Source of the DNA: Candidatus Brocadiia bacterium
Lineage (GTDB): Bacteria; Planctomycetota; Brocadiia; SM23-32
Length of the DNA: 64,000 nucleotides
Reading direction: 5' to 3'
NCBI GenBank assembly: GCA_046538485.1
Contig: JBKHIT010000018.1
Span: 11,603 to 75,602, forward strand
In this document: one piece after another, positions 1 through 64,000 of the stretch
How positions within the stretch are numbered: the stretch's first letter is position 1
Layout of the letters: every line of letters starts with the position of its first letter
The notes under the pieces: model-generated
What the model was told of the DNA's origin: nothing
What the model saw: the letters and a program-made list of their open reading frames with translations, nothing else
The model's database searches: none
Made by a program: the position numbers and the translations under genes

Positions 1-127
1 CTGTGAGCTCCATCACCAAAATCTGCCTTTTTCTCTCAAGCAGATCGTACCCACGTTGCGCGTGTTCGAGACTATCCTGCATCTCCAGATAGTTACTTTT
101 TGTCGGCGCAACGGCTTTTCGTGTCAT
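1..127 (-). CDS. V/A-type ATP synthase subunit D, N-terminal fragment (gene continues beyond left edge)
   Basis: The minus-strand ATG at 127 (too short for the ORF track) reads MTRKAVAPTKSNYLEMQDSLEHAQRGYDLLERKRQILVMELT, a typical subunit-D N-terminus. It lies 54 nt downstream of subunit B, matching the A-B-D order of V/A-type operons. Confidence 0.7.
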   Translation of the reverse strand, partial: MTRKAVAPTKSNYLEMQDSLEHAQRGYDLLERKRQILVMELT

Positions 128-181
128 TATTTCCTCTTCAAGCTAAACCGGAACAAAATGGATAGCGGGAAAACATAAGTC

Positions 182-1600
182 TCACGATTCCGAATCCCCT
201 TCTTCGTCTCGGCGGCCTTCACGACTGTAGTATTTCTCGATGAGGTCATTGCTGACCTGCGACAGTTCGCTCTCCGGCAGCATACCCGCCACATCCCAGG
301 CCATATCAAGTGTCTGCTCGATCGTGCGATTCTCGTATTCACCCTGGGCGACATAATCACGTTCAAACGCATCAGCAAATTCGAGGTACATCTGATCCTG
401 AGGCGAAAGCTCCTCTTCTCCGATCACAGATGCCAGCGCCCGCACATCCTCGGCGTCCGCATACGCCGAAAAAAGTTGTCCCGCGATATCCATATGATCC
501 TCCCGCGTGCTGTCGGCACCAACGCCATCCTTCATGAGACGCGACAGGCTGGGAAGGCCGGCCACCGGCGGATAAATACCCTTGTGGTCGAGGTCTCGCT
601 GCATGACAATCTGTCCTTCTGTTATGTAACCGGTGAGATCCGGCACCGGATGCGAGATATCGTCGGAGGGCATCGTCAGTATCGGCATCAGGGTGATGGA
701 ACCATCCTTCCCTTTGATCCGGCCGGCCCGCTCGTACAGTTCAGCAAGGTCACTGTAGAGATAGCCCGGATAGCCTTTCCGTGTGGGGATCTGGCCGCGC
801 GCGCAGGCGATCTCGCGGAGAGCATCGCAGTAATTCGTCATATCAGTCATCAGAACCAGCACGTGCATTTCGCGATCAAAAGCCAGGTGTTCGGCCAGCG
901 TCAGGGCCGCTCTCGGCGCCATCATCTGCTCGACCCCCGGAGCATCTGCGGGGCTCAGGAAAAGGCCCACCCGGCTCAACACTCCCGTGTTTTCGAATGA
1001 CCGCCTGAAGAACTGAGCCACATCATTTTTAACTCCCATTGCGGACATAATGAGCGCGAACCGCGTCTCCTCCCCGCGCAGAGTAGCCTGGCGGACGATC
1101 TGGGCGGCCAGATCGTTATGGGGCAACCCGGATCCGCTGAAAATCGGCAATTTCTGCCCGCGGATCAAACTGTTCGAGCCGTCGATGACACTCACACCCG
1201 TCTGGATGAATTCGCGCGGGTATTCCCGCGCGGCCGGATTGATGGGTTGACCGTGGACGTCCCGCAATTCCCCCCCCAACGGCGGAGGCCCGCCGTCGAT
1301 CGGTTCCCCGAGCCCGTTGAAAGTACGGCCCAGCATCGCTTCACTGACTCGAATCGAGACCGGTCGCCCGGTGAACCGCACTCTCGTGCCTTCGTTGGCC
1401 AATCCGGAACTTCCTTCGAGCACCTGTACGACAGCGATATCTCCGCTCAGTTCCAGCACTGTTCCCCGGCGCAGGTTGCCCTGCTCGTCCCGCACTTCCA
1501 CCAGCTCGTCGTAACCGACCCCCTGGACCCCTCGCACGAAAATCAGGGGGCCGTCCATTCGTTCCAGGCCAACATACTGCACCGGTCGGTCGATGATCAC
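182..1600 (-). CDS. ntpB: V/A-type ATP synthase subunit B
   Basis: 472-aa ORF with the B-subunit block [33 protein letters not shown] and PSLSRLM. There is a 4-nt overlap with the upstream A subunit. Confidence 0.95.
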
Positions 1601-3384
1601 TGGTAGTTCGCCTCCAATTCGTCCAGCTGTTTCCGCACTTTATCGTTCAGTTCCTGGAGACCTTCTTCATCCTCATTTTCGATGTGGAACCGCGCCCGCT
1701 GCAATTCGCCGACGACATCCAGTTCCTGAAGGCGCATAATGGGCGCACCGGCCGATATGATTTCTTTGGCCCGCCGGTAAAACGTCATGATGGCTCGCAA
1801 AAACGCGGCCTGGCGTTTCGGATCGCAGAAAGAGTCGACATCGTTAAAAGCGTCCTGTTGCAGGAATCCACGCTTGAGAGTTTCAGCACAAAGCAGGCTC
1901 AATCTCTGTTCATCCGGCAACACATCACGCCCCACCAATTTAACGATCTCCTGCAGCCGATCATATTCCTGGAGAAGATTTATGCCATCCCGGCGCAGAC
2001 TTGCCCAATCAGATTCTATCTTCCCCCACCAATCCGCGATTTCATCGACGTATTCGCTGTAACTCTGATCCCAATTCACCGCGGGGAAATGGCGCGCGTA
2101 CGCCAGGTCTCTGTCGAGCACCCAGAAACACCGCACGAAACGTTTTGTGTGCTGGGTCACCGGTTCGCTGAAATCTCCGGCGGGCGGGCTGACCGACCCG
2201 ACCACCGTCACGCTCCCTTTATCGCCCCCAAGTGTTTCCACAAATCCGGCCCGCTCATAAAATTCTGCAAGTCTCTTGCTCAAATACGCGGGGAATCCTT
2301 CCTCGGCCGGCATTTCCTCGAGTCGGCTGCTGACCTCGCGCAAAGCCTCAGCCCAGCGGCTCGTCGAATCCGCCATAAGCGCGACATCGTATCCCATATC
2401 GCGGAAATATTCGGCCACGGTAACGCCGCTGTAAATCGATATCTCACGCGCGGCGACGGGCATATTCGAAGTATTGGCGATCAAAACCGTGCGTTCCATC
2501 AACGAACGCCCCGTTCTCGGGTCCTGAAGATCCGGGAAAACACGCAGGATGTCCGTCATCTCGTTGCCGCGTTCCCCGCATCCCACGTAGATGACCACGT
2601 CGGCATCGCTCCATTTCGCCAGTTGCTGCTGGACGACCGTTTTCCCGGTTCCGAAATCGCCGGGGACGGCCGCCGAACCCCCCCGCACGATGGGAAACAT
2701 CGTATCCAGCACACGCTGCCCGGTAATCAACGGCTCGGTCGGACGCAGGCGTTCGCCGAAGGGGCGCGCCTCGCGGCAGGGCCATACCTGCACCATATCC
2801 AGTTCGTATTCTTCCCCGTCCTGCGCCTGAATTACACAGACAATTTCTTCGACCGTATATTCACCGGTCTCCCGAATATGCGTCACTTTTCCCGCACAAG
2901 CTCTGGGAACCATCAATCGATGTTCTATGGATTCGGTCTCCTGAACCGTTCCAAAGATCTGGCCTTCTTCCACATTATCGCCTTCCTCGACATTCGCCTC
3001 AAATTCCCATTCTTTTGCTTTATCGAGCGGGAAAGCTTTGGCACCACGCTTGATGAAAGGGCCTAATTTTTCTTGAAAAGTGCCCAGCGGATGCTGAATG
3101 CCATCGTAGATTCCTCCGAGCATGCCGGGGCCCAGCTGCAAGGAAAGCGGTCGGCCTTTTCGTTTTACCTCCATCCCGGGTTCAAGGCCGCCCGTGTGTT
3201 CATAAACCTGAATAGTGGCTCGGCCGCCGCTGACCTTGATAACTTCGCCGATAAGGCCATCCGGGCCGACTTCGACAACTTCATACATCATGGCCCGTTC
3301 CATACCTTCGGCCTCGACGATAGGCCCGGAGACACGGCAAATTTTGCCGCTTTCCAGATTTTGTTCTGCTACAGTTTCAGTCAT
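1597..3384 (-). CDS. ntpA: V/A-type ATP synthase catalytic subunit A
   Basis: 595 aa with Walker [11 protein letters not shown] and [16 protein letters not shown]. The long insert between the N-terminal barrel and the P-loop is characteristic of V/A-type A subunits. Confidence 0.95.
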
Positions 3385-3430
3385 TCTGAGGCCACTTTCC
3401 GGTTTTTACCCGCGGTTTTTCTTGCCGCAA

Positions 3431-4078
3431 TTACGCTCCTTCTGTATCGTCTTCAGGTTTTTCCTGTTCGAACAAAACCTCGGCGGCCTCTTGCCGTAAC
3501 TGAGGCCAGAGCCGATCCAGACGGTTCTCAAAAGTCTGCTCACAAATCTGGCTACCATCCTCACGTTGTATAACAACTCCTCCAACGACCGATATCGTTT
3601 CATCGGCCAGATTAATGGTGACCTGCCGACCGAGTTCGTTGGCGGCCCGTTCCCGCACAGCTCCCCGGATCTTATCGCCTAATTTCTCCCGATCATCGTC
3701 TCTCATAACGAGTTCAAAACGCCGTCCGGTCATCCCGGAGATGGCGGCGCAGGAAAGTTCAATAAGAGCTTTTTCGTAATCTCCATTACTTCTGAGATCC
3801 TCGAGGGTCTGCAGCACCCGATCTCGGATTTCATCCAGAATATCTTCCCGGGCGTTGCGCTCGATATTCGCCTTTTCCAGATTGAGGCGGGCTTTCAATC
3901 TTTGAACTTCATTTTTCGCGCGCTCACGGGCTTGCTGGAGGATATCTTCTTTGCGCTCTTCAGCCTCCTCTTGGGCCTTTTCTACGATTTCGTCGGCTTC
4001 TTTCCGGGCCCGCTTTTTGATAGGCTCGGCCTGCTGCCGCGCGTCTTCGAGAATCTGTTCTGAAAGTGCGCCGCTCAT
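3431..4078 (-). CDS. V/A-type ATP synthase subunit E (peripheral stalk)
   Basis: 215 aa. The N-terminal half is a charged coiled coil (EDARQQAEPIKKRARKEADEIVEKAQEEAEERKEDIL) and the C-terminal half is globular. Position is between F and A. Confidence 0.8.
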   Translation of the reverse strand: MSGALSEQILEDARQQAEPIKKRARKEADEIVEKAQEEAEERKEDILQQARERAKNEVQRLKARLNLEKANIERNAREDILDEIRDRVLQTLEDLRSNGDYEKALIELSCAAISGMTGRRFELVMRDDDREKLGDKIRGAVRERAANELGRQVTINLADETISVVGGVVIQREDGSQICEQTFENRLDRLWPQLRQEAAEVLFEQEKPEDDTEGA

Positions 4079-4134
4079 TATGTTTTCCCGATATCCTCGT
4101 TAGCCTTACGTCTGTGGTAACTCTCTAATCGTTT

Positions 4135-4443
4135 TCAATCTCCGAAACTTATCCCGACCGCTTCTCGGATAAGGCGAAAGAGCGAAGGACCTTCTTCCGA
4201 CGGGCCTTCGGGACCAGGTATTTCGACGATCAACGGAAGTTCTTCGTTGTAACGAATCCGGTCGATGTCATCCCGCACCCAATCCGCCACTCTCTCTGGA
4301 ACGATCAGGATCACCTCTTTTTCCTTTTCCACCCTGCGGAGCGCTTTTTCGGCCGTTTCCGGGTCGTCCGCAATATGGCCTTCGATACCGGCCATGCGGA
4401 AACCAAGCACCGTATCGGCATCGCCCAGCGCGCAGATTCGCAT
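4135..4443 (-). CDS. V/A-type ATP synthase subunit F
   Basis: Start moved to the internal ATG at 4443 (AGGAG 8 nt upstream). The product MRICALGDADTVLGFRMAGIEG... is ~100 aa, the typical F-subunit size and N-terminus. Confidence 0.8.
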   Translation of the reverse strand: MRICALGDADTVLGFRMAGIEGHIADDPETAEKALRRVEKEKEVILIVPERVADWVRDDIDRIRYNEELPLIVEIPGPEGPSEEGPSLFRLIREAVGISFGD

Positions 4444-4485
4444 AATAAAGGCTCCTGATCCCGGGCAGGGCAAGAACGTCTTACT

Positions 4486-4842
4486 TTAAAGTCTCATCCA
4501 CAGCAAAACGCCGATCAGCAGACCGTAGATCGCAATCCCTTCGGCCAGAGCAACAAACAGAAGGCTCCGGGTCAGAAGATCCGGGTTCTCGCTGGCGGCC
4601 CCCAGCGCGGCGGAACCTATTCGTCCGACGGCATAGGCGGCGCCAAGACACGGCAGGCCGACTGCCACCGCAATCGCCCAGGCCAGATGGAGACTGGTGG
4701 GGTTTTGCTGCTCAACCACCGTTTCTTTCTCTGGTGTCTCCGCCTCACCGGCGATGGCGGAAGCGGGACCAAACCAGCAGGCGGCTCCCAGAACCAGACC
4801 GACCAAAATCAAGATCTGACAACTCCTTTTTCGACTTAACAT
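4486..4842 (-). CDS. V/A-type ATP synthase subunit K (c-ring proteolipid), single-hairpin form with an N-terminal signal-like segment
   Basis: 118 aa. A Gly/Ala-rich helix (GLPCLGAAYAVGRIGSAALGAASENP) is followed by a helix carrying the ion-binding Glu (FVALAEGIAIYGLL). AAGGAGAG SD lies upstream. Confidence 0.8.
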   Translation of the reverse strand: MLSRKRSCQILILVGLVLGAACWFGPASAIAGEAETPEKETVVEQQNPTSLHLAWAIAVAVGLPCLGAAYAVGRIGSAALGAASENPDLLTRSLLFVALAEGIAIYGLLIGVLLWMRL

Positions 4843-4892
4843 GAAACTCTCCTTCGTGCTCTCTTACTTTTCTGCAGCGATCCGGGGCACAC

Positions 4893-6911
4893 CTATTGGT
4901 TCTGTTCGAGCTGAAACGGCGAATATTTGTGCCCATCGCCGCGGAAAAATTTCGTAAAAAATTCGTAGTATTCCAGACGGAAGATCTGAATGGCCACAAT
5001 CAGCCCTTCCAGACCGATGATGACCGCGGTCCCGGCCACAAAAATCAGAGCCGCCCAAATCGGCGACGCGGGCAGCTCCTGGATGGGTTTTTGAAGAATG
5101 CAAATTGTAAAACACAGCGCCACATGGCTCAAAGCAAACGCCGCCACCCTGAGAAAAGAAAAGGTATTCGCTAAAAATGTCATAACGGTCTCCAGTGCTT
5201 CGACAACCCCTTCAAAAAGACCGACAACTGCGCTTTCTCCCCCTTCTGCCCCTTTTCCCAACAATATCAGTATTGGCTGGTGCAACGCCAAAACAAGCAA
5301 CGGGACAAGGATAAAGCCCAGAATCATGTATAAATCCAGAGTGCCTTTCCCCACCACAACGATTTTGACGATCGTCCCGAGTGTGCCCCAGTAGAAGACC
5401 ATACCGGCAATACCAAACCGCCCGAGAAATCCCTGCTCATATTCGCCGGCCCGGAGTCGACTGATAATGTTGAGCAAAACACCAAGACTGATCAGCGTCA
5501 CTCCGAATCCCACCGCAATCAGCATGTATCGAATGATCTGGTCGGCCGCCCCCGCGGTTCCGCCCTCAAAATTGATGGGTTCAAGCCCCAGGGTCAGAGG
5601 CCAACCCATCTCCGTGAGACTTTGCCCGAAAAACGAGCCCTGAAAAAAGGTCCCGAAAAGTGCACTGGCTATCCCTGCGCAGCCAATGACAAATCCGACA
5701 TCTTGAACCTCCGCCCGATCGGCGATTTTGTATGTCACAATCCCAATGGCCAGCAGACAGAGCCCGTGTCCGAGATCACCGAAGATCACCCCGAACATCA
5801 GAAGAAAACTGACGGCGAAAAGAATCGTCGGCTCGATTTCTTCATATCCCGGCACGCCGAATCCCTGGACGAGCCGCTGAAAAGGCTGCAACCATCCGGG
5901 CAGACGGGTATAAGTGGGCACTTTGCCGGAGTCAATTTCCTCCTCCGTGGCTTCGCGCGTCTCGCAAATCGCGTTACCGTCCGTCACTCTGTCAATCGCG
6001 TTTCGCACGCGCCCGATCTGCTCTTCGGGGGACCAGCCTGTAATGATTGCGGTCGCCCAGGTGGATCCGTATTTTTGTTCGGCCTGGCTGATCCGTAGCT
6101 GGCGGATCACAGACCGATACGCAGCTCTGAGTTCTGCGGCGTTCGTTTTCCCCAGCTCGCGCAATGGTTCCTGCATCTCTTCTCGTTGCTCTTTAAGCTC
6201 ATCGCGTTCTTCCCGCGCTCTGTCGTAAATCGCCGCCGGCGCCGCCTCGTAATCTCTGGGCAACTTTTGTTCTTCGAACTGATAATCTTCCAGAATGGTC
6301 CGGAGGGCAAAACGGCTCCGACGGCTGCTCAGGGCCAGGACTCGGTGAACCGTCGCGCCCGCCCCTTCCGGTTTAACGGGTTCGCCGATTGAAACGACCA
6401 CAGCATCATCAGGCAGTTCCTTCTGTGCGCCGGGAATCCGTTTTGCCGGCATGTCGCCGGCAGTTACGTGCAAAAACGAAGTTTCCGAAAGCTCCTGCGG
6501 CGAGACTTCCAGATCGCGGTACGGCAACACACGATCCATTACGTCTTTGGCCTGCGCAATTTCTTCTTCCAGATCTTTCAGCGCATCTTCAACCGGCTGG
6601 ATTCGGCTTTCGATATCTCCAACCAGCCGCTCAATGCCGTCCAGGTCAGCCGGTTTCCTCTCTCCTTCCGACTCTATCAACCCTTCGTGATCGACTTCCA
6701 GGCGGTCCATGGCTTTCTCCAGCCGCCTTTTCAGCCCCTCACACCGCTCAGCGCGTTGCTCAAGCTCTTCTCTCACCTCACGGCCCTCCTGTCCCTCTTC
6801 GGCCTGCGAAAGTTCAACGGCCCCCAATCGTCCCAGCGTTTCAGTAACAACATCCACCTGACGCTTCAGGACGATAATCCGGATGCGTTGCATGTGCACG
6901 TGGACGAGCAT
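4893..6911 (-). CDS. V/A-type ATP synthase subunit I (a-subunit, stator/proton channel)
   Basis: ~670 aa with an N-terminal cytoplasmic coiled-coil half and a C-terminal multi-TM half ending in the conserved FLRVAAFALSHVAL / RLEYYEFFTKFF region. The start is placed at ATG 6911 (MLVHVHMQRIRIIVL); the ORF-track start at 6959 would overlap subunit C by 29 nt. Confidence 0.9.
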   Translation of the reverse strand: MLVHVHMQRIRIIVLKRQVDVVTETLGRLGAVELSQAEEGQEGREVREELEQRAERCEGLKRRLEKAMDRLEVDHEGLIESEGERKPADLDGIERLVGDIESRIQPVEDALKDLEEEIAQAKDVMDRVLPYRDLEVSPQELSETSFLHVTAGDMPAKRIPGAQKELPDDAVVVSIGEPVKPEGAGATVHRVLALSSRRSRFALRTILEDYQFEEQKLPRDYEAAPAAIYDRAREERDELKEQREEMQEPLRELGKTNAAELRAAYRSVIRQLRISQAEQKYGSTWATAIITGWSPEEQIGRVRNAIDRVTDGNAICETREATEEEIDSGKVPTYTRLPGWLQPFQRLVQGFGVPGYEEIEPTILFAVSFLLMFGVIFGDLGHGLCLLAIGIVTYKIADRAEVQDVGFVIGCAGIASALFGTFFQGSFFGQSLTEMGWPLTLGLEPINFEGGTAGAADQIIRYMLIAVGFGVTLISLGVLLNIISRLRAGEYEQGFLGRFGIAGMVFYWGTLGTIVKIVVVGKGTLDLYMILGFILVPLLVLALHQPILILLGKGAEGGESAVVGLFEGVVEALETVMTFLANTFSFLRVAAFALSHVALCFTICILQKPIQELPASPIWAALIFVAGTAVIIGLEGLIVAIQIFRLEYYEFFTKFFRGDGHKYSPFQLEQNQ

Positions 6912-6930
6912 TTTTGAACTTTCTTTCCAC

Positions 6931-7941
6931 TCAATTCCCGTAATAGGTCGATTCCACAACCTGGAACAGGTTTCTTAATTCATTGCGGCGAAGGTAAAAA
7001 TAACTGACAAGTATCGCCGGGCCTCCGAGCATTTGCCGGTACAGCCTGTTTGCGCAGGTGGATGTCCGACGCCAGAGTTTCTCTTCCATCTTCAGCAGGT
7101 CCCCGGCATCTTCCGCAGTCAGAGAAGGCACGGCGCTCGCGATATTCTCGGACGACGGATCGTTGAAAATTTCTTCCAGCCTGCTGCTGGACAGGAAAAG
7201 ACTCCTTTGCTCGGGTATGGGCCCGTTCCACTGGCAAAGCACGTTCGAGAGATTTTCCCAATCGATTTTATAATGGCGGCCGGCCCGCACAACCGCCAAC
7301 AACCGTTCGGATGCCGCTTCCAGAGCAAGGGGCCCGGCACATTCGGATCGGTGAGAGATACCGATGTTTTTGAGACCAGCGCTTACGCCGTCCCAATAAG
7401 CTTTCATAAGTGCCATTTCAGTAAACGCCGTGGTGTTCGATTTTTCATCGAGTTCCACGCCCAATTCTGCGGCAGAAAGCAGTTTTTCTGGCAATTTTTG
7501 AACAAATTCCGATAGGTCGGAACTTGAGAGTAAGGAGGCCGAGGGCACAGCGAGACTGTCGGGCAGATTCACCACATACTGGCTGCGGTCGACCTCGGCG
7601 CCGCCGACGAACAACCGCAGCAATACATGGATGTTATCGATCTGGAACCGCGACAACATAGAGAAGTAAAAACGCGCCAGCGGGGGCGAAAGGTAACGCG
7701 TGAAAGAAACAAGCTCGTCGGTAGCATCCTGGCGAAGTTGGCGCTCCAGACCCAGGCGTCGTCCCGGCACCCTGCGAGGGTAGAATCGCTCCCAGAGTTC
7801 TTCAACGCTTTTCATACGTTTCAGTTCTTCCAGGCTCTCACCTTCAAACAACCGCCGTTTCCGGCCCCGCAACTTCGCGTTCACAAAAGCAAGCGGACAG
7901 TTCATAAGCGATTCGGGATTTGCCGGCAACGTTTGTTCCAC
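6931..7941 (-). CDS. V/A-type ATP synthase subunit C (d-type, AC39 family)
   Basis: 336 aa, all-helical. Its position between G/H and I and the C-terminal YFYLRRNELRNLFQVVE block fit the C/d family. GTG start with AGAGGAAA SD. Confidence 0.75.
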   Translation of the reverse strand: MEQTLPANPESLMNCPLAFVNAKLRGRKRRLFEGESLEELKRMKSVEELWERFYPRRVPGRRLGLERQLRQDATDELVSFTRYLSPPLARFYFSMLSRFQIDNIHVLLRLFVGGAEVDRSQYVVNLPDSLAVPSASLLSSSDLSEFVQKLPEKLLSAAELGVELDEKSNTTAFTEMALMKAYWDGVSAGLKNIGISHRSECAGPLALEAASERLLAVVRAGRHYKIDWENLSNVLCQWNGPIPEQRSLFLSSSRLEEIFNDPSSENIASAVPSLTAEDAGDLLKMEEKLWRRTSTCANRLYRQMLGGPAILVSYFYLRRNELRNLFQVVESTYYGN

Positions 7942-8008
7942 GGCCGATTTCCTCTGTTTGTTTAGAGGCTACCAGAAACCGGGATTTTGCCGGCAATGCC
8001 TGGCGCCC

Positions 8009-8335
8009 TCAGTCATTGTCGGTTTCGGCCCAGGCAACAACCCGAACGACCCGATCCACAGATTCCTGGATCTTATCTTCGTCCATTTGCTCGATCAGTG
8101 GCGCAGCCTCGCGGGCGTGCTGGAGAGTTTCTTTTCGTTCCTGCTGTGCTTCTTGTTTTTTCTCTTCAACAAGTTTTTCCGCTTGTTCTCGCCCTTCCTG
8201 CTCAGCATCTTTTTTTATCTGCTCGGCTTCTTTGCGCGCTTCGTCCTTAATCTTCTCGGCCTCATCGCGAGCATCTTCCACGATCTTTCTGGCCTTCTCT
8301 TCGACTTGAAGCAAACTTTCAATGGAATCGCTCAT
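8009..8335 (-). CDS. V/A-type ATP synthase subunit G/H-like (peripheral stalk coiled coil)
   Basis: 108 aa, almost entirely charged coiled coil (EEKARKIVEDARDEAEKIKDEARKEAEQIKKDAEQEG). It is the first ATPase gene of the operon. Confidence 0.55.
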   Translation of the reverse strand: MSDSIESLLQVEEKARKIVEDARDEAEKIKDEARKEAEQIKKDAEQEGREQAEKLVEEKKQEAQQERKETLQHAREAAPLIEQMDEDKIQESVDRVVRVVAWAETDND

Positions 8336-8793
8336 TGTTCCTCGTGGGCCTCATTAATGATCTGTATCACATTTTCGGGATCGCGAGCAGAGATCAGTCG
8401 ATCGTAGACGTTAGGGATCTGCACGAGCAGTCCGATATCGGCAAGGGCCTCAATAGTCTGGCTCGGTTTGTCCGGCGCCCCGAGCAGAAGAAACACAAGA
8501 TAAACCGGTTCGTCGTCGACAGCATCAAACTCGATCCCCTCAGGAGCAATACCAACGGCGAGAAGACAATCGTCAACATCCGGATGCCGGGCATGAGGAA
8601 CCGCCACACCACAGCCAATCCCGGTTGACCCTTTTCGCTCCCGCTCGTAAAGAGTATCAAGAATCCCGGCTCGGTCCCCGATTTTATCCTGCCGCACCAG
8701 CTGTTCGACCAGTTCGGCAATTACCTCATCGCGTGTCATGCTCTCAACGGGGACTTTGATCAGGCCGGGTTCGAGAAGATCGCTTAAATTCAT
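8332..8793 (-). CDS. PTS EIIA type-2 domain protein (PtsN/EIIA-Ntr-like regulator)
   Basis: 153 aa with GSTGIGCGVAVPHARH containing the phosphorylatable His of the fructose/mannitol/Ntr EIIA family. Its stop overlaps the next gene's start (ATGA at 8332-8335). Confidence 0.8.
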   Translation of the reverse strand: MNLSDLLEPGLIKVPVESMTRDEVIAELVEQLVRQDKIGDRAGILDTLYERERKGSTGIGCGVAVPHARHPDVDDCLLAVGIAPEGIEFDAVDDEPVYLVFLLLGAPDKPSQTIEALADIGLLVQIPNVYDRLISARDPENVIQIINEAHEEQ

Positions 8794-8984
8794 TATCGCC
8801 TACCGCAGTTATACGAAAAGCAGAGAAGGCCTTTTATTTCAGAAGAACCTCTTTGGGATCAGCCCACAAGTAAGGGCTTTCGGGCGGAATGATGGACTGG
8901 TTTCACGCACACAGCAGGTAAATGTTCCAGTCAGAAATTAACGTGCCCAAACGATCTACAGGAAAGAAACTCTTTGAATTCATC

Positions 8985-9014
8985 AGTATAGAGGAAAGAC
9001 AGAGCCCAATTCAA
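8985..9014 (-). promoter_or_regulatory. putative sigma70-type promoter for the EIIA/V-ATPase operon
   Basis: The minus strand reads TTGAAT-18 nt-TATACT, ~190 nt upstream of the EIIA ATG. This is a pattern match only. Confidence 0.3.
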
Positions 9015-9268
9015 CCGTTAAGAGGAATATGAGCTGTGGGTCGTTTTGCGGTTGGACGACGGTTAATTTGCTTTGAATTGCCACCGAGACGCAAAAGGGG
9101 CGGGGCAAAGTTCCCGAATTTCCTGAGAAACATTTTTGAAGGCTTTTGTCACACAAAATACCTTTATCGGGACATAGCTCTTTCGTAAAGTAAAATTCTA
9201 CCCTAATCGGGCAAGAATGGGTTCCAATTGGCCGTAAATCCGGGCTGGTGGTCCGGAAACAATCGTGC

Positions 9269-9943
9269 TTAAAATCGGAACAGCAAACCCATCTGCACCG
9301 CACAACCGCTGTAATCGAGATAGTCTGGCGCAAGCCAAGTGCTTGTTGGATCGTCCTCGACGTCAAACTCAACGTCCCAGTAATCCACCGAAGCACAAAA
9401 GGACACACGTCGTCCGCCAGCGGTAACTTTTGCGCCAACTCCCCATCCTGCTGTATCTTCGAATTCCACGTCGGAATCCCCCTGCCATTCCGGTGCACTG
9501 AAATACATGGGTCTGAAATGGGGGCCCAATGTCACCTTCGAGCCAAGTTTAAATGGAACGCTCAAATCAGCAAATGCAAACGAAGTAGGCGCTGCTGAAT
9601 TGAGTAAACTTCCACCGCCGAAGGTAACATCTATATAGTTGATAGGCGTATTGAAACCCACACCGGCACTCAATGATGGGACCCAACTGGCATCGCCATC
9701 GACTTCTTCATATTCCCATCCGGAACCAGTATAATAATATGTCTCGAATTCCTCCACATCCGGGCTGATCAATACGCTGGCGGGACGGAAATCCAATATC
9801 GCATAGACGGGACGCTCTCGGCCAGTATATACCGGCCCTTGCGAGGGTGCTCTCGCTTTTTCTTGTGCCAGACCGCTTCTGCTGCACATCAGCACAAGCA
9901 TAAAAACAATCAAGAGATTAAGTTTGCTTTCTTTAAAAAACAA
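9269..9943 (-). CDS. secreted outer-membrane beta-barrel-like protein
   Basis: TTG start with GGAGG 6 nt upstream. It has a signal peptide (LLIVFMLVLMCSRSGLAQE), alternating aromatic/hydrophilic strand pattern and a C-terminal ...GLLFRF ending in Phe, as in OMP barrels. Confidence 0.5.
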   Translation of the reverse strand: MFFKESKLNLLIVFMLVLMCSRSGLAQEKARAPSQGPVYTGRERPVYAILDFRPASVLISPDVEEFETYYYTGSGWEYEEVDGDASWVPSLSAGVGFNTPINYIDVTFGGGSLLNSAAPTSFAFADLSVPFKLGSKVTLGPHFRPMYFSAPEWQGDSDVEFEDTAGWGVGAKVTAGGRRVSFCASVDYWDVEFDVEDDPTSTWLAPDYLDYSGCAVQMGLLFRF

Positions 9944-10149
9944 GCCAAACCTCCTTTAATCCAGGAACCCTATTAAGGGTAGCGAAGTTCCGACTTCGCC
10001 TCATCGGTCTGATGATAGGCGCTCTCCAAGTGACCTGTCAAACCGAAGCAAAGTTACCATAAGGGTTTGACAGAAGTCGTATCGGGAAAGTAACCTATAG
10101 TTAGGAAAATACTAAATCTATACTCGGATTCGTTGCCAGGAAATCGCAG

Positions 10150-10446
10150 ATGGTATATGTGCCATCTGAAAACGAAACCCCAATGACCGATCCAGAAACC
10201 AAAGAAGTCATAAACGACGTATTCGCCGAGGATTTTGAAATCCCCCGCGAGAAACTGCGGCCCGAAGCGCACATATTTGAAGACCTCGGGCTCGATAGCC
10301 TCGATGTCGTCGACCTGATTGCGGCCATTCAAAAGCGGTTTCAGGTACGCGTTCGCGACGACGAACGCGTGCGTTCGGTACGGACGCTTGGAGATCTTTA
10401 CGAATACCTGGAAACGGTCCGCAGCGAACTCGAGGCAAAGGATTGA
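10150..10446 (+). CDS. acyl carrier protein (ACP1)
   Basis: 98 aa with the phosphopantetheine attachment motif EDLGLDSLDVVDLI. AGGAAA lies 7 nt upstream of the ATG. Confidence 0.85.
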   Translation: MVYVPSENETPMTDPETKEVINDVFAEDFEIPREKLRPEAHIFEDLGLDSLDVVDLIAAIQKRFQVRVRDDERVRSVRTLGDLYEYLETVRSELEAKD

Positions 10447-10541
10447 ATAGGCGACCTGGATTCTTGAAACTGTAACAATGCAGTCCGGCGGGGTAATCGC
10501 GTTCGGGTACCTGAATCGATGAATAGACCATCGAGTAGACG

Positions 10542-11285
10542 ATGCTCGTAACCATACAGAATTTGGTGTTCTGGCCGCTTTTTCTGGCCGCGTCCGCTAT
10601 TTACATTCCCGTAGCAACCCTCATCATAGCCCCCATTGGTCTGCTTGCCCCGCGACGCTTTGCCATGCATCGGTTGCGCCGTACGATAACCTGGTATGGC
10701 CGGTTGGTTATCTGGTGCGCATGGCCTTTTGTACGGGTAAAATACAAGGATCTGAAACCGGAGGAAAAAGATGGGTCCTATATATTCATCTGCAACCATC
10801 GTTCCTCCTCGGACCCATTCCTCATGGCGTGTTTGCCTTTTGAGTGCGTTCAAATCGTTAACGACTGGCCTTTGGAACTCCCTATCCTGGGCTGGCTCGC
10901 CCGGCTGGCAGGATATATCGATATAATGAATACATCAATAGAAGAATTTTACGAACATGGTTCTCGTTTGTTGAATCAGGGTGCATGTATCTGTTCCTTC
11001 CCGGAAGGCACCCGATCGGGAAGCCAGCAGATGGGCCCTTTCACAAGCTCGGTTTTCCGGCTGGCCATCCGGAATCATGCCACTCTGGTTCCGCTGGCCA
11101 TCACCGGCAATGAAAATATCCCACATAAAGGATCCTGGATACTCCATCCGGGTCTTATCCGCGTCGACAAATTGCCCGCAGTTACCTGGGATGAGTACGC
11201 TGATATGGACGCGTTTCACCTGAAAAATCACGTGCAACAAATTTTGCAGGAGCATATCGACCGGGTCGAAGGAGATGCTGCATGA
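10542..11285 (+). CDS. lysophospholipid (1-acyl-glycerol-3-phosphate-type) acyltransferase, PlsC/LPLAT family
   Basis: HX4D block NHRSSSDPF and FPEGTRS block, with N-terminal TM helices. Confidence 0.85.
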   Translation: MLVTIQNLVFWPLFLAASAIYIPVATLIIAPIGLLAPRRFAMHRLRRTITWYGRLVIWCAWPFVRVKYKDLKPEEKDGSYIFICNHRSSSDPFLMACLPFECVQIVNDWPLELPILGWLARLAGYIDIMNTSIEEFYEHGSRLLNQGACICSFPEGTRSGSQQMGPFTSSVFRLAIRNHATLVPLAITGNENIPHKGSWILHPGLIRVDKLPAVTWDEYADMDAFHLKNHVQQILQEHIDRVEGDAA

Positions 11286-12580
11286 TTTTCACCAACTACG
11301 AAAAACTCGCGTGGAAAGCTCCCGACGAAATAAAACAAACCCAGAACGCGCTTTTGCGCGAGCACGTGGAATACTGCGCCGAGCATTCGCCGTATTATCG
11401 TCGGGTCCTGGATGAACCGGGCGTCTCCGATCTGGACATCTCGGTTGATTCCCTGCAAAAACTGCCCCTGACCCGCAAGGCAGATCTCGGGAAATATAAC
11501 GACGAATTCCTGGCGGTGAACCCCAAGAAGATAGTGGATATTGTATTTTCCTCCGGCACTACCGGCCCACCGACACGCATTGCCTACACGGAACACGACC
11601 TGGAAAGGTTGGCTTACAACGAACGCCAGTCGTTTTTGGGAACGGGAATGACGCCCGAGGATACGGTTTTACACACCTGCACGATGGACCGTTGTTTTGT
11701 GGCCGGACTCGCCTATTACCTGGGGGTGCGTAGCGTGGGAGCCGCCAGTATCCGCAGCGGTCATGCCCCCCTGGAAAGTCATTTGCAAATCCTGCGCCGG
11801 TCCGAGCCAACGGCGATTGTCGGCGTTCCTTCCTTCCTGAAAAAACTCGCGGAGTGTGCGGAACAAAACACTATCAATCCCGCCGATATGTCCGTCAAAA
11901 GTCTTGTATGTATTGGCGAACCCGTTCGCGACGAAAACCTGCAATATTTGCCTCTCGGTCGGATTATTCATGAAAAATGGGGCGCCGATGTCTACTCAAC
12001 CTATGCTTCCACCGAAGCGGTCACGACGTTCTGTGAATGCACCAAACAACAAGGCGGGCATCTCCATCCTGAATTGGCAGTGATTGAAATCGTCGATGAC
12101 CAGGGGGACCCGGTTAAGCCGGGTGAAAATGGCGAAGTTGTGCTCACTCCTCTGGGGACCGAAGGGATGCCCCTGATCCGTTATCGCACGGGCGATATCT
12201 CTTTCCTGCTGGAGGAGCCCTGTGGGTGTGGCCGAAACAGCGTCCGCCTGGGACCGATACTCGGACGCAAAAAGCAGATGATCAAATACAAGGGAACGAC
12301 GCTGTATCCGCAACCCATCGCCGCGGCCCTGCAAACCATACCCGCTATTGAAGAACATTATGTCGAAGTCGCGGGCGAAGAAGCCTTGTCCGATCAGCTC
12401 ACTATCCATGTCGCGGTCAGCGATCCCGAATGGGACGCCGATCGCATCGCCGCCCGACTGCAGTCACACCTGCGTGTAAAACCGGCGGTTGTTATCGAAG
12501 AGCTCGAGTCTCTGCGCAAAGAAGTTTTTGACCCCAAATATCGCAAGCCGATGCGTTTTGTTGACCGGAGGACCACGTGA
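11282..12580 (+). CDS. adenylate-forming ligase, phenylacetate-CoA ligase / coenzyme F390 synthetase-like (ANL superfamily)
   Basis: 432 aa with VFSSGTTGPPTRIAYT and an N-terminal ...HSPYYRRVL..., typical of the PaaK-like subfamily. ATGA overlap with the upstream gene. Confidence 0.8.
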   Translation: MIFTNYEKLAWKAPDEIKQTQNALLREHVEYCAEHSPYYRRVLDEPGVSDLDISVDSLQKLPLTRKADLGKYNDEFLAVNPKKIVDIVFSSGTTGPPTRIAYTEHDLERLAYNERQSFLGTGMTPEDTVLHTCTMDRCFVAGLAYYLGVRSVGAASIRSGHAPLESHLQILRRSEPTAIVGVPSFLKKLAECAEQNTINPADMSVKSLVCIGEPVRDENLQYLPLGRIIHEKWGADVYSTYASTEAVTTFCECTKQQGGHLHPELAVIEIVDDQGDPVKPGENGEVVLTPLGTEGMPLIRYRTGDISFLLEEPCGCGRNSVRLGPILGRKKQMIKYKGTTLYPQPIAAALQTIPAIEEHYVEVAGEEALSDQLTIHVAVSDPEWDADRIAARLQSHLRVKPAVVIEELESLRKEVFDPKYRKPMRFVDRRTT

Positions 12581-14061
12581 GTATTAACTGCCCAAACCCG
12601 ATAGATGGATTCGGCTTTTCTGAAGAAGAAATTGCCGAAACTGTGGAACGCAGGGGCCTGTTGTCAATGGAAATAGAATTTTCCCAGGCGTGCAATTTCC
12701 GTTGCCCATATTGCTATAACGAGGAGGCTTTTGAGGCTCAGGAACTGAAACCCGAAGAAATCGATGACGTCGTTATCCAGGCCAAAGAACTGGGCGCCAA
12801 AAAAATCATTATCCTTGGCGGCGAACCGATGATCTACCCCGAAATACGGGAGCGAATTGAATTTCTGCGGGAAAATGATCTCACGGTGGAAATGTTTACA
12901 AACGGGACAAATATGACGCCGGAAAACGCCCGTTTCATGTATGAACATGACGTCGCGGTGGTGCTGAAACTCAACACCTTCGACCGGGAGCTCCAAAACG
13001 AATTGACCGGTTGCGAGAAAGGGTATGAAATCATCCACAGTGCTCTGGACAATCTGCAGGAAGCCGGCTACCCCTCCCCCGCCAAACGCCTGGCGATAAG
13101 TACAATCATATGCCGCCAGAACATCGACGAACTTCCCGATCTCTGGCGATGGGCCCGTCAACGGGGAATCGAACCGTATTTCGAAATGATCACACCTCAG
13201 GGACGGTCCATTGCCAACGAATGGCTCCTGGCGCCGATTTCGGAACAGAAAGAACTATTCGATGAATTGTCCCGCATTGATCGCGAAGAATTCGATCACA
13301 AATGGGATCCCCAGCCTCCCCTGGTGGGCAACCGGTGTTTGCGTCACCAATTTTCATGTCTGGTTACTTCGGATGGCAATGTCATGCCCTGCGTTGGAGT
13401 AACGATTCCGATCGGCAATATCCGCGAAGAACCGCTTGAGCAGATTTTGGATCGTAGCGAAGTTATGGAAAAGCTACGGCACTTCTCGGAATACATCAGG
13501 GAGCCGTGTCGTTCGTGCGAAAGATCGGGCGGCTGCTACGGATGTCGCGGTAGCGCCTATCAGTTGACCGGTGATTTTCTGGCAGCCGATCCGTTCTGCT
13601 GGCACAATGAGGACAAAGAAATTCAAGCTCTGCCGCGTCAGGTTAAACCATTTCTACCCCACGAACGTCCCATGTTAATGGTCAAGGAACTTGTTTCGGC
13701 CGGCGAACGGCGGGGGAAAGTGCGCGCTACCCCGTTGGCAGAGGACATCTTCGTTAATGAAGATGGTGTGCTGGACGAAACGGCTTACGTTGAATTACTG
13801 GCTCAATCGATTGCCGCTGTACACGGTTTTCTTCAGAACGAAGAAGAACGAAAAAACCATGATGGCCTGCTCATGAGCGCCAGAAATGTAGAAGTCTCCG
13901 GGCTCGCTCATGTCGGGGATACCCTCGAGATAAGTGTTCACAAAACCGTTAAAATGGGTGATTTCGGGGTTGTGCAGGGTAGTATCAGTAAAGACGGTGC
14001 TGAAATAGCAAACGGACAGATTAGTATCTGGCAACCTTCCAACGGAGAAAAAACAATATGA
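12577..14061 (+). CDS. radical SAM / SPASM-domain enzyme fused to a C-terminal hotdog (dehydratase-like) domain
   Basis: CX3CX2C at aa 39-46 (CNFRCPYC). Eight further Cys lie in the SPASM-like region (C254, C261, C272, CRSC at 311-314, C320, C323, C341). Aa ~352-494 (nt ~13630-14061) begin LPHERPMLMVKELV and continue with AQSIAAVHGF, like the stand-alone hotdog dehydratase partners of APE-type clusters. Confidence 0.85.
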   Translation: MSINCPNPIDGFGFSEEEIAETVERRGLLSMEIEFSQACNFRCPYCYNEEAFEAQELKPEEIDDVVIQAKELGAKKIIILGGEPMIYPEIRERIEFLRENDLTVEMFTNGTNMTPENARFMYEHDVAVVLKLNTFDRELQNELTGCEKGYEIIHSALDNLQEAGYPSPAKRLAISTIICRQNIDELPDLWRWARQRGIEPYFEMITPQGRSIANEWLLAPISEQKELFDELSRIDREEFDHKWDPQPPLVGNRCLRHQFSCLVTSDGNVMPCVGVTIPIGNIREEPLEQILDRSEVMEKLRHFSEYIREPCRSCERSGGCYGCRGSAYQLTGDFLAADPFCWHNEDKEIQALPRQVKPFLPHERPMLMVKELVSAGERRGKVRATPLAEDIFVNEDGVLDETAYVELLAQSIAAVHGFLQNEEERKNHDGLLMSARNVEVSGLAHVGDTLEISVHKTVKMGDFGVVQGSISKDGAEIANGQISIWQPSNGEKTI

Positions 14062-14816
14062 AAAGACTTTCCTTCCTGATGATAATGGCTCTTCTTGCTT
14101 TTGGGCTCGCGTTTGGAGAAGAAAAAAAAGAGGGGAACGCCGAAAAGGATTCCAAAAAATCCGAAGAAAAACAGAAAGAAGCTAACGCCAAAGAGGAAGG
14201 CGAACCTGAGGAGGGGAAAAAAGAAGAGAAAAAGCCCGACAAACGGACTAAGAAAGAGATCATGGAGGATCTCGAAAAACACCTCTCCGAAATCGAGACG
14301 GTTCAGGCACGCTTTGTTCAGGAAAAACACCTCGCCATGTTTGAACGCAAAATGACCATCGAAGGACATCTGGCCGTCGCCAATCCGAATCAAGTGGCCT
14401 GGCATGTCCAGAAACCGGTCCGTTACCGGATGGTCATTTGTGGTCCGAAATTGAAACAATGGGAAGAAGATACCAACGAGGTAAAAACGCTCCGGTTGGA
14501 CAAAAACGCCACCCATAAGGTAGCATTCGAGCAACTCACCGCCTGGTTCGCGGGTCGGTACGGGGATCTGCGAGAACGCTACAATGTCGAAGTAATGGAC
14601 CGCGATCCTCTGACACTTACTTTCACGCCGAAAGAAGGTGGCGACATGGAATCGATTATCAAAAGTGTCCGGGTCGTGTTCCGCGACAATGAAGATTACC
14701 TGAAAAAGATAAAAATCACCCAGGGCAACGATGATGTGACAATAGTCCGCTTTTTTGATCTGCAACTGAACGAAAAAGTCGATGAAGAAGTCTGGAGGGT
14801 CCGCCCCGATGAGTAA
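14058..14816 (+). CDS. LolA-like periplasmic lipid/lipoprotein carrier protein
   Basis: Signal peptide MKRLSFLMIMALLAFGLAFG, then a K/E-rich linker, then a ~190-aa domain (VQARFVQEKHLAMFERKMTIEGHLAV...) resembling the LolA-like proteins paired with MMPL exporters. ATGA overlap upstream. Confidence 0.65.
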   Translation: MKRLSFLMIMALLAFGLAFGEEKKEGNAEKDSKKSEEKQKEANAKEEGEPEEGKKEEKKPDKRTKKEIMEDLEKHLSEIETVQARFVQEKHLAMFERKMTIEGHLAVANPNQVAWHVQKPVRYRMVICGPKLKQWEEDTNEVKTLRLDKNATHKVAFEQLTAWFAGRYGDLRERYNVEVMDRDPLTLTFTPKEGGDMESIIKSVRVVFRDNEDYLKKIKITQGNDDVTIVRFFDLQLNEKVDEEVWRVRPDE

Positions 14817-17205
14817 TGGGTGGTTCGAACGAATCTTTTGGGCCCTCTATCGCCGCCCGCTGGCCGTTATTATCGGGCTGGTGACCGTGGCGTTGCTGTC
14901 CCTGCTGGGGCTGAAAACAATTCCCTATGAGGGGGGGTTGGTGGCGATGCTGCCCGAGGGAAGCCGGGGCCGCAGGACAGTGGAATTTCTCCGCGATGCC
15001 CAGTTCGCCGACAAAGTTGCCGTAAGCATCACAGCCGAAGATCCAGACAGCGGCGTGGCGGATCTCATCGCCGTTATGGATGAACTGCGGGGGCAACTTG
15101 TAGACTCCTCTCTTATACGCCGCGTACAAACCCTGCCGGGTGGCAAAAACATGATGAAAGAGCTGGTATTCTTCCTCGATCATGCCCCCGAACTCCTCAG
15201 CGAGAACGACCTCGAAGGTTTGGAGAATCGGTTGAGCCAGGAAAAAATTCAAAAACGGATCAGAGAGTGTTACGTCAAACTGGCCCGCCCCGAAGGATCT
15301 TTTATGCAGGAGATTCTCCGACGAGATCCTCTCGGTATAAGCACTGTTATTCTGCAGCGTCTCCAAAAAATACCCGAGGCATCCGGTTATCATGTGATGG
15401 TTCAGAATGGTCACCTGATTCATCCTGACAAGCGACACGGCCTGCTGGTTATGGATGCTGCGATTTCTATTACCGATGGGGTGGGCTCGCGTCATCTTGT
15501 CGAAATGTTGCGGGAAACCACGTCGGATCTGCCCGATGGTTACACAGCAGATATTGTCTGCGGTCACCTGCATACAGTCAGTAACGAAGATCGTCTGCGT
15601 GCGGATATCCGCCTCACGGCGACCGTGGCGGGAGTAGGATTCTTCGCCCTGTTTCTTCTCATTTTCCGGGACATTCGTGCCGCACTCATATTCTTCATAC
15701 CAGCAATATCAATATTGGTCGCCGTTAACGGAGCCAGCTTTTTCATCCCGGAACTCTCTTATCTGGTGTTGGGTTTTGCACCCGTTATGGCGGGGATAGC
15801 CGTGGATTACGGCATCCACACCTTCATCGCCGTCCGGGACGGCAAAAACCCCTACGCCGCCGTGCGGCGCATAATCAGGCCCCTGATCATCGGCGCTTTG
15901 ACCACCGAATGCGTGTTTTTGGCGTTCTCTGTCTCCTCAATACCAGGCTACCGCCAGCTGGGCGGCCTGGCACTCGCAAGCATGGCTCTGTCGCTCTTTG
16001 GGGCTATTCTACTGTTGCCTCCGCTTGTAAAATATCCTGACTACTATCTGAAAATTGATCCCCAGGATGCACCGGAAGGGAAAAAAGGCTGGGCCATCTT
16101 CTTTCTTATCTCCCTGGGAATCGCCGGGCTCTTAACAACAAACCTCCAGATCGATCCCGGAGTGACAAAACTCGACGGCATCAGTGACGATATTTTGCAA
16201 ACTGAAAAAGAATTTAAACAACTTTGGGGCGGAGGAAAGGGCGGACAGGCAATCGCGGTAATCGGGGGCAAAACTTACGAAGAAACCGCTCGTCGCTGCG
16301 ATAAATTCCACAAACATATCAACTCGGCTCTTCCTAAACTGAACTTCATCAGCCGCAGTTCGGTCTGGCCCGCCAGGGCAAACCGCACCAAAAACGCCAG
16401 ACGCTGGGAGGATTTTTGGACAGCCGACCGTATCGAAAAAGTCCGCTCCAATGTGAGTGTGGCCGCCGAAAAGTATGGTTTCGCCGAAAATGCTTTCACA
16501 CCTTTCTTCGACCTGATTACCGAAGAATACACGGTGAGTTCCCAAACAAAAAAATCTATCATCCTGGAGCAGCTGGAACGGCGGTTTGTTAAAAAACGCA
16601 AAGGAGGCTATTGGTTTCTGGGATTCTTCCCGGATAACCCGGGCACGGTTGAAGCGGTGGCGAAAGAAGCCGAAAAATCCCCCTACAGTTTTGTGGTATC
16701 GCCCCGATCCCTCACCGGTACCCTGGCCGATTCGATCAGTTCAGAGGCCTTGCGGATTTCTCTGATCGCCGGCAGCTTAATCCTGTTCTTTACATTTTTC
16801 CTGATGCGAAATATCCGCCTGTCCCTGGCGGCATTGCTCCCCGCGGCCACCGGCGTAATTTGGTTGCTCGCGGTGATGTCAATATGCAACTTGCCCGTCA
16901 ATGTGGCTAATCTCATCGCGGGAATTGTCGTAATAGGACTCTGTATTGATTATGGTATCTTTATGGCACATGGCTGGGCGCAAGGCGCCAGGGTCCTCGT
17001 GCCGACATTGCAGGCAGTCACGCTCTCGGCCATCACTACGTTAATTGGCGCAGGCGTATTGGTTTTTGCCAAACATCCTGCTCTGTTCTCAATCGGCATC
17101 ACATTGGTTTTGGGAATATTTACAGGTTATGGAACGGCCGCTCTCGGCGTGCCGGGAATGTGCTCGTTGCTCGGGATCGATTCGGCGAAAGGAGATTCAG
17201 AATGA
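14809..17205 (+). CDS. MMPL/RND-superfamily exporter
   Basis: ~800 aa with two clusters of TM helices separated by large soluble domains. Start chosen at ATG 14809 (GGAGGG 9 nt upstream) rather than ORF-track 14782. Confidence 0.85.
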   Translation: MSNGWFERIFWALYRRPLAVIIGLVTVALLSLLGLKTIPYEGGLVAMLPEGSRGRRTVEFLRDAQFADKVAVSITAEDPDSGVADLIAVMDELRGQLVDSSLIRRVQTLPGGKNMMKELVFFLDHAPELLSENDLEGLENRLSQEKIQKRIRECYVKLARPEGSFMQEILRRDPLGISTVILQRLQKIPEASGYHVMVQNGHLIHPDKRHGLLVMDAAISITDGVGSRHLVEMLRETTSDLPDGYTADIVCGHLHTVSNEDRLRADIRLTATVAGVGFFALFLLIFRDIRAALIFFIPAISILVAVNGASFFIPELSYLVLGFAPVMAGIAVDYGIHTFIAVRDGKNPYAAVRRIIRPLIIGALTTECVFLAFSVSSIPGYRQLGGLALASMALSLFGAILLLPPLVKYPDYYLKIDPQDAPEGKKGWAIFFLISLGIAGLLTTNLQIDPGVTKLDGISDDILQTEKEFKQLWGGGKGGQAIAVIGGKTYEETARRCDKFHKHINSALPKLNFISRSSVWPARANRTKNARRWEDFWTADRIEKVRSNVSVAAEKYGFAENAFTPFFDLITEEYTVSSQTKKSIILEQLERRFVKKRKGGYWFLGFFPDNPGTVEAVAKEAEKSPYSFVVSPRSLTGTLADSISSEALRISLIAGSLILFFTFFLMRNIRLSLAALLPAATGVIWLLAVMSICNLPVNVANLIAGIVVIGLCIDYGIFMAHGWAQGARVLVPTLQAVTLSAITTLIGAGVLVFAKHPALFSIGITLVLGIFTGYGTAALGVPGMCSLLGIDSAKGDSE

Positions 17206-17924
17206 AACGATCATTAGTGATGGGTTGCCTGATAGGGGTGGTCCTGACCGGTTGCTACAGTCCTCCCTTCGAACAAACCGAACTCGTCTCGGTCGAAAAT
17301 GTAAGCCCGGAAACAGTTTCGTGGAACTTCCAACAGCAGATTGCTCCCGCGTTCGAGAGCGAGGAGAGGTTGGTTTTCCGCGTTTTCTTGGGCTGGAAGA
17401 AAATCGCCGTCCTCGGCCTCACTCGGCTCGACCGCGAGGACCGGACACTTGAAGCCCTTTGCCTCAACCATCTGGGAGTCTCTCTTTTCCATATCAAGGG
17501 GACTCCGGATGAAACGAAACTCCGCTATGGCCTCCCTGAATTCAAAAAACACAAAAAATTCCCTCTGGCGGTCGGAACCGATATCCGCCGCATCTGTTTC
17601 GATCTTGTCCCGGCAGAAAACGCCAAAGTCATAGCAAAGCCCAAGCGCATAATCTTCCGCCAAAAACAAGACGGAGGTATTTTGGAATATGTTTTCGGGG
17701 GGCCGAACGTGTTATTGCTGGAGAAACGCTTCTTCAATAAGTGCTTCTTTGGCAGGAAGTTGCGTTGGAAAGTTCAATATTTCGAGTACCAGGAAAAAGA
17801 CGATTACGTTTATCCGCGAGGCATTGTCCTTTACAATCGGAAGAATCATTACAGGTTGATCGCCCAAAGACGTAAAATCATCTTTGATACGGAACGAGCG
17901 CAGAATCGGGAAGCGCAGCCGTGA
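17202..17924 (+). CDS. lipoprotein of unknown function (possibly DUF3261-like)
   Basis: The ATG at 17202 overlaps the MMPL stop (ATGA). Lipobox VLTG-C in MKRSLVMGCLIGVVLTGCYSPP. The family assignment rests on position only. Confidence 0.6.
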   Translation: MKRSLVMGCLIGVVLTGCYSPPFEQTELVSVENVSPETVSWNFQQQIAPAFESEERLVFRVFLGWKKIAVLGLTRLDREDRTLEALCLNHLGVSLFHIKGTPDETKLRYGLPEFKKHKKFPLAVGTDIRRICFDLVPAENAKVIAKPKRIIFRQKQDGGILEYVFGGPNVLLLEKRFFNKCFFGRKLRWKVQYFEYQEKDDYVYPRGIVLYNRKNHYRLIAQRRKIIFDTERAQNREAQP

Positions 17925-18307
17925 ATTTGATGCGAGAACAATTGAGAGATGCACTCCTCGTCAGTTCGTCCGGGGACAATGAGTTTACGGCTGAATTAAA
18001 GCTCAGCCCCGATTTTGTGGGGTTCAAAGGCCATTTCCCCGGCACTCCTGTGTTACCCGGTATCTGTATTATCGCTGCCGTGATTGTCTCTGCCGAATCG
18101 GTGCTGGGGAAAGACCTGAAAATGAAGTACCTGAACGCAGCGAAATTTTTCTCCCCCGTCGAACCCGGGGATCGGATGGTAATTACCGGGACTCTAAAGA
18201 CGGAATCGGCACCCTACTCGGTCCGCGCACAAATCACTCGCGATCAGGAGAGAATCGCAAAGGTTTCCCTCCAGGTCGATCCTGTAACATCAGACGCTCA
18301 GGACTGA
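17921..18307 (+). CDS. FabZ/FabA-like 3-hydroxyacyl-ACP dehydratase (hotdog)
   Basis: 128 aa with FKGHFPGTPVLPGICII, the catalytic-His motif of FabZ-type dehydratases. GTGA overlap upstream. Confidence 0.8.
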   Translation: MNLMREQLRDALLVSSSGDNEFTAELKLSPDFVGFKGHFPGTPVLPGICIIAAVIVSAESVLGKDLKMKYLNAAKFFSPVEPGDRMVITGTLKTESAPYSVRAQITRDQERIAKVSLQVDPVTSDAQD

Positions 18308-18310
18308 GAT

Positions 18311-18802
18311 ATGGGACCAATGCCCCGTCGAAAGAAAAACGGTTATTTCGAACGCTTTCCGGACGATCCGGCACCCGTCAGTGTCGATGTGAAACGGAGG
18401 GTCTCTTTCAGTGAGGTCGACCCCCTGGGTATCCTCTGGCATGGACGTTATTCCACTTACTTCGAGCAGGCCAACGAAGAGCTCGGCCGACGCTGTCAGA
18501 TGAGCTATGTTCATTTCAAAGAGGCCGGGCTCCGAGCCCCGGTTGTCCAGTTCCATCTGGATTACTTTGCGCCTCTTGAACTCGCAGAGGAAGCCCGAAT
18601 CGTTGGCCGTATGATCTGGAATGAAGGGGCGCGAATGAATATTGAATACGAATTATATAAAGAAAACGGAACTCTCGCTGCTACCGGTTACACGGTCCAG
18701 ATGTTTGTCACAGCGTCGGGCGAAACCCTCGTCGGTTCTCCCCCGCTCCTTGAACGCTGTCGGGAACGTTGGACCAGCGGCGAATTCTCGGAGATGCAAT
18801 GA
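18311..18802 (+). CDS. acyl-CoA/acyl-ACP thioesterase, 4HBT (YbgC-like) family
   Basis: 163 aa with VSFSEVDPLGILWHGRYSTYFEQA (catalytic Asp region of 4HBT hotdog thioesterases). Confidence 0.8.
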   Translation: MGPMPRRKKNGYFERFPDDPAPVSVDVKRRVSFSEVDPLGILWHGRYSTYFEQANEELGRRCQMSYVHFKEAGLRAPVVQFHLDYFAPLELAEEARIVGRMIWNEGARMNIEYELYKENGTLAATGYTVQMFVTASGETLVGSPPLLERCRERWTSGEFSEMQ

Positions 18803-19926
18803 ACCCCCTCATCGTTGCTTGCAGTGCGAACACTCCCTACGGACCCGGTCTCCGGAAATGCTGGGAAGGTCTGATGGCGGGCCGATCCGGCATTCGGTCT
18901 GTGGAACGATTTGGTGAAGGCCAATTTATATCCGATTATGCGGCTCTCGTGCCCGATATCCCGATGAAGACGGGAAACCGGTTGATGGAACTTCTGGGAC
19001 CGGTCCTAGAAAATTTGCCGAATTCCTTGCCACCGGAAATTCCCTTGTTTCTCGCTACCACCACCGGCCAGATCGATCTACTTGAACAGAGCGTGGAAAA
19101 AGGCTCGGGGCAAATCGAGTCAAGCTCGCCTCTCCGGTTGCTCGGTGAATTGCGGCAACTGACCGGCATACGCGGGCCCGCGAGAGTCGTCTCCTGCGCG
19201 TGCGCGTCCTCCACGGCCGCCGTCGCTCGCGCCGCAAGTGAAGTGCAGGCCGGACACGCCGAAACCGCCCTTGTCGTCGGTTGCGACGCCGTCAGCGAAT
19301 TCGTCTACGCCGGTTTCTCAACCCTAATGGCTATGTCACCTCAACCGGCCCGCCCCTTCGACCGCGACCGCGACGGGCTGACGGTCGGTGAAGCGGCCGC
19401 CGCAACCTTCGTTATGAACCCGTCGCAAGCGGGCGCCGGAAAGTATCAGCCGCTGGCTGAGGTTCTGGGCTGGGGATACACCAATGATGCCAATCACATG
19501 ACCGGCCCGTCGCGTGACGGTAAAGGGTTGAAAAGGGCCATCGAAATCGCACTCGATATGGCCGCCTGCGCCCCCGAGGACATCGCATTCGTTAATGCCC
19601 ACGGAACGGGCACTGTTTACAACGATGCCATGGAAATGAAAGCTCTCAGACAGGTTTTCGGCGACAATCCCAAGCCGGCATACTCGATCAAAGGCGGGAC
19701 CGGCCACACAATGGGAGCCGCGGGTCTGTTGGAAATCCTGTTGACCGCTGAGTCTTTGAAAGAAGCAATCATCCCCCCTACCGTCGGGATGGACGAACCG
19801 GACGAGCAAGCTCAAGGGTGGGTAAAAACAGAACCCGTTTCAGTTCCCGCAAATCGTCCGGCCCTCAGCGTTAATTCCGGTTTCGGCGGTGTTAACGTGG
19901 CCGTGGTTCTCCAGAAAACGCCCTGA
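18799..19926 (+). CDS. beta-ketoacyl-ACP synthase (KS1, FabF/FabB-type, catalytically complete)
   Basis: Cys-His-His triad: VVSCACASSTAA, DANHMTGP, VNAHGTGT, plus GHTMGAAG. The ATG at 18799 overlaps the thioesterase stop (ATGA). Confidence 0.9.
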   Translation: MNPLIVACSANTPYGPGLRKCWEGLMAGRSGIRSVERFGEGQFISDYAALVPDIPMKTGNRLMELLGPVLENLPNSLPPEIPLFLATTTGQIDLLEQSVEKGSGQIESSSPLRLLGELRQLTGIRGPARVVSCACASSTAAVARAASEVQAGHAETALVVGCDAVSEFVYAGFSTLMAMSPQPARPFDRDRDGLTVGEAAAATFVMNPSQAGAGKYQPLAEVLGWGYTNDANHMTGPSRDGKGLKRAIEIALDMAACAPEDIAFVNAHGTGTVYNDAMEMKALRQVFGDNPKPAYSIKGGTGHTMGAAGLLEILLTAESLKEAIIPPTVGMDEPDEQAQGWVKTEPVSVPANRPALSVNSGFGGVNVAVVLQKTP

Positions 19927-19981
19927 AAAACTTTATCCGATCCTGCGGAATCCACTCAAGAACAGAAAAACAAATACGGAC

Positions 19982-20686
19982 ATGACAAAACCAGATTCCA
20001 GTGTGCCTGCGATGATATCCGCGGGATGGGTGCGGCCCCGGAGTGGAGGCCATTGGACCGGAGACGCATGCGACGAAGCACCGGTCGCAGACGTGAACGA
20101 GCTTTTTACAAAAGAAATTCTCAATCATACAAATGTAAAAAATCACGGTCGATTTCCGGATGGCACACGAGCGGTCTGTTCGGCCTGCGCTCTGGCATTG
20201 AAAGGCGCCGGACTCTGGCCAGGAGACCAAAAGAGACCAAACACCGGTCTTCTGATCGCCGGATACGATCACACATTGATGCAGAACTGCTCTTTTTTTC
20301 AGGACTACATTGATAACGATAGGATAATAGCCCGTGGACAGCTATTCATCTACACCCTCCCGACAAGCGCGGTTGCTGAAGCGGCCATCCTGCTCAAAGC
20401 AGAAGGTCCTCTGCTCTTCGAAGAATCCGGAAAAGCACCTTTCGCGAATTTGTTGAACGTGGGGGAGGGCCTTATCAACTCCGGGCAGGCCGAACGGATG
20501 ATGCTTGTCTGGCAGAATACCGAAACGACTCTCTGCGGTCTGCTCGATGGCACATCGGCCGGGGCCAGCGGGAATTCGAATCAACATCTGATAACAATTG
20601 CCCAGAAATGGAATAACCCCGTCGACGGAATTGACTTTTTTCGCGACCAAACATCGGGCAGAAACGAAAAAGAAAGAACGACATGA
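19982..20686 (+). CDS. KS N-terminal-like domain protein (half-size, non-catalytic KS partner)
   Basis: ~234 aa from ATG 19982. It resembles only the N-terminal thiolase half (RAVCSACALALKGAG, LFIYTLPTSAVAEAAILLKAEGP) and has no His-His C-terminal half. Confidence 0.55.
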   Translation: MTKPDSSVPAMISAGWVRPRSGGHWTGDACDEAPVADVNELFTKEILNHTNVKNHGRFPDGTRAVCSACALALKGAGLWPGDQKRPNTGLLIAGYDHTLMQNCSFFQDYIDNDRIIARGQLFIYTLPTSAVAEAAILLKAEGPLLFEESGKAPFANLLNVGEGLINSGQAERMMLVWQNTETTLCGLLDGTSAGASGNSNQHLITIAQKWNNPVDGIDFFRDQTSGRNEKERTT

Positions 20687-21933
20687 TGAAGGTTAAACTG
20701 ATTTACCCAAGGTGGCCAAAACTCAGAAACCAACCGGAGTTTGACCTCCCACCTCACGCCCCTGTTGTGGTTGCAGCGGCCTTTCCAGACGACGTTGAAA
20801 TATCTTTCTGCGATGAAAACGTCTCCGAATTGAACTTCCAGGAAGACGCCGACCTGATCGCCATTTCCTGCCTGCTGACCTGTCAGATGCCCCGGGCCTG
20901 GGAGATTGGTGACCGCTACCGGGAATTGGGCAAACCCGTGATTTTCGGTGGGATCGGCACAATGCTCCACGCCGATGAGACCCAACAGCACGCCGACAGC
21001 GTTTTTATCGGCGAAGCCGAGGGGCGAATAGAAGAAGTAATCAGAGATGCCAAACACGATGAGCTAAAACCGCGTTACGACTATTTCCACGATTGGCCCG
21101 ACCTCGAAACCGTCGGTCCGGCACGACGCGATATTTTGGAAAAGGAAAAATACAGCTTCCGAAACGTTCAAATGGTCGACCTTGTCCACGCGTCCCGAGG
21201 ATGCCGGTTCAACTGTTTCCCCTGCTGCACCCCGTATCTGGGCGGTCGCCAGTTCCGCCCTCGTCCCATGGATAAAGTCGTCGAAGAAGTCGCCGGGATC
21301 GAGAACAACCGTCTGTTTTTTGTCGACAATTCGATGGCCCAGGATGACGAGTGGGAGAAAGAACTTTTCCGGGCTATCGCCCCGCTGAAAAAAAAGTGGA
21401 TCTCCCATCCAATCAAAGATGATCCGGAAATCATGGATCTGGCCGCCGAAGCCGGTTGCTGGTACGTCTATCAAGCCATTATCAACACCTCTGAGGTCAT
21501 CGCTAACCGCATTCGGCGTCTCAAGGAACGCGGGATCGGCGTCGAAGGAACCGTCATCCTTGGCACAGACGATCAGGATGTGGATTCCATAAAACGTCTC
21601 GTAGACTTTCTGCTTGAGCTGGAACTCGACCTGGCAGAATTTACCATACTTACACCTTTCCCCGAGACCCCAATCCGGCGCGAATATGAGGAGCAAAATC
21701 GCATACTCAGTAACGATTGGATCAAATATACCTGCGACGAAACGGTTTTCCAGCCCGCCCAATTGACCATCGATGAACTCTACGAAATGTATGAATACGC
21801 CTGGGATCAATTTTACTCCGACTGCAGCATCGAACTGAAAATGGCCAAACTTTACGTCGATGTGATCAGCAAGGAAAAAGCCGACGGCACTTATAAAGGA
21901 ACCAAAGACTCCGGGCCAAAATGGGGGCGCTAA
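20683..21933 (+). CDS. B12-binding-domain radical SAM enzyme (class B) 1
   Basis: 416 aa with an N-terminal Rossmann-like B12-binding region (KVKLIYP...DLIAISCLL...VIFGGIG) and CX3CX2C = CRFNCFPC. ATGA overlap upstream. Confidence 0.85.
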   Translation: MMKVKLIYPRWPKLRNQPEFDLPPHAPVVVAAAFPDDVEISFCDENVSELNFQEDADLIAISCLLTCQMPRAWEIGDRYRELGKPVIFGGIGTMLHADETQQHADSVFIGEAEGRIEEVIRDAKHDELKPRYDYFHDWPDLETVGPARRDILEKEKYSFRNVQMVDLVHASRGCRFNCFPCCTPYLGGRQFRPRPMDKVVEEVAGIENNRLFFVDNSMAQDDEWEKELFRAIAPLKKKWISHPIKDDPEIMDLAAEAGCWYVYQAIINTSEVIANRIRRLKERGIGVEGTVILGTDDQDVDSIKRLVDFLLELELDLAEFTILTPFPETPIRREYEEQNRILSNDWIKYTCDETVFQPAQLTIDELYEMYEYAWDQFYSDCSIELKMAKLYVDVISKEKADGTYKGTKDSGPKWGR

Positions 21934-21938
21934 AAAGA

Positions 21939-23285
21939 ATGAAAATTCTGCTGATATCTGCCAATACCGCAAAGATGCCCTACCCGGTTTATCCCCTCGG
22001 GTTGAGTATCGTCGCCGCCGCAGCCCGGGAAGCCGGTCACCAGGTGCAATATTTCGATTTTCTCCAGAGTGATATGTCGTTCAGCGCGCTGGAAAAAACT
22101 ATCGAAAAAGAATCGCCAGACGTGATCGGAATCTCAATACGTAACATCGATAATGTCAATATCCTGCGCGAAGAATGCTACCTCGAAAAGGTACGGCGTA
22201 TCGTCGAATTGCTGCGGGAAATATCAAACGCCAAAATTGTGCTCGGTGGCTCGGCTTTTTCCATTATGCCGGAACCAATACTCAAAACCGTTGGCGGAGA
22301 CTACGGAATCTGCGGAGAAGGCGAACAGGTCTTCGTCCGGTTCCTCAATGAAGCCGAAAAAGGGAATTACCCGCCGACCGGCACTATCCTGTCAGGCGAC
22401 GACTACCTCGGGGGTGATGCCATGCCTTCCCCTTACTACGAAAAGGACCTGCTGGCAAGATACCTGGAAAGCGGCAGCGTAACTCCTGTCCAGACCAAAC
22501 GCGGCTGCCCCCATAACTGCCTCTATTGCTCCTACCCGGCGCTGGAAGGACACAAGCTGCGCCCACGCGATCCCGTCCAGGTCGTCGACGATATCGAAGC
22601 CCTGCAGAACGAACATGAAGTGAGTTATGTTTTTTTTACGGATTCCGTCTTCAATGACAGCAAAGGCCTCTTCCTGGAAGTTGTGCGGGAGATGAAAAAA
22701 AGAGGGATCAGAATCCCCTGGTCCGCATTCTTCAACCCTGCAAACATCACACCGGAAAACGTGGCGGAGATGAAAGAAACGGGACTGCGTGCCGCGGAGG
22801 TGGGTTCCGATGCCGCCTGTGACGAAACACTCAAAGGCCAGCGCAAACCTTTCACCTGGGCGGATGTGATCAGAGCAAACGACATCTTTCGAGACGGCGG
22901 CGTTTCAACGGCACACTATTTCATGTTCGGGGGACCCGGCGAAACCCGCGAAACTGTCAAAAAAGGAATCGAAAACATAAAAAACCTCGATTGTTCCGCC
23001 GTTTTCGTGTTCCTGGGCATACGCATCTTGCCGCGCACCGAATTGAAGGAAGTCGCAATTCGCGAAAGCCTCGTCTCTGCCGACAATGAGCTGCTGGAAC
23101 CGGTTTACTACTTTTCGCCGGCACTGGATCGGGACTGGCTCGAGAAAACGCTCAACGAAGCTTTCGAGCCGCTTCGATACGTCGTGTACCCTCCCAACGC
23201 AATGGATGACAAACTCCAGATGCTCCACAAACTCGGCCATACCGGCGCGCTCTGGGACCTGCTGTCCGCATTGCCAGAAAATTAA
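21939..23285 (+). CDS. B12-binding-domain radical SAM enzyme (class B) 2
   Basis: MKILLISANTAKMPYPVYPLGLSIVAAAAREAGHQV... (B12-binding-like) and CX3CX2C = CPHNCLYC. An alternative start at 21921 is possible. Confidence 0.85.
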   Translation: MKILLISANTAKMPYPVYPLGLSIVAAAAREAGHQVQYFDFLQSDMSFSALEKTIEKESPDVIGISIRNIDNVNILREECYLEKVRRIVELLREISNAKIVLGGSAFSIMPEPILKTVGGDYGICGEGEQVFVRFLNEAEKGNYPPTGTILSGDDYLGGDAMPSPYYEKDLLARYLESGSVTPVQTKRGCPHNCLYCSYPALEGHKLRPRDPVQVVDDIEALQNEHEVSYVFFTDSVFNDSKGLFLEVVREMKKRGIRIPWSAFFNPANITPENVAEMKETGLRAAEVGSDAACDETLKGQRKPFTWADVIRANDIFRDGGVSTAHYFMFGGPGETRETVKKGIENIKNLDCSAVFVFLGIRILPRTELKEVAIRESLVSADNELLEPVYYFSPALDRDWLEKTLNEAFEPLRYVVYPPNAMDDKLQMLHKLGHTGALWDLLSALPEN

Positions 23286-23354
23286 CCGTCTCCCGTTGAT
23301 AGCAACGGTCAGCGTGATTATACTTAATGGTCGATTTCCTTTGATAAAACTCGA

Positions 23355-23690
23355 ATGGTGAGCGCAACATCGGAAGCTGTTCTCGGAAAAAGGATTCCAA
23401 TTTTGGGCAAAGATATCGACGAACTCAAAAAAGAACTGAAAAGACTCCTGATCCAGGATCTGTCACTTGAAGATATTGAACCGGAAGATATCGAAGATGA
23501 TACCCCGCTGTTCGGAGATGAAGGAGTAGGGCTCGATTCACTCGATGGCGTGGAACTGGTCGTCATGCTTCAAAGAAATTACGGTCTGGAAGTCAAAGAA
23601 ATGCAAAAGGGTATGGAAATTTTCCAGACCATCAATACACTCGCCGACTACGTAATGGAAAATGCCGAGAAATATCCATCAAATTCCTGA
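23355..23690 (+). CDS. acyl carrier protein (ACP2)
   Basis: Motif DEGVGLDSLDGVELVVML. The exact start is uncertain. Confidence 0.8.
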   Translation: MVSATSEAVLGKRIPILGKDIDELKKELKRLLIQDLSLEDIEPEDIEDDTPLFGDEGVGLDSLDGVELVVMLQRNYGLEVKEMQKGMEIFQTINTLADYVMENAEKYPSNS

Positions 23691-23884
23691 CCCGAACTGG
23701 CCTGACGTTCGCTTTCCGATTCCCGCCACGCTTATCCCCCGGCACGAGCAGATTTCGATCTCAAGAACTGACAAAGATAGATAGCTGTGCGGAGTTCCGA
23801 AAAACAGAGCGGTTTTGAATTTTCCGCTCCGTCCTTTTAATTGCCATGCGGTTTCCCCAATAGTGGGATTAGAGCCAGCTCCTG

Positions 23885-25066
23885 ATGCTACCTCCCATTT
23901 ATATCACCGGTATAGGGCTTATATCCGCCGCCGGCGGCGATGTGTCGCAGACGTTGTCCTCCTTCAGGAACGGTGCCCCGGCTGCCGAACCGAAACCTTT
24001 CTCCGAAACAACCCTCGATTGCCCCGCTTTCCCGGCGGCCCAAAAGCCCCGATCCTCGCTCTGCCAGACCGATTGCCCGTCCCGAACCGTCGTCCTCGCC
24101 CTCCACGCCGTCGAAGAGGCACTCGAACGCGCCGGTCGACCCGACCGCGAAACAACCCTGCGAATCGGGGTCTGTATGGGCACAACCGTCGCCTGCCAGT
24201 TGAACAATCTCCGGTTCTACAAACAGTTTCGACAGACCTCCAGACCGTCCCTCGAACCGGTCCGTGATTTTCTCAATGGCAACCTCGCTCAATTTGTGGC
24301 CGCTTCACTCGATGCCCATGGCCCACGGGCAACCGTCGTAAACGCCTGCTCATCGGGCGCCGATGCCATAGGAATGGCTGTTCACTGGTTACAAAATGAC
24401 CTCTGTGATATCGCGGTGGCCGGTGGAGCCGACGAACTGAATCGAATCCCCATCTGCGGTTTCCACTCGCTCGGAATTATGAGCGACAATCCCTGCAAAC
24501 CCTTCGACAGAAACCGCGAGGGACTGAACCTCGGCGAAGGTGCCGGCGCGCTCGTGCTCGAAAGCGAAACCTCCGCGCGGAAACGCGGTCGAGAGCAAGA
24601 ACTGTTCCTGAAATCATACGCGGCCGGATGCGATGCCCACCATATCACTGCCCCGCACCCGGAAGGCGTGGGTCTGAAACTCGCGCTGGAATACGCCCTG
24701 AAATCGGCAGAGATCAAGCCGGACGATATCGCCTTTGTCAACGCTCACGGCACTGCCACCCCTGATAACGACCAGGTCGAGGGAAACGTGCTCGCCGAAT
24801 TTTTCGGCGAAGACCTCGTTTTCCTGTCCACAAAAGGATACACCGGCCATACGCTGGGCGCGGCGGGCGCGCTCGAAGCCGGTTTCACCGCCCTCGCCCT
24901 GCAAGTGGGCTGGCTCCCGGCTAATCGGGGCTTCCAAAACGCCGATCCCGATATCCCGATCTCCCCCCTCGTCGAGAAGACTCCGATCGTGGGCCGGGCC
25001 GCCGTTTCAACATCCCTCGCCTTCGGAGGCAACAACGCAGCCATCGTCATCGGGAGGGGAACATGA
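23885..25066 (+). CDS. beta-ketoacyl-ACP synthase (KS2, catalytically complete)
   Basis: VVNACSSGADA, CDAHHITAP, VNAHGTATPDND, GHTLGAAG. Confidence 0.9.
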   Translation: MLPPIYITGIGLISAAGGDVSQTLSSFRNGAPAAEPKPFSETTLDCPAFPAAQKPRSSLCQTDCPSRTVVLALHAVEEALERAGRPDRETTLRIGVCMGTTVACQLNNLRFYKQFRQTSRPSLEPVRDFLNGNLAQFVAASLDAHGPRATVVNACSSGADAIGMAVHWLQNDLCDIAVAGGADELNRIPICGFHSLGIMSDNPCKPFDRNREGLNLGEGAGALVLESETSARKRGREQELFLKSYAAGCDAHHITAPHPEGVGLKLALEYALKSAEIKPDDIAFVNAHGTATPDNDQVEGNVLAEFFGEDLVFLSTKGYTGHTLGAAGALEAGFTALALQVGWLPANRGFQNADPDIPISPLVEKTPIVGRAAVSTSLAFGGNNAAIVIGRGT

Positions 25067-26115
25067 TGGAGATCCAAGGATCAGGTGTAGTTTTCACCCA
25101 CGGTCGCGGGACGGAAGATCTGGACAAGATTTTGCGGGAAAATTGGATCCCCCCGGAGCGGCAGGATGTTCCGGGTCGCGACGCGCCAATGCCCGCATTC
25201 CGGGTGCCCAAAGAAACGCTCAAAGATAAAACCACCCTCAAGGGTATGCGCCGGGCGGATCGGCTCAGCCGGATGGCAACTCTCGCGGCCGCCGATGCCT
25301 GGCAAACGGCTTCGCTTGAAAACACCAATCCGGCGCGGGTGGGAATCATCCTCGCCACCGCCCTGGGGCCTCACGCCCGGACGTTTCAATTCCTCGACAA
25401 TATACTGGATTTCGGTGACGAGGCGGTCTCCCCAACAATTTTTTCGCATTCGGTGCACAACGCGGCGGCCTCGTATATCGCCACCACCCTCAATGTGCAC
25501 GGACCGGTCCTGACGGTCACGGATTTTGATTTTGCGTTCCAACAGGCGCTCGCTACCGCCCGGTGCTGGCTTGATCAGGACCGCTGTGATGCCGTGCTGG
25601 CCGGCACGGCCGAAGAACTCGGAGAAGTTATGCTCCACGTCTGCGGACGGATGGTCACAATGCCTGACAATGGAAGACCCAGACCGCTGGCTTTCGCCGA
25701 AAATCCCGTCATCGTCCCCGGGGAAGGAGCGGCTTTCTTCGTGCTCACCTCGGAAACCAGAGGTGAAGGAAGAGTTTCAGTAACGACCGCCAAATCCGAA
25801 AACGATGCGGACCTGACAATCCTCGATGCAGAGGGGCTTTCGGGATCGGAGATGGCTTATCGGGACCTCTTGCCAGAGACGGGCCAGGTGGCCAATTATT
25901 GCCCCGTGTTCGGAAGTATGATGACCGGCACCGCCCTGCAATGCACCATCGCGGAACTATCACTGCGAGGCCAGATGCGATACGCGAGTCCCCTGACAAA
26001 GGGGAAAGACCAACGGGCAGTATGCCTGGAAACGGGTCCTGCAGAGTTAAAAACTATTCGATGCGCCAAAGTCGGACGAGATGAGACGGTTCAAACGATT
26101 ACGCTCCGCCGGTAA
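25063..26115 (+). CDS. KS-like protein lacking catalytic residues (chain-length-factor-like partner of KS2)
   Basis: 350-aa thiolase-fold paralogue. The KS active-site position reads TVTDFDFAF (no Cys), and DAEGLSG replaces NAHGT. ATGA overlap with KS2. Confidence 0.7.
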   Translation: MMEIQGSGVVFTHGRGTEDLDKILRENWIPPERQDVPGRDAPMPAFRVPKETLKDKTTLKGMRRADRLSRMATLAAADAWQTASLENTNPARVGIILATALGPHARTFQFLDNILDFGDEAVSPTIFSHSVHNAAASYIATTLNVHGPVLTVTDFDFAFQQALATARCWLDQDRCDAVLAGTAEELGEVMLHVCGRMVTMPDNGRPRPLAFAENPVIVPGEGAAFFVLTSETRGEGRVSVTTAKSENDADLTILDAEGLSGSEMAYRDLLPETGQVANYCPVFGSMMTGTALQCTIAELSLRGQMRYASPLTKGKDQRAVCLETGPAELKTIRCAKVGRDETVQTITLRR

Positions 26116-26138
26116 ATGCGGCGACATGGATTGGATGA

Positions 26139-26405
26139 GTGAAAATGGCAGAAACTGAAAACGTCGAAAAGATCGAAGAGATTCTTCTCCGGGAAATTGC
26201 TACAATACTCTCCATGGGGGAGGCGGAGATCACGCCCACAACACCACTGGCCTCGGTAGGCATGGATTCCATCCGGTTTGTCGAAGTCCTTCTTCTCATC
26301 GAGCGAGAATTCGACGTGGAACTCATTAAATCTCAGTTGAGTCGCGACGACGTCAAAGACATCGCCTCACTCGCCCGCTCCATCCACGCCGCGAAACAAC
26401 AGTAA
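26139..26405 (+). CDS. acyl carrier protein (ACP3)
   Basis: Motif LASVGMDSIRFVEVLLL. The start is either GTG 26139 or ATG 26145. Confidence 0.8.
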   Translation: MKMAETENVEKIEEILLREIATILSMGEAEITPTTPLASVGMDSIRFVEVLLLIEREFDVELIKSQLSRDDVKDIASLARSIHAAKQQ

Positions 26406-26621
26406 ACAGTCGGCATCGGATTGGGGGGCGATGCCTGGAAACGTTGATAGCCCCTCCCACGTAATCCGGCGCGATTCGTGCCCGCCGCACTCCAGAGCCG
26501 GCTCCGCCGGCGGGGTGCATACCTCGGCCGGTTTTGAGACCTCCCGCCGCAAAGAACATTTTCCCCAACCCGGAGATGTTGGTGCAATCGGCCTGGGTGC
26601 TGTCCCGCGCGCCAACGGCGC

Positions 26622-26730
26622 GCTGTGGAGTGCGGTGTGTTGCGACGCGGCTGTGCCGCGACGCACTCACCGCTGTGCCGTTTGTCTCGTCATGAAACAA
26701 CTCAAAAACATCGCTTGTCCCCCCGGTCCG
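26622..26730 (+). repeat. 109-bp direct repeat, copy 1 (flanks the DUF1559 gene)
   Basis: Aligns to 27901-28009 with 97/109 identical positions by manual alignment, including a 36-nt perfect block tgccgcgacgcactcaccgctgtgccgtttgtctcg. It contains an imperfect hairpin tgcgRcgcggc-NNN-gccgcgacgca. Confidence 0.85.
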
Positions 26731-26784
26731 ATGTTGTGGACAAGTTGAACAGATCATCGTCGCCTTGCCCGCCACTTACTTCCG

Positions 26785-27681
26785 CTAATCCAGCCACTTC
26801 GTGTCAAGAACAAGTGTATTGAAGCTGTTCGGATCGGGGTAATAAGCCGAACGGGGATAGTGGGCAGCGTTGCCCCCCACGAACATCATGTTCGCTCCAT
26901 CAAGATGGTGCAGCCCGACAGTATGAACAGGGTGGTACTTAGATGGGACGTTACTGGGCCAGGTTGCGGAACCACCGACCAGCGAACACGCCTCAATGTC
27001 GGTGTAATGGCGTGCTCCCCACGACATTGGTCCGCCACACTCAGAGCTTTCAGGAACACATCCCCATGTCTGACCATTCTCATTATGTGGATTCCCACTG
27101 ACGAGAAGCGCGTGTGTGGTCGCAAGATTCCTCATTCTCCTGGCACGCACAATACAACCGTCCGTGTAGCGGAGGTGGTTGCGCCAGGTGCCCCCCTGCG
27201 TGAGAGACGTGCTCGTGGCCGGCATTTTGTAATCCACACCGTATCCCCATCCCCACCACCAGCCTCCGCCTCTTGGCCTTGATTCCGGAGGTTTGAGCGC
27301 CGGACACTGAAGCAGCGGAACATTGGGCCTCACCTGCGTATACATAAACGACTGGCTACCGGGCTGGTACTCGGGACCGCTCTGCAGATAGGTGTAGACG
27401 ATCGGCCAGAAATTGATGGTGTTCGTAAATTCACTGTATCTTCCGTTGTGCTCGGGGGAATCCGGCCGACACCACTCGGAATCATTGGGAAGCATACCCT
27501 CGTGGTCATTCGCGAACATCTGGAACCCCAAACCGATCTCGCGCAACTGGGAAATACAGCTTATGGAACGAGCCGCTGCCCGCGCCCTCTCCAGTGCCGG
27601 CATCAACATTGCGGCCAGAATGGCTATGATTGCAATAACAACAAGAAGTTCTATTAAGGTAAATGCCTCTTTCTCTCTCAT
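26785..27681 (-). CDS. prepilin-type N-terminal cleavage/methylation protein, DUF1559-like (type II secretion pseudopilin-like)
   Basis: Start at ATG 27681 (GGAGG 9 nt upstream). [30 protein letters not shown] is the class-III signal/methylation motif. The C-terminal [13 protein letters not shown] block is as in planctomycete DUF1559 proteins. Confidence 0.85.
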
Positions 27682-27900
27682 CTCCCGCACCCTCCCTTTT
27701 TGATAAAACCCACAATCCAACGTCGAGATTAATATCCCCCCCAAAATTACAAAACTGTTATCCACCCACTTCGCTTTGTGCATTTTTATAGCAAAATTCA
27801 TACTCAACACCTGTAACTTAGTGTACCCCCTGCACAAAGTTTTTCAACCCCCGTGAATGCTATTTTGCTGCCGCTAAAAATCTACCCAACGGATCGGCAC

Positions 27901-28009
27901 GCTGTGGAGCGCGGTGCGTTGCGGCGCGGCTATGCCGCGACGCACTCACCGCTGTGCCGTTTGTCTCGCCATGAAAGAACCCAAAGACATCGCCTCTCCC
28001 CCAGATCCG
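27901..28009 (+). repeat. 109-bp direct repeat, copy 2
   Basis: See copy 1. Same orientation, on the other side of the pseudopilin gene. Confidence 0.85.
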
Positions 28010-28111
28010 AAAAAGACAAAAACGTCGTCCTTCACCTTGCGTTTTTTACCTCTCAAGCGATACTCTAACCAAACGCATCGACTTTGTACAAACACAAAAG
28101 CAAACATCCCT

Positions 28112-29455
28112 ATGGATATCTCGCTGCCCTGTTCCAGCCAAAAACGGTACCTCACCGGGATCGACTGGTCGATCAACGCACTTGACGCCATTACTAAACA
28201 GGCGACCGGACACGGAAACTCCTCGCAGGTAATCCTGGTCCTTAATGGACGGCTTGACCCCGCCGACCTCGCCGATCTGCTTCGAAAGATCTTCAAAGGC
28301 CATCCCGTTCTGAGCGGAAATCTCGGCCGCGATTGGAGTCTCTGCCCCTGCTGGCGCATGCCGGGAAAGCCCCCGCGCAACCTTCCACTGTCCGTAACCA
28401 CCGAAAAAGACGATTGGGAGGAAATATTCCTCCGGTTCCAGCGTCATGTTAACCAACCGTTCGCCGGAGAAAGACAACATCTTCACTTCCACCTGGTAAA
28501 CTGCGGATCCCGACGTTCTTACCTGGGAATGCACTTTGACCATCGTCTGCTCGACGCATTCGGGGCCGAAGCATTCCTTGAATTGATCCAGCAAACCCAC
28601 CAGGGGAAGCAATCGGCCATCACAGAACAGATCAGTCTGGTCGAAGACGCCCATCTCGATCATTGGGCGCGCCGTTTTCAGGGAGGCAAAGCCGTCAACC
28701 GCCTCCAGATTCGACTTTCACGCGGCGGAGTTGCGGCTTTCCCCACCCCCGCGCTTATCCCCCCTCTCTCAACACGGTTCAATCTGACGACACTCTCGGA
28801 AGAGGAGACCGAACAGCTTGTCGAACGTGCATTCGGCACCGCCGGCTATTTTATGCTGCTTCCCTCGCTGCTGGCGGGCGTGGTCAGAGCGCTTGACCGT
28901 CTGGCCCGAAAACGTGGGCGCCCGGCAGGTCACTACATAATCCCCGTCTCCGTTGTAAACCGCACACCGCAGGAAAAATGGGAAAAACTTTTTTTCAATC
29001 ACGTCTCCTTTATTATCTTCCAGATTCCCGTGAAATTGGCGCGCGAACGCTCGGGGCTGGTCAAATTTCTGCGGGATCGTCTCTACGATCACATGAAAAG
29101 CGGCACCCCCGACGATTTCTACCACGCGAGCATGCTGACTCGTATCGTCCCCCTCCCGCTGATGCGCATGCTGGCAAAAATACCAATGCGCGGACAGATC
29201 GGCACCAGCTATTTTGCCTGCCTGAAAGAATCCGGATACAATTCGTCCGAATTCATGGGACTCGAGGTCGAAAACCTGATCCACACCCCCCACGTGCCCC
29301 CGCCGCCGGGGGTCGGTGTCTTCCTGAACCAGTTCCGCGGGCGTTTCAATCTCATGCTGTCCCATCTTGAAGGCATCTTTTCTTCGGAAGAAGCCAGTAA
29401 ATTGACAACACAGATGAGGAGAGAACTCGTTGGCGAACCGACCGAAGACATTTGA
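28112..29455 (+). CDS. HxxxD acyltransferase, condensation-domain / WS-DGAT / PapA5-like
   Basis: ~447 aa from ATG 28112 (the ORF-track N-terminus runs through the repeat and is probably not translated). GMHFDHRLLDAFG matches the HHxxxDG-type catalytic motif of the CAT/condensation superfamily. Confidence 0.6.
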   Translation: MDISLPCSSQKRYLTGIDWSINALDAITKQATGHGNSSQVILVLNGRLDPADLADLLRKIFKGHPVLSGNLGRDWSLCPCWRMPGKPPRNLPLSVTTEKDDWEEIFLRFQRHVNQPFAGERQHLHFHLVNCGSRRSYLGMHFDHRLLDAFGAEAFLELIQQTHQGKQSAITEQISLVEDAHLDHWARRFQGGKAVNRLQIRLSRGGVAAFPTPALIPPLSTRFNLTTLSEEETEQLVERAFGTAGYFMLLPSLLAGVVRALDRLARKRGRPAGHYIIPVSVVNRTPQEKWEKLFFNHVSFIIFQIPVKLARERSGLVKFLRDRLYDHMKSGTPDDFYHASMLTRIVPLPLMRMLAKIPMRGQIGTSYFACLKESGYNSSEFMGLEVENLIHTPHVPPPPGVGVFLNQFRGRFNLMLSHLEGIFSSEEASKLTTQMRRELVGEPTEDI

Positions 29456-30611
29456 CGTAATAGTCGCCGGGGCTGGCCCCGCCGGGATAGCGACCGCCCT
29501 CTCGGCGGCCCGTGACGGAATGAAAACCCTCCTCATCGAACGGGAAAATACGATTGGGGGAATCGTTATGGCCGGTTACCACGCCGCTCTCTGTGGCCTT
29601 TACGCAAGCGATCCCACGGACCCTGCCGACACTCTCAATCCGGGCATCCCCCGGGAAACCGCATGCTGTGTAAGCGAAAATTCAAAAAATGCCAGCGGAG
29701 TGCAACAGGTGGGGCGGGCGCGTGTGCTTCCGCTCGAACGCGCCGCGCTGCTCCGTTGCTGGGAGGGGATGCTTGCTGCCGAACTTGAAATCGAACTTCG
29801 TTATGAAACGACGCTGATCGGGGTGAAATGCGCTGACAACTGTGTGGAGACAATCCAACTCTCCGACGGTTCGGAACTCCGACCGGGGGTGCTCATTGAT
29901 GCCACCGGGAACGCGGAAGTGGCCGGACTCGCCGGTGTCCCCCGCCTGGCAGATCCTCCGGAAAACCGTCAGCTTGGTGGCGCCGGCATATATTTCGGCG
30001 GTTTAACTGCCGACCGCAACCGACTACGACTCGACGTGCCGTACCATCTCCGAGAAGCGACCGAAGACGGGCGGCTCCCTCATTGCGCAAGGTTCACGAC
30101 GTTCGCCCCCTGCGCCGAGCCCGACCGGGGAATCTGTAAACTGGCCGTGCCGGTGGAGTTCTTCGGTCAGAACCAGAAGGTAAAAACGTATATTAATGAC
30201 GTGCTTGAACTTCTGCGGAAAGATCTTCAGGTATTGGCTGAGGCTGAAGTACTGGCCACTTCGCCCCGGGCGTTGCCACGTGATGGTCCGCGGCTGCGGG
30301 GACAAACAATTCTGACGGAAGAGGATGTGCTTGCCGGAAAGACTTTCAAAGGCCACAATGCAAAGGGAGCCTGGCCCATCGAGTTCTGGCACCAGGAAGA
30401 AGGTCCACAGTACGAATATTTGCCCGATAACGAATATTACGAGATCCCGGCGGCGTGTCTGCGCGCGGAAAGACTCCACAATCTTATCTGTGCCGGCCGA
30501 TGCATCTCGGCAACCGCCCGCGCCGCAGCATCGTTGCGCGTGGCGGGGATATGCCTGGCCACGGGGCAACTGGCGGCTGTGACCGCGTGTGAACTGCTCA
30601 CGGAAATGTGA
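29430..30611 (+). CDS. FAD-dependent oxidoreductase
   Basis: FDVIVAGAGPAGIATALSAARDG (GxGxxG) directly at the N-terminus. TTG start preceded by GAGGAG. Confidence 0.8.
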   Translation: MANRPKTFDVIVAGAGPAGIATALSAARDGMKTLLIERENTIGGIVMAGYHAALCGLYASDPTDPADTLNPGIPRETACCVSENSKNASGVQQVGRARVLPLERAALLRCWEGMLAAELEIELRYETTLIGVKCADNCVETIQLSDGSELRPGVLIDATGNAEVAGLAGVPRLADPPENRQLGGAGIYFGGLTADRNRLRLDVPYHLREATEDGRLPHCARFTTFAPCAEPDRGICKLAVPVEFFGQNQKVKTYINDVLELLRKDLQVLAEAEVLATSPRALPRDGPRLRGQTILTEEDVLAGKTFKGHNAKGAWPIEFWHQEEGPQYEYLPDNEYYEIPAACLRAERLHNLICAGRCISATARAAASLRVAGICLATGQLAAVTACELLTEM

Positions 30612-30617
30612 GACCCC

Positions 30618-32069
30618 ATGAACATCGCCGAAAAAATTCGCATGGAAAACGCCAACCGCAGGGACGGTGCAGCCGTGATCGAAGGATCGAAACAATGGAC
30701 CTACGGCGAAGTGTTCCAAAAAATCGATGTTCTGCGCGATTTGCTCGCGCCCCGGGGCATCGGACCCGGGACGCGGGTCGCTTTCCGCTGCGAGGACGGC
30801 ATCGAATACATCGCGTGGAGTCTCGCCCTGCTGGAATCAGGTGCAGCGATCGTGCCGGTTTCCACAGACCTCACCCAAACAGAAACGAACGAAACACTGG
30901 AACGCATCGACGTCCACGGTTTCCTCTCGCAGGCTGAAAACCCCGGATCCTCGCCGGAGGGAGAAGTCCTGACGGGACATGGTTTCGAGGAAGATTTTCT
31001 CTGGCAAGCCCGAGAGCCCCGTGGCACAGCTCCTGAAGAATGCGAGGAGCTGAACGCTGCCTTCATCCGCTTCTCCAGCGGCACAACGGGCGCCAGTAAA
31101 GGCGTGGTCCTCACCCACCAGAGCATCATCGATCGCACTGATGCCGCCAATGAAGCCCTCGGAATCTCCCCGGAGGACATCATCCTTTGGGTACTGTCGA
31201 TGAGCCATCATTTCGTGGTCTCAATCCTCCTGTTTCTCCGAAAGGGTGCGACAATCGTCATCGGCCACCGCGATTTCCCCACATCGCTGCTTGATGCCGC
31301 CACCGAAGGGGATATTACCTTTATTTACGCATCGCCCGTGCATTACGAAATCCTGGCAGAGACCGATGCCGTTTCGGCCGAAGATCTGGGAAACGTACGG
31401 ATCGCCATCTCCACGGCCATGAAACTGCCGCCGGCGATCGCGCGAAGTTTCGCCGAGAAATTCGGTTTTGAGCTCGCCGAAGCTTACGGAATAATCGAAG
31501 TGGGGCTGCCATTCATCAACCTGAACCCCGGTCGCACAAGCCGCGGATCGGTCGGGCGGATGCTCGACGCATACAAACTGAAAATTGATAATAAAGATGA
31601 CTCCGGGGTGGGCGAAGTATTCGTCCGGGGACAGGGCATGTTCGACGCCTATTTCTCGCCATGGTGTCCGCGTGAGGAGGCGCTGGAAGACGGCTGGTTT
31701 CGGACGGGCGATTTGGGCAAACTCGACGAAGAAGACAACCTCCAGATCGTAGGCCGCAGTAAGACTGTCATCGTATGCGCCGGGATGAAAGTCTTCCCCG
31801 TTGAGGTGGAGGCTGTATTGAACGCTCATCCGGCGGTAGAAGAATCGCTTGTCTACGGGGCCGATCATCCGACCTACGGCCAGATTCCCGAGGCGCGTAT
31901 CGTCCCGGCGGACCCGGAAGCAGATACAGCAGAACTGACCGACCAACTGCGCAAGTTCTGCTACGATCGCCTGACCGCCTACAAAGTGCCGAAAGCTTTC
32001 ATTTTCGTTGAAGATCTCCCGCGAACCCCCAGCGGCAAACTGGTGCGGCACCAGCAGAAGGGAACCTGA
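30618..32069 (+). CDS. acyl-CoA synthetase / fatty acyl-AMP ligase (ANL superfamily)
   Basis: FSSGTTGASKGVVLTH, WFRTGDLGKLDEEDNLQIVGRSK, PRTPSGKLVRH. Confidence 0.9.
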   Translation: MNIAEKIRMENANRRDGAAVIEGSKQWTYGEVFQKIDVLRDLLAPRGIGPGTRVAFRCEDGIEYIAWSLALLESGAAIVPVSTDLTQTETNETLERIDVHGFLSQAENPGSSPEGEVLTGHGFEEDFLWQAREPRGTAPEECEELNAAFIRFSSGTTGASKGVVLTHQSIIDRTDAANEALGISPEDIILWVLSMSHHFVVSILLFLRKGATIVIGHRDFPTSLLDAATEGDITFIYASPVHYEILAETDAVSAEDLGNVRIAISTAMKLPPAIARSFAEKFGFELAEAYGIIEVGLPFINLNPGRTSRGSVGRMLDAYKLKIDNKDDSGVGEVFVRGQGMFDAYFSPWCPREEALEDGWFRTGDLGKLDEEDNLQIVGRSKTVIVCAGMKVFPVEVEAVLNAHPAVEESLVYGADHPTYGQIPEARIVPADPEADTAELTDQLRKFCYDRLTAYKVPKAFIFVEDLPRTPSGKLVRHQQKGT

Positions 32070-32290
32070 GAGACGCACAGGGTTTCCGAAGGCGGCTGCG
32101 CCGCCATTTCCTCAGGGGCGCCCGGCCCGCGCGACCTTGTGTCGGTAAGTGTTTAATCCAAAAATGCCGCTCCCCAGCGTAAATTCCTCGAGGCACATTG
32201 AGCTTTGACCATTTGCGGAGGGATTCCTATAATACGTTGTAGTCCAATTGGTCCGTCCCTTCTTAAAAATTGCCGCGGAGGACACATCGT

Positions 32291-32908
32291 TTGCGTGTAT
32301 CGTTGAGCATTTTCTTTTGCGTAGTCTTAATGGCGGCTACGGGATGCACCTCGAGGCCAGAAATACATCTTCACGGGCGATATGAGTTCGCGAAAATGAG
32401 AAATGGCCGGACGGCAGTGCTGGGAATCGATGCCCCAAACATAAAACAACAAAAGTCTTACAAATACGTCTGGGGTATAGTACAATCTCCCAAAGCGCGC
32501 CAGAATTTTGCCGAGATGGTGGCTCACTTTGCCCGCCAGGAAGCTGAACTCGACGTTCTTCCCGTGCACAGTTCGATGGAAAGTCTCCAACAGGAAGGTT
32601 TGCAACCGGCGCTGAATGTAGACCGAGCGCGGGCTGAGAGTTTTGCCCGCCAGCTGGGATGCAAAACTTACATGATGGCTCATGTCGAGCGATGGCGTTT
32701 CAGCTACTTTTTCTTTCATCAGAAGGGAGATATTCAGTTCGAACTTCTCGGCTATTCCGTGGGCACCGAGCAACCGATTTGGCGAGCGGAAGTTTCGCAC
32801 CAGCAACGGGGCAAAAGCGAAAGAGAAGTGGCGATTGAAGCCCTTCAGGCATTGTTCAAAAAACTCGACCGGGAGAAAACCCTGAGAAATGTTGATATTG
32901 GGAATTGA
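32291..32908 (+). CDS. lipoprotein, unknown function
   Basis: TTG at 32291 with GGAGGA 8 nt upstream. MRVSLSIFFCVVLMAATGC carries a lipobox. Confidence 0.5.
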   Translation: MRVSLSIFFCVVLMAATGCTSRPEIHLHGRYEFAKMRNGRTAVLGIDAPNIKQQKSYKYVWGIVQSPKARQNFAEMVAHFARQEAELDVLPVHSSMESLQQEGLQPALNVDRARAESFARQLGCKTYMMAHVERWRFSYFFFHQKGDIQFELLGYSVGTEQPIWRAEVSHQQRGKSEREVAIEALQALFKKLDREKTLRNVDIGN

Positions 32909-33572
32909 AACCAGCGGCCGGAGCGGAAGCCTGGCCCTCTGCGAAGACGGCTCTCCTCTGGCAACGTATCGGTTCTCAGAAGGACCCCAGCACGCGCGGG
33001 AAATTATGCCGGGGGTCGATGACATTGTGCGAAAATCGGATCTCAAAAGACGTGACATCGATGTCGTGGGCGTCAGCCAGGGGCCCGGATCGTTCACCGG
33101 ACTGCGTGTGGGGATCACCTGCGCTAAAATTCTCGCCTACCTCCTGAGCTGGAAAGCCGTCGGCATCCCGTCACTTGAAGTCCTTGTGCAGAACGTCGAT
33201 CCAAAAGAACACGGCGTAGAATTCGCATGCCCCCTGCGTGATGCCCGCCGCGGGGCGGCGTACGGAACCGTGTTCAAATGGGAAGCAGACAGATGGATCG
33301 ATCAGACCGGTGTGTTACTGGATGAGGCGAGGCAGCTCGCTAAAAAGATACCAGAAGGCACGCTCGTCTTTGGAAGTGGCGTGGAAGCGTATCCGCAGGT
33401 CTTCGCTGTTCCCCGATTCATTCCCGGACCGCCGGAATATGCCGAGGGTCGCGGGGAATGCGCAGCGGTCCTGGCACAAGAAATGGCCGAAAAAGGGCTT
33501 GACATCGAACCGATGGAACTCAACCCGCGTTACTACCGGCCAACCCAAGTGGAGGAAAGCGTCCAAGACTGA
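32889..33572 (+). CDS. tsaB: tRNA N6-threonylcarbamoyladenosine biosynthesis protein TsaB
   Basis: MLILGIETSGRSGSLALCEDG and GPGSFTGLRVGI. 227 aa. Confidence 0.85.
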   Translation: MLILGIETSGRSGSLALCEDGSPLATYRFSEGPQHAREIMPGVDDIVRKSDLKRRDIDVVGVSQGPGSFTGLRVGITCAKILAYLLSWKAVGIPSLEVLVQNVDPKEHGVEFACPLRDARRGAAYGTVFKWEADRWIDQTGVLLDEARQLAKKIPEGTLVFGSGVEAYPQVFAVPRFIPGPPEYAEGRGECAAVLAQEMAEKGLDIEPMELNPRYYRPTQVEESVQD

Positions 33573-33648
33573 AAACCGAAAGACAAGCGGCTTGTCCGAA
33601 GATCAGCACTTTCAGCTTCAAAGAAAACTCATAAAAAGAGAGGGAAAT

Positions 33649-34116
33649 ATGCAGATCGATATAAAGAAGATTTTGTGTCCGGTTGATTTTTCCGATGGCT
33701 CTAACCTCGCTCTGCGATACGCGATAGCTTTTGCTCAAGCCTATCATGCCGAAGTTGAAATTATGCACGTGGTGGAAATGCCATTTTTGCCCTCATACTC
33801 GACCGAAGGGCTTCCTGATTTCAGCCTGCCGATTGAACAAATTCAAGAACTTTGTGAGGAGCGTTTGAGCAAACTGGCCGATAAATTCGACGCCGATGGG
33901 GCGCTCGTTCAGCGGAAAGTTACGCTGGGATCGCCATTCGTCGAGATCATACAGGAAGCCAAAAACGGGGAGTTCGATCTCGTCGTTATCGGAACTCACG
34001 GTGAGACAGGGCTCAAACACGTATTGATCGGGAGCACGGCCGAGAAAGTCGTCCGCAAAGCTCCCTGTCCCGTTCTGAGTGTCAAAAACCCCGAACATGA
34101 GTTCGTCATGCCGTAG
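33649..34116 (+). CDS. universal stress protein (UspA family)
   Basis: Start at ATG 33649 (AGAGAGGGA SD); the ORF-track 5' extension is discarded. ILCPVDFSDGS and DLVVIGTHGETGLKHVLIGSTAEKVVRKAPCPVLSV (ATP-binding Usp motif). Confidence 0.85.
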   Translation: MQIDIKKILCPVDFSDGSNLALRYAIAFAQAYHAEVEIMHVVEMPFLPSYSTEGLPDFSLPIEQIQELCEERLSKLADKFDADGALVQRKVTLGSPFVEIIQEAKNGEFDLVVIGTHGETGLKHVLIGSTAEKVVRKAPCPVLSVKNPEHEFVMP

Positions 34117-34723
34117 GTTCCAACCTTCTGTTGTCGTCTCGGCGCAAAAAAAAAGAATTAGACGAGCCACTTGCGTTGTGTAGAAATATTGGCGCAGGCG
34201 GAACTTAAAGATAGACAGAAAAAGTTTTTAACCCGGAATCCGGATCTCAAGGCCGTTGAGGAGCTGGTTTTGCCTGAATAACCGTTTTCACCACATGAAC
34301 CCCCGCGAGCGGACTGGACTTCAGCCGGAGACTGGAGTTCAGAACGCGGACAATAAACCGGCAGGTCTCGGAGAAAAACAGCAGAACGACCAACGGCAGC
34401 TCCGCCTCAGCGATGCGGACCGACAGCTACCTGGCATTTCACGGCATTTGTCCGCCTCAAGTCCCCCTTCGTCCGCCTGAGTGGCGGGCTCAGCTGAACT
34501 CGAGCCTGCAGGATACGCGGTCGAGAAGCGGGGTTGCAAGCTTACAGAATCATTGACACTAAACATGAGGTTTGTATTACGACAAGCTCTATAGACTTTA
34601 CCGAAGGAAAATTAAGGAATTTGCGCTCGCTGCGATGGGAACAGGGGACACGATTTTTGGGAAATGCCTGGCTACCAGCACCGCAACGACCCACAGCGCA
34701 AAGTCCTCTCTCCACAAAAATCC

Positions 34724-34751
34724 TTGACAAACCAATGCGCATTGTTACAAT
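34724..34751 (+). promoter_or_regulatory. putative sigma70 promoter upstream of the HEAT-repeat gene
   Basis: TTGACA-16 nt-TACAAT, 75 nt upstream of ATG 34826. Confidence 0.45.
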
Positions 34752-34825
34752 TGTATCTTGGCATTCCTTATAGAATTGGACATTTTTGAATCGAGGGGGA
34801 CGCGTTCGTTTTTCAGGTCTGGGGT

Positions 34826-35917
34826 ATGCTTTATCATGGACAAAGGGTATGCGCGGTAGTATTCGCTCTCTCGCTGGTCCTTGGCGCCGTTGTAAGCATT
34901 TTTGGTGCCGATGACAAACGAGATGCCCTGTGGTATTCTTACAAAACAGGGTCAGTCGAACGTCAAAAACTGCTGGCGCAGGCCCAAAGAAGACTGAAAA
35001 GTGTTCGGCACAAAGCCGAACAAAACAAGGCCACCGAATGGCCGACCGATGAGAATTTCCGGTGGCTTACCGAACATCGTACGCCAGGCCGTCTCGTCGT
35101 CGAAAAAGCCCTCAAAAGCCACCCCCGGGGCGCTTCGTTGAAGGTTCTCGTCCTGCTCACCCGCCATCTTGAAGGCCGCCGACTGACCCGCCATCTCCCC
35201 GATCTGGCATTTCGAAGCCGCTCGATGGAAACCCGCCGGCTCTTGTTCGAAACGATGGCATCCGTTGGGGACGAAAAATGCCGGGAAACTCTCCGAAAAT
35301 TCCTCGGAGCCAGCGACCACTCTGCGGACGAGCAGTTGCTATGTTCGGCTGCCGAAGGTCTGGCCGCAACAAAAGATAAAAAATACATCCCTCTCCTGAA
35401 AAAAGCCTACGGACTGGTCCACTCAGAACCTGCTAGACTTCGAATCGCCGTCGCGCTTTACAAATGCGGAGAGCGAGATGCTGGCAAACAATTGCTCGAG
35501 CATCTAAGAAAGACAAAAGATCCTGAGGTGTTAGCCGATGCCCTGGGTCTGCTGGCCATCCGGCCAGTACCCAATGCGATTCCGGTGATGGAAAAGTTCG
35601 CTGTCGAATCCCCCGATCCCGCAATCGCAACACTGGCCTTTGAAGCTCTCAAATCACATACGGGCTTCCAGCAAAAACGACCCGCTCAACAACCAACCGA
35701 TAAAAAAGAGCCAGAAAAATTCGTGGCAAAAGATGATCTACGCCCCGATGAAAAGACGTCCCGCTCAAAAAAACACTTCGGCGATCTATCCAAAAAAGCA
35801 AGACAAAAACGAGTCCAGCGTATCGTGCAATGGGCACGCGCCCATCCCGATGCAATCGTTGATAAACCCTCAGAGGAAGACCCGAGAAAAGATAACGAGG
35901 TGGGCTCATCGCACTGA
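34826..35917 (+). CDS. secreted/anchored HEAT-repeat-like protein
   Basis: N-terminal hydrophobic segment VCAVVFALSLVLGAVVSIFG, repeated helical LLxxL/DPxV units (KDPEVLADALGLLAIRPVPNAIPVMEKF) and a basic disordered tail. Confidence 0.55.
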   Translation: MLYHGQRVCAVVFALSLVLGAVVSIFGADDKRDALWYSYKTGSVERQKLLAQAQRRLKSVRHKAEQNKATEWPTDENFRWLTEHRTPGRLVVEKALKSHPRGASLKVLVLLTRHLEGRRLTRHLPDLAFRSRSMETRRLLFETMASVGDEKCRETLRKFLGASDHSADEQLLCSAAEGLAATKDKKYIPLLKKAYGLVHSEPARLRIAVALYKCGERDAGKQLLEHLRKTKDPEVLADALGLLAIRPVPNAIPVMEKFAVESPDPAIATLAFEALKSHTGFQQKRPAQQPTDKKEPEKFVAKDDLRPDEKTSRSKKHFGDLSKKARQKRVQRIVQWARAHPDAIVDKPSEEDPRKDNEVGSSH

Positions 35918-35988
35918 AAAACGAATTCGAATCACCAAACGCAAAATCAATGCTTCGTTCCGTAAATCCTAAGAATAGGGGTACAGTT

Positions 35989-37497
35989 ATGAAACGCGCT
36001 TTCGCAAAAAGAGATGGGCAGGTTATCATACTGTTCGCTTTCACAGTCATCCTTCTGGCCATGCTCTGCGTGCTCACAATTGACGTGGGCTTTCTTTTTA
36101 CCTCCCAGGCGGAATTGCAAAACGCCATTGATTCAGCGGCTCTCGCCGGCGCTTCCCAGCTCCATACCCGTTTCACCGACCCAAACTGGCGGGATAACGT
36201 CAAAAACGAGGCCATGGCGCTGGCCGAAGCCAACCTCGTCGCCGGAGAACGCCTCACCCTCACCGACAGCGATTTTCAGTTCGGACACTACAATGACACT
36301 ACCGGCGATTTCGTGCCCGAACCAACCGCCTCCACCATCGATAGCGTGCGGGTCAGAGGACGTCGGACCGATGGCTCCCCGGATGGACCCGTCAGAACGT
36401 TCTTCGGCCCGATCTTCGGTTTCGACTCGGTCTCGTTCTCGGGATCGGTCGCCGTCGGCACTAAACCCCGCCGGTTCGTCATGTTCGTGCTCGACCGCTC
36501 CGGGTCCATGTGTTTTGACAGCAAACACGTGCATGAAAGAAGTAAACCTCTCTACGATCCTGCCCGTGACGAATACTACGCGCAGAACAGCCCCAGCGGC
36601 TGGTACGCCGTCCCCCAGTACGTTTACTACGCGGGCAACTGGCGCACCGGCTGGCTCTACGGCCGCGATATGAACACCAATGCGATTCTTACCTCTTCTG
36701 GCGGGGGACTCGACTGGCTTCCCACGGGTGTGCAGGATACGATTTCCTCGGACAGGTATTTCTACTTCCGGTCGCCGGAAGGTTCCAACAACCCCGCCTG
36801 GATGCACGTCCCCTCCAACGTGCGGATCTGTTCCTACTACGACAGCGATGAGTGGTACCATTACGACTACAACAACACCCCCGAGCAATGCGATTACGCC
36901 TTCGCCGACGCCTCCGTTCAACCCATCCAGAACACCATGGACGCCGCCTGCTCGTTTATCGATCTGCTGGACGCCGCGGACGACCGTGCGGGGCTGGTCA
37001 CTTATTCCAGCGGCGCCACACTCGATTCCCAGCTCACGGGGGACTGGCCGGGGCTGAAAACCAGGATTCAGCGTTTCACCCCGTGCGGCTCCACCGCCGA
37101 GCCGGCCGGGATGGCATCGGCGGTTGGAGAACTGACCTCCAGCCGAGCCCAGGAATACGGTCAGAGAATCATGATCCTGCTCACAGACGGAGTTGCCAAC
37201 GTCTCCAGCGGTCATTACTATAACGAAGGCAACGGCAGGATGGATCCGATGGACGCCAGCGTCAGCACGCCCATCGATGAAAGTGTTTACGACGATATGG
37301 GCTACTGGGCCGATCAGGCGAAACAAAACGGTATCCGCATTTACTGCGTGACGTTCGGTTCGAGCACGGATCAGGAAGTGCACGAGCAGATCGCCGGCCA
37401 TACCGGAGGAGCCTACTACTACTCCGCAGATGCCGGGAACCTGACAGATATATTTGAGGATATCTTCCGCCGACTGCCACCCATACTGACGCACTGA
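35989..37497 (+). CDS. TadE/TadG-like N-terminal domain + von Willebrand factor A (vWA) protein, copy A
   Basis: MKRAFAKRDGQVIILFAFTVILLAMLCVLTIDVGFLFTSQAELQNAIDSAALAGA (Tad-like pseudopilin N-terminus). vWA MIDAS VLDRSGSM, then ILLTDGVAN. Confidence 0.8.
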   Translation: MKRAFAKRDGQVIILFAFTVILLAMLCVLTIDVGFLFTSQAELQNAIDSAALAGASQLHTRFTDPNWRDNVKNEAMALAEANLVAGERLTLTDSDFQFGHYNDTTGDFVPEPTASTIDSVRVRGRRTDGSPDGPVRTFFGPIFGFDSVSFSGSVAVGTKPRRFVMFVLDRSGSMCFDSKHVHERSKPLYDPARDEYYAQNSPSGWYAVPQYVYYAGNWRTGWLYGRDMNTNAILTSSGGGLDWLPTGVQDTISSDRYFYFRSPEGSNNPAWMHVPSNVRICSYYDSDEWYHYDYNNTPEQCDYAFADASVQPIQNTMDAACSFIDLLDAADDRAGLVTYSSGATLDSQLTGDWPGLKTRIQRFTPCGSTAEPAGMASAVGELTSSRAQEYGQRIMILLTDGVANVSSGHYYNEGNGRMDPMDASVSTPIDESVYDDMGYWADQAKQNGIRIYCVTFGSSTDQEVHEQIAGHTGGAYYYSADAGNLTDIFEDIFRRLPPILTH

Positions 37498-37499
37498 TG
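36007..37499 (+). repeat. 1493-bp direct repeat, copy A
   Basis: Identical to 41660-43152 except one base (36039 t vs 41692 a, synonymous Ala). Verified by reading several lines of both copies and by identical translations in three overlapping frames. Confidence 0.95.
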
Positions 37500-37751
37500 A
37501 GAGCTGACGCCGGGTACTGGTGGCCCAAGACAATCGGCCTTGTTGGGTTGGAAGTTCTCGGTCAAATCCAGCTCGACACGTAGGGCCTGGGGCCACCCGG
37601 GTGGGTTGCTGCGAAACCACACTTTTATGTGTTCTCCGGTTCCCTTTCCGGCAGAACGGAATGGATTTGTTGTTCAAACTGCGAAAACAAAATTCTCAAA
37701 ATAATTGAGCGCTTCGCCAAAAATGAAGACATTACTGGAGGGAAAAACGAA

Positions 37752-38522
37752 ATGCGTGCGTTTCTGTTAATCTTCATCCTGGCCATAGCAGTCACCGCTA
37801 TCGCGGCTTACTTTATGGTCGGGGATGAACTGGGGCTGACAACCGCCAACAACGAAGTGAAGGCGGACAAGACGGTTGCAACAGCGCCCGAAGAGCCGGA
37901 TTCGGAGGCCCAGAAAAAAGAGCCCGAAGCCGAACCCCACAGGAAACCAGAGGAAGCGAAACCTCAGGCCTCGAAAACAGAAGTTGAAAAAGACGCCGAT
38001 GTCTCTGAAACAAAAACTGAACCACAACCCGAGCCAGAACCTAAAAAACAACCTGTAAAGCATGAAGAACCCGAGAATACCGCACCTGAAAAAAGCACCG
38101 AAGAGAAACAAGACCGGGAAAACAAAACCAGGACGCAAAAGCAGCATTATATACAGCTGCCCAGACAGCTTCGTGGGTTGCGTTTCGGAATGTCAGCGAA
38201 CCAGGTACGCGAAAAACGGAAACCCGCCTGGCATAAAAAAGAAAAAGATACTCTTATGCTGGTCTACTATTTTGACGAATCTAAGAAGGTCGAAGCCCGC
38301 TTCCATTTCAAAAAGGATAAGGGCTTAAACAAAACGGAAATCAGATTTAAGAGTAAAGACAAGGATAAGCTGGCAGAACTCTATAGCAAATACCGTCAGC
38401 GTTACGAAGACCGGTACGGCCATTTGCCCGAAAGTTCGACCACCTGGTGGGCCGATAGCTACATTCATGCCAGCATCGACAAGGGGAGAGATCACGTCGC
38501 GCTCATTTTTCGTGATCGTTAA
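37752..38522 (+). CDS. membrane-anchored protein with P/E/K-rich linker and conserved C-terminal domain of unknown function, paralogue A
   Basis: ATG 37752 (GGAGGG upstream). TM MRAFLLIFILAIAVTAIAAYFMV. The C-terminal 122 aa are 88/122 identical to paralogue B by manual alignment. Confidence 0.6.
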   Translation: MRAFLLIFILAIAVTAIAAYFMVGDELGLTTANNEVKADKTVATAPEEPDSEAQKKEPEAEPHRKPEEAKPQASKTEVEKDADVSETKTEPQPEPEPKKQPVKHEEPENTAPEKSTEEKQDRENKTRTQKQHYIQLPRQLRGLRFGMSANQVREKRKPAWHKKEKDTLMLVYYFDESKKVEARFHFKKDKGLNKTEIRFKSKDKDKLAELYSKYRQRYEDRYGHLPESSTTWWADSYIHASIDKGRDHVALIFRDR

Positions 38523-38869
38523 AATGATACATCTTGACTGTGTGTTGTTTCATATTGACACATGTGTGGTACGGCCGGGTTTTCCACACCCTCGGGCGGA
38601 ATATAATAATCTGACATGTTGAACTTTATAGCGTGGGAAAAATCGATTGAGAATCCTGTTTTCCCCCCTCGGTGAAATGCACGCAAAGCGCCGCTGAGAG
38701 CATAAAACCGCTTGCTCGAAACCTGGAAGGGGACTCCCAGAGACAGCATCCGCGGATTAACAGGCGTAAGATTGGCAGGATATTTGCAGTAGTGTTTAAT
38801 TGGAATGAATTGTCTTTTAATACAAAATATCAGAAAACATAGAAACCTAAACCCTTGGAGGTACACACA

Positions 38870-39892
38870 GTGATTGTGGGAAAAGGCACGAGACGGAACG
38901 GACAGGTGGTCGTAATGGCGGCGTTCGCGCTGATTCTCCTCGCTTTAATTGCGGCACTCACCATTGATATTGGCTATATGTTCTGTCAAAAAGCGCGCCT
39001 GCAAAATGCAGGCGATGCGGCGGCCAATGCGGCAGCATTCCGCTATATCAACGCCCGGCTTAATGGCGAAGAAATGGACGAGGCCCGCAGCGAGGCCGAG
39101 CAGGAAGGCACAGTCTTCGCCAGCATGAACTCCGCAGGAACGAGCTGTGAAGTTCAATTTGGAGAATATGTCGATGGCAACTTTGTGGAACTCGGTGAGA
39201 GCGATGAAGCATCGGCAATCCGGATGGGACTCGCCAGAGACGAAGATGCCCCCGGCGGACCGGTCAGTCTCTTTTTCGGATCGCTCATGGGCTATAATTC
39301 CGTCGATTTGGCGGGCGATGCTGTCGTCGAGATGTCAGCGAACATCACGGGAGTGCTCAACGGAAGTGACCTTCGCCCTTTCGCCGTTTATGAAGGCGAT
39401 GTACAGGGCTGGACGCCGGGGAGCCCGATAACAATTAATCTACCGGATGCCAGCACAATGAGTCCTGTGGCGCCCGGAAACTGGGGCTGGTTGAATCTGG
39501 ATGGGGGAAGCCTCGGTACCAAAGAGCTGAAAGATTGGATCGATAACGGATACGATGGGGATATAAGCCTCGACGAAACGGGCGCCGACGGTCGGCTTTG
39601 CACCTGGATCGGGGGCTCTTGCGGTGTCAGAAAAGCCCTGCAAAAACATTTCGAGAATATCGTGGACGACAACTTGATCCTCTGCATTTATGATAAGGTT
39701 ACCGGCAACGGTGCCAATGCCCAGTTCCGGATTGTCGGTTTCATTTCGATGACATATACCTCTGTGGATATGCACGGAAAGACAGGAAGCATCGAAGGCG
39801 AGCTGAACGCAATCCAGAGCCTGCCCTACTGCGAAATTGGTGACGGAGCCTCACCCGAATCGAATGTTGTCACTGTCCGCCTCGTTCAATAG
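38870..39892 (+). CDS. TadG-like pilus-assembly/pseudopilin-like protein (no vWA), paralogue 1
   Basis: GTG 38870 with GGAGG 8 nt upstream. RRNGQVVVMAAFALILLALIAALTIDIGYMFCQKARLQNAGDAAANAAA, then PGNWGWLNLDGGSLGTKELKDWIDNGY. Confidence 0.7.
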   Translation: MIVGKGTRRNGQVVVMAAFALILLALIAALTIDIGYMFCQKARLQNAGDAAANAAAFRYINARLNGEEMDEARSEAEQEGTVFASMNSAGTSCEVQFGEYVDGNFVELGESDEASAIRMGLARDEDAPGGPVSLFFGSLMGYNSVDLAGDAVVEMSANITGVLNGSDLRPFAVYEGDVQGWTPGSPITINLPDASTMSPVAPGNWGWLNLDGGSLGTKELKDWIDNGYDGDISLDETGADGRLCTWIGGSCGVRKALQKHFENIVDDNLILCIYDKVTGNGANAQFRIVGFISMTYTSVDMHGKTGSIEGELNAIQSLPYCEIGDGASPESNVVTVRLVQ

Positions 39893-40173
39893 AACGCCCA
39901 AAAAGGTGTGCTGTTTGACAAACCAATTTTGTTGATTGTGACGCAACGACGAGATTGCTTCGCTCCGCTCGCAATAACAGAGAATGCTATGGAAACGCCA
40001 TTGCGAACCACCGGCTCGCCGAAACCGGCGTTATGGAACCCTGGCGAAGGAGGGGAGCCCGCTGCTTGGGCACCGTGGCAATCTTGCGATTCTCCCCATA
40101 AAAACAACTGTCATGAATCAATATGGGCAGCAAAGCCCGAAACGCCCCACACCGCAAATCCCTCAAAAAATAG

Positions 40174-40201
40174 TTGCATTACTCCCTGGAGCAGGTATAA
40201 T
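40174..40201 (+). promoter_or_regulatory. putative sigma70 promoter upstream of TadG-like paralogue 2
   Basis: TTGCAT-16 nt-TATAAT, 55 nt upstream of ATG 40256. Confidence 0.45.
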
Positions 40202-40255
40202 TAAAGCGTTAAGAGGTTATCGAGTCAGGTGCCTGTAATGTGGAGGTGTGGAGTT

Positions 40256-41323
40256 ATGTTCCGGCGAACTATAAAAAAACGTGACGGGCAAATATTGGTT
40301 TGTGGAGCTTTGACGGTGCTCGCACTGGCGGCTATTGCAGCCTTAACTATCGATGTCGGCTATATGTTCAAAACGCAGGCAGATATGCAAAACGGGGCGG
40401 ATGCGGCCGCTGTGGCGGCTGGCGGGGCTCTGGTGCAGGGACGCTCAGCTGGCGACAGTGAAGCTACATGCCAGGCTGCGGCTCAAGCCGAAGCCCAAAA
40501 TCTCGCCGCATACAACTGCCCGGGCGCACGAGCGGAAGTGAAGTTCGGAACCTATCAGGATGGCAGTTTTGAACCTCTTACTGACTCTGACGGCGATGGT
40601 TACGATGACGACACCGGGGATATGGCCAGCGCCATTGGAGTAAAACTTTTCCGCGACGAAACCTCTTCAGGTGGCCCCCTGGCCCTCTTTTTTGCCTCGC
40701 TTGCCGGCCATGATTCAGTGAACATGAAAACAGCGGGATTGGTCGATATCCGTTACAACATCTACGCCATCGGTAACGACCTCCGCCCTTTCGCCGTCCC
40801 CTCTGCCGCCGTTTCTGGTCTCTCCCCCGGGGATAGCTTCACAATTAACCTGATGGAAGAAACGGAAATCGACGAAGACGGCGATGGAGAAACCGATTAT
40901 ACGCTGGCGCCCGGAAACTTCGGATGGCTGAATATGGACGGCGGCTCACTCGGGACACCCGAACTGGTCGAATGGATCGAGAATGGATATCCGGAACTGT
41001 TTACCATCGACCCGGACGTCGGCCATATCTGGATCGACGGGCTCACCGGTCTCCGCTCCTCCCTTAACAAACCTATCCAGGACGTTGTAGGAAAAAAGCT
41101 TTTCATGTGCGTGTTCGATACGATCGACGGAGGCGGAGCCACGGCCGATTTCCGAATTGTCCGGTTCGCAGGTGTAACAATAGACAAAGCCATCCTCAAC
41201 GGGAAAAAATCCCGTATTGAGTGCACGTTCAACCGTCTTTCCTATGTCCCGGTCTGCATTACGGACGGCGATGGTGCGGAAGATCCGTCCGAGAACCTGT
41301 GCAAAATTACGCTTGTGCAGTAA
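40256..41323 (+). CDS. TadG-like pilus-assembly/pseudopilin-like protein (no vWA), paralogue 2
   Basis: ATG 40256 (GGAGG 9 nt upstream). KKRDGQILVCGALTVLALAAIAALTIDVGYMFKTQADMQNGADAAAVAA, then PGNFGWLNMDGGSLGTPELVEWIENGY. Confidence 0.7.
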   Translation: MFRRTIKKRDGQILVCGALTVLALAAIAALTIDVGYMFKTQADMQNGADAAAVAAGGALVQGRSAGDSEATCQAAAQAEAQNLAAYNCPGARAEVKFGTYQDGSFEPLTDSDGDGYDDDTGDMASAIGVKLFRDETSSGGPLALFFASLAGHDSVNMKTAGLVDIRYNIYAIGNDLRPFAVPSAAVSGLSPGDSFTINLMEETEIDEDGDGETDYTLAPGNFGWLNMDGGSLGTPELVEWIENGYPELFTIDPDVGHIWIDGLTGLRSSLNKPIQDVVGKKLFMCVFDTIDGGGATADFRIVRFAGVTIDKAILNGKKSRIECTFNRLSYVPVCITDGDGAEDPSENLCKITLVQ

Positions 41324-41641
41324 ATAACGCGCAGACGGCAATCAGTTGATCAGCCCTCAGGGCAAGCGCCATTTGTATCGACATGCAGCCGACAGCCCAT
41401 CTCTCCAACCCATTGCCACACCAGTTTGTGTAATTAAAGCCCTGGCTCGTCCTTAATAAAGGAGCACGAGCCGGTTGCAAAAACGGTGGCACTTTCAGCT
41501 CCCTCGGGTATACTTAAAGTAGTGAGTTTAAAGACGTTTTTACAGAACACCCGGAAAGGTAACAAACAACAAACCAGGAGAAATACAGGTGCATTAAACT
41601 TTATTTCACACGCGTGCCGTATGAGAAAAGGGGTGAAAACC

Positions 41642-43150
41642 ATGAAGAACGCCCTCAAGAAAAGAGATGGGCAGGTTATCATACTGTTCGCATTCACAGT
41701 CATCCTTCTGGCCATGCTCTGCGTGCTCACAATTGACGTGGGCTTTCTTTTTACCTCCCAGGCGGAATTGCAAAACGCCATTGATTCAGCGGCTCTCGCC
41801 GGCGCTTCCCAGCTCCATACCCGTTTCACCGACCCAAACTGGCGGGATAACGTCAAAAACGAGGCCATGGCGCTGGCCGAAGCCAACCTCGTCGCCGGAG
41901 AACGCCTCACCCTCACCGACAGCGATTTTCAGTTCGGACACTACAATGACACTACCGGCGATTTCGTGCCCGAACCAACCGCCTCCACCATCGATAGCGT
42001 GCGGGTCAGAGGACGTCGGACCGATGGCTCCCCGGATGGACCCGTCAGAACGTTCTTCGGCCCGATCTTCGGTTTCGACTCGGTCTCGTTCTCGGGATCG
42101 GTCGCCGTCGGCACTAAACCCCGCCGGTTCGTCATGTTCGTGCTCGACCGCTCCGGGTCCATGTGTTTTGACAGCAAACACGTGCATGAAAGAAGTAAAC
42201 CTCTCTACGATCCTGCCCGTGACGAATACTACGCGCAGAACAGCCCCAGCGGCTGGTACGCCGTCCCCCAGTACGTTTACTACGCGGGCAACTGGCGCAC
42301 CGGCTGGCTCTACGGCCGCGATATGAACACCAATGCGATTCTTACCTCTTCTGGCGGGGGACTCGACTGGCTTCCCACGGGTGTGCAGGATACGATTTCC
42401 TCGGACAGGTATTTCTACTTCCGGTCGCCGGAAGGTTCCAACAACCCCGCCTGGATGCACGTCCCCTCCAACGTGCGGATCTGTTCCTACTACGACAGCG
42501 ATGAGTGGTACCATTACGACTACAACAACACCCCCGAGCAATGCGATTACGCCTTCGCCGACGCCTCCGTTCAACCCATCCAGAACACCATGGACGCCGC
42601 CTGCTCGTTTATCGATCTGCTGGACGCCGCGGACGACCGTGCGGGGCTGGTCACTTATTCCAGCGGCGCCACACTCGATTCCCAGCTCACGGGGGACTGG
42701 CCGGGGCTGAAAACCAGGATTCAGCGTTTCACCCCGTGCGGCTCCACCGCCGAGCCGGCCGGGATGGCATCGGCGGTTGGAGAACTGACCTCCAGCCGAG
42801 CCCAGGAATACGGTCAGAGAATCATGATCCTGCTCACAGACGGAGTTGCCAACGTCTCCAGCGGTCATTACTATAACGAAGGCAACGGCAGGATGGATCC
42901 GATGGACGCCAGCGTCAGCACGCCCATCGATGAAAGTGTTTACGACGATATGGGCTACTGGGCCGATCAGGCGAAACAAAACGGTATCCGCATTTACTGC
43001 GTGACGTTCGGTTCGAGCACGGATCAGGAAGTGCACGAGCAGATCGCCGGCCATACCGGAGGAGCCTACTACTACTCCGCAGATGCCGGGAACCTGACAG
43101 ATATATTTGAGGATATCTTCCGCCGACTGCCACCCATACTGACGCACTGA
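41642..43150 (+). CDS. TadE/TadG-like N-terminal domain + vWA protein, copy B
   Basis: Start at ATG 41642 (MKNALKKRDGQVII...). From residue 7 onward the protein is identical to copy A. Confidence 0.8.
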   Translation: MKNALKKRDGQVIILFAFTVILLAMLCVLTIDVGFLFTSQAELQNAIDSAALAGASQLHTRFTDPNWRDNVKNEAMALAEANLVAGERLTLTDSDFQFGHYNDTTGDFVPEPTASTIDSVRVRGRRTDGSPDGPVRTFFGPIFGFDSVSFSGSVAVGTKPRRFVMFVLDRSGSMCFDSKHVHERSKPLYDPARDEYYAQNSPSGWYAVPQYVYYAGNWRTGWLYGRDMNTNAILTSSGGGLDWLPTGVQDTISSDRYFYFRSPEGSNNPAWMHVPSNVRICSYYDSDEWYHYDYNNTPEQCDYAFADASVQPIQNTMDAACSFIDLLDAADDRAGLVTYSSGATLDSQLTGDWPGLKTRIQRFTPCGSTAEPAGMASAVGELTSSRAQEYGQRIMILLTDGVANVSSGHYYNEGNGRMDPMDASVSTPIDESVYDDMGYWADQAKQNGIRIYCVTFGSSTDQEVHEQIAGHTGGAYYYSADAGNLTDIFEDIFRRLPPILTH

Positions 43151-43152
43151 TG
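41660..43152 (+). repeat. 1493-bp direct repeat, copy B
   Basis: See copy A. The offset is 5653 bp and the copies are separated by 4160 bp. Confidence 0.95.
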
Positions 43153-43221
43153 GACTTAATCGGGCGTCTGACGATCGTTCTGCGCCCGTGTCGCAAGCTT
43201 CCGAAAAACGGGAGGGTTTCA

Positions 43222-43803
43222 ATGCGTCCGATTGCTATTATCTTTACCCTGGCCCTCGCCGTCACTGCTATCGTCGGCTATTTCCTGATCGCGGACGAAT
43301 CCCCTAACACAGCGTCAAATACTCCTGCCACAGGCGAAACGGCAAATGTGCTCGGCAAATCCGAGCGGGAAAAGGGCAAACAGGATCAGCAAAGGAACAA
43401 TCGCGAAACATTTGATAAAACGCGCCGTTATATCCAGTTACCCAGGCACATCCGGGGATTGCGTTTCGGGATGTCGGCAACCGAAGTGGCCAAAAAATGG
43501 AAACCGGCCTGGCACAAGAAGTCAAGAGGCACTGTTACCGCTGTGCACTACTTCGATGAATCCAAAAATGTCGAGGCACGTTTTGAGTTCAAGAAAGAGA
43601 AAGGACTACAGAAAATAGAACTCCGGTTCAAATCCGACGATAAGAACCAGTTGGCAGAACTCTACACTACTTATCGGCAGCGTTACGAAAAGCGTTACGG
43701 CGATTTACCTCACAGTTCAGCGACCTGGTGGGCCGACAGCTACATCCATGCCAGTATCCATAAGGGCAGAAATTACGTCTCGCTCACTTTCCGAAACCGG
43801 TAG
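43222..43803 (+). CDS. membrane-anchored protein with conserved C-terminal domain of unknown function, paralogue B
   Basis: ATG 43222 (GGAGGG upstream). TM MRPIAIIFTLALAVTAIVGYFLI. The C-terminal domain is shared with 37752-38522. Confidence 0.6.
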   Translation: MRPIAIIFTLALAVTAIVGYFLIADESPNTASNTPATGETANVLGKSEREKGKQDQQRNNRETFDKTRRYIQLPRHIRGLRFGMSATEVAKKWKPAWHKKSRGTVTAVHYFDESKNVEARFEFKKEKGLQKIELRFKSDDKNQLAELYTTYRQRYEKRYGDLPHSSATWWADSYIHASIHKGRNYVSLTFRNR

Positions 43804-44081
43804 AAATAGGCGCTCGATGGCATTTGGGGAACGGCAGCAATCTCCACCCAATTGATGCTCGTCAAAGGCTGAAAACATCCTCGGTGTAAATTTCTCCATC
43901 AGAAGGTCTGTAGAAACTGGCGCGCACATTCCGGAATCTTCCAGCGTTCGGTCCGGGCTAATTACCTTTCCCAGTTGAGAGGCCGTTGCACGCGCGTTAT
44001 TCTGTATAAGTTCCATAATGCCCGCGGAAAAACCGCCTTCTGGACAGATTTTTCCCGTTTTCACATTTTCGAGGTGACACA

Positions 44082-44660
44082 ATGTCCGGCGATCAAAAAA
44101 CAGGTTGGCTTCGACATCTGATCACATTCATCTTCATTTTCGCCGTCGGAGGATTCATGATGCATCGGGGTGGCTGCTTGAAAAGTCAGCCGCCGCTTCG
44201 TCCGGAAAATGCCCGCATCGTCGATTTAAAAATCCAGGACTGGCAGATACAAGCGGAAATTGCCGATACCCCTGAGCTTCGCCAAAAAGGTCTGCAGGGG
44301 CGACAACATCTCCCCCAGGGCTCGGGCATGCTGTTCATACTTGATGAACCGCGGGTACCACAGTTCTGGATGAAAGATACAACAATCGAACTGTCAATTG
44401 CTTTCATTAAAGAAGACGGTACTATTGTCTCGATCAAACAAATGGAGCCGCGCAGTCCCGTACACATAAGCCCTGAGGAACCGGTAAAGTACGCTCTGGA
44501 GGTCCGCCAGGGGTGGTTTGCTGACCGGCATATTGGAGCGGGGGCAAAAGTGGAGATCCCGGAAGATATCCCCTCTGCCCCACCGCCCACGCCCGCAGAA
44601 ACTGAGGGAGAAATGGAAACACCTACGACAGAAACGCCCCCGGCGGTTCCCGCTCCGTAA
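44082..44660 (+). CDS. DUF192 domain protein
   Basis: N-terminal TM, then ADTPELRQKGLQGRQHLPQGSGMLFILDEPRVPQFWMKDTTIELSIAFIKEDGTIVSI, the typical DUF192 core. Confidence 0.75.
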   Translation: MSGDQKTGWLRHLITFIFIFAVGGFMMHRGGCLKSQPPLRPENARIVDLKIQDWQIQAEIADTPELRQKGLQGRQHLPQGSGMLFILDEPRVPQFWMKDTTIELSIAFIKEDGTIVSIKQMEPRSPVHISPEEPVKYALEVRQGWFADRHIGAGAKVEIPEDIPSAPPPTPAETEGEMETPTTETPPAVPAP

Positions 44661-44700
44661 GGCCACGGCGCAAGATTCATACCCGATCCTGCATCCTTGC

Positions 44701-44731
44701 TATAGCCTGCATCTTACGGATGCAGGCTATA
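44701..44731. terminator. perfect 13-bp stem hairpin downstream of the DUF192 gene (possible terminator or protein-binding palindrome)
   Basis: tatagcctgcatc-ttacg-gatgcaggctata. There is no U-tract on either strand, so an intrinsic-terminator role is uncertain. Confidence 0.35.
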
Positions 44732-45080
44732 TAAAACGGCGCGTGCCGTTCAAGCGTAAGAACTTACAACAACAAAAAGTGTTCACAATTTACGGCCAGT
44801 GCTACTCTGCCGGAAGATGTCTGTATGTTCCTTGTGAAAAAGGCGTTAAAGCAAACCGTTTCGCAACGTCGCGTTCGACTCGTTGCTGATCACGAATTTT
44901 AAGTTGTCAGATTTATGCGCCGTTTTTTTTAGTCCGGATTTTTGGCTCAGAATGGTTATGAACGGTGTTCAATAAACAAGCCGCGTGCAATTTGGCAATA
45001 GTGGGTTCAAATTATCCGTAAAATCCGGGCTAGCAGATTCCGGCAACTCCGCGTAACTTCCCATCCCAGCGAGGCCCATC

Positions 45081-45866
45081 GTGAAAATAATCGTCTGTGT
45101 CAAACAGGTCCCCGACACCACGAAAGTAGAAATTGACCCAGAGACTAAAACGCTCGTTCGGAAAGGTGTTGAGAGCGTGCTGAATCCGCTCGACACCTTC
45201 GCGGTCGAAGAAGCGCTTCGTCTACGCGATCAACATGGTGGCAGCGTCACGGCCTTATCGCTGGGTCCGCCGCAGGCCGAACAGATGCTGCGAGAAACAC
45301 TGGCGTTCGGAGTCGACGAAGCGGCTCTGGTAAGTGGACGCGAATTCGCAGGTTCAGACACCTGGGCCACATCCTATGCGCTCGCACGCGCCACCGAACA
45401 CCTTGGAGATTTCGATCTGATCCTCTGTGGCAAACAGGCCATTGACGGCGACACCGCGCACGTGGGGCCGGAAATGGCGGTCCACCTGGGGCTCCCACAA
45501 CTAACATACGTCCGGCGCATCCATAGCATCGAAAATAAAACCCTTGTTGCAGAACGGCTCACAGACCGCGGCTATCAGACTGTCTCCGTTCCACTCCCCG
45601 CGGTCCTCACAGTGGTCAAAGATCTCAACGAACCCCGTCTGCCAAACCTTGCCGATCTGCACCGAGGCCGATTCGCCAGAATAAATCCAATGGGTGCCGA
45701 TCCCATCAATGCTGACCTATCGCAGATCGGACTGGATGGCTCGCCGACGCGGGTCGTGCATATTTTCGCGCCAGATACCCACCGGGCGGGACGAATGTTT
45801 GAAGAAAACATAGACGAGGGCATGGAAGAAGTCGCAGACCTGCTCGAACAGGAGGGTCTGGTTTGA
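45081..45866 (+). CDS. etfB: electron transfer flavoprotein subunit beta
   Basis: GTG start. MKIIVCVKQVPDT...LNPLD...ILCGKQAIDGDT. Confidence 0.9.
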   Translation: MKIIVCVKQVPDTTKVEIDPETKTLVRKGVESVLNPLDTFAVEEALRLRDQHGGSVTALSLGPPQAEQMLRETLAFGVDEAALVSGREFAGSDTWATSYALARATEHLGDFDLILCGKQAIDGDTAHVGPEMAVHLGLPQLTYVRRIHSIENKTLVAERLTDRGYQTVSVPLPAVLTVVKDLNEPRLPNLADLHRGRFARINPMGADPINADLSQIGLDGSPTRVVHIFAPDTHRAGRMFEENIDEGMEEVADLLEQEGLV

Positions 45867-47080
45867 GTCATCTTCAAATTGACCACGAACGTTGCACCCT
45901 CTGCGAAAAATGCGTGGAATGCTGTCCTTTCGAAGCCCTTTCGATCAAAAACGAGCGGCTCCAGGTCGGGGAAGAATGTGTTCTGTGTGGAGCCTGTGTC
46001 AAAGAATGCCCCGAAGATGCCCTGAGTATCCCGGAAGAGAGCCCCGAACAGAAACCAGATCAGCAGGGTCTGGCCTCATACAGGGGGATTCTCGTTCTCT
46101 GCGAGCAACAAAATCAGGAACTCCATCCCGTCAGCCTCGAACTAATTGGCCGGGGGAGGCAACTGGCCGACCAACGCTCGACAGCCCTCACGGCCGGCGT
46201 CCTGGGCGACGATGTCATGGCAGTTCTCAAAACACTGCGAAATTACCCGGTGGATCGGGTCGTAAAAATCGAAAGCTCCGAACTGAAATCGTTCCGAAGC
46301 GATCTCTATGCCAGGGTCTCGGCTGAGTTGATTCAGCGCGAAAAACCCGAAATTGTCCTTGCCGGTGCAACCTCCGCCGGTAGAGCTTTCCTGCCGCGCG
46401 TGGCAGCCCTGCTGCGAACCGGCCTGACGGCCGACTGCACGGGTCTGGAAATCGACGAAGAAAAGGGGCTGCTGTTGCAAACCCGCCCCGCTTTCGGCGG
46501 GAATATAATGGCCACCATTATCTGTCCGAAGCACCGACCGCAAATGGCAACCGTCCGTCCGAACGTCCTGGAAAGACCGGAACCTCAGGATCGTTTGTCC
46601 AGCCCCGAGATTACCGCTTACGAACCGTCCGACCAATCGCTCGCTTCCGCACTGGAAATACTCGACGAACAAATCGCCGAAAAAGGGGAAACCAATATCG
46701 GCGAGGCCGATATCATCGTCTCGGGAGGACGCGGTGTAGGCTCTCCGGCGGGATTCAAAACCATTCATGACCTGGCGGATGCTCTCGGGGGAATGGTCGC
46801 GGCCAGCCGGGCGGCCGTCGATTCGGGGTGGATCTCTTACCCCCATCAGGTCGGTCAGACCGGCAAAACAGTCCAACCGCGGCTCTATGTGGCGTGCGGG
46901 ATCTCGGGAGCCGTCCAGCATCTCGTCGGAATGCAGAGCGCAGACACCATTATCGCCATCAACACTGACCCCGGAGCTCCGATCTTCGAAGTCGCTGACT
47001 ACGGTTTTGTAGGCGATCTCCACACAATAGCTCCGCGGCTTGCCACAACCATTCGTCAGCGCAAGGAGATCAGCTCATGA
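45863..47080 (+). CDS. etfA: electron transfer flavoprotein subunit alpha with N-terminal 2x[4Fe-4S] ferredoxin domain
   Basis: CTLCEKCVECCP and CVLCGACVKECP motifs, followed by an EtfA body with the FAD-binding YVACGISGAVQHLVGM. Confidence 0.9.
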   Translation: MSHLQIDHERCTLCEKCVECCPFEALSIKNERLQVGEECVLCGACVKECPEDALSIPEESPEQKPDQQGLASYRGILVLCEQQNQELHPVSLELIGRGRQLADQRSTALTAGVLGDDVMAVLKTLRNYPVDRVVKIESSELKSFRSDLYARVSAELIQREKPEIVLAGATSAGRAFLPRVAALLRTGLTADCTGLEIDEEKGLLLQTRPAFGGNIMATIICPKHRPQMATVRPNVLERPEPQDRLSSPEITAYEPSDQSLASALEILDEQIAEKGETNIGEADIIVSGGRGVGSPAGFKTIHDLADALGGMVAASRAAVDSGWISYPHQVGQTGKTVQPRLYVACGISGAVQHLVGMQSADTIIAINTDPGAPIFEVADYGFVGDLHTIAPRLATTIRQRKEISS

Positions 47081-48702
47081 ACCTCCTGGAATCCACACCT
47101 ATCAGGACTGAGAAATGTCCGCGAATTGAAGACCGCAAACGGATAAGCGCGGAGTTCGCGGGATACCTGGCCGATGAAAGCCGAACGCAGGCGGAAGGAC
47201 TCGACGTCATTTTTTTCCCGGAAAACCCCGCACAGGTTGCCGGAGCTGTCACACAATGCCACGATGCCGGGATGAAACTGACAGTTGCCGGCGCAAGAAC
47301 GGGGATTGTCGGTGGCGCGGTGCCCCTTAAATCAGATGCTGTGGTTGCCCTGGAAAAACTCAATCACATCAAATCCGTGCGATACGATCCAGACCGCGAT
47401 GCCTTTTTCGCACGGGTCCAGCCCGGCCTCGTGCTCGCCGATTTTCAGGAAGCCCTCCGCACCACGCGGCCAGCAGATTTGCCCTGGATCAGCGATAAAA
47501 ACCGTGAGATGGGCATGAAAAAAATTAAAACTGCCGACGGACGCCTTTTTTACCCCGTCGATCCGACGGAAACTTCAGCTCAGATCGGGGGCACTGTGGC
47601 AACAAATGCCAGCGGTGCCCGCACCTTTCATTACGGTGCGACACGTGAATGGGTCGAAGGGGTGACCGTTGTCCTCAGTTCGGGAGAAATACTGCAGCTT
47701 CGTCGGGGCGACGCGACGGCCGACGATGGCATCTTCCGGCTCGCCAATTCTCTCGGGCAAGAAACCACCATTGACCTGCCTGATCTGAACATTCCCGACA
47801 CCAAACATACGGCCGGTTACTATCTCGTACACGGTATGGATGCCGTTGATCTGTTCGTGGGGAGCGAAGGAACGCTTGGCCTATTGGTCGAAATCGAACT
47901 CCGTCTGGCGTTCGAACCACCGGAACGATTGTTCCTCACAGCATTTTTGCCCTCCGAAGAAAACGTCATTGAATTTGTCAACAGAGCGCGCATCTCTGAA
48001 GAGATCGACCCGCTTGCTATCGAATACATCGGCCCAAAAGCTCTGGACCTTCTCAGGGACAAACGGCGGAAAGAAGGGGCTTCAAGCGGCGTGCCACCTC
48101 TGGATGGAAATGCCGGCTGCGCGGTTTACCTGGAGATTAAGTTCGACGGGGACGATGAATTTCGGAAGATCTACGATTTTCTGGAGCAAGAATTGCAGGT
48201 GGCCGGGACAACGGCGTCAAAAAGCTGGGCCGGTTTTTCGCCGGGAGAACTCGGTCGTATGAAAGAGTTCCGGCACGCGGTCCCCGAATATGTCAACGGT
48301 ATTATCGGGCGACGCCAGCGGAAAGTGCCGGCGTTGCATAAAATTGGCACCGACATGGCGGTCCCCAATGAACGGCTCGGAGACGTGATGTCGGTCTACC
48401 GCAAAACCCTTGAAGATTCCGGCCTGCAATACGTGATTTTCGGTCATATCGGCGATAACCATCTTCACATTAACATTCTCCCCGAGAATAAAGCCGAACT
48501 CGACCGGGCGATGGCACTCTATAAAAGTTTTGCCGACAATGTGGTGGCAATGGAAGGAAGCGTCTCTGCCGAACACGGGATTGGACGAATCAAACGGGAT
48601 TTTCTATCAGTACAATTTTCCAACGAAGAGCTCGAGCAAATGGAAAATGTGCGTCGCCAGTTCGACCCCGAAGGAATGTTCAATCCCGGAGTTTTGTTCT
48701 GA
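47077..48702 (+). CDS. FAD-linked oxidase (GlcD / D-lactate dehydrogenase LctD-like)
   Basis: 541 aa with a PCMH-type FAD-binding N-domain (KLTVAGARTGIVGGAVP) and C-terminal SAEHGIGRIK. ATGA overlap with etfA. Confidence 0.8.
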   Translation: MNLLESTPIRTEKCPRIEDRKRISAEFAGYLADESRTQAEGLDVIFFPENPAQVAGAVTQCHDAGMKLTVAGARTGIVGGAVPLKSDAVVALEKLNHIKSVRYDPDRDAFFARVQPGLVLADFQEALRTTRPADLPWISDKNREMGMKKIKTADGRLFYPVDPTETSAQIGGTVATNASGARTFHYGATREWVEGVTVVLSSGEILQLRRGDATADDGIFRLANSLGQETTIDLPDLNIPDTKHTAGYYLVHGMDAVDLFVGSEGTLGLLVEIELRLAFEPPERLFLTAFLPSEENVIEFVNRARISEEIDPLAIEYIGPKALDLLRDKRRKEGASSGVPPLDGNAGCAVYLEIKFDGDDEFRKIYDFLEQELQVAGTTASKSWAGFSPGELGRMKEFRHAVPEYVNGIIGRRQRKVPALHKIGTDMAVPNERLGDVMSVYRKTLEDSGLQYVIFGHIGDNHLHINILPENKAELDRAMALYKSFADNVVAMEGSVSAEHGIGRIKRDFLSVQFSNEELEQMENVRRQFDPEGMFNPGVLF

Positions 48703-48925
48703 ACGGGGAAAAGCGAGCCATCCGAAACCGCAGAAATAGCCCGCTTTTATCAAGCAGTGCCTGTGCGGGAGCTGCGCGGAAGCCAAACGAAGGACGAGGA
48801 GCGCCCGCAGCCGCTGGTGTAGGTCGAACCATAAATATCCCCACCGCGGGGGGGATAGTATTCGTTTCGTGAGTCGGCCAACTTTTCCCAAGCTGAACCA
48901 AACGGCCTATTTCCGTCAATACGCT

Positions 48926-48953
48926 TTGGCTAATCCGGGCGCTGCCATATAAT
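48926..48953 (+). promoter_or_regulatory. putative sigma70 promoter for the nuclease/helicase pair
   Basis: TTGGCT-16 nt-TATAAT, ~40 nt upstream of ATG 48995. Confidence 0.4.
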
Positions 48954-48994
48954 GCATTTGTATAGTCTTTGTTCAAATATCAGAGAGAGCCGCC

Positions 48995-49963
48995 ATGCCG
49001 GACGATATGAAAAAGAAATTGGATGACCTTATCGACGACGGCAAATCGGAGCCGAAAAACCCCCAAAAAGACTCGGAAGAACTCCAAAGCGCCGTGCGAC
49101 GGTGGCGGAAACAGTGCGAGGAACGCGTTTCCAAAAAAGCCGATAAAGAAATCCGATACGAGCGCGACATTCCCCGCATATCCTGCAATAATCCGGCGAA
49201 CGATCGCAACCCGTCCTCGACCCGGGTCTCCCTCGAAGATGCTGTCGAAGGAGAAGAAGTATCCGTGCGGAAAGGCAGGACCATTTATCTGATTGAAACC
49301 GCGTTCTCGGAAAAACCGGAACACATCGAGTTGTACAGTGAATTCATCGAGGCGCTCTCAAAACCACAATCCGGACTCCGTCATAGAATGCGCGATCTCT
49401 GGCCCGCGGAGGGTTTAGAACCGGAAGATATCGTTTTCATGGACCTTGAAACCACCGGGCTGGGCAGTTCCCCCCTCTTCCTGATCGGTTCCATGGAATG
49501 TGAGAACGATCAATTAATTGTGCGCCAGTATCTTGCGCGCGACTACTCGGAAGAACCGGCGGCCATATTGCTGTTCAATCAGCGTTTCGCCGACAAAAAA
49601 ATGCTCGTAACATTCAACGGAAAAAGTTTTGACCTGCCGTATCTACGCACACGGGCAGCAGCAACGGGGGTCGATCTGGCCGAAGAGCCGCTTCATTTCG
49701 ATCTCCTCCATGTCTGCCGTCGCGTCTGGAAAAATCAATTGCCCAACTGTAAGCTCCAGACGCTCGAAACTTACATCTGTGGTCGTCCTCGGAACGGGGA
49801 CATTCCCGGCGAACAGATCCCCGCGGCCTATCATCAGTTCGTGCGGAGCGGCAATGCCAACCAGATGGTAAAAATCCTCAAACATAACATGCTCGATATC
49901 GTTACAATGGCCGATATCATGCGTCGTTTCACGCAACCGCCTGAGGGAAATTCGGACTCCTGA
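48995..49963 (+). CDS. RNase H-like 3'-5' exonuclease, YprB/MrfB-like
   Basis: IVFMDLETTGL, TFNGKSFDLPYL, HFDLLHVCRRVW, KHNMLDIVTM (DEDDh-like set as in YprB-family proteins). It carries a ~140-aa charged N-terminal extension. Confidence 0.7.
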   Translation: MPDDMKKKLDDLIDDGKSEPKNPQKDSEELQSAVRRWRKQCEERVSKKADKEIRYERDIPRISCNNPANDRNPSSTRVSLEDAVEGEEVSVRKGRTIYLIETAFSEKPEHIELYSEFIEALSKPQSGLRHRMRDLWPAEGLEPEDIVFMDLETTGLGSSPLFLIGSMECENDQLIVRQYLARDYSEEPAAILLFNQRFADKKMLVTFNGKSFDLPYLRTRAAATGVDLAEEPLHFDLLHVCRRVWKNQLPNCKLQTLETYICGRPRNGDIPGEQIPAAYHQFVRSGNANQMVKILKHNMLDIVTMADIMRRFTQPPEGNSDS

Positions 49964-49973
49964 AACCGACACA

Positions 49974-52847
49974 ATGACCAGCTTCGAATCATTCATCCGC
50001 GAACTTGAAGATTCCCCTGAATACCAGGGACAAATCGTTCATATCCGCCGGGTCGAACCGAGGGACGCCAGGTACGGGGAGCTGGGGCGGCCCTTTCCTG
50101 CTCCGATCGAAAGGGTTCTGGAAGATCGCGGGATCGAACGGCTCTACTCCCACCAGGCTCTGGCCACCAATATGGCCCGAGATGGCCAAGATGTGCTCAT
50201 CACAACAGGTACCGCCAGCGGGAAGACTCTCTGCTATGCCCTCCCGATTCTGGAAACGTTGCTCCAGGGGCGCCGGTCGCGTTCGCTCCTCCTCTTCCCC
50301 ACAAAAGCTCTCACCCAGGACCAATTTCGGGGATTCTCCCGGGCGATGGAATCGGCGGTAATCGATGAATCGCTCGCCGGCGTCTACGATGGCGATACGC
50401 CCTCCTCACTTCGGAAAAAACTGCGCACAAACGCCTCGGCGATATTCAGCAACCCCGACATGCTTCATGCTTCGATTATGCCTCAACACGGGCGCTGGGC
50501 GGAATTTATTGCCAATCTCGAGTATCTGGTCCTCGATGAAATCCACGTTTATAACGGCATATTTGGCTCGAACATGGCCAACCTCATGCATCGTTTCTGG
50601 CGCATTTGTGAGCGCTACGGCTCAGATCCGCAGATCATTGCCTGTTCGGCCACCATCGCCAACCCCGCCGAACTCGCTGAACGCCTGACCGGCCGTGAAA
50701 TGGAAGTTATCAGCGAAGACGGAAGCCCGCGAGGTGGCAGAACGTACCTGTTCTGGAACCCGCCAACGGTCCGCGAAAGAGATTGGCGTTCGCGCCGAAG
50801 CGCAAACGTTGAGGCCCACGACCTGATGGTCCGGTTGGTCCAGCAGGGTATTCCCACAATCGTTTTCTCGAAAGCCCGCGTCACCGCTGAGATGATCTAC
50901 CGCTACGTGCGGGACAAACTCCGGGAGGAAACCCCGCAACTCGCGGGCAAAATCTGCCCCTACCGGGGCGGCTATCTACCTGAAGAACGCCGTGAGATCG
51001 AGCGCCGACTCTTCGAGGGCGAATTGATGGGCGTCAGCACCACGCCAGCGCTGGAACTCGGAATCGATGTCGGCGTGCTCGATGCCAGCGTGGTCGTGGG
51101 CTACCCGGGAACCCTCGCCTCGTTCTTCCAACAGGCCGGTCGGGCCGGTCGCGAGGAACGGGACGCCCTGGTGATACTGATCGGCATTGACACAGCAACC
51201 AACCAGTACGTGATGACGGAACCCGATTACATTTTCGGGCGCCCCATCGAAGCAGCGGTCCTCGAGCCCGAAAACCCCTTTGTGACGCTGGGACACCTAC
51301 GCTGTGCAAGCCATGAGCTGCCACTCAGCGATGAAGAAGCCGATTCCTTCGGGCCGGATTCCGACCTCGTCCTGAGCGTTCTTGAGGAAAACCACAAAAT
51401 CCACCGGATCGATGACAAATGGTACCACTCGGCAAGCGAAATCCCCCACCACGAGCTGGCGCTTCGCTACGCGTACGGTGAGACCGTGATGATCGAGGAC
51501 GAAGAAACGGGTGAGGTCATCGAGGAAGTGGACAAAGCCGACGCACCGCCTCTTGTACATCCGGACGCCATTTACCTGCACAACGGAGAAACCTGGCGTG
51601 TGCTGGATCTGGACATGGAACGCAACATCGCCACCGTCCGGCGGATCGACGTCGATTATTACACGCAGCCGCTCGGCGGAGCCGATGTTCATCACATCGA
51701 TCTGAAACTGCGCGAAAAGCCTTTCGGGACGGGTGTGGCACATTGGGGCGAAGTGACGGCCTATGACCGGACTGTGGGATACGAAAAGATCCACTTCTAC
51801 GAACTCGATGCCATCAGCCGTCACGGACTTAACCTGCCGCCGCTGACCCTGGAGACAATGGCGTTCTGGATCGAGCCCCACGAACCACTTCTGGCCCGAG
51901 TTCGTAACGCCGGGCTAAACACCCACAGCGGTCTACGCGGCGTCGGCTACGCCACGCGTATGTTGCTGCCGCTGTTCATCACATGTAACACCCTCGATTT
52001 CTCCCACACCATTGGCAGCGCGAACTCCCCGTGGCAATCGATTTTCGTCTACGAACTCTACACTCACGGGCTGGGGTTTACAGAAAAAGCCTATGAGCGG
52101 CTCGGCGAAATCATGCCAGCCGTCCTTGAACACATAAAATCCTGCGACTGCGAGGACGGATGCCCCGCGTGTGTTGGCAAACCACTCCGGCAATTTGCCT
52201 CCTGGAACGTCGAACGCCACGAGGGGGCCGTGCCGAGCCGGGAATCCGCAATTATGATTCTCGAAGGTCTGCTGGGCGATCGCTCGGCCCTGGATTGTCC
52301 GGACCGCACAAACCTGGCGGACCGAACCGACGGTGAAAAAGCGCGCCTGCGGAAAGCCCTCCGCCGGAGACTCGAGCGGATGCGCGAACCGCGTCTGCTC
52401 CACCGGATTGAACCGCCCCCCCCGGAAGGATACCCTGAGCCGATCGAAGAAGAAGTCCTGGACCGCCCCGATGTGGCACAGCGACGCCGCAGCCGACGCG
52501 ATTTCCACAAGAAGCTGCGTCAGCGTCTCGAACAAAATATCCCCGACGAACGTCTTTCCCCGGAAACCGGGAAAAACGGTGCTCCTCAGGGTATGAAACG
52601 CGGACGCGGAAGCCGAAAACCAATTGATTTCCCCGGAGCACCGCTGGTCAGAGATACCAGGGCGGCCGACATTCGCGGACGCTATGAGCCCCAAGAAACA
52701 CAATCGGCCCCCGAGGAGGCGTCCGTCGAAGGAGAAAAGCCCACAAACAACGAGGAAAAAGCAACAGGCGAACAGCCGCGGAGCCTGGGAGATTCAATTG
52801 CTTCGCGGGCACGAAAACTGAAGAAAAAACGATCTGAAAACGAATGA
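49974..52847 (+). CDS. DEAD/DEAH-box helicase with C-terminal DUF1998 Zn-Cys domain, YprA/MrfA-like
   Basis: Walker A TGTASGKT, DEIH box LVLDEIHVYNG, QQAGRAGR, and DUF1998 cluster CDCEDGCPACVGK. It has a ~170-aa basic disordered tail. Confidence 0.85.
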   Translation: MTSFESFIRELEDSPEYQGQIVHIRRVEPRDARYGELGRPFPAPIERVLEDRGIERLYSHQALATNMARDGQDVLITTGTASGKTLCYALPILETLLQGRRSRSLLLFPTKALTQDQFRGFSRAMESAVIDESLAGVYDGDTPSSLRKKLRTNASAIFSNPDMLHASIMPQHGRWAEFIANLEYLVLDEIHVYNGIFGSNMANLMHRFWRICERYGSDPQIIACSATIANPAELAERLTGREMEVISEDGSPRGGRTYLFWNPPTVRERDWRSRRSANVEAHDLMVRLVQQGIPTIVFSKARVTAEMIYRYVRDKLREETPQLAGKICPYRGGYLPEERREIERRLFEGELMGVSTTPALELGIDVGVLDASVVVGYPGTLASFFQQAGRAGREERDALVILIGIDTATNQYVMTEPDYIFGRPIEAAVLEPENPFVTLGHLRCASHELPLSDEEADSFGPDSDLVLSVLEENHKIHRIDDKWYHSASEIPHHELALRYAYGETVMIEDEETGEVIEEVDKADAPPLVHPDAIYLHNGETWRVLDLDMERNIATVRRIDVDYYTQPLGGADVHHIDLKLREKPFGTGVAHWGEVTAYDRTVGYEKIHFYELDAISRHGLNLPPLTLETMAFWIEPHEPLLARVRNAGLNTHSGLRGVGYATRMLLPLFITCNTLDFSHTIGSANSPWQSIFVYELYTHGLGFTEKAYERLGEIMPAVLEHIKSCDCEDGCPACVGKPLRQFASWNVERHEGAVPSRESAIMILEGLLGDRSALDCPDRTNLADRTDGEKARLRKALRRRLERMREPRLLHRIEPPPPEGYPEPIEEEVLDRPDVAQRRRSRRDFHKKLRQRLEQNIPDERLSPETGKNGAPQGMKRGRGSRKPIDFPGAPLVRDTRAADIRGRYEPQETQSAPEEASVEGEKPTNNEEKATGEQPRSLGDSIASRARKLKKKRSENE

Positions 52848-52865
52848 GCAACGCCTTCCCGGCAA

Positions 52866-54641
52866 ATGGTAGAAATGACAGGATGGCTCCCGGCCATTTT
52901 CGATTGCGAGGAACCGTCATTTTGGAAGCGGGGGGACGGGATGATCGATGATGAGAAAAAAATTTGTCCGAAGTACGGCAAATCGCTGGTCACCCGAGCG
53001 GACCAGGGAGCCCCAGCAAAATGTCCCTATTGCGGAGCGAAAACGGAACCGGCCGAAGATGTGAACGAAAACTGGGATACGCAGGATCTCCAGTATCTCC
53101 CGTCCGAAAACGTATCCCTTGAGGAAATCGAATCCATCTGGGCCGATTCCGTCTCCGGTATTCAGGACGCAACTGTCTCGATCGAACCGGAACAACGGGA
53201 AACCGAGACGCCGACAAACCTCTCCATCAAGCAGAAATCCCTCAACTGGGCACCGATTCCGGACGAATCGGCAGCTGACTATGAACTGTTGAAACAGATC
53301 GGCGAAGGCGGTATGGGCGTTGTCTATTCGGCCAGACAAACCTCGTTTGATCGCGACATTGCCCTCAAAATGATGAAAGAGGACTCGGCTCAGAGCCCCG
53401 CTGCCCGCGCCCGATTCCTCTCCGAAGCCGCCGTTACCGGCGATCTCGACCACCCGAATATCGTTCCGGTCCACGATCTCGGTTCGGATGACCAGGATCA
53501 TCTGTTCTACGCCATGAAAAACGCGCGCGGCCATCGCTGGGAAGAGGCCCTTGCCGCTAATTCCAAACAGGAAAACCTCGACATCCTGCTGCGCCTGGCC
53601 GATGCCGTTGCATTCGCACATTCCAAAGGCGTGGTTCACCGGGATCTCAAACCTGAGAATGTCATGCTCGGAGAGTTCGGCGAAGTTCTCCTCATGGATT
53701 GGGGGCTGGCCGTCTCGTTCAGTGAAATGGGAAAAGCCGAACCGGTTGGCTCTCAAACTGGTCCCGGCGGAACGCCCGTGTATATGGCTCCAGAAATGGC
53801 GCAAGCCGATTCTGAGAAAATCGGCCCGGCAAGCGATATTTATCTGCTCGGGGCTATTCTATACGAAATTCTCACCGAGCGGCCGCCGCATACCGGCAAC
53901 AACGTGATGCATTGTCTGATGAATGCAGCTCATAACCGGATCCAGCCAGCCGAAACCGAAGGTGAGCTGCTGGATGTGGCAAAAAAAGCGATGGCCACTG
54001 ACATCTTGCATCGTTACGAAACCGTACAGGACTTTCAGAACGCCATCCGGGAATGCCGGGCCCACCACGAAAGTCTCGCCCTTTCCTCACGCGCCGACGA
54101 TCTGCTGCACCAGGCCCGCGAAACGGGCGAATACGACATGTTTTCGCGCGCTCTGCTAAGTTTTGAGGAAGCGCTCAACCTCTGGCCGGAAAACCACCAT
54201 GCCCGGGAAGGAACAGCTGAAACCGCACTCGAATACGCAGAATCGGCTTATAAAAACCGCGATCTGGACCTTGCGGAGCCGCTGCTGGACCCGGAGGATG
54301 ATCGCCACCGCGGCCTGCTGAGCAAAGTGGGATCCGCCCGGCGGGAGCGCGACGCCCGCCGCAAGCGCCTCCGGTTCTTCAAATACGGTTCGGCCACGCT
54401 GGTGGGAGTGGTCCTGCTGGTCATGACGGTGGCTTTTTTCTGGATCCACAGCGAAAGAAACCGGGCGGTTCGCTCCGAGAAAAACGCCGTGGCCGCCCGA
54501 AATCGGGAGCAGAAGCAGCGCCGGAAAGCCGAAAATGCGCTCCGGCGTGCGGAACGCGAAAATTACTACCATAGCATTGCGCTCGCCGACCAGCACATCC
54601 AGAACCGCGAGTTCGACAAACAGAAAACCCTTCCGAAATAA
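52866..54641 (+). CDS. serine/threonine protein kinase (Hanks type) with N-terminal zinc ribbon and one TM segment
   Basis: CPKYG...CPYCG; GEGGMGVVY; IALK; HRDLKPENVML; MDWGLA; YMAPE; TM ATLVGVVLLVMTVAFFWI. The true start may be ATG 52941. Confidence 0.85.
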   Translation: MVEMTGWLPAIFDCEEPSFWKRGDGMIDDEKKICPKYGKSLVTRADQGAPAKCPYCGAKTEPAEDVNENWDTQDLQYLPSENVSLEEIESIWADSVSGIQDATVSIEPEQRETETPTNLSIKQKSLNWAPIPDESAADYELLKQIGEGGMGVVYSARQTSFDRDIALKMMKEDSAQSPAARARFLSEAAVTGDLDHPNIVPVHDLGSDDQDHLFYAMKNARGHRWEEALAANSKQENLDILLRLADAVAFAHSKGVVHRDLKPENVMLGEFGEVLLMDWGLAVSFSEMGKAEPVGSQTGPGGTPVYMAPEMAQADSEKIGPASDIYLLGAILYEILTERPPHTGNNVMHCLMNAAHNRIQPAETEGELLDVAKKAMATDILHRYETVQDFQNAIRECRAHHESLALSSRADDLLHQARETGEYDMFSRALLSFEEALNLWPENHHAREGTAETALEYAESAYKNRDLDLAEPLLDPEDDRHRGLLSKVGSARRERDARRKRLRFFKYGSATLVGVVLLVMTVAFFWIHSERNRAVRSEKNAVAARNREQKQRRKAENALRRAERENYYHSIALADQHIQNREFDKQKTLPK

Positions 54642-55204
54642 CAGCCTTATCGACAATTGACCGTGCAGCCCGCAGTCTGGCATTCTCCACCAATGGAAAA
54701 TGGCTGGCGTGTGGCGGAGGAGACGGCGCTCTACAGATATGGGAAACGGACTCATGCCAAGAACGCCTTGAGATTCGCGCTCATAGTGGATGCACGCATT
54801 CGGTTTCTTTCTCTCCGAATAACAAACGTTTAATCAGCGCCGGAGAAGAGGGAAAGGCGCGGCTCTGGCAAATCCCATCGGGGAAACTTACCCGTGTCCT
54901 GCGCGGCCACACCGACGGAGTTAACGTGGCCGATTTCTCGCCGGACGGTTCACGAATAGTAACTGCCGGCAAAGACAAAACCGCCCGGATTTGGGATGCT
55001 CACACCGGGCGACAGCTTTTGTGTTTGCGTCCGAAACTGGGAGAAATTTTTTCGATCCGCTTTTCCACGGACGGCCGGCAGCTTTTGGTCTGCGGCAAAA
55101 CAGGGTCAAAAATTGCTCTCGCAGTTAACAGTTCCTTCTCCTCGAAAACCCTATATGAGCAGAAAAGGAAAGCGTGGGTACTCAGGTGGGAGAAGACGCA
55201 TTAG
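54642..55204 (+). pseudogene. WD40-repeat remnant, out of frame with the upstream kinase
   Basis: The frame is open 54575-55204 and encodes ~3.5 WD40 units (LAFSTNGKWLACGGGDGALQIWE; VSFSPNNKRLISAGEEGKARLWQ; VADFSPDGSRIVTAGKDKTARIWD). There is no in-frame ATG/GTG/TTG before 54926, and it ends in non-WD sequence. Confidence 0.55.
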
Positions 55205-55347
55205 ACCTTGCGCGATCTGGTAAATCGATGCCGAAAAGATGGCGCTGACTTGCGAAACAAGGAAATTGACGATAGACTTATTTTAGTTCTCGGTACGGTC
55301 AAACGGGTGAGGGGCTTTCTTGATAAAGACCCAGGATTAAAAAAGGT

Positions 55348-56727
55348 ATGCACATGCCCGAGAATGGACTAGATCTGGCCAATTTGTTCTTGAACCTTGC
55401 GGACAGTCAGGGGGTGGCAGAACTACGTGAAGAAATCTCGGCGGAAAAGCATTTAATTGAAGAACTGGAAGAAGAATCCGAATCCCTCACGCCCGCCCAC
55501 GGGGACGGCAACTTAAACGAGCTTACTGCCCTGTCGGACGCAATAGATGAACTCGGGGCTGAAGATCCTCTGGCAACTTTCTTCAAACTTTCTCTGTTCA
55601 ACCAGCGTCTTTCAACGATTGATATCAGCACCCTCAACGCTTCGGCAAAAGACCGACTGGAAGAAGTCAGTGAAAAACTCAACGAGAAGCGAGAAACTGT
55701 CCTGAAAAATTGGGATGAGGCCACGGGCGAAAAGATCCGGCAGCTGGGAGATCTTATGACAAGCGTACGAAGGTCTCTGGACCTGATTTTAGCACGAATT
55801 CATGAATCACACGCAGACACCGACCGAGAACGTATACTCTCACTGACAAACCAGGTGGAAAAACTTGCGCGGACCAAAGAACAGATCAAAGACCTGGTCG
55901 CCAGAGTGCCGGGGATTGAAACCGACGGATTGCCAGGCTGGCAAAGTCTGGAAAAAGCGGAAAATGCTATTATCAAACCGCATTATAAAAACGTTTTTCT
56001 TTTCAAATGCGCCGTTTTGATGACGCGTGCAGATGGCGAAATCTCCGCCCTTGAAAAGGACTTTCTGCAGTCAATCGGTGAGAGAATTCATCTTTCTCCC
56101 GGAGAGACAGAAACTTTGATCCGGCAGGCAGGGAAACTGGGGTTCTCTAATTTTGAAGCCGACGTGGCCGAAGCCCAGGACCTTATTCACAAGCTTTATC
56201 TCTGTGCTCTGGCCGATGGAGTCGTCGCGGAATCAGAAAAACGAATGCTCCAGAGAATTGCCAGAGCCATTAATCTCGATGAAGGTTATATCTCCAGTTT
56301 ACTTTCAGGCAGCCAACATTCCGAGGTTAATTTTTTGGATCCCACCACGGTGAAAAAATGCGTCCGCACGCAGGCAAGAAAACCCGAAAACGCGTTCTTG
56401 GCCGACGATATCCCGCCGGGCCGCCTCGCCGATTTGTGTAAAAAACTTGAGGTTCCGGCTGATGAAACTCCCCTCCTGGTCTATGATAATTGTTTCCTGG
56501 ACAAAAGTCTGGAATCCGCCATTCTGACCGGCGGGGCTCTGTATTTCACAAACCCCCGTGGTGTCACCAAATGCGTCCAGCTGTCAAATATTGAAGACTG
56601 CAGAACGTCAATAAAGACCAGCGTGATCGAACTGAAAGACGGCCGCAAATTAAAAATGAGTCGAGCAGCCTTTCACTTTCTTGAGCTTGTGCTGACCTGT
56701 ATCGACGAGAACTTACGAAGCGTCTAA
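55348..56727 (+). CDS. hypothetical protein with coiled-coil N-half and TerB-like (tellurite-resistance TerB/DjlA-N type) repeats
   Basis: AVLMTRADGEISALEKDFLQSIGERIHLS and LCALADGVVAESEKRMLQRIARAINLD resemble the TerB-type ADG...E helical pairs. Weak call. Confidence 0.45.
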   Translation: MHMPENGLDLANLFLNLADSQGVAELREEISAEKHLIEELEEESESLTPAHGDGNLNELTALSDAIDELGAEDPLATFFKLSLFNQRLSTIDISTLNASAKDRLEEVSEKLNEKRETVLKNWDEATGEKIRQLGDLMTSVRRSLDLILARIHESHADTDRERILSLTNQVEKLARTKEQIKDLVARVPGIETDGLPGWQSLEKAENAIIKPHYKNVFLFKCAVLMTRADGEISALEKDFLQSIGERIHLSPGETETLIRQAGKLGFSNFEADVAEAQDLIHKLYLCALADGVVAESEKRMLQRIARAINLDEGYISSLLSGSQHSEVNFLDPTTVKKCVRTQARKPENAFLADDIPPGRLADLCKKLEVPADETPLLVYDNCFLDKSLESAILTGGALYFTNPRGVTKCVQLSNIEDCRTSIKTSVIELKDGRKLKMSRAAFHFLELVLTCIDENLRSV

Positions 56728-56761
56728 AACGCTTGGCCCCTCCCCAACCTTCCCCAAAACC

Positions 56762-58072
56762 TCATACCAGCGCAGCTCCCAGAAGAAGATAAATCAAGAT
56801 GCAAATTACGTCATTCAGTATCGTCACGAACGGCCCCGCACTGATGGCCGGATCGAGACCATACTTATCGAATGCCAGTGGCAGCAATGTGCCGAGCGAG
56901 CCTGCCGTGAGAATAGCAACAAATACGGCCAGACCTACCAAAGCCGCGATTGGCTGATTGACATTCGGGAAAAGCAAACCCAGGACCGCAGCCGCCAGCC
57001 CACAGAGAATAGCAAGCAAGAGTGTCACAACCCCCTGTTTCAAACTGAAGGTCAGCAGGCGCCCAAACTGGATATCCCCCACCGCAAGTCCCCGCACCAC
57101 GATTGTCGAAGCCTGAATGGCGACATTTCCTCCCATCAACGGTATGACGGGGATGAAAAAGGCGATTTGAACGGCTTCCAGTGTATTCTCAAATCGGCTC
57201 ACCATGAACGCTATACCCAGCCCCCCCAGAAGCGTCAGCAAAAGCCACGGCAATCTCAAACGCGTGCTGCGGAGAACCGTTGCTCGCACGGGGTCCTTCT
57301 CGGTAGTCCCGGCAAGCCGGTACATATCCTCATCCACTTCTTCTTGTTCGGCTTCCAGAATATCATCGCTTGTGACAACTCCGATAAGCCGGTCTGTTTG
57401 ATCGACAACAGGCACAAAATCCATACCGTAGCGACTGGCAAGGCGCACAACTTCTTCCTGGTCGGTTTCGGGTGTAACGGTAGCAATTTCCGGTTCTATC
57501 AAATCTTTGAGATCCCGGTTGGGCCCGGCGAAAACAAGTTTATGGAAGGGCAGATGGCCAAGCAACTGACCTTCTTCATTGCTCACAAAAAGGCGCGCAA
57601 GAGTTTCGCTTTCCCGGCTACTTTGAGTAATCTCCACCGCCTGTCCCGCCGTAATATCGCTGGCCAGGAGCACAAAATCCGGCGTCATAATACCGCCCGC
57701 GGTGTCAGAAGGATGCTCCAGCAGACTTCGTGCTTGTCTAGCTTCTTCAGCGGGAAGATTTTGGAAAACAATTTCCCGTTTTTCGACATCCAGAACATTC
57801 AGAAGATCCGCAAGCTCGTCCGGTTCCATATAGGAGGCTGCCCGCGCAATCACCCCCGGAAGCGCCTCAGCAATCTCGCGCACAGTCCCTTCGCTGAGCT
57901 CATCGAGCACTTCGCCGGCCGTTTCTTCGGCGAGCTGGCGCAGAAGCGAGACCTGTTCCGCAGAATCCAGTTCTTCCACAATCTCAGCGACATCAGCCGG
58001 AGGTTGTCCCTGGAGCATGGACAGAGCCCCCCGAATATCATCGGACTCGATAAGCTGTTCTACCTGCTCCAT
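56762..58072 (-). CDS. mgtE: magnesium transporter MgtE
   Basis: Start at ATG 58072 (MEQVEQLIESDD...). It has the N-domain, a CBS pair, and a TM domain with GNVAIQASTIVVRGL and DPAISAGPFVTILNDV. Confidence 0.9.
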   Translation of the reverse strand: MEQVEQLIESDDIRGALSMLQGQPPADVAEIVEELDSAEQVSLLRQLAEETAGEVLDELSEGTVREIAEALPGVIARAASYMEPDELADLLNVLDVEKREIVFQNLPAEEARQARSLLEHPSDTAGGIMTPDFVLLASDITAGQAVEITQSSRESETLARLFVSNEEGQLLGHLPFHKLVFAGPNRDLKDLIEPEIATVTPETDQEEVVRLASRYGMDFVPVVDQTDRLIGVVTSDDILEAEQEEVDEDMYRLAGTTEKDPVRATVLRSTRLRLPWLLLTLLGGLGIAFMVSRFENTLEAVQIAFFIPVIPLMGGNVAIQASTIVVRGLAVGDIQFGRLLTFSLKQGVVTLLLAILCGLAAAVLGLLFPNVNQPIAALVGLAVFVAILTAGSLGTLLPLAFDKYGLDPAISAGPFVTILNDVICILIYLLLGAALV

Positions 58073-58362
58073 GATGTGCTGCCTCAGATCCTCGTCCGAA
58101 TTTTTTGGTTTTATGCTCAAACAAACTCCCCTTCGATCGACACAACATTGAATTGAAACCACCGGAAGCAGGTCCACGACAAAAATCCCACAACTTTTAA
58201 TTATAGATGAATGAGAAACGCAAATCCAAGGTAGCAGAAATGACAGTCGTATGTGTTGACAGAAACGGGGTATGAACGGTAGATTTGAAGATGGGGGAGA
58301 TCATTGGTTCCACAAAAAGCGGATAATGCCATTTACCATTTACGAAGAAACGTTGGCAAGAT

Positions 58363-59268
58363 ATGAAAAACGGCCTCAGGCCTCTGACCATTTGGGAGAT
58401 CCTCAACCGGAGTCTGCGTCTTTATCGTCGCCATTTTTTGCCCCTTTTCGTGGTCTCGCTGATTCTCGGCTATGCCGGCTATGCAGCCAACAAACTCAGT
58501 CTGTATACGGTTCAATCCTACTACGACAAAGTGGCGGCAAATTTACAGGGCATAAAGTCCATCGACGCCATCCTCCTTCTCCTGCTGCTTTTTGGTCTCA
58601 CGGCGATAACAATGGCTGTTCTGCTGATAAAGTACGGAATTCTCTCGGCCTATGTAAGTAAAGCCTACCTCGGAAACGAAATGAACATTTCGAAAATAAC
58701 AACCGGGGTACCTTTTGGATCCGTTCTTGGATCCTGTCTCCTGGCCACAGCCTTAATTTGTTTCGGGCTTCTATTTTTTCTGCTGCCCGGATTTATCCTG
58801 ACAATCGTTTTTATTCTTGTGCCGACTGTGGCCGCTATCGAAGGGAAATCTCCTATCCAAACACTGAAAAGAAGCTGGTCAATGGTGAGGATTTCGATGC
58901 CTGGCGGATTCTTCGGCAACAATGTAATGAAACTGATGATTATCTGGATATTTGTCGCGATACTCGATCTTCTGGCGCGGGGGGTTATGACGTCTCTAAC
59001 TCAGCTCGCACCGCATGTTTGGAAAATGGAACAGGTAATCGAGGCCCCCTTCGGCCAATGGAGTATCACGGTGCTGCGGCCGAGCTACCAGGTTGTAATG
59101 GGACTTCTTGGAGAAAGTATTCAGGCCTTTTTCCTGCCCTTCGCTATCTGCGCCCTGGTACCTCTATACTACGACATTCGAGTTCAAAAAGAAGGACTCG
59201 ACATCAGCCGATCTCTCGAAATACTCCAGACCGACAGGCAAGCCGCTGGCACAGTGGGAGGAGAGTAA
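58363..59268 (+). CDS. polytopic membrane protein, unknown function
   Basis: 301 aa with ~6 predicted TM segments. It is the first gene of the MoxR cassette. Confidence 0.5.
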   Translation: MKNGLRPLTIWEILNRSLRLYRRHFLPLFVVSLILGYAGYAANKLSLYTVQSYYDKVAANLQGIKSIDAILLLLLLFGLTAITMAVLLIKYGILSAYVSKAYLGNEMNISKITTGVPFGSVLGSCLLATALICFGLLFFLLPGFILTIVFILVPTVAAIEGKSPIQTLKRSWSMVRISMPGGFFGNNVMKLMIIWIFVAILDLLARGVMTSLTQLAPHVWKMEQVIEAPFGQWSITVLRPSYQVVMGLLGESIQAFFLPFAICALVPLYYDIRVQKEGLDISRSLEILQTDRQAAGTVGGE

Positions 59269-59271
59269 AAA

Positions 59272-60294
59272 ATGCGAAAAAGCCGCGCCTTCTTAACAAT
59301 CCTCTTACTAACCCTTGTCTTTCAAGTAGTGTCGCGGGGCGGCGAATATCCACACGACAAAATGCTGAATGATCTGGAAACGCTCGGGGAACAGCTGACA
59401 AGCGATTGGGCCAGAAAACGACCGGAGCTCTGGCGTGATAGAGCCCAGGTTATGTTCAAACGTATGCGGTGGGCGCTTTTAATAGAAAACTCCAACATTC
59501 CAATTCGCATCACCGAAAAGGGAGACCACTTGATTTCGACCATGCGGTATTGGTGTGAAGGAGAAGGCGACCCGCTTCCCGAACCCGAAAATTATTACAG
59601 ATGGTTGGAAGAGCTTTCTTCTCTGCTTCAACAAGCTCAGCCGCTGTCCGCGTCCCCGCCGGCTCGCCCACATCGCCAGTGGGCGCAACGGGAACTCAGA
59701 TTCCTGCTCGGCCAGCCACGCTATTCGCATATGGCCGAAAAATCCCAGGGTCTGAACGAACGTATCGCAGAATTTGTCTCTCGTTACGTAATCCAGCCGT
59801 TATTCGGCCGACAGAGGCGCTCTGTTCGCCGGATTGGTCTCATCATATGTATCGCGTTGCTTGTGTTGATCGGGATCCACATGATCTGGGAAACCGTCCG
59901 TGCCTTATACCAAACGTCGAAAGAAAAAAAGAAACAAACCGAGGATGTCCCAACAGAGAGCGTGGCCTTGAGGCGCGCGGCCCCCGGGGAATTGCTTTCC
60001 CGTGGTGATAAAGCACGGGAAAGCGGGCAATACCTGCGCGCCGCAGGACTCTACTATCTGACACTCCTGTCAATTCTCGCACGGGAAGGTTGCACCGCGC
60101 TGGACCGAACTCTCACCAACTGGGAACACTACCTGAGAGCTCGGCGAAGCGGTTGTCTCGCAGAGTCGGAAATCCAAAAACTGGAACGTGTAAATACTTT
60201 CTTCGACAGATGCTGCTACGGCGGGGAAAAAATCTCTGACAACCAGATAGACAATTTCCGCAAGCAAATAATTGAGCTTTCCAATGCCATCTGA
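59272..60294 (+). CDS. DUF4129-like domain protein
   Basis: Signal peptide, a mid-protein TM segment (IGLIICIALLVLIGIHMIW), and a C-terminal LTNWEHYLRARR...FFDRCCYGGEKIS block, typical of the DUF4129 proteins that accompany MoxR/DUF58. Confidence 0.6.
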   Translation: MRKSRAFLTILLLTLVFQVVSRGGEYPHDKMLNDLETLGEQLTSDWARKRPELWRDRAQVMFKRMRWALLIENSNIPIRITEKGDHLISTMRYWCEGEGDPLPEPENYYRWLEELSSLLQQAQPLSASPPARPHRQWAQRELRFLLGQPRYSHMAEKSQGLNERIAEFVSRYVIQPLFGRQRRSVRRIGLIICIALLVLIGIHMIWETVRALYQTSKEKKKQTEDVPTESVALRRAAPGELLSRGDKARESGQYLRAAGLYYLTLLSILAREGCTALDRTLTNWEHYLRARRSGCLAESEIQKLERVNTFFDRCCYGGEKISDNQIDNFRKQIIELSNAI

Positions 60295-61534
60295 CTTCTC
60301 ACATCTCAAGCTTCTTCTGGTCGCAGGAGTCATCCTCCTGCTGGCCGTCCTTGCCGGCGCCCTGACTGCCCGCCAGGAGAGAGGCATAAAATCGCCCCGA
60401 CGAAGCATACGAAGCACGGATGCCAGTGGGATACGGGCTTTTTATGAGATGCTGGCATCCAATCCACGCTATCAAGTTACTTCGATGGGCCGGATGAGCG
60501 ATTTATTCACACACAGAGGAGTTCTGATCATCGCTGGCCCACTCGAAAAACCGCCCACCCGTAAAGAAACCGATCGCATTATCTCCTGGATTAAAAAAGG
60601 GAACGGATTGCTCTATTTTGTAGGAACCGAAAAAACTGATCGCCCCTCCTCCCCTCTCGAACAAGAGATGACACGAACCACCAAAAAGCGAATGGGATCC
60701 ATTCCAACACATCTTTTGCGAGAACTTCGGTTGGCCACAATCAGAGGGAAAATCCCGGCTTTTAGCCCGGCTCCCCAGATCCTCCAATCGGTATCGACAG
60801 AAACCGCTTATCCTCTTCAGCTGAAAGGCATCTCTCTTTACGTCAGAGGACTGGGGTCACTTGTAACCTGGCGAAAACTCGGAGAAGGGCGAATCGTCAC
60901 CGTTGCCAGCAGTGTCCCTATTCAAAACCAACACATCGAAAAGTCCCATAATCTCGATTTCTTACTCTGCGCTGTCGATTTGCTTAAAGGCAAAAATAAC
61001 GCTGTTCTATTCGATGAACTACATCATGGTTATGCCCGAAAAGCAGGCATGGCCGAACTGATCGGCGTCCAGGGATTTGCCGCCGCCGCTATCCAGTTCT
61101 TCATCTGCGGTCTTCTTTATGTGTGGCTTCAGGGACGCCGCATGGGCCCCCCGGTCGAACCACCGAAAAAAAGTCCCGGGGGGCGCAAAGAATACCTGGA
61201 CGCGGCGGGTAAGCTTTACAGACAGAACTGCTCTCCGGGAGAAATAGCTTCCGCTTACGCCGACTTCGTCAAAAGAAAAATCGCTCGTTCTTCCCAATTC
61301 CCGGCCAATCCCAGAAAAGAACAACTCGCCTCCATACTGGCCGAAGAAAACCGCCAGATGCCGCAAAACGTTCAGGATCTTCTGGCCGAAGCGTCTGAAG
61401 CGAAGTGGGAAGGGACAGACCCCGATCGCGCGACCCAAATAATTCGGGAATTAAACCGGTTAATCCACACCGAACACCCCGACAAAAAGCATTCAAATAC
61501 CTCTAAATATCGGGAGAAATGGCATGGAAGTTGA
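60284..61534 (+). CDS. DUF4350-like domain protein
   Basis: N-terminal TM (LLLVAGVILLLAVLAGAL) and position between DUF4129 and MoxR. The family call is from context and general similarity. Confidence 0.55.
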   Translation: MPSDFSHLKLLLVAGVILLLAVLAGALTARQERGIKSPRRSIRSTDASGIRAFYEMLASNPRYQVTSMGRMSDLFTHRGVLIIAGPLEKPPTRKETDRIISWIKKGNGLLYFVGTEKTDRPSSPLEQEMTRTTKKRMGSIPTHLLRELRLATIRGKIPAFSPAPQILQSVSTETAYPLQLKGISLYVRGLGSLVTWRKLGEGRIVTVASSVPIQNQHIEKSHNLDFLLCAVDLLKGKNNAVLFDELHHGYARKAGMAELIGVQGFAAAAIQFFICGLLYVWLQGRRMGPPVEPPKKSPGGRKEYLDAAGKLYRQNCSPGEIASAYADFVKRKIARSSQFPANPRKEQLASILAEENRQMPQNVQDLLAEASEAKWEGTDPDRATQIIRELNRLIHTEHPDKKHSNTSKYREKWHGS

Positions 61535-62495
61535 TGCCACCGAAATAACACAAAATATCCAGAACGAAATCTGCAAAATTGTTCACGGTCTCGATGCCGT
61601 GATCGAAGAAGTGCTCGTGGCCTATTTTGGCCGCGGGCACGTCCTGCTGGAAGGCGTACCGGGAACCGCTAAAACACTCCTGGCAAGAGCACTCGCCCAG
61701 AGCGTTGCTCAACAGTTCAAGAGAGTTCAGTTCACACCGGACCTAATGCCCGTCGATGTGCTGGGGACACGCGTTTTTGACCTGGCATCCCGAACTTTTA
61801 ACTTCGAAGAAGGACCTGTCTTCAGCGAAATCCTGCTCGGGGATGAGATCAATCGTACTCCTCCCAAAACCCAGTCCGCTCTCCTGGAAGCCATGCAGGA
61901 ACGCAGGGTGACAGTAGACGGAGAGCCGAGGCCGCTCTCGGAACATTTCTTTGTCATCGCCACCCAGAACCCCCTGGAGTTCGAGGGCACGTTTCCTCTC
62001 CCGGAATCCCAACTCGATCGATTCATGCTGAAGATAGTTGTCCCCTATCCTGACGAGAACTCGGAAGTGAACGTGCTCCAGCAACATCACGAAGGTTTCA
62101 GAATGGCAGCCGGAGACCTACCTGAAATCGAAAAAGTAGCCGACTCCGATGATCTCCAACATGTCTTTGATGCCGTCGAGGGGATTACCGCCCACCCGGA
62201 ACTGCTTCGGTACACAGCAAAAGTCATCCGGGAAACGCGGGAAGTCCCAGATCTCGCTCTGGGCGCAAGTCCGCGCGCAGGCGTTGATCTGCTCGCTGCC
62301 GCCAAGGCCCTTGCCCTCGTGCGGGGAAAATCGTATGTAACACCCGATGAAATAAAACGAATTGCGCCCCCGGTCCTGAGGCACAGGCTACCGCTGAAAC
62401 CGGAAGCCGAAATGGAAGGACGAAACGTGGACGAAGTCCTGGAAGACGTCTTCCGAAGAATCGATGTGCCGAGGATGGATAATGCCGACACGTAA
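61524..62495 (+). CDS. MoxR-family AAA+ ATPase
   Basis: Walker A LEGVPGTAKT, Walker B ILLGDEINR, FFVIATQNP, and the C-terminal lid RHRL. Confidence 0.9.
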   Translation: MEVDATEITQNIQNEICKIVHGLDAVIEEVLVAYFGRGHVLLEGVPGTAKTLLARALAQSVAQQFKRVQFTPDLMPVDVLGTRVFDLASRTFNFEEGPVFSEILLGDEINRTPPKTQSALLEAMQERRVTVDGEPRPLSEHFFVIATQNPLEFEGTFPLPESQLDRFMLKIVVPYPDENSEVNVLQQHHEGFRMAAGDLPEIEKVADSDDLQHVFDAVEGITAHPELLRYTAKVIRETREVPDLALGASPRAGVDLLAAAKALALVRGKSYVTPDEIKRIAPPVLRHRLPLKPEAEMEGRNVDEVLEDVFRRIDVPRMDNADT

Positions 62496-63822
62496 AACAC
62501 TGCTGATTTTCGTTATCGCCGGTGCCTTCTTCCCGCTTACCGCCGTCACCCCTGTGGCGGCATATGGCATTGTGCTGCTTGACGCTGCCATCCTGCTGGT
62601 CTTTCTGATGGATCGGTTTCGTCTTGCCTCCTCCGGATCCATCTCCCTGGAACGTCATCATCGCCATGTTTTCTCCCTCGCACAAAACAACCAGGTTGAA
62701 CTGCAGATCACAAACGAATCAACACTGGCGGTTCGTGCGACGGTGCGTGATAATCCGCCGGTACCCTGTAGCAGCGGCCCTGAGACACTGGAAATGCAAA
62801 TTCCCGCGGGCCATCAAGCGATAAGAATATACCAGATAAAACCCACTGAACGGGGATGCTTTCATTTCAAAGAAGCGGTGGTGCGTAACTGGAGTCCCCT
62901 GGGACTCGCTTTTCGTGACCACCATTTTCCAAAGCCCGGCCCCCCATCCGCAAGGGATCACTGTGGAGATTCGTTCGATTTCATCGTTTACCCGCGTTTC
63001 GCCACTGCTACCAGAAGAGAAGTAGCCGCCTTCGCCGAAACTCAAGAAAGCGGATATCACAAACTTCAGCGGAGAATCGAGGGCACAACACCTTCTCAGA
63101 TACGCCAGTGGGTTTCCGGCGATAGTTACCGCGACATCAACTGGATGGCCACAGCTCGTTACGACCATCCAATGATAACCCAGTACGACACCGATCGGAA
63201 CCAAACGGTCTACCTCTTCATCGATTGCGGCCGACTGATGAACGCTTCCGCCGGAGAGCTGACGAAACTGGATCATGCAACCAACGCGGCTGCTGATCTG
63301 ACACGTCTCGCGATCGACCGTGGAGACCACGTCGGGCTCTGCTGCTTTTCAAACAGCGTAAAAATCTGGCTCAAAGCAAAGGGCAGAAGCGAACAAATGC
63401 TCCGCATCATGGAAGCTCTCGCAACACTTTCGGCGAATCCCGTCGCCACAAATTACGATTTCGCCGTCAACTATTTTCTTGCCCGTAGAACGCGCCGCAG
63501 TTTCTGCCTGTTTCTAACAACATTTGCCGAATCCGCGTCCTCCTGGGATTTCTTGAAAAGAATTCATTCGCTGAGCCCCAGAAACATCCCGGCGATCGTC
63601 GACCTGACCGATCCTGCTCTGGAAACAGCACTGAAGGAAGATCCGGAAGACTACGCTCGGGCCTGCCGCAAACTGGCCGCCACCGATCTTCAGGAAGAAA
63701 CGGAACGATTCGGGGAAAAACTCAAACATAAAGGCGGACATTTCCTGCAAACACCATCTCAATCCGTGTCAGCTACCGTGCTGCAGAGTTACCTCGACGT
63801 CAAATCGCGCGGGTTGCTCTGA
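62482..63822 (+). CDS. DUF58 domain protein (vWA-like partner of MoxR)
   Basis: ATG 62482 (GAGGA SD), two N-terminal TM segments, and YRDINWMATARYDHPMITQYDTDRNQTVYLFIDCG, the DUF58 core. Confidence 0.8.
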   Translation: MPTRKTLLIFVIAGAFFPLTAVTPVAAYGIVLLDAAILLVFLMDRFRLASSGSISLERHHRHVFSLAQNNQVELQITNESTLAVRATVRDNPPVPCSSGPETLEMQIPAGHQAIRIYQIKPTERGCFHFKEAVVRNWSPLGLAFRDHHFPKPGPPSARDHCGDSFDFIVYPRFATATRREVAAFAETQESGYHKLQRRIEGTTPSQIRQWVSGDSYRDINWMATARYDHPMITQYDTDRNQTVYLFIDCGRLMNASAGELTKLDHATNAAADLTRLAIDRGDHVGLCCFSNSVKIWLKAKGRSEQMLRIMEALATLSANPVATNYDFAVNYFLARRTRRSFCLFLTTFAESASSWDFLKRIHSLSPRNIPAIVDLTDPALETALKEDPEDYARACRKLAATDLQEETERFGEKLKHKGGHFLQTPSQSVSATVLQSYLDVKSRGLL

Positions 63823-63856
63823 ATCTGTCAATGCCGGCTTCGGGTTTATAATCAGC

Positions 63857-64000
63857 TCAGATCTCATTTTGTGGGCTGGTCCCGGCGAAAGCAGACTCTC
63901 CCTCATTCCCTGATGATATGTTCTTGCGGCCGCTCAAGCAGAGGAAAAGATACAGAAGGATCCCGGCGCCTATCCCAACCCCGTACTTGACCAGATGGCT
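63857..64000 (-). CDS. C-terminal fragment of an unidentified (membrane?) protein running in from the right edge
   Basis: An open minus-strand frame from the edge reads ...SHLVKYGVGIGAGILLYLFLCLSGRKNISSGNEGESAFAGTSPQNEI*, convergent with the DUF58 gene. No family is recognisable. Confidence 0.25.
   Translation of the reverse strand, partial: SHLVKYGVGIGAGILLYLFLCLSGRKNISSGNEGESAFAGTSPQNEI

Follow-up and report, generated by a model that had tools for sequence, protein, structure and literature searches.

A putative type II FAS/PKS lipid cluster with aryl-polyene/flexirubin-like features and three radical-SAM enzymes in a Candidatus Brocadiia bacterium

Background

Clusters combining type II fatty acid synthesis (FASII) genes with genes for radical-SAM (rSAM) enzymes, a phenylacetyl-CoA ligase, a membrane protein and a glycosyltransferase were published in 2009 for Kuenenia, Desulfotalea, Geobacter and Pelobacter (PMC2649909), and 'ladderane-type' gene clusters have repeatedly been reported from non-anammox phyla (PMC9902471). 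In flexirubin biosynthesis, FlxY was identified by experiment as a 4-coumarate-CoA ligase, and the flexirubin cluster is reported to have an accessory set of polysaccharide deacetylase, acyltransferase, LolA, glycosyltransferase and exporter (PMC3992019). The window examined here is a 64,000-nt stretch of contig JBKHIT010000018.1. Its cluster is most likely of the FASII-plus-rSAM type that Rattray et al. (2009) described for Kuenenia and deltaproteobacteria, a link made through the literature. A preliminary description had called the cluster undescribed; this was overstated, as the protein g13 is a member of a curated NCBIfam family whose name refers to such clusters and the 2009 publication exists (PMC2649909). 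The cluster family has thus probably already been described.

Gene content and organisation

Window positions 10150-32069 constitute one biosynthetic operon (Table 1). The 20 same-strand genes of the preliminary description were all present, as were its eight 4-nt ATGA/GTGA start/stop overlaps (i.e. at 11282, 12577, 14058, 17202, 17921, 18799, 20683 and 25063); g3 overlaps the end of g2 and g12 the end of g11 (both ATGA), with a gap of 5 nt between g12 and g13. Pfam and NCBIfam agreed with the earlier gene inventory, every listed domain being present, including PP-binding domains in the three ACPs with DSL/DSI serines (g1, g14 and g17), one SPASM rSAM (g4) and two B12-binding rSAM enzymes (g12 and g13). 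With amxFabF2 as reference, two ketosynthases (KS; g10 and g15) retained the full Cys/His/Lys/His set and two KS-like partners (g11 and g16) lacked it. Domain searches with Pfam and NCBIfam also agreed that KR, ER, MAT, methyltransferase, glycosyltransferase and ammonia-lyase domains are absent from every cluster ORF. The assignment of g6 as an MMPL protein was corrected: NCBIfam places it among RND transporters (HpnN, TIGR03480, 80 bits; HAE3, TIGR00921, 79.6 bits; both below cutoff), and the Pfam MMPL match of 18 bits was below the cutoff of 20.5.

Table 1. Features of the cluster, with coordinates in the window
Feature	Position	Strand	Assignment	Basis
g1	10150..10446	+	ACP (DSL serine)	PF00550, 47.5 bits
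g2	10542..11285	+	Lysophospholipid/glycerol acyltransferase (LPLAT, PlsC-type)	PF01553, 74.9 bits
g3	11282..12580	+	PaaK-family adenylating ligase, FlxY-like	NF053551 FlxY_rubin
g4	12577..14061	+	Radical SAM + SPASM, C-terminal FabZ-like hotdog	PF04055, 86.6 bits; PF13186, 42.4 bits
g5	14058..14816	+	Periplasmic LolA-like carrier	PF03548, 74.7 bits
g6	14782..17205	+	RND-type (HAE3/HpnN/MMPL-like) membrane transporter	TIGR03480, TIGR00921
g7	17202..17924	+	Lipoprotein	Lipobox LTGC after 17202 start
g8	17921..18307	+	ApeI-like hotdog dehydratase half	PF22818 ApeI-like, 37.9 bits (cutoff 28.5)
g9	18311..18802	+	4HBT/YbgC-type thioesterase	PF13279, 47.9 bits; PF03061, 38.1 bits
g10	18799..19926	+	Ketosynthase, Cys-His-Lys-His set	PF02801, PF00109; active-site columns checked
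g11	19982..20686	+	Truncated KS-N-like partner (chain-length-factor-like, ApeC-sized, 234 aa)	hhalign
g12	20683..21933	+	B12-binding radical SAM, outside curated families	PF02310, 38.5 bits
g13	21939..23285	+	B12-binding radical SAM, TIGR04072 (family marker)	601.8 bits (cutoff 360)
g14	23355..23690	+	ACP (DSL)	PF00550, 39.5 bits
g15	23885..25066	+	Ketosynthase, Cys-His-Lys-His set	PF00109, PF02801; active-site columns checked
g16	25063..26115	+	KS-like partner without catalytic triad (chain-length-factor-like)	PF00109, 52.2 bits; PF13723, 48.2 bits
g17	26139..26405	+	ACP (DSI)	PF00550, 41 bits
Insertion	26616..28010		Insertion with g19	Repeat-bracketed
g19	26785-27837	-	DUF1559/N-methyl 'pseudopilin-like' gene	
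g20	28109..29455	+	Free-standing condensation-domain (HxxxD) acyltransferase	AlphaFold2/Foldseek
g21	29430..30611	+	FAD-dependent oxidoreductase	PF12831, 196.6 bits
g22	30618..32069	+	FadD-type acyl-AMP/CoA ligase	PF00501, 182.7 bits; PF13193, 71.4 bits

Similarity to aryl-polyene and flexirubin systems

The aryl-polyene-like core proposed earlier was upheld and is also flexirubin-like. This part of the cluster encodes a FlxY-like aryl-acid ligase, an ApeI-like dehydratase, a KS whose partner is truncated, and LolA, RND and lipoprotein components for export. Against FlxY_rubin, g3 scored 478.8 bits (E 1.2e-143; below the cutoff of 520), and g5, which carries an N-terminal signal sequence, matched LolA2_flexi at 87.5 bits (cutoff 125). 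The g8 protein exceeded the ApeI-like cutoff with 3esi and 6qsr as top PDB matches, and PDB neighbours of the cluster proteins include ApeO (6qsp/7f28) and ApeI (6qsr). Polysaccharide deacetylase and glycosyltransferase genes occur in relatives of the window cluster. A dedicated KR is found in true aryl-polyene and flexirubin clusters but not in the window cluster. By analogy, g3 may activate an aryl/cinnamoyl-type acid; an aryl starter is not proven because g3 falls just below the FlxY cutoff and the cluster contains neither an ammonia-lyase nor another aryl-precursor gene.

Residue conservation shows a predicted dehydratase split into complementary halves. In the window and seven homologues, g8 conserves the catalytic His (GHFP) with Glu replaced, and the g4 hotdog domain (about residues 350-494) keeps the catalytic Glu (VELLAQ) and lacks the GHFP His. 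This g4 C-terminus aligns weakly to FabZ models, over the full model length, and the closest NCBIfam models to g4 (i.e. AhbD, NirJ2 and PqqE) were all far below cutoff. The complementary residues suggest that g8 and the g4 hotdog may form a heterodimer. In the literature searched, no precedent was met for a SPASM rSAM joined to the dehydratase half that carries Glu, with a separate ApeI-like protein providing the His.

The g11 protein had no Pfam match and is KS-N-like by profile-profile comparison only: its family aligned to the KS family with hhalign (Prob 87.8%, E 3.3e-6, KS columns 68-189) and its profile matched residues 63-191 of Thermus thermophilus FabF (E 0.0039). Gene calling also gave this 234-aa gene in the 95%-identical relative L083. 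In g16, the catalytic columns hold neither Cys nor His, with a conserved Asp/Gln two residues before the Cys column. No Pfam or NCBIfam family matched g7, and NCBIfam matches of g2 (TIGR00530, 53.7 bits) and g22 (long-chain-fatty-acid-CoA ligase, its best, 259 bits) were below cutoff.

Of the B12-binding enzymes, g12 scored 27.1 bits on PF04055, just below cutoff, with a CxxxCxxC motif in its sequence. The NCBIfam title of the g13 family is "lipid biosynthesis B12-binding/radical SAM protein" (short name rSAM_ladder_B12), and an NCBI protein labelled 'Candidatus Brocadiia bacterium' matches g13 at 100% identity. The solved structure nearest to g13 is TsrM (6wte, 116 bits) and its closest characterised relatives are TsrM and BzaD. 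Both act as cobalamin-dependent C-methylases on sp2 carbons, which makes methylation, by analogy, the leading guess for g13.

For g20, the AlphaFold2 model (pLDDT 91.1, pTM 0.91) shows a predicted condensation-domain fold: top Foldseek matches were all NRPS condensation/epimerisation/cyclisation domains and relatives, with AzeD (TM 0.73, E 3.7e-19), CDA-C1, SrfA-C and TRI3 among the matches. Residues F143-D144-H145 and D149 are invariant across 44 homologues, and one g20 homologue (P0334) is fused to a g21-type domain. A g20 start at 27914 was replaced by one near 28109, and a CrtI/phytoene-desaturase-type assignment of g21 was rejected in favour of PF12831.

Conservation of the cluster

A g13 relative is encoded in 344 genomes in a scan of species-representative genomes, and synteny was examined in the best 80 loci of these. 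The same gene order was present in Planctomycetota, Desulfobacterota, Nitrospirota, Omnitrophota, Verrucomicrobiota and others; the recurring arrangement, from Planctomycetota to Nitrospirota and Geobacteraceae, is g3-g13, a GT2 and an LpxL-like acyltransferase, g14-g17 and g20-g22. In 47 of the 56 loci with sufficient upstream DNA, g12 was the gene immediately preceding g13. For 31 loci, flanks of 10 kb were available at either end; the export/dehydratase/thioesterase/KS set was found in 28 of these and both halves (i.e. this set plus the second KS/ACP set) in 22. By these counts, the rSAM genes are conserved neighbours of the KS/ACP core.

Of the cluster's proteins, g12 is the most conserved (median identity 68% in 74 of the 80 loci); median identities were 61% for g14 (52 loci) and 56% for g9 (48 loci). 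The g7 gene is kept in place in 38/80 loci, and g1 homologues head the cluster in L014, L027 and L037. As compared to the family, the window copy is reduced: it lacks the glycosyltransferase and the second acyltransferase that are usual elsewhere.

Proposed pathway and alternative interpretations

The operon belongs to a widespread, strongly collinear, experimentally uncharacterised family of type II FAS/PKS lipid clusters of the flexirubin/aryl-polyene type, found in anaerobes and with three built-in rSAM enzymes as the hallmark; this reading, together with the product and scheme that follow, has a probability of roughly 60%. By analogy, the cluster most likely makes an outer-membrane lipid that is aryl-polyene-like and radical-modified, and not a ladderane. 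We infer all chemical steps of the following scheme. Ligase g3 would activate an aromatic/cinnamoyl-type acid as starter on ACP g1, for chain extension by KS g10 paired with the truncated g11. Ketoreduction is proposed to come from a housekeeping FabG because the cluster has no KR. The g8 protein and g4 hotdog domain would act as one heterodimeric dehydratase, placing the SPASM rSAM domain where the ACP-bound beta-hydroxy/enoyl intermediate arises; held at this site, it would hence modify the growing chain. The g15/g16 pair with ACP g14 could perform further elongation or build a second chain, on which g12 and g13 would act, g13 by methylation and g12 by methylation, cyclisation or C-C coupling. 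Ligase g22 would put an acid onto ACP g17, g20 would link the two moieties via an ester or amide bond, g21 would adjust saturation and thioesterase g9 would serve in editing or release. Finally, LPLAT g2 would anchor the acyl product to a lyso-lipid, and LolA g5, RND transporter g6 and lipoprotein g7 would take it to the outer membrane; both esterification to a lyso-lipid and this export are plausible by analogy.

The genome was assembled from a metagenome. An accidental juxtaposition, or an artefact of assembly in the bin, is nevertheless already refuted by synteny and has a negligible probability: eight junctions are translationally coupled, an independent contig from another assembly (L083) keeps the order, and collinearity extends across dozens of unrelated assemblies. 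A low but appreciable probability attaches to two independent adjacent pathways with different products, namely aryl-polyene-like export (g1-g11) and an rSAM/KS/condensation module (g12-g22). In some Tepidisphaeraceae loci the halves have been rearranged or separated: L046 has g12, g13, g22, g20, g17 and g14 but lacks the first half, and in L074 g13 is joined straight to g1-g11, with a g12-like match of only 24% identity; six of the 31 fully flanked loci had the first half with the second incomplete within 10 kb. Given L046 and L074, the two halves may not always make one product. However, g11, g12 and g13 occur in immediate succession and the same order in at least six phyla, the g12-g13 adjacency counted above also speaks against this reading, rSAM g4 lies inside the first half fused to that half's dehydratase, and insertions pushing genes past the 10-kb flank explain some 'missing' second halves.

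Production of ladderane lipids or a direct ladderane precursor is highly improbable, despite the Candidatus Brocadiia label of the source, the 'ladder' nickname of TIGR04072, the top PDB match of g15 to anammox amxFabF2 (9s5h_B, 191.6 bits versus 182.1 for T. thermophilus FabF) and the KS/inactive-KS heterodimers of a putative ladderane cluster (bioRxiv 10.64898/2026.05.19.726425). The amxFabF2 protein is 33% identical to g15, whereas anammox orthologues share >70% among themselves. In anammox Cluster I (comparison locus L081), the rSAM protein scored 87.9 bits on TIGR04072 (cutoff 360) with identities of 28% to g12 and 22% to g13, and amxFabFmut, a FabF derivative of full length, scored 338 bits on TIGR03150 as against 48 for g16. 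The window locus is not orthologous to Cluster I, which bears out the earlier caution against a ladderane label. Furthermore, the window cluster lacks a CrtI-type desaturase, g8 is ApeI-like and not amxFabZ-like, hundreds of genomes outside the anammox group carry the family, export to the outer membrane by a LolA/RND set is unsuited to an anammoxosome lipid, and Desulfotalea (D. psychrophila), a carrier of such clusters, makes no ladderanes (PMC2649909). The anaerobic, oxygen-independent PUFA/hydrocarbon route of Rattray et al., in which rSAM and FAD enzymes would desaturate ordinary acyl-ACPs, was put forward for the Kuenenia and Desulfotalea clusters, and D. psychrophila makes C31:8 and C31:9 hydrocarbons (PMC2649909). 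A cluster without KR/ER, but with an FAD oxidoreductase and with a dehydratase half attached to an rSAM, would fit this route, as would the nearest models to g4, AhbD and NirJ, which represent oxidative decarboxylation to vinyl groups. It is nevertheless unlikely: other bacteria make such hydrocarbons via Pfa synthase and OleABCD (PMC6463001), and no polyunsaturated products were obtained when the Kuenenia genes were expressed heterologously, although the two rSAM proteins went undetected (PMC4790861). The FlxY-like ligase, ApeI-like dehydratase, truncated KS partner and LolA/RND/lipoprotein set together argue for an exported lipid of the flexirubin/aryl-polyene type rather than bulk membrane PUFA.

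Insertion upstream of g20

A 116-nt direct repeat (26616-26731 and 27895-28010; 89% identity) brackets g19, which is missing from 80/80 related loci and from L083. The one spacer of L083 aligns collinearly with first the left and then the right repeat copy of the window. On this sequence comparison, the DUF1559 gene g19 is a recent insertion outside the biosynthetic family. ORF 26431-26748 was rejected as a gene and sits in the duplicated spacer. The insertion lies between g20-g22 and the genes before them and could lower the expression of g20-g22 in this genome.

Gene content and limits of the cluster

All eight ATGA/GTGA start-stop overlaps claimed in the preliminary description were found in the cluster, and Pfam and NCBIfam scans recovered its inventory of 20 plus-strand genes (i.e. 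g1-g17 and g20-g22) with the listed domains. The reported absence of ketoreductase (KR), enoyl reductase (ER), malonyl transferase, methyltransferase, glycosyltransferase and ammonia-lyase domains from the cluster ORFs was likewise borne out, and the gaps between cluster genes are too small to house an extra KR, ER, transferase or lyase gene. Using the anammox protein amxFabF2 as alignment reference, the Cys, His, Lys and His residues were found to be kept in the ketosynthases (KS) g10 and g15, and not in g16 or g11. No Pfam match was obtained for g11, a phmmer search of the PDB returned noise only and a single-sequence AlphaFold2 model had a pLDDT of 35. A profile of the g11 family exhibited a weak match to FabF in the PDB, and hhalign against a KS alignment placed the family on the KS N-terminal half (Prob 87.8%, E 3.3e-6); this match and the size of the protein led to the assignment of g11 as an ApeC-sized truncated KS partner.

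Two flanking ORFs and the ORF at 26431-26748 had no counterparts in related loci and were therefore left out of the cluster. As the flanking ORFs are not conserved beside the cluster elsewhere, the limits of 10150-32069 stand. No Rfam match was observed at gathering thresholds over the whole window, and promoter and terminator scans performed no better than those of shuffled sequences.

Features of the cluster and its surroundings (window coordinates; L083 is a related contig of another Planctomycetes assembly)
Feature	Coordinates	Strand	Assignment
V/A-type ATPase operon	182-7941	minus	A, B, E, I and C/AC39 subunits
Flanking ORF	9269-9943	minus	Not part of cluster
Cluster	10150-32069	plus	20 genes (g1-g17, g20-g22)
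g1, g14, g17		plus	ACPs; serine motifs DSL, DSL and DSI, respectively (Pfam/NCBIfam)
g2		plus	PlsC-type acyltransferase (LPLAT) (Pfam/NCBIfam)
g3		plus	PaaK-family ligase (Pfam/NCBIfam)
g4		plus	Radical_SAM + SPASM protein (Pfam/NCBIfam)
g5		plus	LolA-like protein (Pfam/NCBIfam)
g6		plus	RND transporter; HpnN/HAE3 models ~80 bits, MMPL Pfam match below cutoff
g7		plus	Lipoprotein; lipobox present
g8		plus	ApeI-like/FabA dehydratase (Pfam/NCBIfam)
g9		plus	4HBT thioesterase (Pfam/NCBIfam)
g10, g15		plus	Complete ketosynthases (Pfam/NCBIfam)
g11	19982-20686	plus	234 aa; equal in size to the gene called in L083
g12	ends 21933	plus	B12-binding radical SAM protein (Pfam/NCBIfam)
g13	starts 21939	plus	B12-binding radical SAM protein (Pfam/NCBIfam)
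g16	25063-26115	plus	KS-like protein (Pfam/NCBIfam)
g17-g20 spacer	26406-26784		L083 counterpart at 7979-8404
ORF	26431-26748		Repeat-derived; rejected as a gene
Left repeat copy	26616-26731		116-nt direct repeat
g19	26785-27837	minus	N_methyl + DUF1559 domains
Right repeat copy	27895-28010		116-nt direct repeat
g20	begins near 28109	plus	Longer ORF call at 27914-29455
g21		plus	FAD oxidoreductase, PF12831 (Pfam)
g22		plus	FadD-type ligase (Pfam/NCBIfam)
Flanking ORF	32270-32908		Not part of cluster
Tad/VWA region	35950-43150		Paralogues at 35950-37497 and 41486-43150

Distribution and synteny of the radical SAM genes

The g13 protein scored 601.8 bits over its full length on NCBIfam model TIGR04072 (equivalog cutoff 360), which has the short name rSAM_ladder_B12 and the product name 'lipid biosynthesis B12-binding/radical SAM protein'. 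Literature searches with TIGR04072 or with 'lipid biosynthesis B12-binding' yielded no paper. There are ~6,000 database relatives of g13, and a 100% identical protein occurs in a MAG that carries the NCBI label 'Candidatus Brocadiia bacterium'. With each species represented by one genome, a scan for g13 relatives gave 344 positive genomes, and the best 80 loci of these were compared by tblastn of all window proteins. On the planctomycete side, these best 80 loci came from sediment 'Brocadiaceae'/Planctomycetota MAGs and Tepidisphaeraceae; others were from Lentisphaerae, Verrucomicrobiota, Omnitrophota and Hydrogenedentota, and from Desulfobacterota, Geobacteraceae/Desulfuromonadales and Nitrospirota/Thermodesulfovibrionia.

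A recurrent order was observed in which g3-g13 in sequence are followed by extra genes, by g14, g15, g16, g17, g20 and g21, often by a g12-like radical SAM (rSAM) gene, and by g22. The window gene order is identical to that of loci L004, L007, L032, L050, L055, L071, L073 and others. The preliminary description had placed the rSAM genes inside the operon, and they proved to be conserved neighbours of the KS/ACP core: g12 lies directly upstream of g13 in 47/56 loci, and among the 31 loci with 10 kb on both sides the upstream export, dehydratase, thioesterase and KS set is kept in 28 and both halves of the cluster in 22. This recurrence of order and adjacency indicates that the rSAM genes are integral to the cluster, and the condition named in the preliminary description as refuting it, rSAM genes without conserved KS/ACP neighbours, does not hold. 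The best conserved cluster protein is g12 (median identity of 68%), for which no curated family match was found. A third B12-binding rSAM gene, g12-like, lies between the g21 and g22 homologues of many relatives (L014, L024, L027, L032, L037, L038, L051 and L073), and none was present in the window. Rearranged Tepidisphaeraceae loci hint that the cluster halves are separable modules, as g13 is directly joined to g1-g11 in one (L074), and another (L046) has g12, g13, g22, g20, g17 and g14 but lacks the export half.

Between their g13 and g14 homologues, relatives (e.g. L003, L004, L007, L014, L032, L034, L050 and L055) carry genes for a GT2 glycosyltransferase with a membrane C-terminus (67/80 loci) and an LpxL-like acyltransferase (57/80), while a polysaccharide-deacetylase-like gene is present between g14 and g15 in some (18/80). 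No homologue of any of the three was detected by tblastn in the 64-kb window, where the g13-g14 gap is 70 bp. All three are also absent from L083, a 95%-identical relative with the same reduced layout, indicating that the reduced form is a lineage trait.

Relationship to described clusters

The preliminary description had called the product undescribed, which is too strong, as clusters combining type II fatty acid synthesis (FASII) and rSAM genes with matching gene lists were published in 2009. Extended FASII clusters of Kuenenia were reported to be syntenic with clusters of Desulfotalea psychrophila, Geobacter and Pelobacter, with common genes for SAM-radical proteins, a phenylacetyl-CoA ligase, a glycosyltransferase, an unknown membrane protein for lipid transport, a protein resembling polysaccharide deacetylases and non-canonical FabF paralogues; no ladderanes were made by D. 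psychrophila (Rattray et al. 2009, PMC2649909). The window shares with these lists (Kuenenia stuttgartiensis kuste3335-3352, D. psychrophila, Geobacter and Pelobacter) rSAM genes that lie side by side, an enzyme of the phenylacetyl-CoA ligase type, a membrane protein for lipid transport, several ACPs, a FabZ-type dehydratase, and FabF together with non-canonical FabF paralogues. The glycosyltransferase and polysaccharide-deacetylase-like protein are matched only in relatives of the window cluster, and this correspondence of the extra genes indicates that the family is probably described, although chemically unsolved. The collinear relatives include loci of Geobacteraceae and Desulfuromonadales. 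Differences from the Kuenenia cluster, for which a gene list is available (PMC4790861), were also apparent: it is reported to contain FabG, phytoene-desaturase-like enzymes and SAM methyltransferases, all lacking from the window, which in turn encodes a PF12831 FAD enzyme and an enzyme with a condensation domain. On the basis of the published gene lists, the NCBIfam model name and the Geobacteraceae/Desulfuromonadales relatives, the window locus is probably linked to the kuste3335-3352/Desulfotalea type. We estimate a probability of about 0.9 that it belongs to this described family; it adds a new member, in reduced form, to a cluster family that is known but unsolved, and is not a new kind of system.

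'Ladderane-type' gene clusters have repeatedly been found in the same non-anammox phyla, with function unknown (PMC9902471). The window family is not equated here with the antiSMASH 'ladderane' class. In one paper, the 'ladderane' calls correspond to KS fragments of 1.2 kb from Enterobacteria (PMC11968836), and the rule for this class is therefore evidently broader. Identity with the putative ladderane cluster itself, Cluster I of anammox bacteria (kuste3603-3608: amxACP, amxFabZ, amxFabF2/amxFabFmut, PDH and B12-rSAM), was examined through the top PDB match of g15, 9s5h_B. The sequence of this chain was rebuilt from the alignment, and its relatives were only anammox proteins (Brocadia, Jettenia, Kuenenia, Scalindua and others, at ≥70% identity), identifying it as amxFabF2. 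An anammox contig reached through an amxFabF2 relative (L081) encodes an ACP, amxFabZ, amxFabF2, amxFabFmut, a CrtI-type PDH and a B12-rSAM protein. The two clusters follow the same logic, each being an operon in which a KS and its inactive partner are accompanied by a dedicated ACP, a B12-rSAM, a flavoenzyme and a hotdog dehydratase; Cluster I lacks an export set, whereas the window cluster has one. The similarity of the proteins is low. Identity between amxFabF2 and g15 is 33%, as compared to ≥70% among anammox orthologues. The match between amxFabFmut and g16 covers only 129 residues, with 29% identity; unlike g11 and g16, amxFabFmut is a FabF derivative of full length, and on the fabF model it scored 338 bits as against 48 bits for g16. 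The CrtI-type PDH shares only a 37-residue FAD motif with g21, a PF12831 protein. The Cluster I B12-rSAM is nearest to g12 (28% identity) and not g13 (22%), and scored 87.9 bits on TIGR04072 (cutoff 360; L081 9194-15449), making it a non-member despite the 'ladder' nickname of the model. Finally, g8 scored 25 bits on the amxFabZ structure 8ayd as against 34 bits on ApeI-like structures. The low identities, non-TIGR04072 rSAM, CrtI-type PDH and amxFabZ mismatch rule out identity with the putative ladderane cluster; as judged from these sequence comparisons, the two share a distant common logic at most. The earlier caution against calling the product a ladderane was therefore justified, there being no orthology with Cluster I.

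The first half of the cluster (g1-g11) resembles a different group, the flexirubin (Chitinophaga/Flavobacterium flx) and aryl-polyene (E. coli/Xenorhabdus ape) clusters. The g3 ligase scored 478.8 bits (E 1e-143) on the FlxY_rubin model, just below the cutoff of 520, and its sequence does not reveal the substrate; FlxY is a proven 4-coumarate-CoA ligase, and the flexirubin cluster is reported to have the same accessory genes, namely those for a polysaccharide deacetylase, an acyltransferase, LolA, a glycosyltransferase and an exporter (PMC3992019). The g5 protein matched LolA2_flexi (NCBIfam), g8 matched both PF22818 (ApeI-like; 37.9 bits, cutoff 28.5) and the ApeI structure 6qsr, and g10 and g15 matched the ApeO structures 7f28_B and 6qsp_A. 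Shared with the flx and ape clusters are an FlxY-like ligase, an ApeI-like dehydratase, a LolA2-like carrier (g5), an RND exporter (g6), a lipoprotein (g7), an LPLAT (g2), a 4HBT thioesterase and a full-triad KS (g10) with a truncated KS-N-like partner (g11) of the ApeO/ApeC type. Unlike these clusters, the window lacks a KR, methyltransferase, ammonia-lyase, DarA/DarB and glycosyltransferase, has in addition a FadD-type ligase, an enzyme with a condensation domain, three rSAM enzymes and another KS/partner pair, and belongs to a family whose carriers are anaerobes. No SDR domain representing a dedicated KR (ApeQ/FlxB,V) was found in the cluster ORFs or, for eight related loci, among their extra genes, and no ammonia-lyase/chorismate-derived route, methyltransferase/halogenase or DarA/DarB was found among the scanned window ORFs. 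The FlxY, LolA2_flexi, ApeI and ApeO matches indicate that g1-g11 is a flexirubin/aryl-polyene-type module without a KR.

In a bolder reading, which we consider improbable, the polyene lipids produced by the family would form a new class, cyclised or cross-linked by radical chemistry. A dehydratase-tethered SPASM rSAM and the ultra-conserved g12 would then forge C-C bonds on a carrier-bound ketoacyl or polyene chain, and Cluster I, with its KS/inactive KS, hotdog dehydratase, flavoenzyme and g12-like B12-rSAM, would be a specialised offshoot of this older and widespread pathway; a non-anammox-type Brocadiia genome such as that of the window would show the ancestral state.

Membership of the described, chemically unsolved family makes the window by itself a modest gain, as one more member in reduced form. 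According to a 2026 review (PMC13459092), ladderanes and jawsamycin are the only cases in which rSAM chemistry on ketoacyl lipids has been proposed. The window locus is a good entry point to such chemistry. Its family places three rSAM enzymes in a fatty-acid/polyketide-type pathway of at least 344 anaerobe species. Some carrier genera are culturable and possibly genetically tractable, and the cluster chemistry may therefore be solved more readily than that in anammox bacteria. The identity of the product would explain 'ladderane-type' cluster calls outside anammox bacteria, would give a function to the curated, uncharacterised TIGR04072 and to the better-conserved g12 family, and could possibly reveal a radical chemistry on carrier-bound acyl chains that preceded ladderane biosynthesis.

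Predicted functions of individual enzymes

A FabZ-like hotdog domain makes up the C-terminal ~145 residues of g4. This domain and g8 were each aligned with seven homologues, using amxFabZ as the canonical reference. In the g8 family the His of the GHFP motif is kept and the Glu (at the IIEAMAQ position of amxFabZ) is replaced by A, T or Q; in the g4 hotdog domain this His is absent and the Glu is kept (VELLAQ/PEIISQ). Active sites of FabZ/FabA enzymes lie at the dimer interface, with the His supplied by one subunit and the acid by the other. The complementary conservation pattern therefore predicts that g8 and g4 form an obligate heterodimer with a single active site; through it, the SPASM rSAM domain would be tethered to dehydration.

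An AlphaFold2 model of g20 built with 44 homologues (pLDDT 91, pTM 0.91) matched the NRPS condensation superfamily (AzeD, TM 0.73; CDA-C1, SrfA-C, EpoB-Cy and TRI3), and an F-D-H-x3-D motif is invariant in these homologues. A g20 profile searched against PDB sequences matched E2 acyltransferases over the HxxxD segment only. The gene follows the ACP gene g17 and precedes that of the FAD enzyme g21 and then the ligase gene g22; in one homologue the FAD-enzyme domain is fused to g20. Together g17, g20, g21 and g22 form a small load-and-condense unit. Neither the split dehydratase nor the g20 unit was met in the literature searched.

After TIGR04072, the next-best NCBIfam models for g13 were BzaD (196 bits) and the TsrM family (134 bits), both far below the cutoffs of those families, and the nearest solved structure was TsrM (6wte, 116 bits). 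These cobalamin-dependent C-methylases, the nearest characterised relatives of g13, have the same B12-binding and rSAM architecture; their substrates are tryptophan or benzimidazoles, whereas those of g13 would be carrier-bound lipid or aryl-polyene intermediates. In the g16 family (homologues from L004-L055), the residue two positions before the Cys column is Asp in PVC-group loci and Gln in Desulfobacterota and Nitrospirota, with the register ambiguous by two positions. This residue is reminiscent of the Gln of KS-Q and type II PKS chain-length factors.

An outline of the chemistry can be drawn at what we consider even odds, with low confidence in the individual rSAM reactions among the deduced steps. 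In this outline, g3 would activate an aromatic or cinnamoyl-type starter for the ACP g1 and g10/g11 would extend the chain, with a housekeeping FabG acting as KR. The g8:g4 heterodimer would dehydrate the nascent chain and the g4 rSAM domain would modify it, following which g15/g16 and the ACP g14 may continue elongation or build a second chain. Methylation is the probable role of g13, and g12 may methylate, cyclise or couple. A second moiety would be activated, condensed and redox-tuned by g22, g17, g20 and g21. The thioesterase g9 could edit or release, g2 would attach the acyl group to a lyso-lipid as its anchor, and delivery of the product to the outer membrane would fall to g5/g6/g7.

Insertion of g19 and features of the surrounding DNA

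The reverse gene g19 is bracketed by the two copies of a direct repeat with 89% identity and was absent from all 80 related loci (tblastn) and from L083, whose g20 is 95% identical to that of the window. A single uninterrupted g17-g20 spacer in L083 is collinear with the left and then the right repeat copy of the window, indicating that g19 is a recent insertion with target duplication; the DUF1559 insertion is specific to the window genome. A 36-nt core of the repeat was found only at the two insertion flanks and is therefore not a dispersed repeat. Two repeat-derived calls were rejected, i.e. the ORF at 26431-26748 and, as a start of g20, the first 65 codons of the ORF at 27914-29455.

The g17-g20 spacer is unusually long (~430 nt) and near-identical in the window and L083. 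It gave no Rfam match and holds a GC-rich near-palindrome, GCGACGCGGC TGT GCCGCGACGC.

Genes around the cluster are unrelated to it and include, besides the V-type ATPase operon upstream, genes for PTS EIIA, TsaB-like, Usp and Tad/VWA proteins. The Tad/VWA region contains a paralogous pair with TadE/G-like, Tad_C and VWA domains, between which lie two more TadE/G-like proteins, suggesting a duplicated Flp/Tad pilus-associated set.

Follow-up and report, generated by a model that had tools for sequence, protein, structure and literature searches.

A radical-SAM/SPASM enzyme fused to an ApeP-type dehydratase half in an aryl-polyene-like lipid cluster of a Candidatus Brocadiia bacterium

What does a radical-SAM/SPASM enzyme act on when its C-terminus is a hotdog domain and its gene lies between genes for lipid metabolism? 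The question is raised by an ORF of 494 aa with a GTG start (positions 12577-14061, forward strand) in the 64,000-nt stretch of DNA analyzed here, hereafter called the window; all other genes described below lie on the same strand. Most characterized SPASM enzymes modify peptides. In this study, we propose that the fusion most likely directs its radical chemistry at a lipid chain bound to a carrier protein, and not at a peptide, since the radical module is fused with one half of a dehydratase and belongs to a lipid-pigment-like gene cluster. The pathway is probably an anaerobe-type, aryl-polyene (APE)-like type II PKS/FAS lipid route, to which the fusion would contribute both a dehydratase half and a dehydratase-tethered radical enzyme working on the ACP-bound chain.

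The radical-SAM core (12673-13149, aa 33-191) matches Pfam PF04055 (E 2.9e-24, 86.6 bits versus a cutoff of 29.5). It contains the CxxxCxxC motif CNFRCPYC at aa 39-46 (12691-12714; C39, C43 and C46), as read in the initial annotation, and a GGE motif at aa 81-83. The SPASM domain (13336-13599, aa 254-341) matches PF13186 over aa 254-315 (E 8.6e-11, 42.4 bits versus a cutoff of 21.5), in agreement with the earlier assignment of its eight further cysteines. Exactly eight lie within aa 254-341 (residues 254, 261, 272, 311, 314, 320, 323 and 341), spaced C254-x6-C261-x10-C272...C311-x2-C314-x5-C320-x2-C323...C341, where the last spacing is x2 instead of the usual x3. Judged by their number, they would suffice to ligate two auxiliary [4Fe-4S] clusters entirely through Cys. 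All 11 Fe-S cysteines, including those of CxxxCxxC, are invariant in an alignment of 32 homologues (48-66% identity), as are G81/G82/E83 and, in the hotdog domain, E406/Q410. A degenerate radical-SAM module that serves as a non-catalytic scaffold is therefore hardly credible: one relative (P0181) indeed has a radical-SAM-like region without CxxxCxxC, but all three cluster motifs and GGE are retained in the fusion and the 31 homologues aligned with it.

An AlphaFold2 model of the fusion alone has a pLDDT of 88.5 and a pTM of 0.85, the latter value indicating a defined arrangement of the domains in the model. The modeled SPASM fold matches SkfB, SuiB, PqqE, CteB and anSME in Foldseek. Membership of the AhbD, NirJ, PqqE or MftC families was dismissed, as the NCBIfam scores of 120.7, 119.4, 113.7 and 89.1 bits are well under the respective equivalog cutoffs of 500, 500, 381 and 265.

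The C-terminal part, about 140 aa that had been described as hotdog-like, both scores and folds as an ApeP half. The domain (13633-14040, aa ~353-488) follows the 350 aa of the radical-SAM/SPASM part. In a phmmer search the last ~145 aa align with the ApeP chain of the ApeI:ApeP complex of Xenorhabdus doucetiae (PDB 6QSR, chain B) over 136 aa with an E-value of 9.5e-11, and the modeled domain superposes on the same chain (Foldseek E 4e-11, TM 0.76, 26% identity) as well as on FabZ. The isolated hotdog stays below the threshold of the ApeP-like family PF22817 (17.1 bits versus 27), yet the precomputed domains of protein P0002 and of every one of the 120 best homologues include this family. A second half is encoded downstream. 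The ORF at 17921-18307 (128 aa), previously described as FabZ-like, matches the ApeI-like Pfam family (37.9 bits, cutoff 28.5) and chain A of 6QSR (E 4e-7). Aligned with FabZ, the two sites are complementary: the fused hotdog retains E406 and Q410 and has no His motif, while the ApeI-like protein carries the catalytic His in GHFPGTPVLPG and an Ala at the position of the Glu. The His and Glu positions were assigned against what we take to be the E. coli FabZ sequence. In 6QSR the His of one half and the Glu of the other likewise form one composite active site; for the window proteins this arrangement is predicted from sequence.

Further support comes from nature's own combinations of these modules. 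In 13 single-chain proteins the N-terminal half aligns with the fusion hotdog (E 1e-18 to 1e-26) and the C-terminal half with the ApeI-like ORF (E 1e-11 to 1e-21). At one locus (L043) the radical-SAM and ApeP modules are separate genes coupled through an ATGA overlap; it provides the split-gene homologues next to KS and ACP genes for which the initial annotation had advised to look. Judged by sequence, the single-chain proteins and the coupled pair indicate that the modules act in concert.

The fused hotdog is the sole ApeP-type sequence in the window. The same is true in 25 of 26 related loci, 20 of which have an ApeI as well. These observations bear on the alternative that the hotdog is an acyl-chain or ACP recognition module, a lipid counterpart of the RRE, while dehydration is left to a housekeeping FabZ or to ApeI alone. 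A clade of homologues with a radical module but no hotdog domain speaks in its favor, as does the need of the window cluster for enzymes encoded elsewhere, evident from the missing ketoreductase. However, E406 and Q410 are invariant at the motif of the FabZ catalytic Glu, and single-chain ApeP-ApeI proteins occur. Moreover, since the ApeI-like protein of the operon carries the His but no Glu, it needs a Glu-donating partner, and the cluster offers no other ApeP-type sequence. We thus regard recognition without catalysis as unlikely and retain the fused domain as a dehydratase half.

The surrounding operon is that of a lipid pathway. It starts with ACP1 (10150-10446, 98 aa; PP-binding E 2.2e-12), which is syntenic in about 20 loci. 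A lysophospholipid-type, ApeD-like acyltransferase (10542-11285; PF01553 E 6.6e-21) and a FlxY/PaaK-like adenylating ligase in the position of ApeH (11282-12580; NCBIfam FlxY 478.8 bits, just under the cutoff of 520) precede the fusion. A LolA-like, ApeL-like periplasmic lipid carrier (14058-14816; PF03548 E 9e-21, LolA2_flexi 87.5 bits) follows. Translational coupling to the acyl ligase and the lipid carrier, as originally noted, is seen on both sides: the fusion start overlaps the ligase stop in GTGA (12577-12580), with a GGAGGA Shine-Dalgarno sequence upstream, and its TGA stop overlaps the LolA start in ATGA (14058-14061). Next come an ApeM-like RND/MMPL-type transporter (14782-17205; HpnN/HAE3-like matches and a weak MMPL match) and, in the ApeN position, a conserved, syntenic, lipoprotein-like ORF (17160-17924) with an N-terminal signal/lipobox-like sequence and weak similarity to LolB (PF03550 E 0.014). 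The ApeI-like gene is succeeded by an ApeK-like 4HBT hotdog thioesterase (18311-18802; PF13279 E 2.3e-12) and a FabF/ApeO-like ketosynthase, KS1, with its active-site Cys (18769-19926; 131 bits to 6qsp_A). The conserved hypothetical protein behind KS1 (19889-20686, 265 aa; syntenic, 27-43% identity) is possibly a CLF-like partner; its assignment as an ApeC-type chain-length factor was rejected, as it has no match in Pfam, NCBIfam or the PDB.

Two B12-binding radical-SAM enzymes complete this part of the cluster. The first, B12a (20683-21933; motif CRFNCFPC), is 63-69% identical across phyla in syntenic loci of the fusion type. The second, B12b (21921-23285), belongs to TIGR04072 (rSAM_ladder_B12, lipid biosynthesis B12-binding/radical SAM protein) with 601.8 bits versus a cutoff of 360. 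Downstream lie ACP2 (23355-23690; PP-binding E 7e-10), a second ketosynthase, KS2 (23885-25066), a chain-length-factor-like KS homologue without the active-site Cys (25063-26115) and ACP3 (26139-26405; PP-binding E 2.3e-10), so that the three ACPs listed initially are all found. A 105-aa ORF behind them (26431-26748) is probably no gene: it has no matches, a low-complexity composition and no counterpart in related loci.

Measured against the ape genes tabulated for E. coli (PMC8253772), the window cluster holds ACPs, an adenylating ligase, KS and CLF, ApeI/ApeP, a thioesterase, an LPLAT acyltransferase and LolA/RND/LolB-like export, thereby sharing with APE operons the genes for loading, elongation, release and export. 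Canonical APE clusters, in contrast, have no radical-SAM enzymes. The 64-kb window has no SDR/ketoreductase (ApeQ), a gene found upstream in most syntenic loci, and its cluster has no phytoene-desaturase-like gene, which most syntenic loci also possess. The window operon is thus incomplete on its own.

The opposite reading is that the fusion matures a RiPP or another protein whose gene lies elsewhere. In line with this, the closest solved folds are those of SkfB, SuiB, PqqE and CteB. Nevertheless, the operon itself leaves little room for a peptide substrate. Between 10542 and 23285, neighboring genes overlap or directly adjoin one another, related loci do not share the sole larger gap (23690-23885), and no precursor-like or conserved small ORF occurs in or beside the operon, which upholds the initial statement that a peptide substrate gene is missing nearby. 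No cluster ORF has an RRE/PqqD-type Pfam match, and the only Pfam matches of the fusion are Radical_SAM, SPASM and Fer4_12. An N-terminal RRE is excluded, as the ~30 aa in front of CxxxCxxC are too few to form one. All scores against peptide-maturase equivalogs in NCBIfam are far under the cutoffs. Finally, peptide genes are absent from the synteny of about 25 related loci across phyla, in which the fusion is invariably linked to ACP, KS, hotdog and lipid-export genes. Given the lack of a precursor and an RRE and the invariant synteny with lipid genes, the maturase reading was dismissed as very improbable, leaving the carrier-bound lipid chain as the preferred substrate. Neither outcome that the initial annotation had named as fatal to its reading, a C-terminus unlike a hotdog or homologues consistently tied to RiPP precursors, was observed.

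The fusion is not confined to this genome. Homologues number ~1900, and a look at domain architectures, as recommended in the initial annotation, showed the same combination of radical SAM, SPASM and PF22817 in 120 out of the 120 best ones. The architecture is spread over at least six phyla, most of them anaerobic, and members of the family are numerous among anaerobic Planctomycetota, Omnitrophota, Nitrospirota, Verrucomicrobiota/Lentisphaerota and Desulfobacterota. Related loci were drawn from the best 80 loci of a genome scan. The operon order ACP, acyltransferase, ligase, fusion, LolA, RND, LolB-like protein, ApeI, thioesterase, KS and two B12 radical-SAM enzymes is conserved in Omnitrophota, Nitrospirota, Planctomycetota, Lentisphaerota (including the cultured Victivallis vadensis), Desulfobacterota and others. 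Homologues of the radical-SAM/SPASM part that are 53-57% identical and have neither a hotdog domain nor an adjacent ApeP occur in Desulfobulbaceae, Desulfobacteraceae and Allochromatium. Physical coupling of the radical module to the dehydratase is thus not obligatory.

The conserved order ACP1-acyltransferase-ligase-fusion places the fusion beside the loading enzymes, and starter loading by ligases of the ApeH type takes place directly on the ACP (PMC8253772). Both points speak for a radical module that acts only once, either on the ligase-loaded starter or head group on ACP1 or on the finished chain, the fusion then merely co-localizing the two activities. Yet, the ligase is not next to the fusion in five loci (L012, L013, L018, L040 and L051), and we give this option a small chance.

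We rather envisage the following sequence of events for the preferred reading, in which the radical module acts during elongation. The ApeP-type hotdog, contributing E406, and the ApeI-like protein (17921-18307), contributing the His, would form a single-site β-hydroxyacyl-ACP dehydratase. To this dehydratase a radical-SAM/SPASM module bearing a SAM-cleaving [4Fe-4S] cluster and two auxiliary ones would be tethered via a linker of ~12 residues and, being tethered there, it would receive the same ACP-bound chain. We infer that it acts on a hydroxyacyl- or enoyl-ACP, its substrate being most plausibly the 2-enoyl or polyenoyl product of dehydration. Abstraction of a hydrogen atom may be followed by a two-electron oxidation, for instance C-C bond formation/cyclization or desaturation, with the auxiliary clusters as possible electron outlet. 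The two B12 radical-SAM enzymes of the operon could then make further modifications, after which the finished acyl chain would be released or transferred by the thioesterase and acyltransferase and brought to the outer membrane by the RND, LolA-like and LolB-like proteins. A more specific version casts the fusion as a dehydratase-coupled radical cyclase or cross-linker that abstracts an allylic hydrogen and joins two carbons of the chain under elongation, either once or whenever the ApeI:ApeP site yields a 2-enoyl- or polyenoyl-ACP. We put this forward as a rather doubtful possibility; if true, the fusion would be the first enzyme shown to perform radical-SAM chemistry on an ACP-bound intermediate in a type II elongation cycle.

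Precedents exist for several elements of this model. In Acinetobacter baumannii, the ApeI half is C-terminally fused to the adenylating ligase of the pathway (ApeH-ApeI) and still pairs with the free half (PMC8041823). We count this protein as a precedent for a hotdog half fused to a neighboring APE enzyme, although here it is ApeP that is joined, and to a radical-SAM enzyme. AhbD, NirJ, BtrN and GDGT-MAS/Tes, which act on non-peptide substrates, resemble the fusion in combining a radical-SAM core with a Cys-rich C-terminal auxiliary-cluster domain and in lacking an RRE. AhbD and NirJ2 give its best NCBIfam scores (about 120 bits versus a cutoff of 500), while GDGT-MAS (7tom), which is among its fold matches, demonstrates that lipid chains are possible substrates of SPASM enzymes. 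Unlike the fusion, however, none of them carries a hotdog domain or is associated with ACP or KS genes. Another point of comparison is Jaw5, a HemN-like, non-SPASM radical-SAM enzyme that works with a type I iterative PKS and is not known to be fused to a dehydratase. This cyclopropanase acts during elongation on a carrier-tethered ketoacyl (enoyl) intermediate, and a 2026 review names only Jaw5 and hypothetical ladderane enzymes for such chemistry (PMC13459092).

The ladderane connection deserves attention in its own right. To our knowledge, ladderanes occur solely in anammox bacteria. In the 'type c' proposal for their biosynthesis, which we count in support of our main reading, a radical-SAM enzyme acts in every elongation cycle on a 2-enoyl intermediate made by a dehydratase (PMC10139942). 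Clusters of this type were described alongside the anammox ladderane candidates as early as 2009 (Rattray, 2009; PMC2649909), and antiSMASH flags such clusters as 'ladderane' BGCs in non-anammox anaerobes, with expression in anoxic waters (PMC9902471). Those BGCs come from the same taxa, and the window cluster encodes a TIGR04072 protein. The clusters of Kuenenia stuttgartiensis (kuste3335-3352) and Desulfotalea psychrophila share with the window a PaaK-like ligase beside 'SAM radical' genes, ACPs, a FabZ-like dehydratase, an Mmp/RND protein, a FabF-like KS and a non-canonical KS; they also have FabG and a phytoene-desaturase-like enzyme in common with the syntenic loci. This likeness is one of gene repertoire, as the papers give no domain composition for the radical-SAM genes, and Desulfobulbaceae relatives of the fusion are without the hotdog domain. 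Gene order alone, i.e., the ligase beside the SAM-radical genes, suggests that the fusion may be orthologous to Kuste3342/3343 or DP1853/1855 (PMC4790861).

The initial annotation knew of no characterized example of this architecture. Indeed, we found in the literature no description of an rSAM-SPASM-ApeP fusion and no functional study of the fusion, of ApeP with radical SAM, of TIGR04072, of Kuste3342/3343 or of DP1853/1855. The architecture is nevertheless less exotic than had been implied, as it typifies a large conserved family in a cluster type on record since 2009. Radical-SAM chemistry on fatty-acid- and polyketide-type chains is almost unexplored, and the family hints at where it happens, since the radical module is joined to the half-dehydratase that makes enoyl-ACP. 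It resides in clusters tagged 'ladderane' in genome mining, with no product assigned to them, and its presence in a full cluster (L026) of the cultured Victivallis vadensis DSM 14823 brings product and reaction within experimental reach; both could inform the long-standing ladderane question.

As a minor observation, Cys5 is also invariant in the 32-sequence alignment and was considered as a catalytic residue specific to the fusions. This idea was dropped because Lentisphaerota fusions do without Cys5 and some hotdog-less homologues possess it.

The cluster at 10150-26405 is an aryl polyene (APE)/'ladderane-type' type II cluster in which a SPASM radical-SAM enzyme and an ApeP half-dehydratase form a single protein. 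This fusion is encoded by a 494-aa reading frame (12577-14061, + strand). Its first part carries the CNFRCPYC motif (aa 39-46), followed by exactly eight more Cys in the stretch aa 254-341, and its initial annotation as a radical-SAM enzyme with an eight-Cys SPASM region is borne out by Pfam, where Radical_SAM (aa 33-191, E 2.9e-24) and SPASM (aa 254-315, E 8.6e-11) both exceed the curated cutoffs. This module is catalytically equipped, with all 11 Cys and the GGE invariant. The gene is indeed translationally coupled on both sides, as had been proposed: the GTG start overlaps the stop codon of the upstream ligase in a GTGA and is preceded by a Shine-Dalgarno sequence (GGAGGA), and the TGA stop overlaps the LolA-like gene's start codon in an ATGA. 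The NCBI record of the nearest relative (P0001, 95% identical) is annotated as 464 aa from an internal Met 30 residues downstream. Since the N-terminus is conserved, with F14 and L28-S30 invariant among 32 homologues, we favor the long GTG start, and the public start of P0001, which cuts off this conserved segment, is probably mis-called. Cys5 (12589-12591; M-x-x-C near the N-terminus) is shared by all of the 32 closest homologues, is absent from Lentisphaerota fusions and occurs in some hotdog-less Desulfobacteraceae homologues.

In isolation, the last 145 aa score 17.1 bits against the Pfam ApeP-like family, under its cutoff of 27. The objection that this C-terminus is not a hotdog domain nevertheless fails, because three lines of evidence converge. 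It matches ApeP of the Xenorhabdus doucetiae ApeI:P heterocomplex (6qsr_B, E 9.5e-11 over 136 residues); an AlphaFold2 model built from 32 homologues, which is confident (mean pLDDT 88.5, pTM 0.85), gives a hotdog topology with strands wrapping a long helix (aa 401-418); and Foldseek retrieves 6qsr_B (TM 0.76) and FabZ structures with the last third of the protein. The first two-thirds retrieve the SPASM enzymes SkfB, SuiB, PqqE, CteB and anSME, and a linker of about 12 residues joins both parts.

A stand-alone ApeI-like protein is encoded within the same operon (17921-18307; Pfam ApeI-like 37.9 bits, cutoff 28.5; E 4e-7 with 6qsr_A). We assigned catalytic positions by aligning both proteins to what we take to be the E. 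coli FabZ sequence. On this reference, the ApeI-like protein keeps GHFPG with the catalytic His and has Ala at the catalytic-Glu position, while the fused hotdog has the His-motif region deleted but retains the Glu (E406) with the AQ after it; neither E406 nor Q410 varies across a 32-sequence alignment. The fused ApeP domain is thus predicted to donate the Glu and its operon partner ApeI the His. Three comparisons link the two proteins. The window has no ApeP-type sequence other than the fused hotdog, and the same holds for 25 of 26 related loci, 20 of which also show an ApeI gene. In thirteen natural single-chain ApeP-ApeI proteins (~290 aa), the first half aligns to the fusion hotdog and the second to the ApeI-like protein, with GHF in the second half of all 13 and a strict E-x-x-A-Q in the first half of 9. 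Finally, a Thermodesulfobacteriota locus (L043) provides the split genes that had been sought, with the rSAM-SPASM and ApeP modules encoded separately and joined by an ATGA overlap.

A role as peptide maturase is very unlikely. As initially noted, there is no peptide substrate gene nearby: between 10542 and 23285 each gene overlaps or adjoins the next, and the sole real gap (23690-23885) is unconserved, being about 20 bp in other loci. The CxxxCxxC motif has only some 30 residues ahead of it, none of the cluster ORFs gave an RRE/PqqD-type domain, and the fusion scores far under the cutoffs of all curated peptide-maturase, AhbD, NirJ, PqqE and MftC models. The second objection raised at the outset, that homologues would be consistently linked to RiPP precursor peptides instead of lipid genes, thus fails as well.

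Instead, the operon holds a set of APE-type genes for loading, elongation, release and export. The order in reference genomes, KS-ACP-acyltransferase-ligase-fusion-LolA-RND-(LolB-like)-ApeI-thioesterase-KS-hyp-B12 rSAM-B12 rSAM, is kept across phyla, including the cultured Victivallis vadensis DSM 14823. Most loci have an SDR ketoreductase and a phytoene-desaturase-like flavoenzyme upstream; in L005, the V. vadensis locus (L026) and most syntenic loci, these and a KS stand ahead of the first ACP gene (10150-10446 here). The window cluster lacks this upstream KS, and no homologue of the ketoreductase or the phytoene-desaturase-like enzyme occurs in the whole 64-kb window; the contig of the closest homologue (P0002) has this same reduced layout. 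Besides the fusion, the operon encodes two B12 radical-SAM enzymes. The second (21921-23285) belongs to TIGR04072 ('rSAM_ladder_B12 / lipid biosynthesis B12-binding/radical SAM protein'; 601.8 bits, cutoff 360). The first (20683-21933) keeps CRFNCFPC, has no NCBIfam family and a sub-threshold Pfam Radical_SAM score. Its identity across phyla in syntenic fusion-type loci (63-69%) exceeds that of most other cluster proteins, compared with 39-57% for the rSAM part of the fusion. In a Nitrospirota locus (L015), a stand-alone ApeP/ApeI pair (5282-6082), accompanied by an acyltransferase, KS and ACP of its own, lies directly upstream of the fusion operon, so that two APE-like systems seem to adjoin each other.

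Rattray et al. (2009) described a matching gene set in Kuenenia (kuste3335-3352), with counterparts in Desulfotalea, Geobacter and Pelobacter. There, a PaaK-like ligase stands next to 'SAM radical' genes, and the set further includes ACPs, FabF-like and non-canonical KS, FabZ, FabG, an enzyme resembling phytoene desaturase and a membrane protein of Mmp type (PMC2649909; PMC4790861). AntiSMASH 'ladderane' clusters of unknown function have been reported, and are expressed, in non-anammox Desulfobacterota, Verrucomicrobiota, Planctomycetota and Omnitrophota (PMC9902471). Our literature searches, these three papers included, turned up no mention of the rSAM-hotdog fusion or of a functional test. 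The A. baumannii ApeH-ApeI protein is a precedent for fusing a hotdog half to a neighboring APE enzyme. In the 'type c' ladderane proposal, a radical-SAM enzyme acts on the 2-enoyl intermediate in every elongation round (PMC10139942), an arrangement that would predict the fusion architecture.

Searching 5.8 billion clustered proteins yielded 1911 matches. The best 120, from Planctomycetota, Verrucomicrobiae, Omnitrophota, Kiritimatiellia, Lentisphaerota and Nitrospirota, are all 464-522 aa long, named just 'radical SAM protein', and all show Radical_SAM, SPASM and ApeP-like domains, an architecture that is thus common. The hotdog domain alone retrieves 723 representatives at 50% clustering, with stand-alone, rSAM-fused, ApeP-ApeI and rSAM-SPASM-ApeP-LolA architectures. 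The last is seen in P0164 (720 aa); P0181 (717 aa) joins an acyltransferase, an rSAM-like region without CxxxCxxC, SPASM and ApeP, possibly a pseudo-SAM variant. A clade from Desulfobulbaceae, Desulfobacteraceae and Allochromatium (53-57% identical) has neither the hotdog domain nor an adjacent ApeP. It is nested within the fused forms in an unbootstrapped NJ tree, whose basal branches hold the split form and further forms lacking the hotdog. The existence of this clade shows that physical coupling of the radical module to the dehydratase is helpful, not obligatory.

Within its testable parts, the interpretation first offered for this gene is supported. We propose that the fusion and ApeI form the dehydratase of the pathway and that the radical module would act on the ACP-tethered chain delivered to it, most plausibly on the enoyl/polyenoyl product. 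The module could form a C-C bond or desaturate the chain, in either case by a two-electron oxidative step for which the auxiliary SPASM clusters would be the electron outlet. To our knowledge, none of the organisms carrying fusion loci is a known ladderane producer. The family is widespread, completely uncharacterised and open to experiment via Victivallis vadensis.

Directly upstream of the cluster lies a complete V/A-type ATPase operon (B, A, E, F, c, I, C/d, G-like) with a PTS EIIA-2 domain gene (182-8793, minus strand). Downstream of the third ACP gene (26139-26405), an Arg/Pro/Gly/Ala-rich 105-aa ORF (26431-26748) has no family match, is not seen in related loci and is probably not a real gene. 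A DUF1559/N-methyl protein (26785-27837, minus strand), of a kind typical of Planctomycetota, separates the cluster from a second co-directional gene group (27914-32069). This group may be lipid-related and encodes a fatty-acyl-CoA-ligase-like AMP-binding enzyme, a FAD_oxidored/geranylgeranyl-reductase-like flavoprotein and a 513-aa hypothetical protein with very weak condensation-domain similarity. Further on, two TadG-like/VWA paralogues (35950-37497 and 41486-43150) with the common domain order Tad, Tad_C, VWA lie in a Tad-pilus-like region alongside two more TadE-like genes.

Follow-up and report, generated by a model that had tools for sequence, protein, structure and literature searches.

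In Neisseria, non-reciprocal recombination diversifies the expressed pilus gene pilE from the silent pilS cassettes. The TadG/CpaL minor pilin, which contains a vWA domain, sits at the tip of the Tad pilus (PMC12607857, PMC12075869). In Salmonella, conversion within the tufA/tufB gene pair is processive, is stopped by heterology and happens far less often near the gene ends (PMC5485169). Concerted evolution of prokaryotic paralogues can also be long-lasting, as in the genes for ammonia oxidation (PMC6053082).

The DNA stretch of 64,000 nt that we analyzed (referred to as the window), which belongs to a 5.19-Mb MAG, contains a pair of genes, vWA1 and vWA2, encoding a predicted minor pilin of the TadG/CpaL type. 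As in TadG/CpaL, the predicted product has, at its N-terminus, a hydrophobic segment of the Tad/TadE type and, after it, a MIDAS-bearing vWA domain (PMC12607857, PMC12075869). The Pfam domains Tad (PF13400), Tad_C (PF09977) and VWA (PF00092) were all found in vWA1 with scores above their cut-offs. The MIDAS motif DRSGS is located at residues 169-173, TDG is at residues 399-401, and about 130 aa form an insert rich in aromatic residues. Several TadG-like paralogues are present in this one locus, resembling the alternative tip sets of Myxococcus (PMC12607857, PMC12075869). However, the tip paralogues of Myxococcus have diverged, while vWA1 and vWA2 are near-identical. Also unlike the TadG/CpaL systems, the vWA genes have no adjoining Tad machinery, none being found within the window, and they are accompanied by genes for a HEAT-repeat protein and for an uncharacterised protein with a membrane anchor. 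On contig C60, about 6 kb separate a T2SSE ATPase gene from a fifth gene with PF13400.

Coordinates of the features of the vWA locus within the window
Feature	Position	Strand	Remarks
HEAT-repeat gene	34826..35917	+	precedes vWA in this bacterial family
Leader 1, 71-nt spacer 3' of the HEAT gene	35918..35988	+	unrelated to leader 2; kept in sister contigs L032 and L034
vWA1, 502-aa TadG-like minor pilin (predicted) with vWA domain	35989..37497	+	Pfam; exact recorded product
Repeat copy 1, 1493 nt	36007..37499	+	base for base the same as Logan contig L040
Single mismatch	36039 (T), partner 41692 (A)	+	Ala17, GCT/GCA, synonymous; 33 nt inside the repeat
Inter-repeat segment, 4160 nt (ancA, TadG1, TadG2)	37500..41659	+	without transposase or integrase
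ancA, 256-aa membrane-anchored protein	37752..38522	+	no Pfam match
TadG1, 340-aa TadG-like protein without vWA	38870..39892	+	sister allele has only 72% aa identity
TadG2, 355-aa TadG-like protein without vWA	40256..41323	+	43% aa identity to TadG1
Leader 2, 318-nt spacer 3' of TadG2	41324..41641	+	kept in sister contig L033 at about 97%
vWA2, 502 aa	41642..43150	+	differs from vWA1 only at residues 3, 5 and 6
Repeat copy 2, 1493 nt	41660..43152	+	sole difference from copy 1 at 41692
ancB, 193-aa ancA paralogue	43222..43803	+	87/122 C-terminal residues identical

The original prediction, made from the window alone, described a 1493-bp direct repeat with a single, synonymous mismatch. A base-by-base comparison of the two copies, at an offset of 5653, confirmed this description, both codons at the differing position encoding Ala17. 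The limits of identity are also as had been described, nt 19 of the CDS (codon 7) at the beginning and 2 nt beyond the TGA at the end, with the starts at 35989 and 41642 agreeing with the recorded 502-aa products, and the 4160 bp given for the intervening DNA were recovered exactly. Just beyond either end of the repeat, identity at the same offset is at the background level. The direct repeats are 5.65 kb apart. There are exactly two copies in the MAG, as determined by a repeat search and a whole-genome search, and in a self-BLAST no other repeat of the assembly matched the pair in length or identity.

The sharp boundaries of identity lie beside diverged flanking paralogous sequence. Both the ancA/ancB pair (pS 0.75-0.79) and the TadG1/TadG2 pair (dS about 3) are saturated at their synonymous sites. 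For the anchor genes, the paralogy of about 70% noted previously stands, but the count of 88 identical residues out of 122 has to be corrected to 87. When the leaders and the 3' spacers were tested for residual homology between the copies, none was significant, in agreement with the earlier view that the leaders are unrelated; the possibility of degenerate homology reaching upstream of the start codon was dropped after this test. A mobile element was rejected as the nature of the repeat, as transposase and integrase are absent from the repeat unit, and purifying selection alone was rejected as the cause of the identity because the synonymous sites are identical as well.

The ends of the MAG contigs show 42 overlaps, each exactly 55 nt long, which identifies a de Bruijn assembly made from short reads at k = 55, and the terminal 55-mer recurs elsewhere for 175 of the 286 contig ends, compared to 4 at k = 77. 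The repeat interior was walked twice as one edge of this graph, an edge that exceeds both k and the insert size, so differences between the copies could be hidden there. The count of one mismatch is therefore a minimum, the interior identity is partly by construction, and the earlier warning about assembly collapse was justified. The sole mismatch that was retained lies 33 nt from the unique flank, that is, within k = 55. Logan provides an independent assembly of run SRR29060563 at k = 31, in which one contig of 1493 nt is exactly the repeat, and four flank contigs each run exactly 30 nt into it with 100% identity. All four junctions therefore exist in the reads, contrary to the suspicion of an artefactual duplication; the locus is truly two-copy. 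The A at 41692 is already lost from the Logan contig, so isolated differences between the copies evidently can vanish in assembly.

These observations bear on the possibility that two real copies, with interiors differing by about 2% or more, were merged by the short-read assembler, the step from ~100% to ~70% identity being partly a product of assembly. Such a merger would fit the k = 55 signature, the single node formed by the repeat in both assemblies, the dropping of the 41692 variant by Logan, and the survival of the only mismatch in the sole zone where differences between the copies can be phased. Nevertheless, we consider it unlikely, since each of the four flank contigs joins the repeat after exactly k-1 nt and neither assembler left a branch anywhere along the 1493 nt. 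What is more, the assembly of a sister MAG (GCA_018334735.1; k about 55) kept apart clustered differences, amounting to about 5%, between its two 5' ends, so comparable divergence near the flanks in the window would have shown. Even a hidden divergence of 1-2% would still demand homogenisation relative to the saturated flanks. The two interiors are presumably identical throughout.

The de Bruijn loop would also be the same if there were not two chromosomal copies but a chromosome carrying leader 1, vWA and ancB plus a circular or strain-specific molecule of 5.65 kb carrying vWA, ancA, TadG1 and TadG2, or if there were a tandem array of more than two units. The direct link of leader 1, vWA and ancB in sister contig L032 is consistent with such forms. 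However, genes for replication or mobility are absent from the 5.65-kb unit, the junction of TadG2, leader 2 and vWA is also present in the sister, and no path through all the segments is simpler than the one-pass walk L-R-M-R-Rt. Moreover, the circle and the deletion would themselves be recombination products of the two copies. Overall, we find these arrangements quite improbable.

Comparison of the locus with a related MAG, which had been suggested along with the original prediction, covers one genome and one fragmented sister MAG, with no outgroup inside the genus. Both leaders are kept in the sister, leader 1 on contigs L032 and L034 and leader 2 on L033, each leading into the 5' end of a vWA gene, and the sister likewise retains the seven sites that distinguish the copies at CDS nt 6-17. 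The duplication is therefore older than the split of the strains, and a simple recent tandem duplication is disfavoured. Equally identical flanks in relatives, which the original prediction would have read as such a duplication, were not observed; the sister flanks are orthologous to each of the window flanks and mutually unrelated. Inside the repeat, the sister differs from the window at 36 positions, all of them common to both window copies, as against the one difference between the copies themselves, the interior of which was collapsed into one graph edge. Because these 36 differences lie in clusters, a clock-like expectation is only approximate, but from the nucleotide divergence of 0.9-3.4% between neighbouring orthologues, about 13-50 differences between the copies would be predicted without homogenisation since the split. 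At the mismatch, both sister sequences have T, showing that the A of copy 2 is the derived state.

Beyond CDS nt 17, there are no sites that group the orthologues, and at sites 177 and 304 the copies cluster by genome. Over CDS nt 18-323 the window is a mosaic of two sister 5' variants, the sister sample being a strain mixture from which only 323 nt of copy 2 were recovered. The presence of more than one strain is seen in the four SNPs and a 6-nt indel that distinguish L032 from L034 within 125 nt; the sister contigs are partly chimeric, and some of the differences between copy 1 and copy 2 in the sister may be strain differences. A homologue of ancA was sought in the sister and not found. A search of the genome contigs for related loci found no relative, and in the vWA family tree, where closer relatives are lacking, both window copies and the sister share one long branch, a placement that does not by itself speak for or against discordance. 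Co-located vWA paralogues in other genera have only 60-70% nt identity.

The near-exact match between the identity block and the CDS, together with the lack of significant residual homology in the flanks, might suggest a one-off recent event, in which the vWA CDS was inserted or replaced by duplication beside an existing ancB without homologous conversion between old paralogues. We regard this as very unlikely. The sister already holds both contexts, with orthologous leaders and copy-specific first codons, so the insertion would have to predate the split, but every strain-specific change is common to both window copies. In addition, it would take a coincidence for a non-homologous event to begin exactly at codon 7, just after a similar start (MK.A..) that was already there.

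A duplication that predates the split, with copies that share all 36 changes, argues for concerted evolution and against a simple recent tandem duplication. The vWA genes are thus probably the products of an old duplication whose direct repeats have recombined again and again, homologously and non-reciprocally, and so stayed almost identical, and the earlier reading in terms of gene conversion or concerted evolution is supported by the sister comparison. The most likely process is gene conversion of the RecA type, limited by the edges of homology. Genes for recA and mutS are present in the MAG, and the mechanism is presumably RecA-dependent. Intrachromosomal gene conversion would be the likely route, possibly along with unequal sister-chromatid exchange, and exchange would extend only as far as homology lasts. 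We infer that the edges of identity erode freely in non-coding DNA and that purifying selection slows their erosion inside the CDS, which would account for the match between the identical block and the CDS (nt 19 to stop+2), in contrast to the leaders, spacers, anchor genes and TadG-like genes, which diverged to saturation. As in pilE/pilS, there would be non-reciprocal exchange between copies of a pilus gene; unlike pilE/pilS, the vWA pair would be two complete genes that are homogenised.

Like tufA and tufB of Salmonella and E. coli, where the process is RecA-dependent, the vWA genes are two near-identical CDS in one chromosome with unrelated flanks (PMC5485169). In both cases conversion appears to be bounded by the edges of homology, with differences persisting best near the gene ends, and the lone mismatch surviving near the repeat edge fits the tuf pattern (PMC5485169). 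However, the tuf genes are essential and highly expressed and lie in inverted orientation at a distance of 762 kb, whereas the vWA genes are direct repeats separated by 5.65 kb and encode an accessory surface protein. Also unlike tuf, recombination between the vWA copies can delete or amplify the middle segment. The ammonia-oxidation paralogues resemble the vWA pair in that paralogues within a genome are closer than orthologues between genomes, but those cases span many genomes and long periods of time, in contrast to one genome and one fragmented sister MAG (PMC6053082).

The repeat pair had also been proposed as a substrate for recombination, and the direct connection of leader 1, vWA and ancB in sister contig L032 is the predicted deletion-type join. 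It is conceivable, though unlikely, that the identical repeats act as a recombination switch, with crossing-over deleting or amplifying the ancA-TadG1-TadG2 cassette. If so, cells of one population would share the vWA tip adhesin but differ in its partner sets and leaders, and both adhesin genes would be kept identical by selection for a working switch. Traces of cassette turnover would then be seen in the sister contig with leader 1, vWA and ancB and in the strongly divergent sister allele of TadG1.

The vWA pair is a fresh example of a well-known process, and a new mechanism is not called for. For repeats in MAGs, the lesson is that at k = 55 the identity of a long-repeat interior is not an independent observation. 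The usual examples of concerted evolution are housekeeping genes (tuf, rrn, amo); the pair would add a gene for a surface adhesin, from an uncultured planctomycete. Deletion or cassette exchange may make the locus differ from strain to strain, which would bear on the diversification of the pilus tip.

The two copies of the repeat were compared base by base at their offset of 5653 nt. As the original prediction had it, 36007-37499 and 41660-43152 form a 1493-bp direct repeat with one mismatch, T at 36039 versus A at 41692, which is synonymous (GCT/GCA). The predicted limits, 18 nt into the coding sequence and 2 nt after the stop codon, also hold: identity runs from CDS nt 19 to 2 nt beyond the TGA, and outside either end it is at background at the same offset. 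The products of the two genes, vWA1 and vWA2, are 502 aa each (the recorded products have exactly the same starts) and differ at residues 3, 5, and 6 only. A whole-genome search (5.19 Mb, 143 contigs) found these two copies only, and BLAST of the MAG against itself placed the pair as its longest and most identical repeat. With 1492/1493 matches, chance origin is not an issue.

Genes of the locus, and contigs of the Logan assembly and of the sister MAG that cover it
Feature	Window position	Strand	Content
HEAT-repeat gene	34826-35917	+	
vWA1	35989-37497	+	
ancA	37752-38522	+	membrane-anchored, without Pfam match
TadG1	38870-39892	+	TadG-like without vWA
TadG2	40256-41323	+	TadG-like without vWA
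vWA2	41642-43150	+	
ancB	43222-43803	+	
DUF192 gene	44082-44660	+	
Logan L038	34613-36036		
Logan L040	36007-37499		repeat exactly
Logan L036	37470-39974		
Logan L037	39946-41689		
Logan L039	43123-44730		
Sister L034			tsaB, usp, HEAT, then 12 nt of vWA gene
Sister L033			partial TadG1, TadG2, leader 2, first 323 nt of vWA
Sister L032			107 nt of leader 1, entire vWA gene, ancB, DUF192

The contrast between the near-identical repeat and its diverged flanks is real. The downstream anchor genes ancA and ancB are diverged paralogues as claimed, although the count of identical residues among their last 122 is 87 rather than 88, and at synonymous positions the pair is saturated (pS 0.75-0.79). TadG1 and TadG2, which lie between the copies, share 43% amino acid identity, with dS ~3. 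Neither the 5' leaders (71 versus 318 nt) nor the 3' spacers (252 versus 69 nt) showed similarity above shuffled controls. Dispersed, high-copy intergenic repeat families flank the locus at 34160-34720, within the 709-nt usp-HEAT spacer (213 hits on 76 contigs by BLAST against the MAG), and at 44700-45033 (68 hits on 45 contigs).

An independent check on the presence of two copies came from the k=31 Logan contigs of run SRR29060563, which all match the window at 100%. Every flank contig enters the repeat by exactly 30 nt (k-1), so reads contain all four junctions, and the repeat has collapsed into one node. Only one walk uses each segment once: left flank-repeat-middle segment-repeat-right flank, which is also the order of the MAG. 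One repeat between the two flanks on the chromosome, accompanied by a 5.65-kb circle of repeat and middle segment, would yield an identical graph, but this arrangement is unlikely because the 5.65-kb unit has no replication gene.

The MAG is a short-read de Bruijn assembly with a final k of 55: contig ends overlap by exactly 55 nt in 42 cases, and the terminal 55-mer recurs elsewhere in the assembly for 175 of the 286 contig ends, versus only 4 at k=77. Given these marks and the single collapsed node, the warning of assembly collapse was justified. In such an assembly the path passes twice along one edge for a 1493-nt repeat, which makes the copy interiors identical by construction; isolated differences farther than 55 nt from unique flank would form bubbles, which are normally merged. 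The retained mismatch is 33 nt away from the 5' flank, within the phasable zone, and its A variant was already lost from Logan contig L040. For these reasons one mismatch is a minimum count. That a large divergence is hidden inside the collapsed repeat is argued against by the lack of a surviving branch in either assembly, and by the sister MAG, whose overlap also implies k ~55 and where clustered differences of ~5% near the flank stayed separate.

This sister, GCA_018334735.1 (Planctomycetota by its NCBI name), is 96-98% identical to the window in nucleotide sequence (cluster look-ups), and its locus is split over three contigs. Both leaders are present, each attached to a vWA 5' end, and at seven copy-specific sites (CDS nt 6-17) the sister state equals the window state. 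The duplication thus took place before the two strains separated. When the window and sister 5' variants are compared, orthologues are grouped by no site beyond nt 17; at sites 177 and 304 the copies group by genome, and the window sequence tracks one of the sister variants over nt 25-30 and 264-267 and the second over nt 162-195. Over the entire repeat, sister and window differ at 36 sites, and the window state is common to both window copies at 36/36. Neighbouring orthologous genes differ by 0.9-3.4% (dS 0.02-0.09), so that ~13-50 differences would be expected had the copies been independent since the split, while the assembly shows 1; the 36 differences are clustered (nt 162-195, 536-580, 896-1002, and 1485-1497), which makes this clock argument only approximate and points to probable recombination patches. 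The vWA paralogues sharing a locus in other genera are only 60-70% identical in nucleotides, and in a protein tree the window pair shares a long branch with the sister.

More than one strain is present in the sister sample: over a stretch of 125 nt, four SNPs and one 6-nt indel separate L032 from L034. The final 123 nt of L034 (3976-4098) match contig C126, another locus of the window's genome, and L032 (3169-7200), past a ~330-nt dispersed repeat, leaves synteny by running into sequence of contig C25 rather than etfB; either the sister is rearranged at these points or its assembly contains chimeric joins. Because of the mixed strains and off-locus sequence, some sister copy differences may be strain differences, but the argument that duplication preceded the split is independent of this mixture. 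TadG1 is 71% identical in nucleotides and 72% in amino acids between window (39320-39907) and sister (L033:5-631), versus 96-99% for adjacent genes, and the records for the sister include no ancA at ≥90% identity. What lies between the vWA copies seems to be a cassette that varies from strain to strain. The repeats are a substrate for deleting the 5.65-kb unit, and L032 (leader 1-vWA-ancB) looks like the predicted deletion product; its join may equally be an assembler path.

The observation is thus confirmed, and the predicted gene conversion or concerted evolution is supported, the duplication predating the split and yet all sister differences being common to both copies. The best reading is that the two direct repeats evolve in concert by non-reciprocal homologous exchange with each other. 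Gene conversion accompanying break repair could bring this about, possibly aided by unequal sister-chromatid exchange; the genome has recA and mutS genes. In Salmonella tufA/tufB, conversion is processive, halted by heterology, and far rarer near gene ends (PMC5485169). Three features here fit that model: the identity block ends where homology ends, the copy-specific stretch runs up to nt 17 in both strains alike, and the lone mismatch lies near the repeat edge. That site, nt 51, is T in both sister sequences, and the copy-2 base is read as derived. Edges would erode freely in non-coding DNA, with purifying selection slowing erosion within the CDS, and the match of block to CDS is perhaps most simply explained by these two effects. 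The locus is a fresh example of an already known process.

The vWA products carry Tad (PF13400), Tad_C, and VWA domains (Pfam) and a MIDAS motif, DRSGS, at residues 169-173. An aromatic-rich insert of ~130 aa (window 36490-36920, residues ~180-310; 15 Tyr and 6 Trp in 120 residues) splits the MIDAS DxSxS strand from the remaining vWA domain. By these domains, motif, and insert they resemble TadG/CpaL, a minor pilin bearing a vWA domain whose proposed position is the Tad pilus tip (PMC12607857; PMC12075869); their function we can only infer. Nine loci in other genera of the family keep the HEAT-vWA-anchor order, the anchor being a small membrane-anchored protein, in most cases with a TadG-like gene that lacks vWA close by and with no adjacent Tad machinery. 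The genome has five PF13400 genes, four in this locus and one on contig C60 (27546-34477 region), a 950-aa open frame ~6 kb from a T2SSE-type ATPase; the Tad machine that the orphan TadG-like proteins use may be encoded here. A strong sigma-70-like promoter match (34724-34751; TTGACA, 16 nt, TACAAT, with TG; 11/12) precedes the HEAT gene by 75 nt. Since vWA1 follows the HEAT gene at a distance of 71 nt and is downstream of this promoter-like site, and vWA2 has a 318-nt leader of its own, one protein may be made in two regulatory contexts, each beside a different anchor paralogue.
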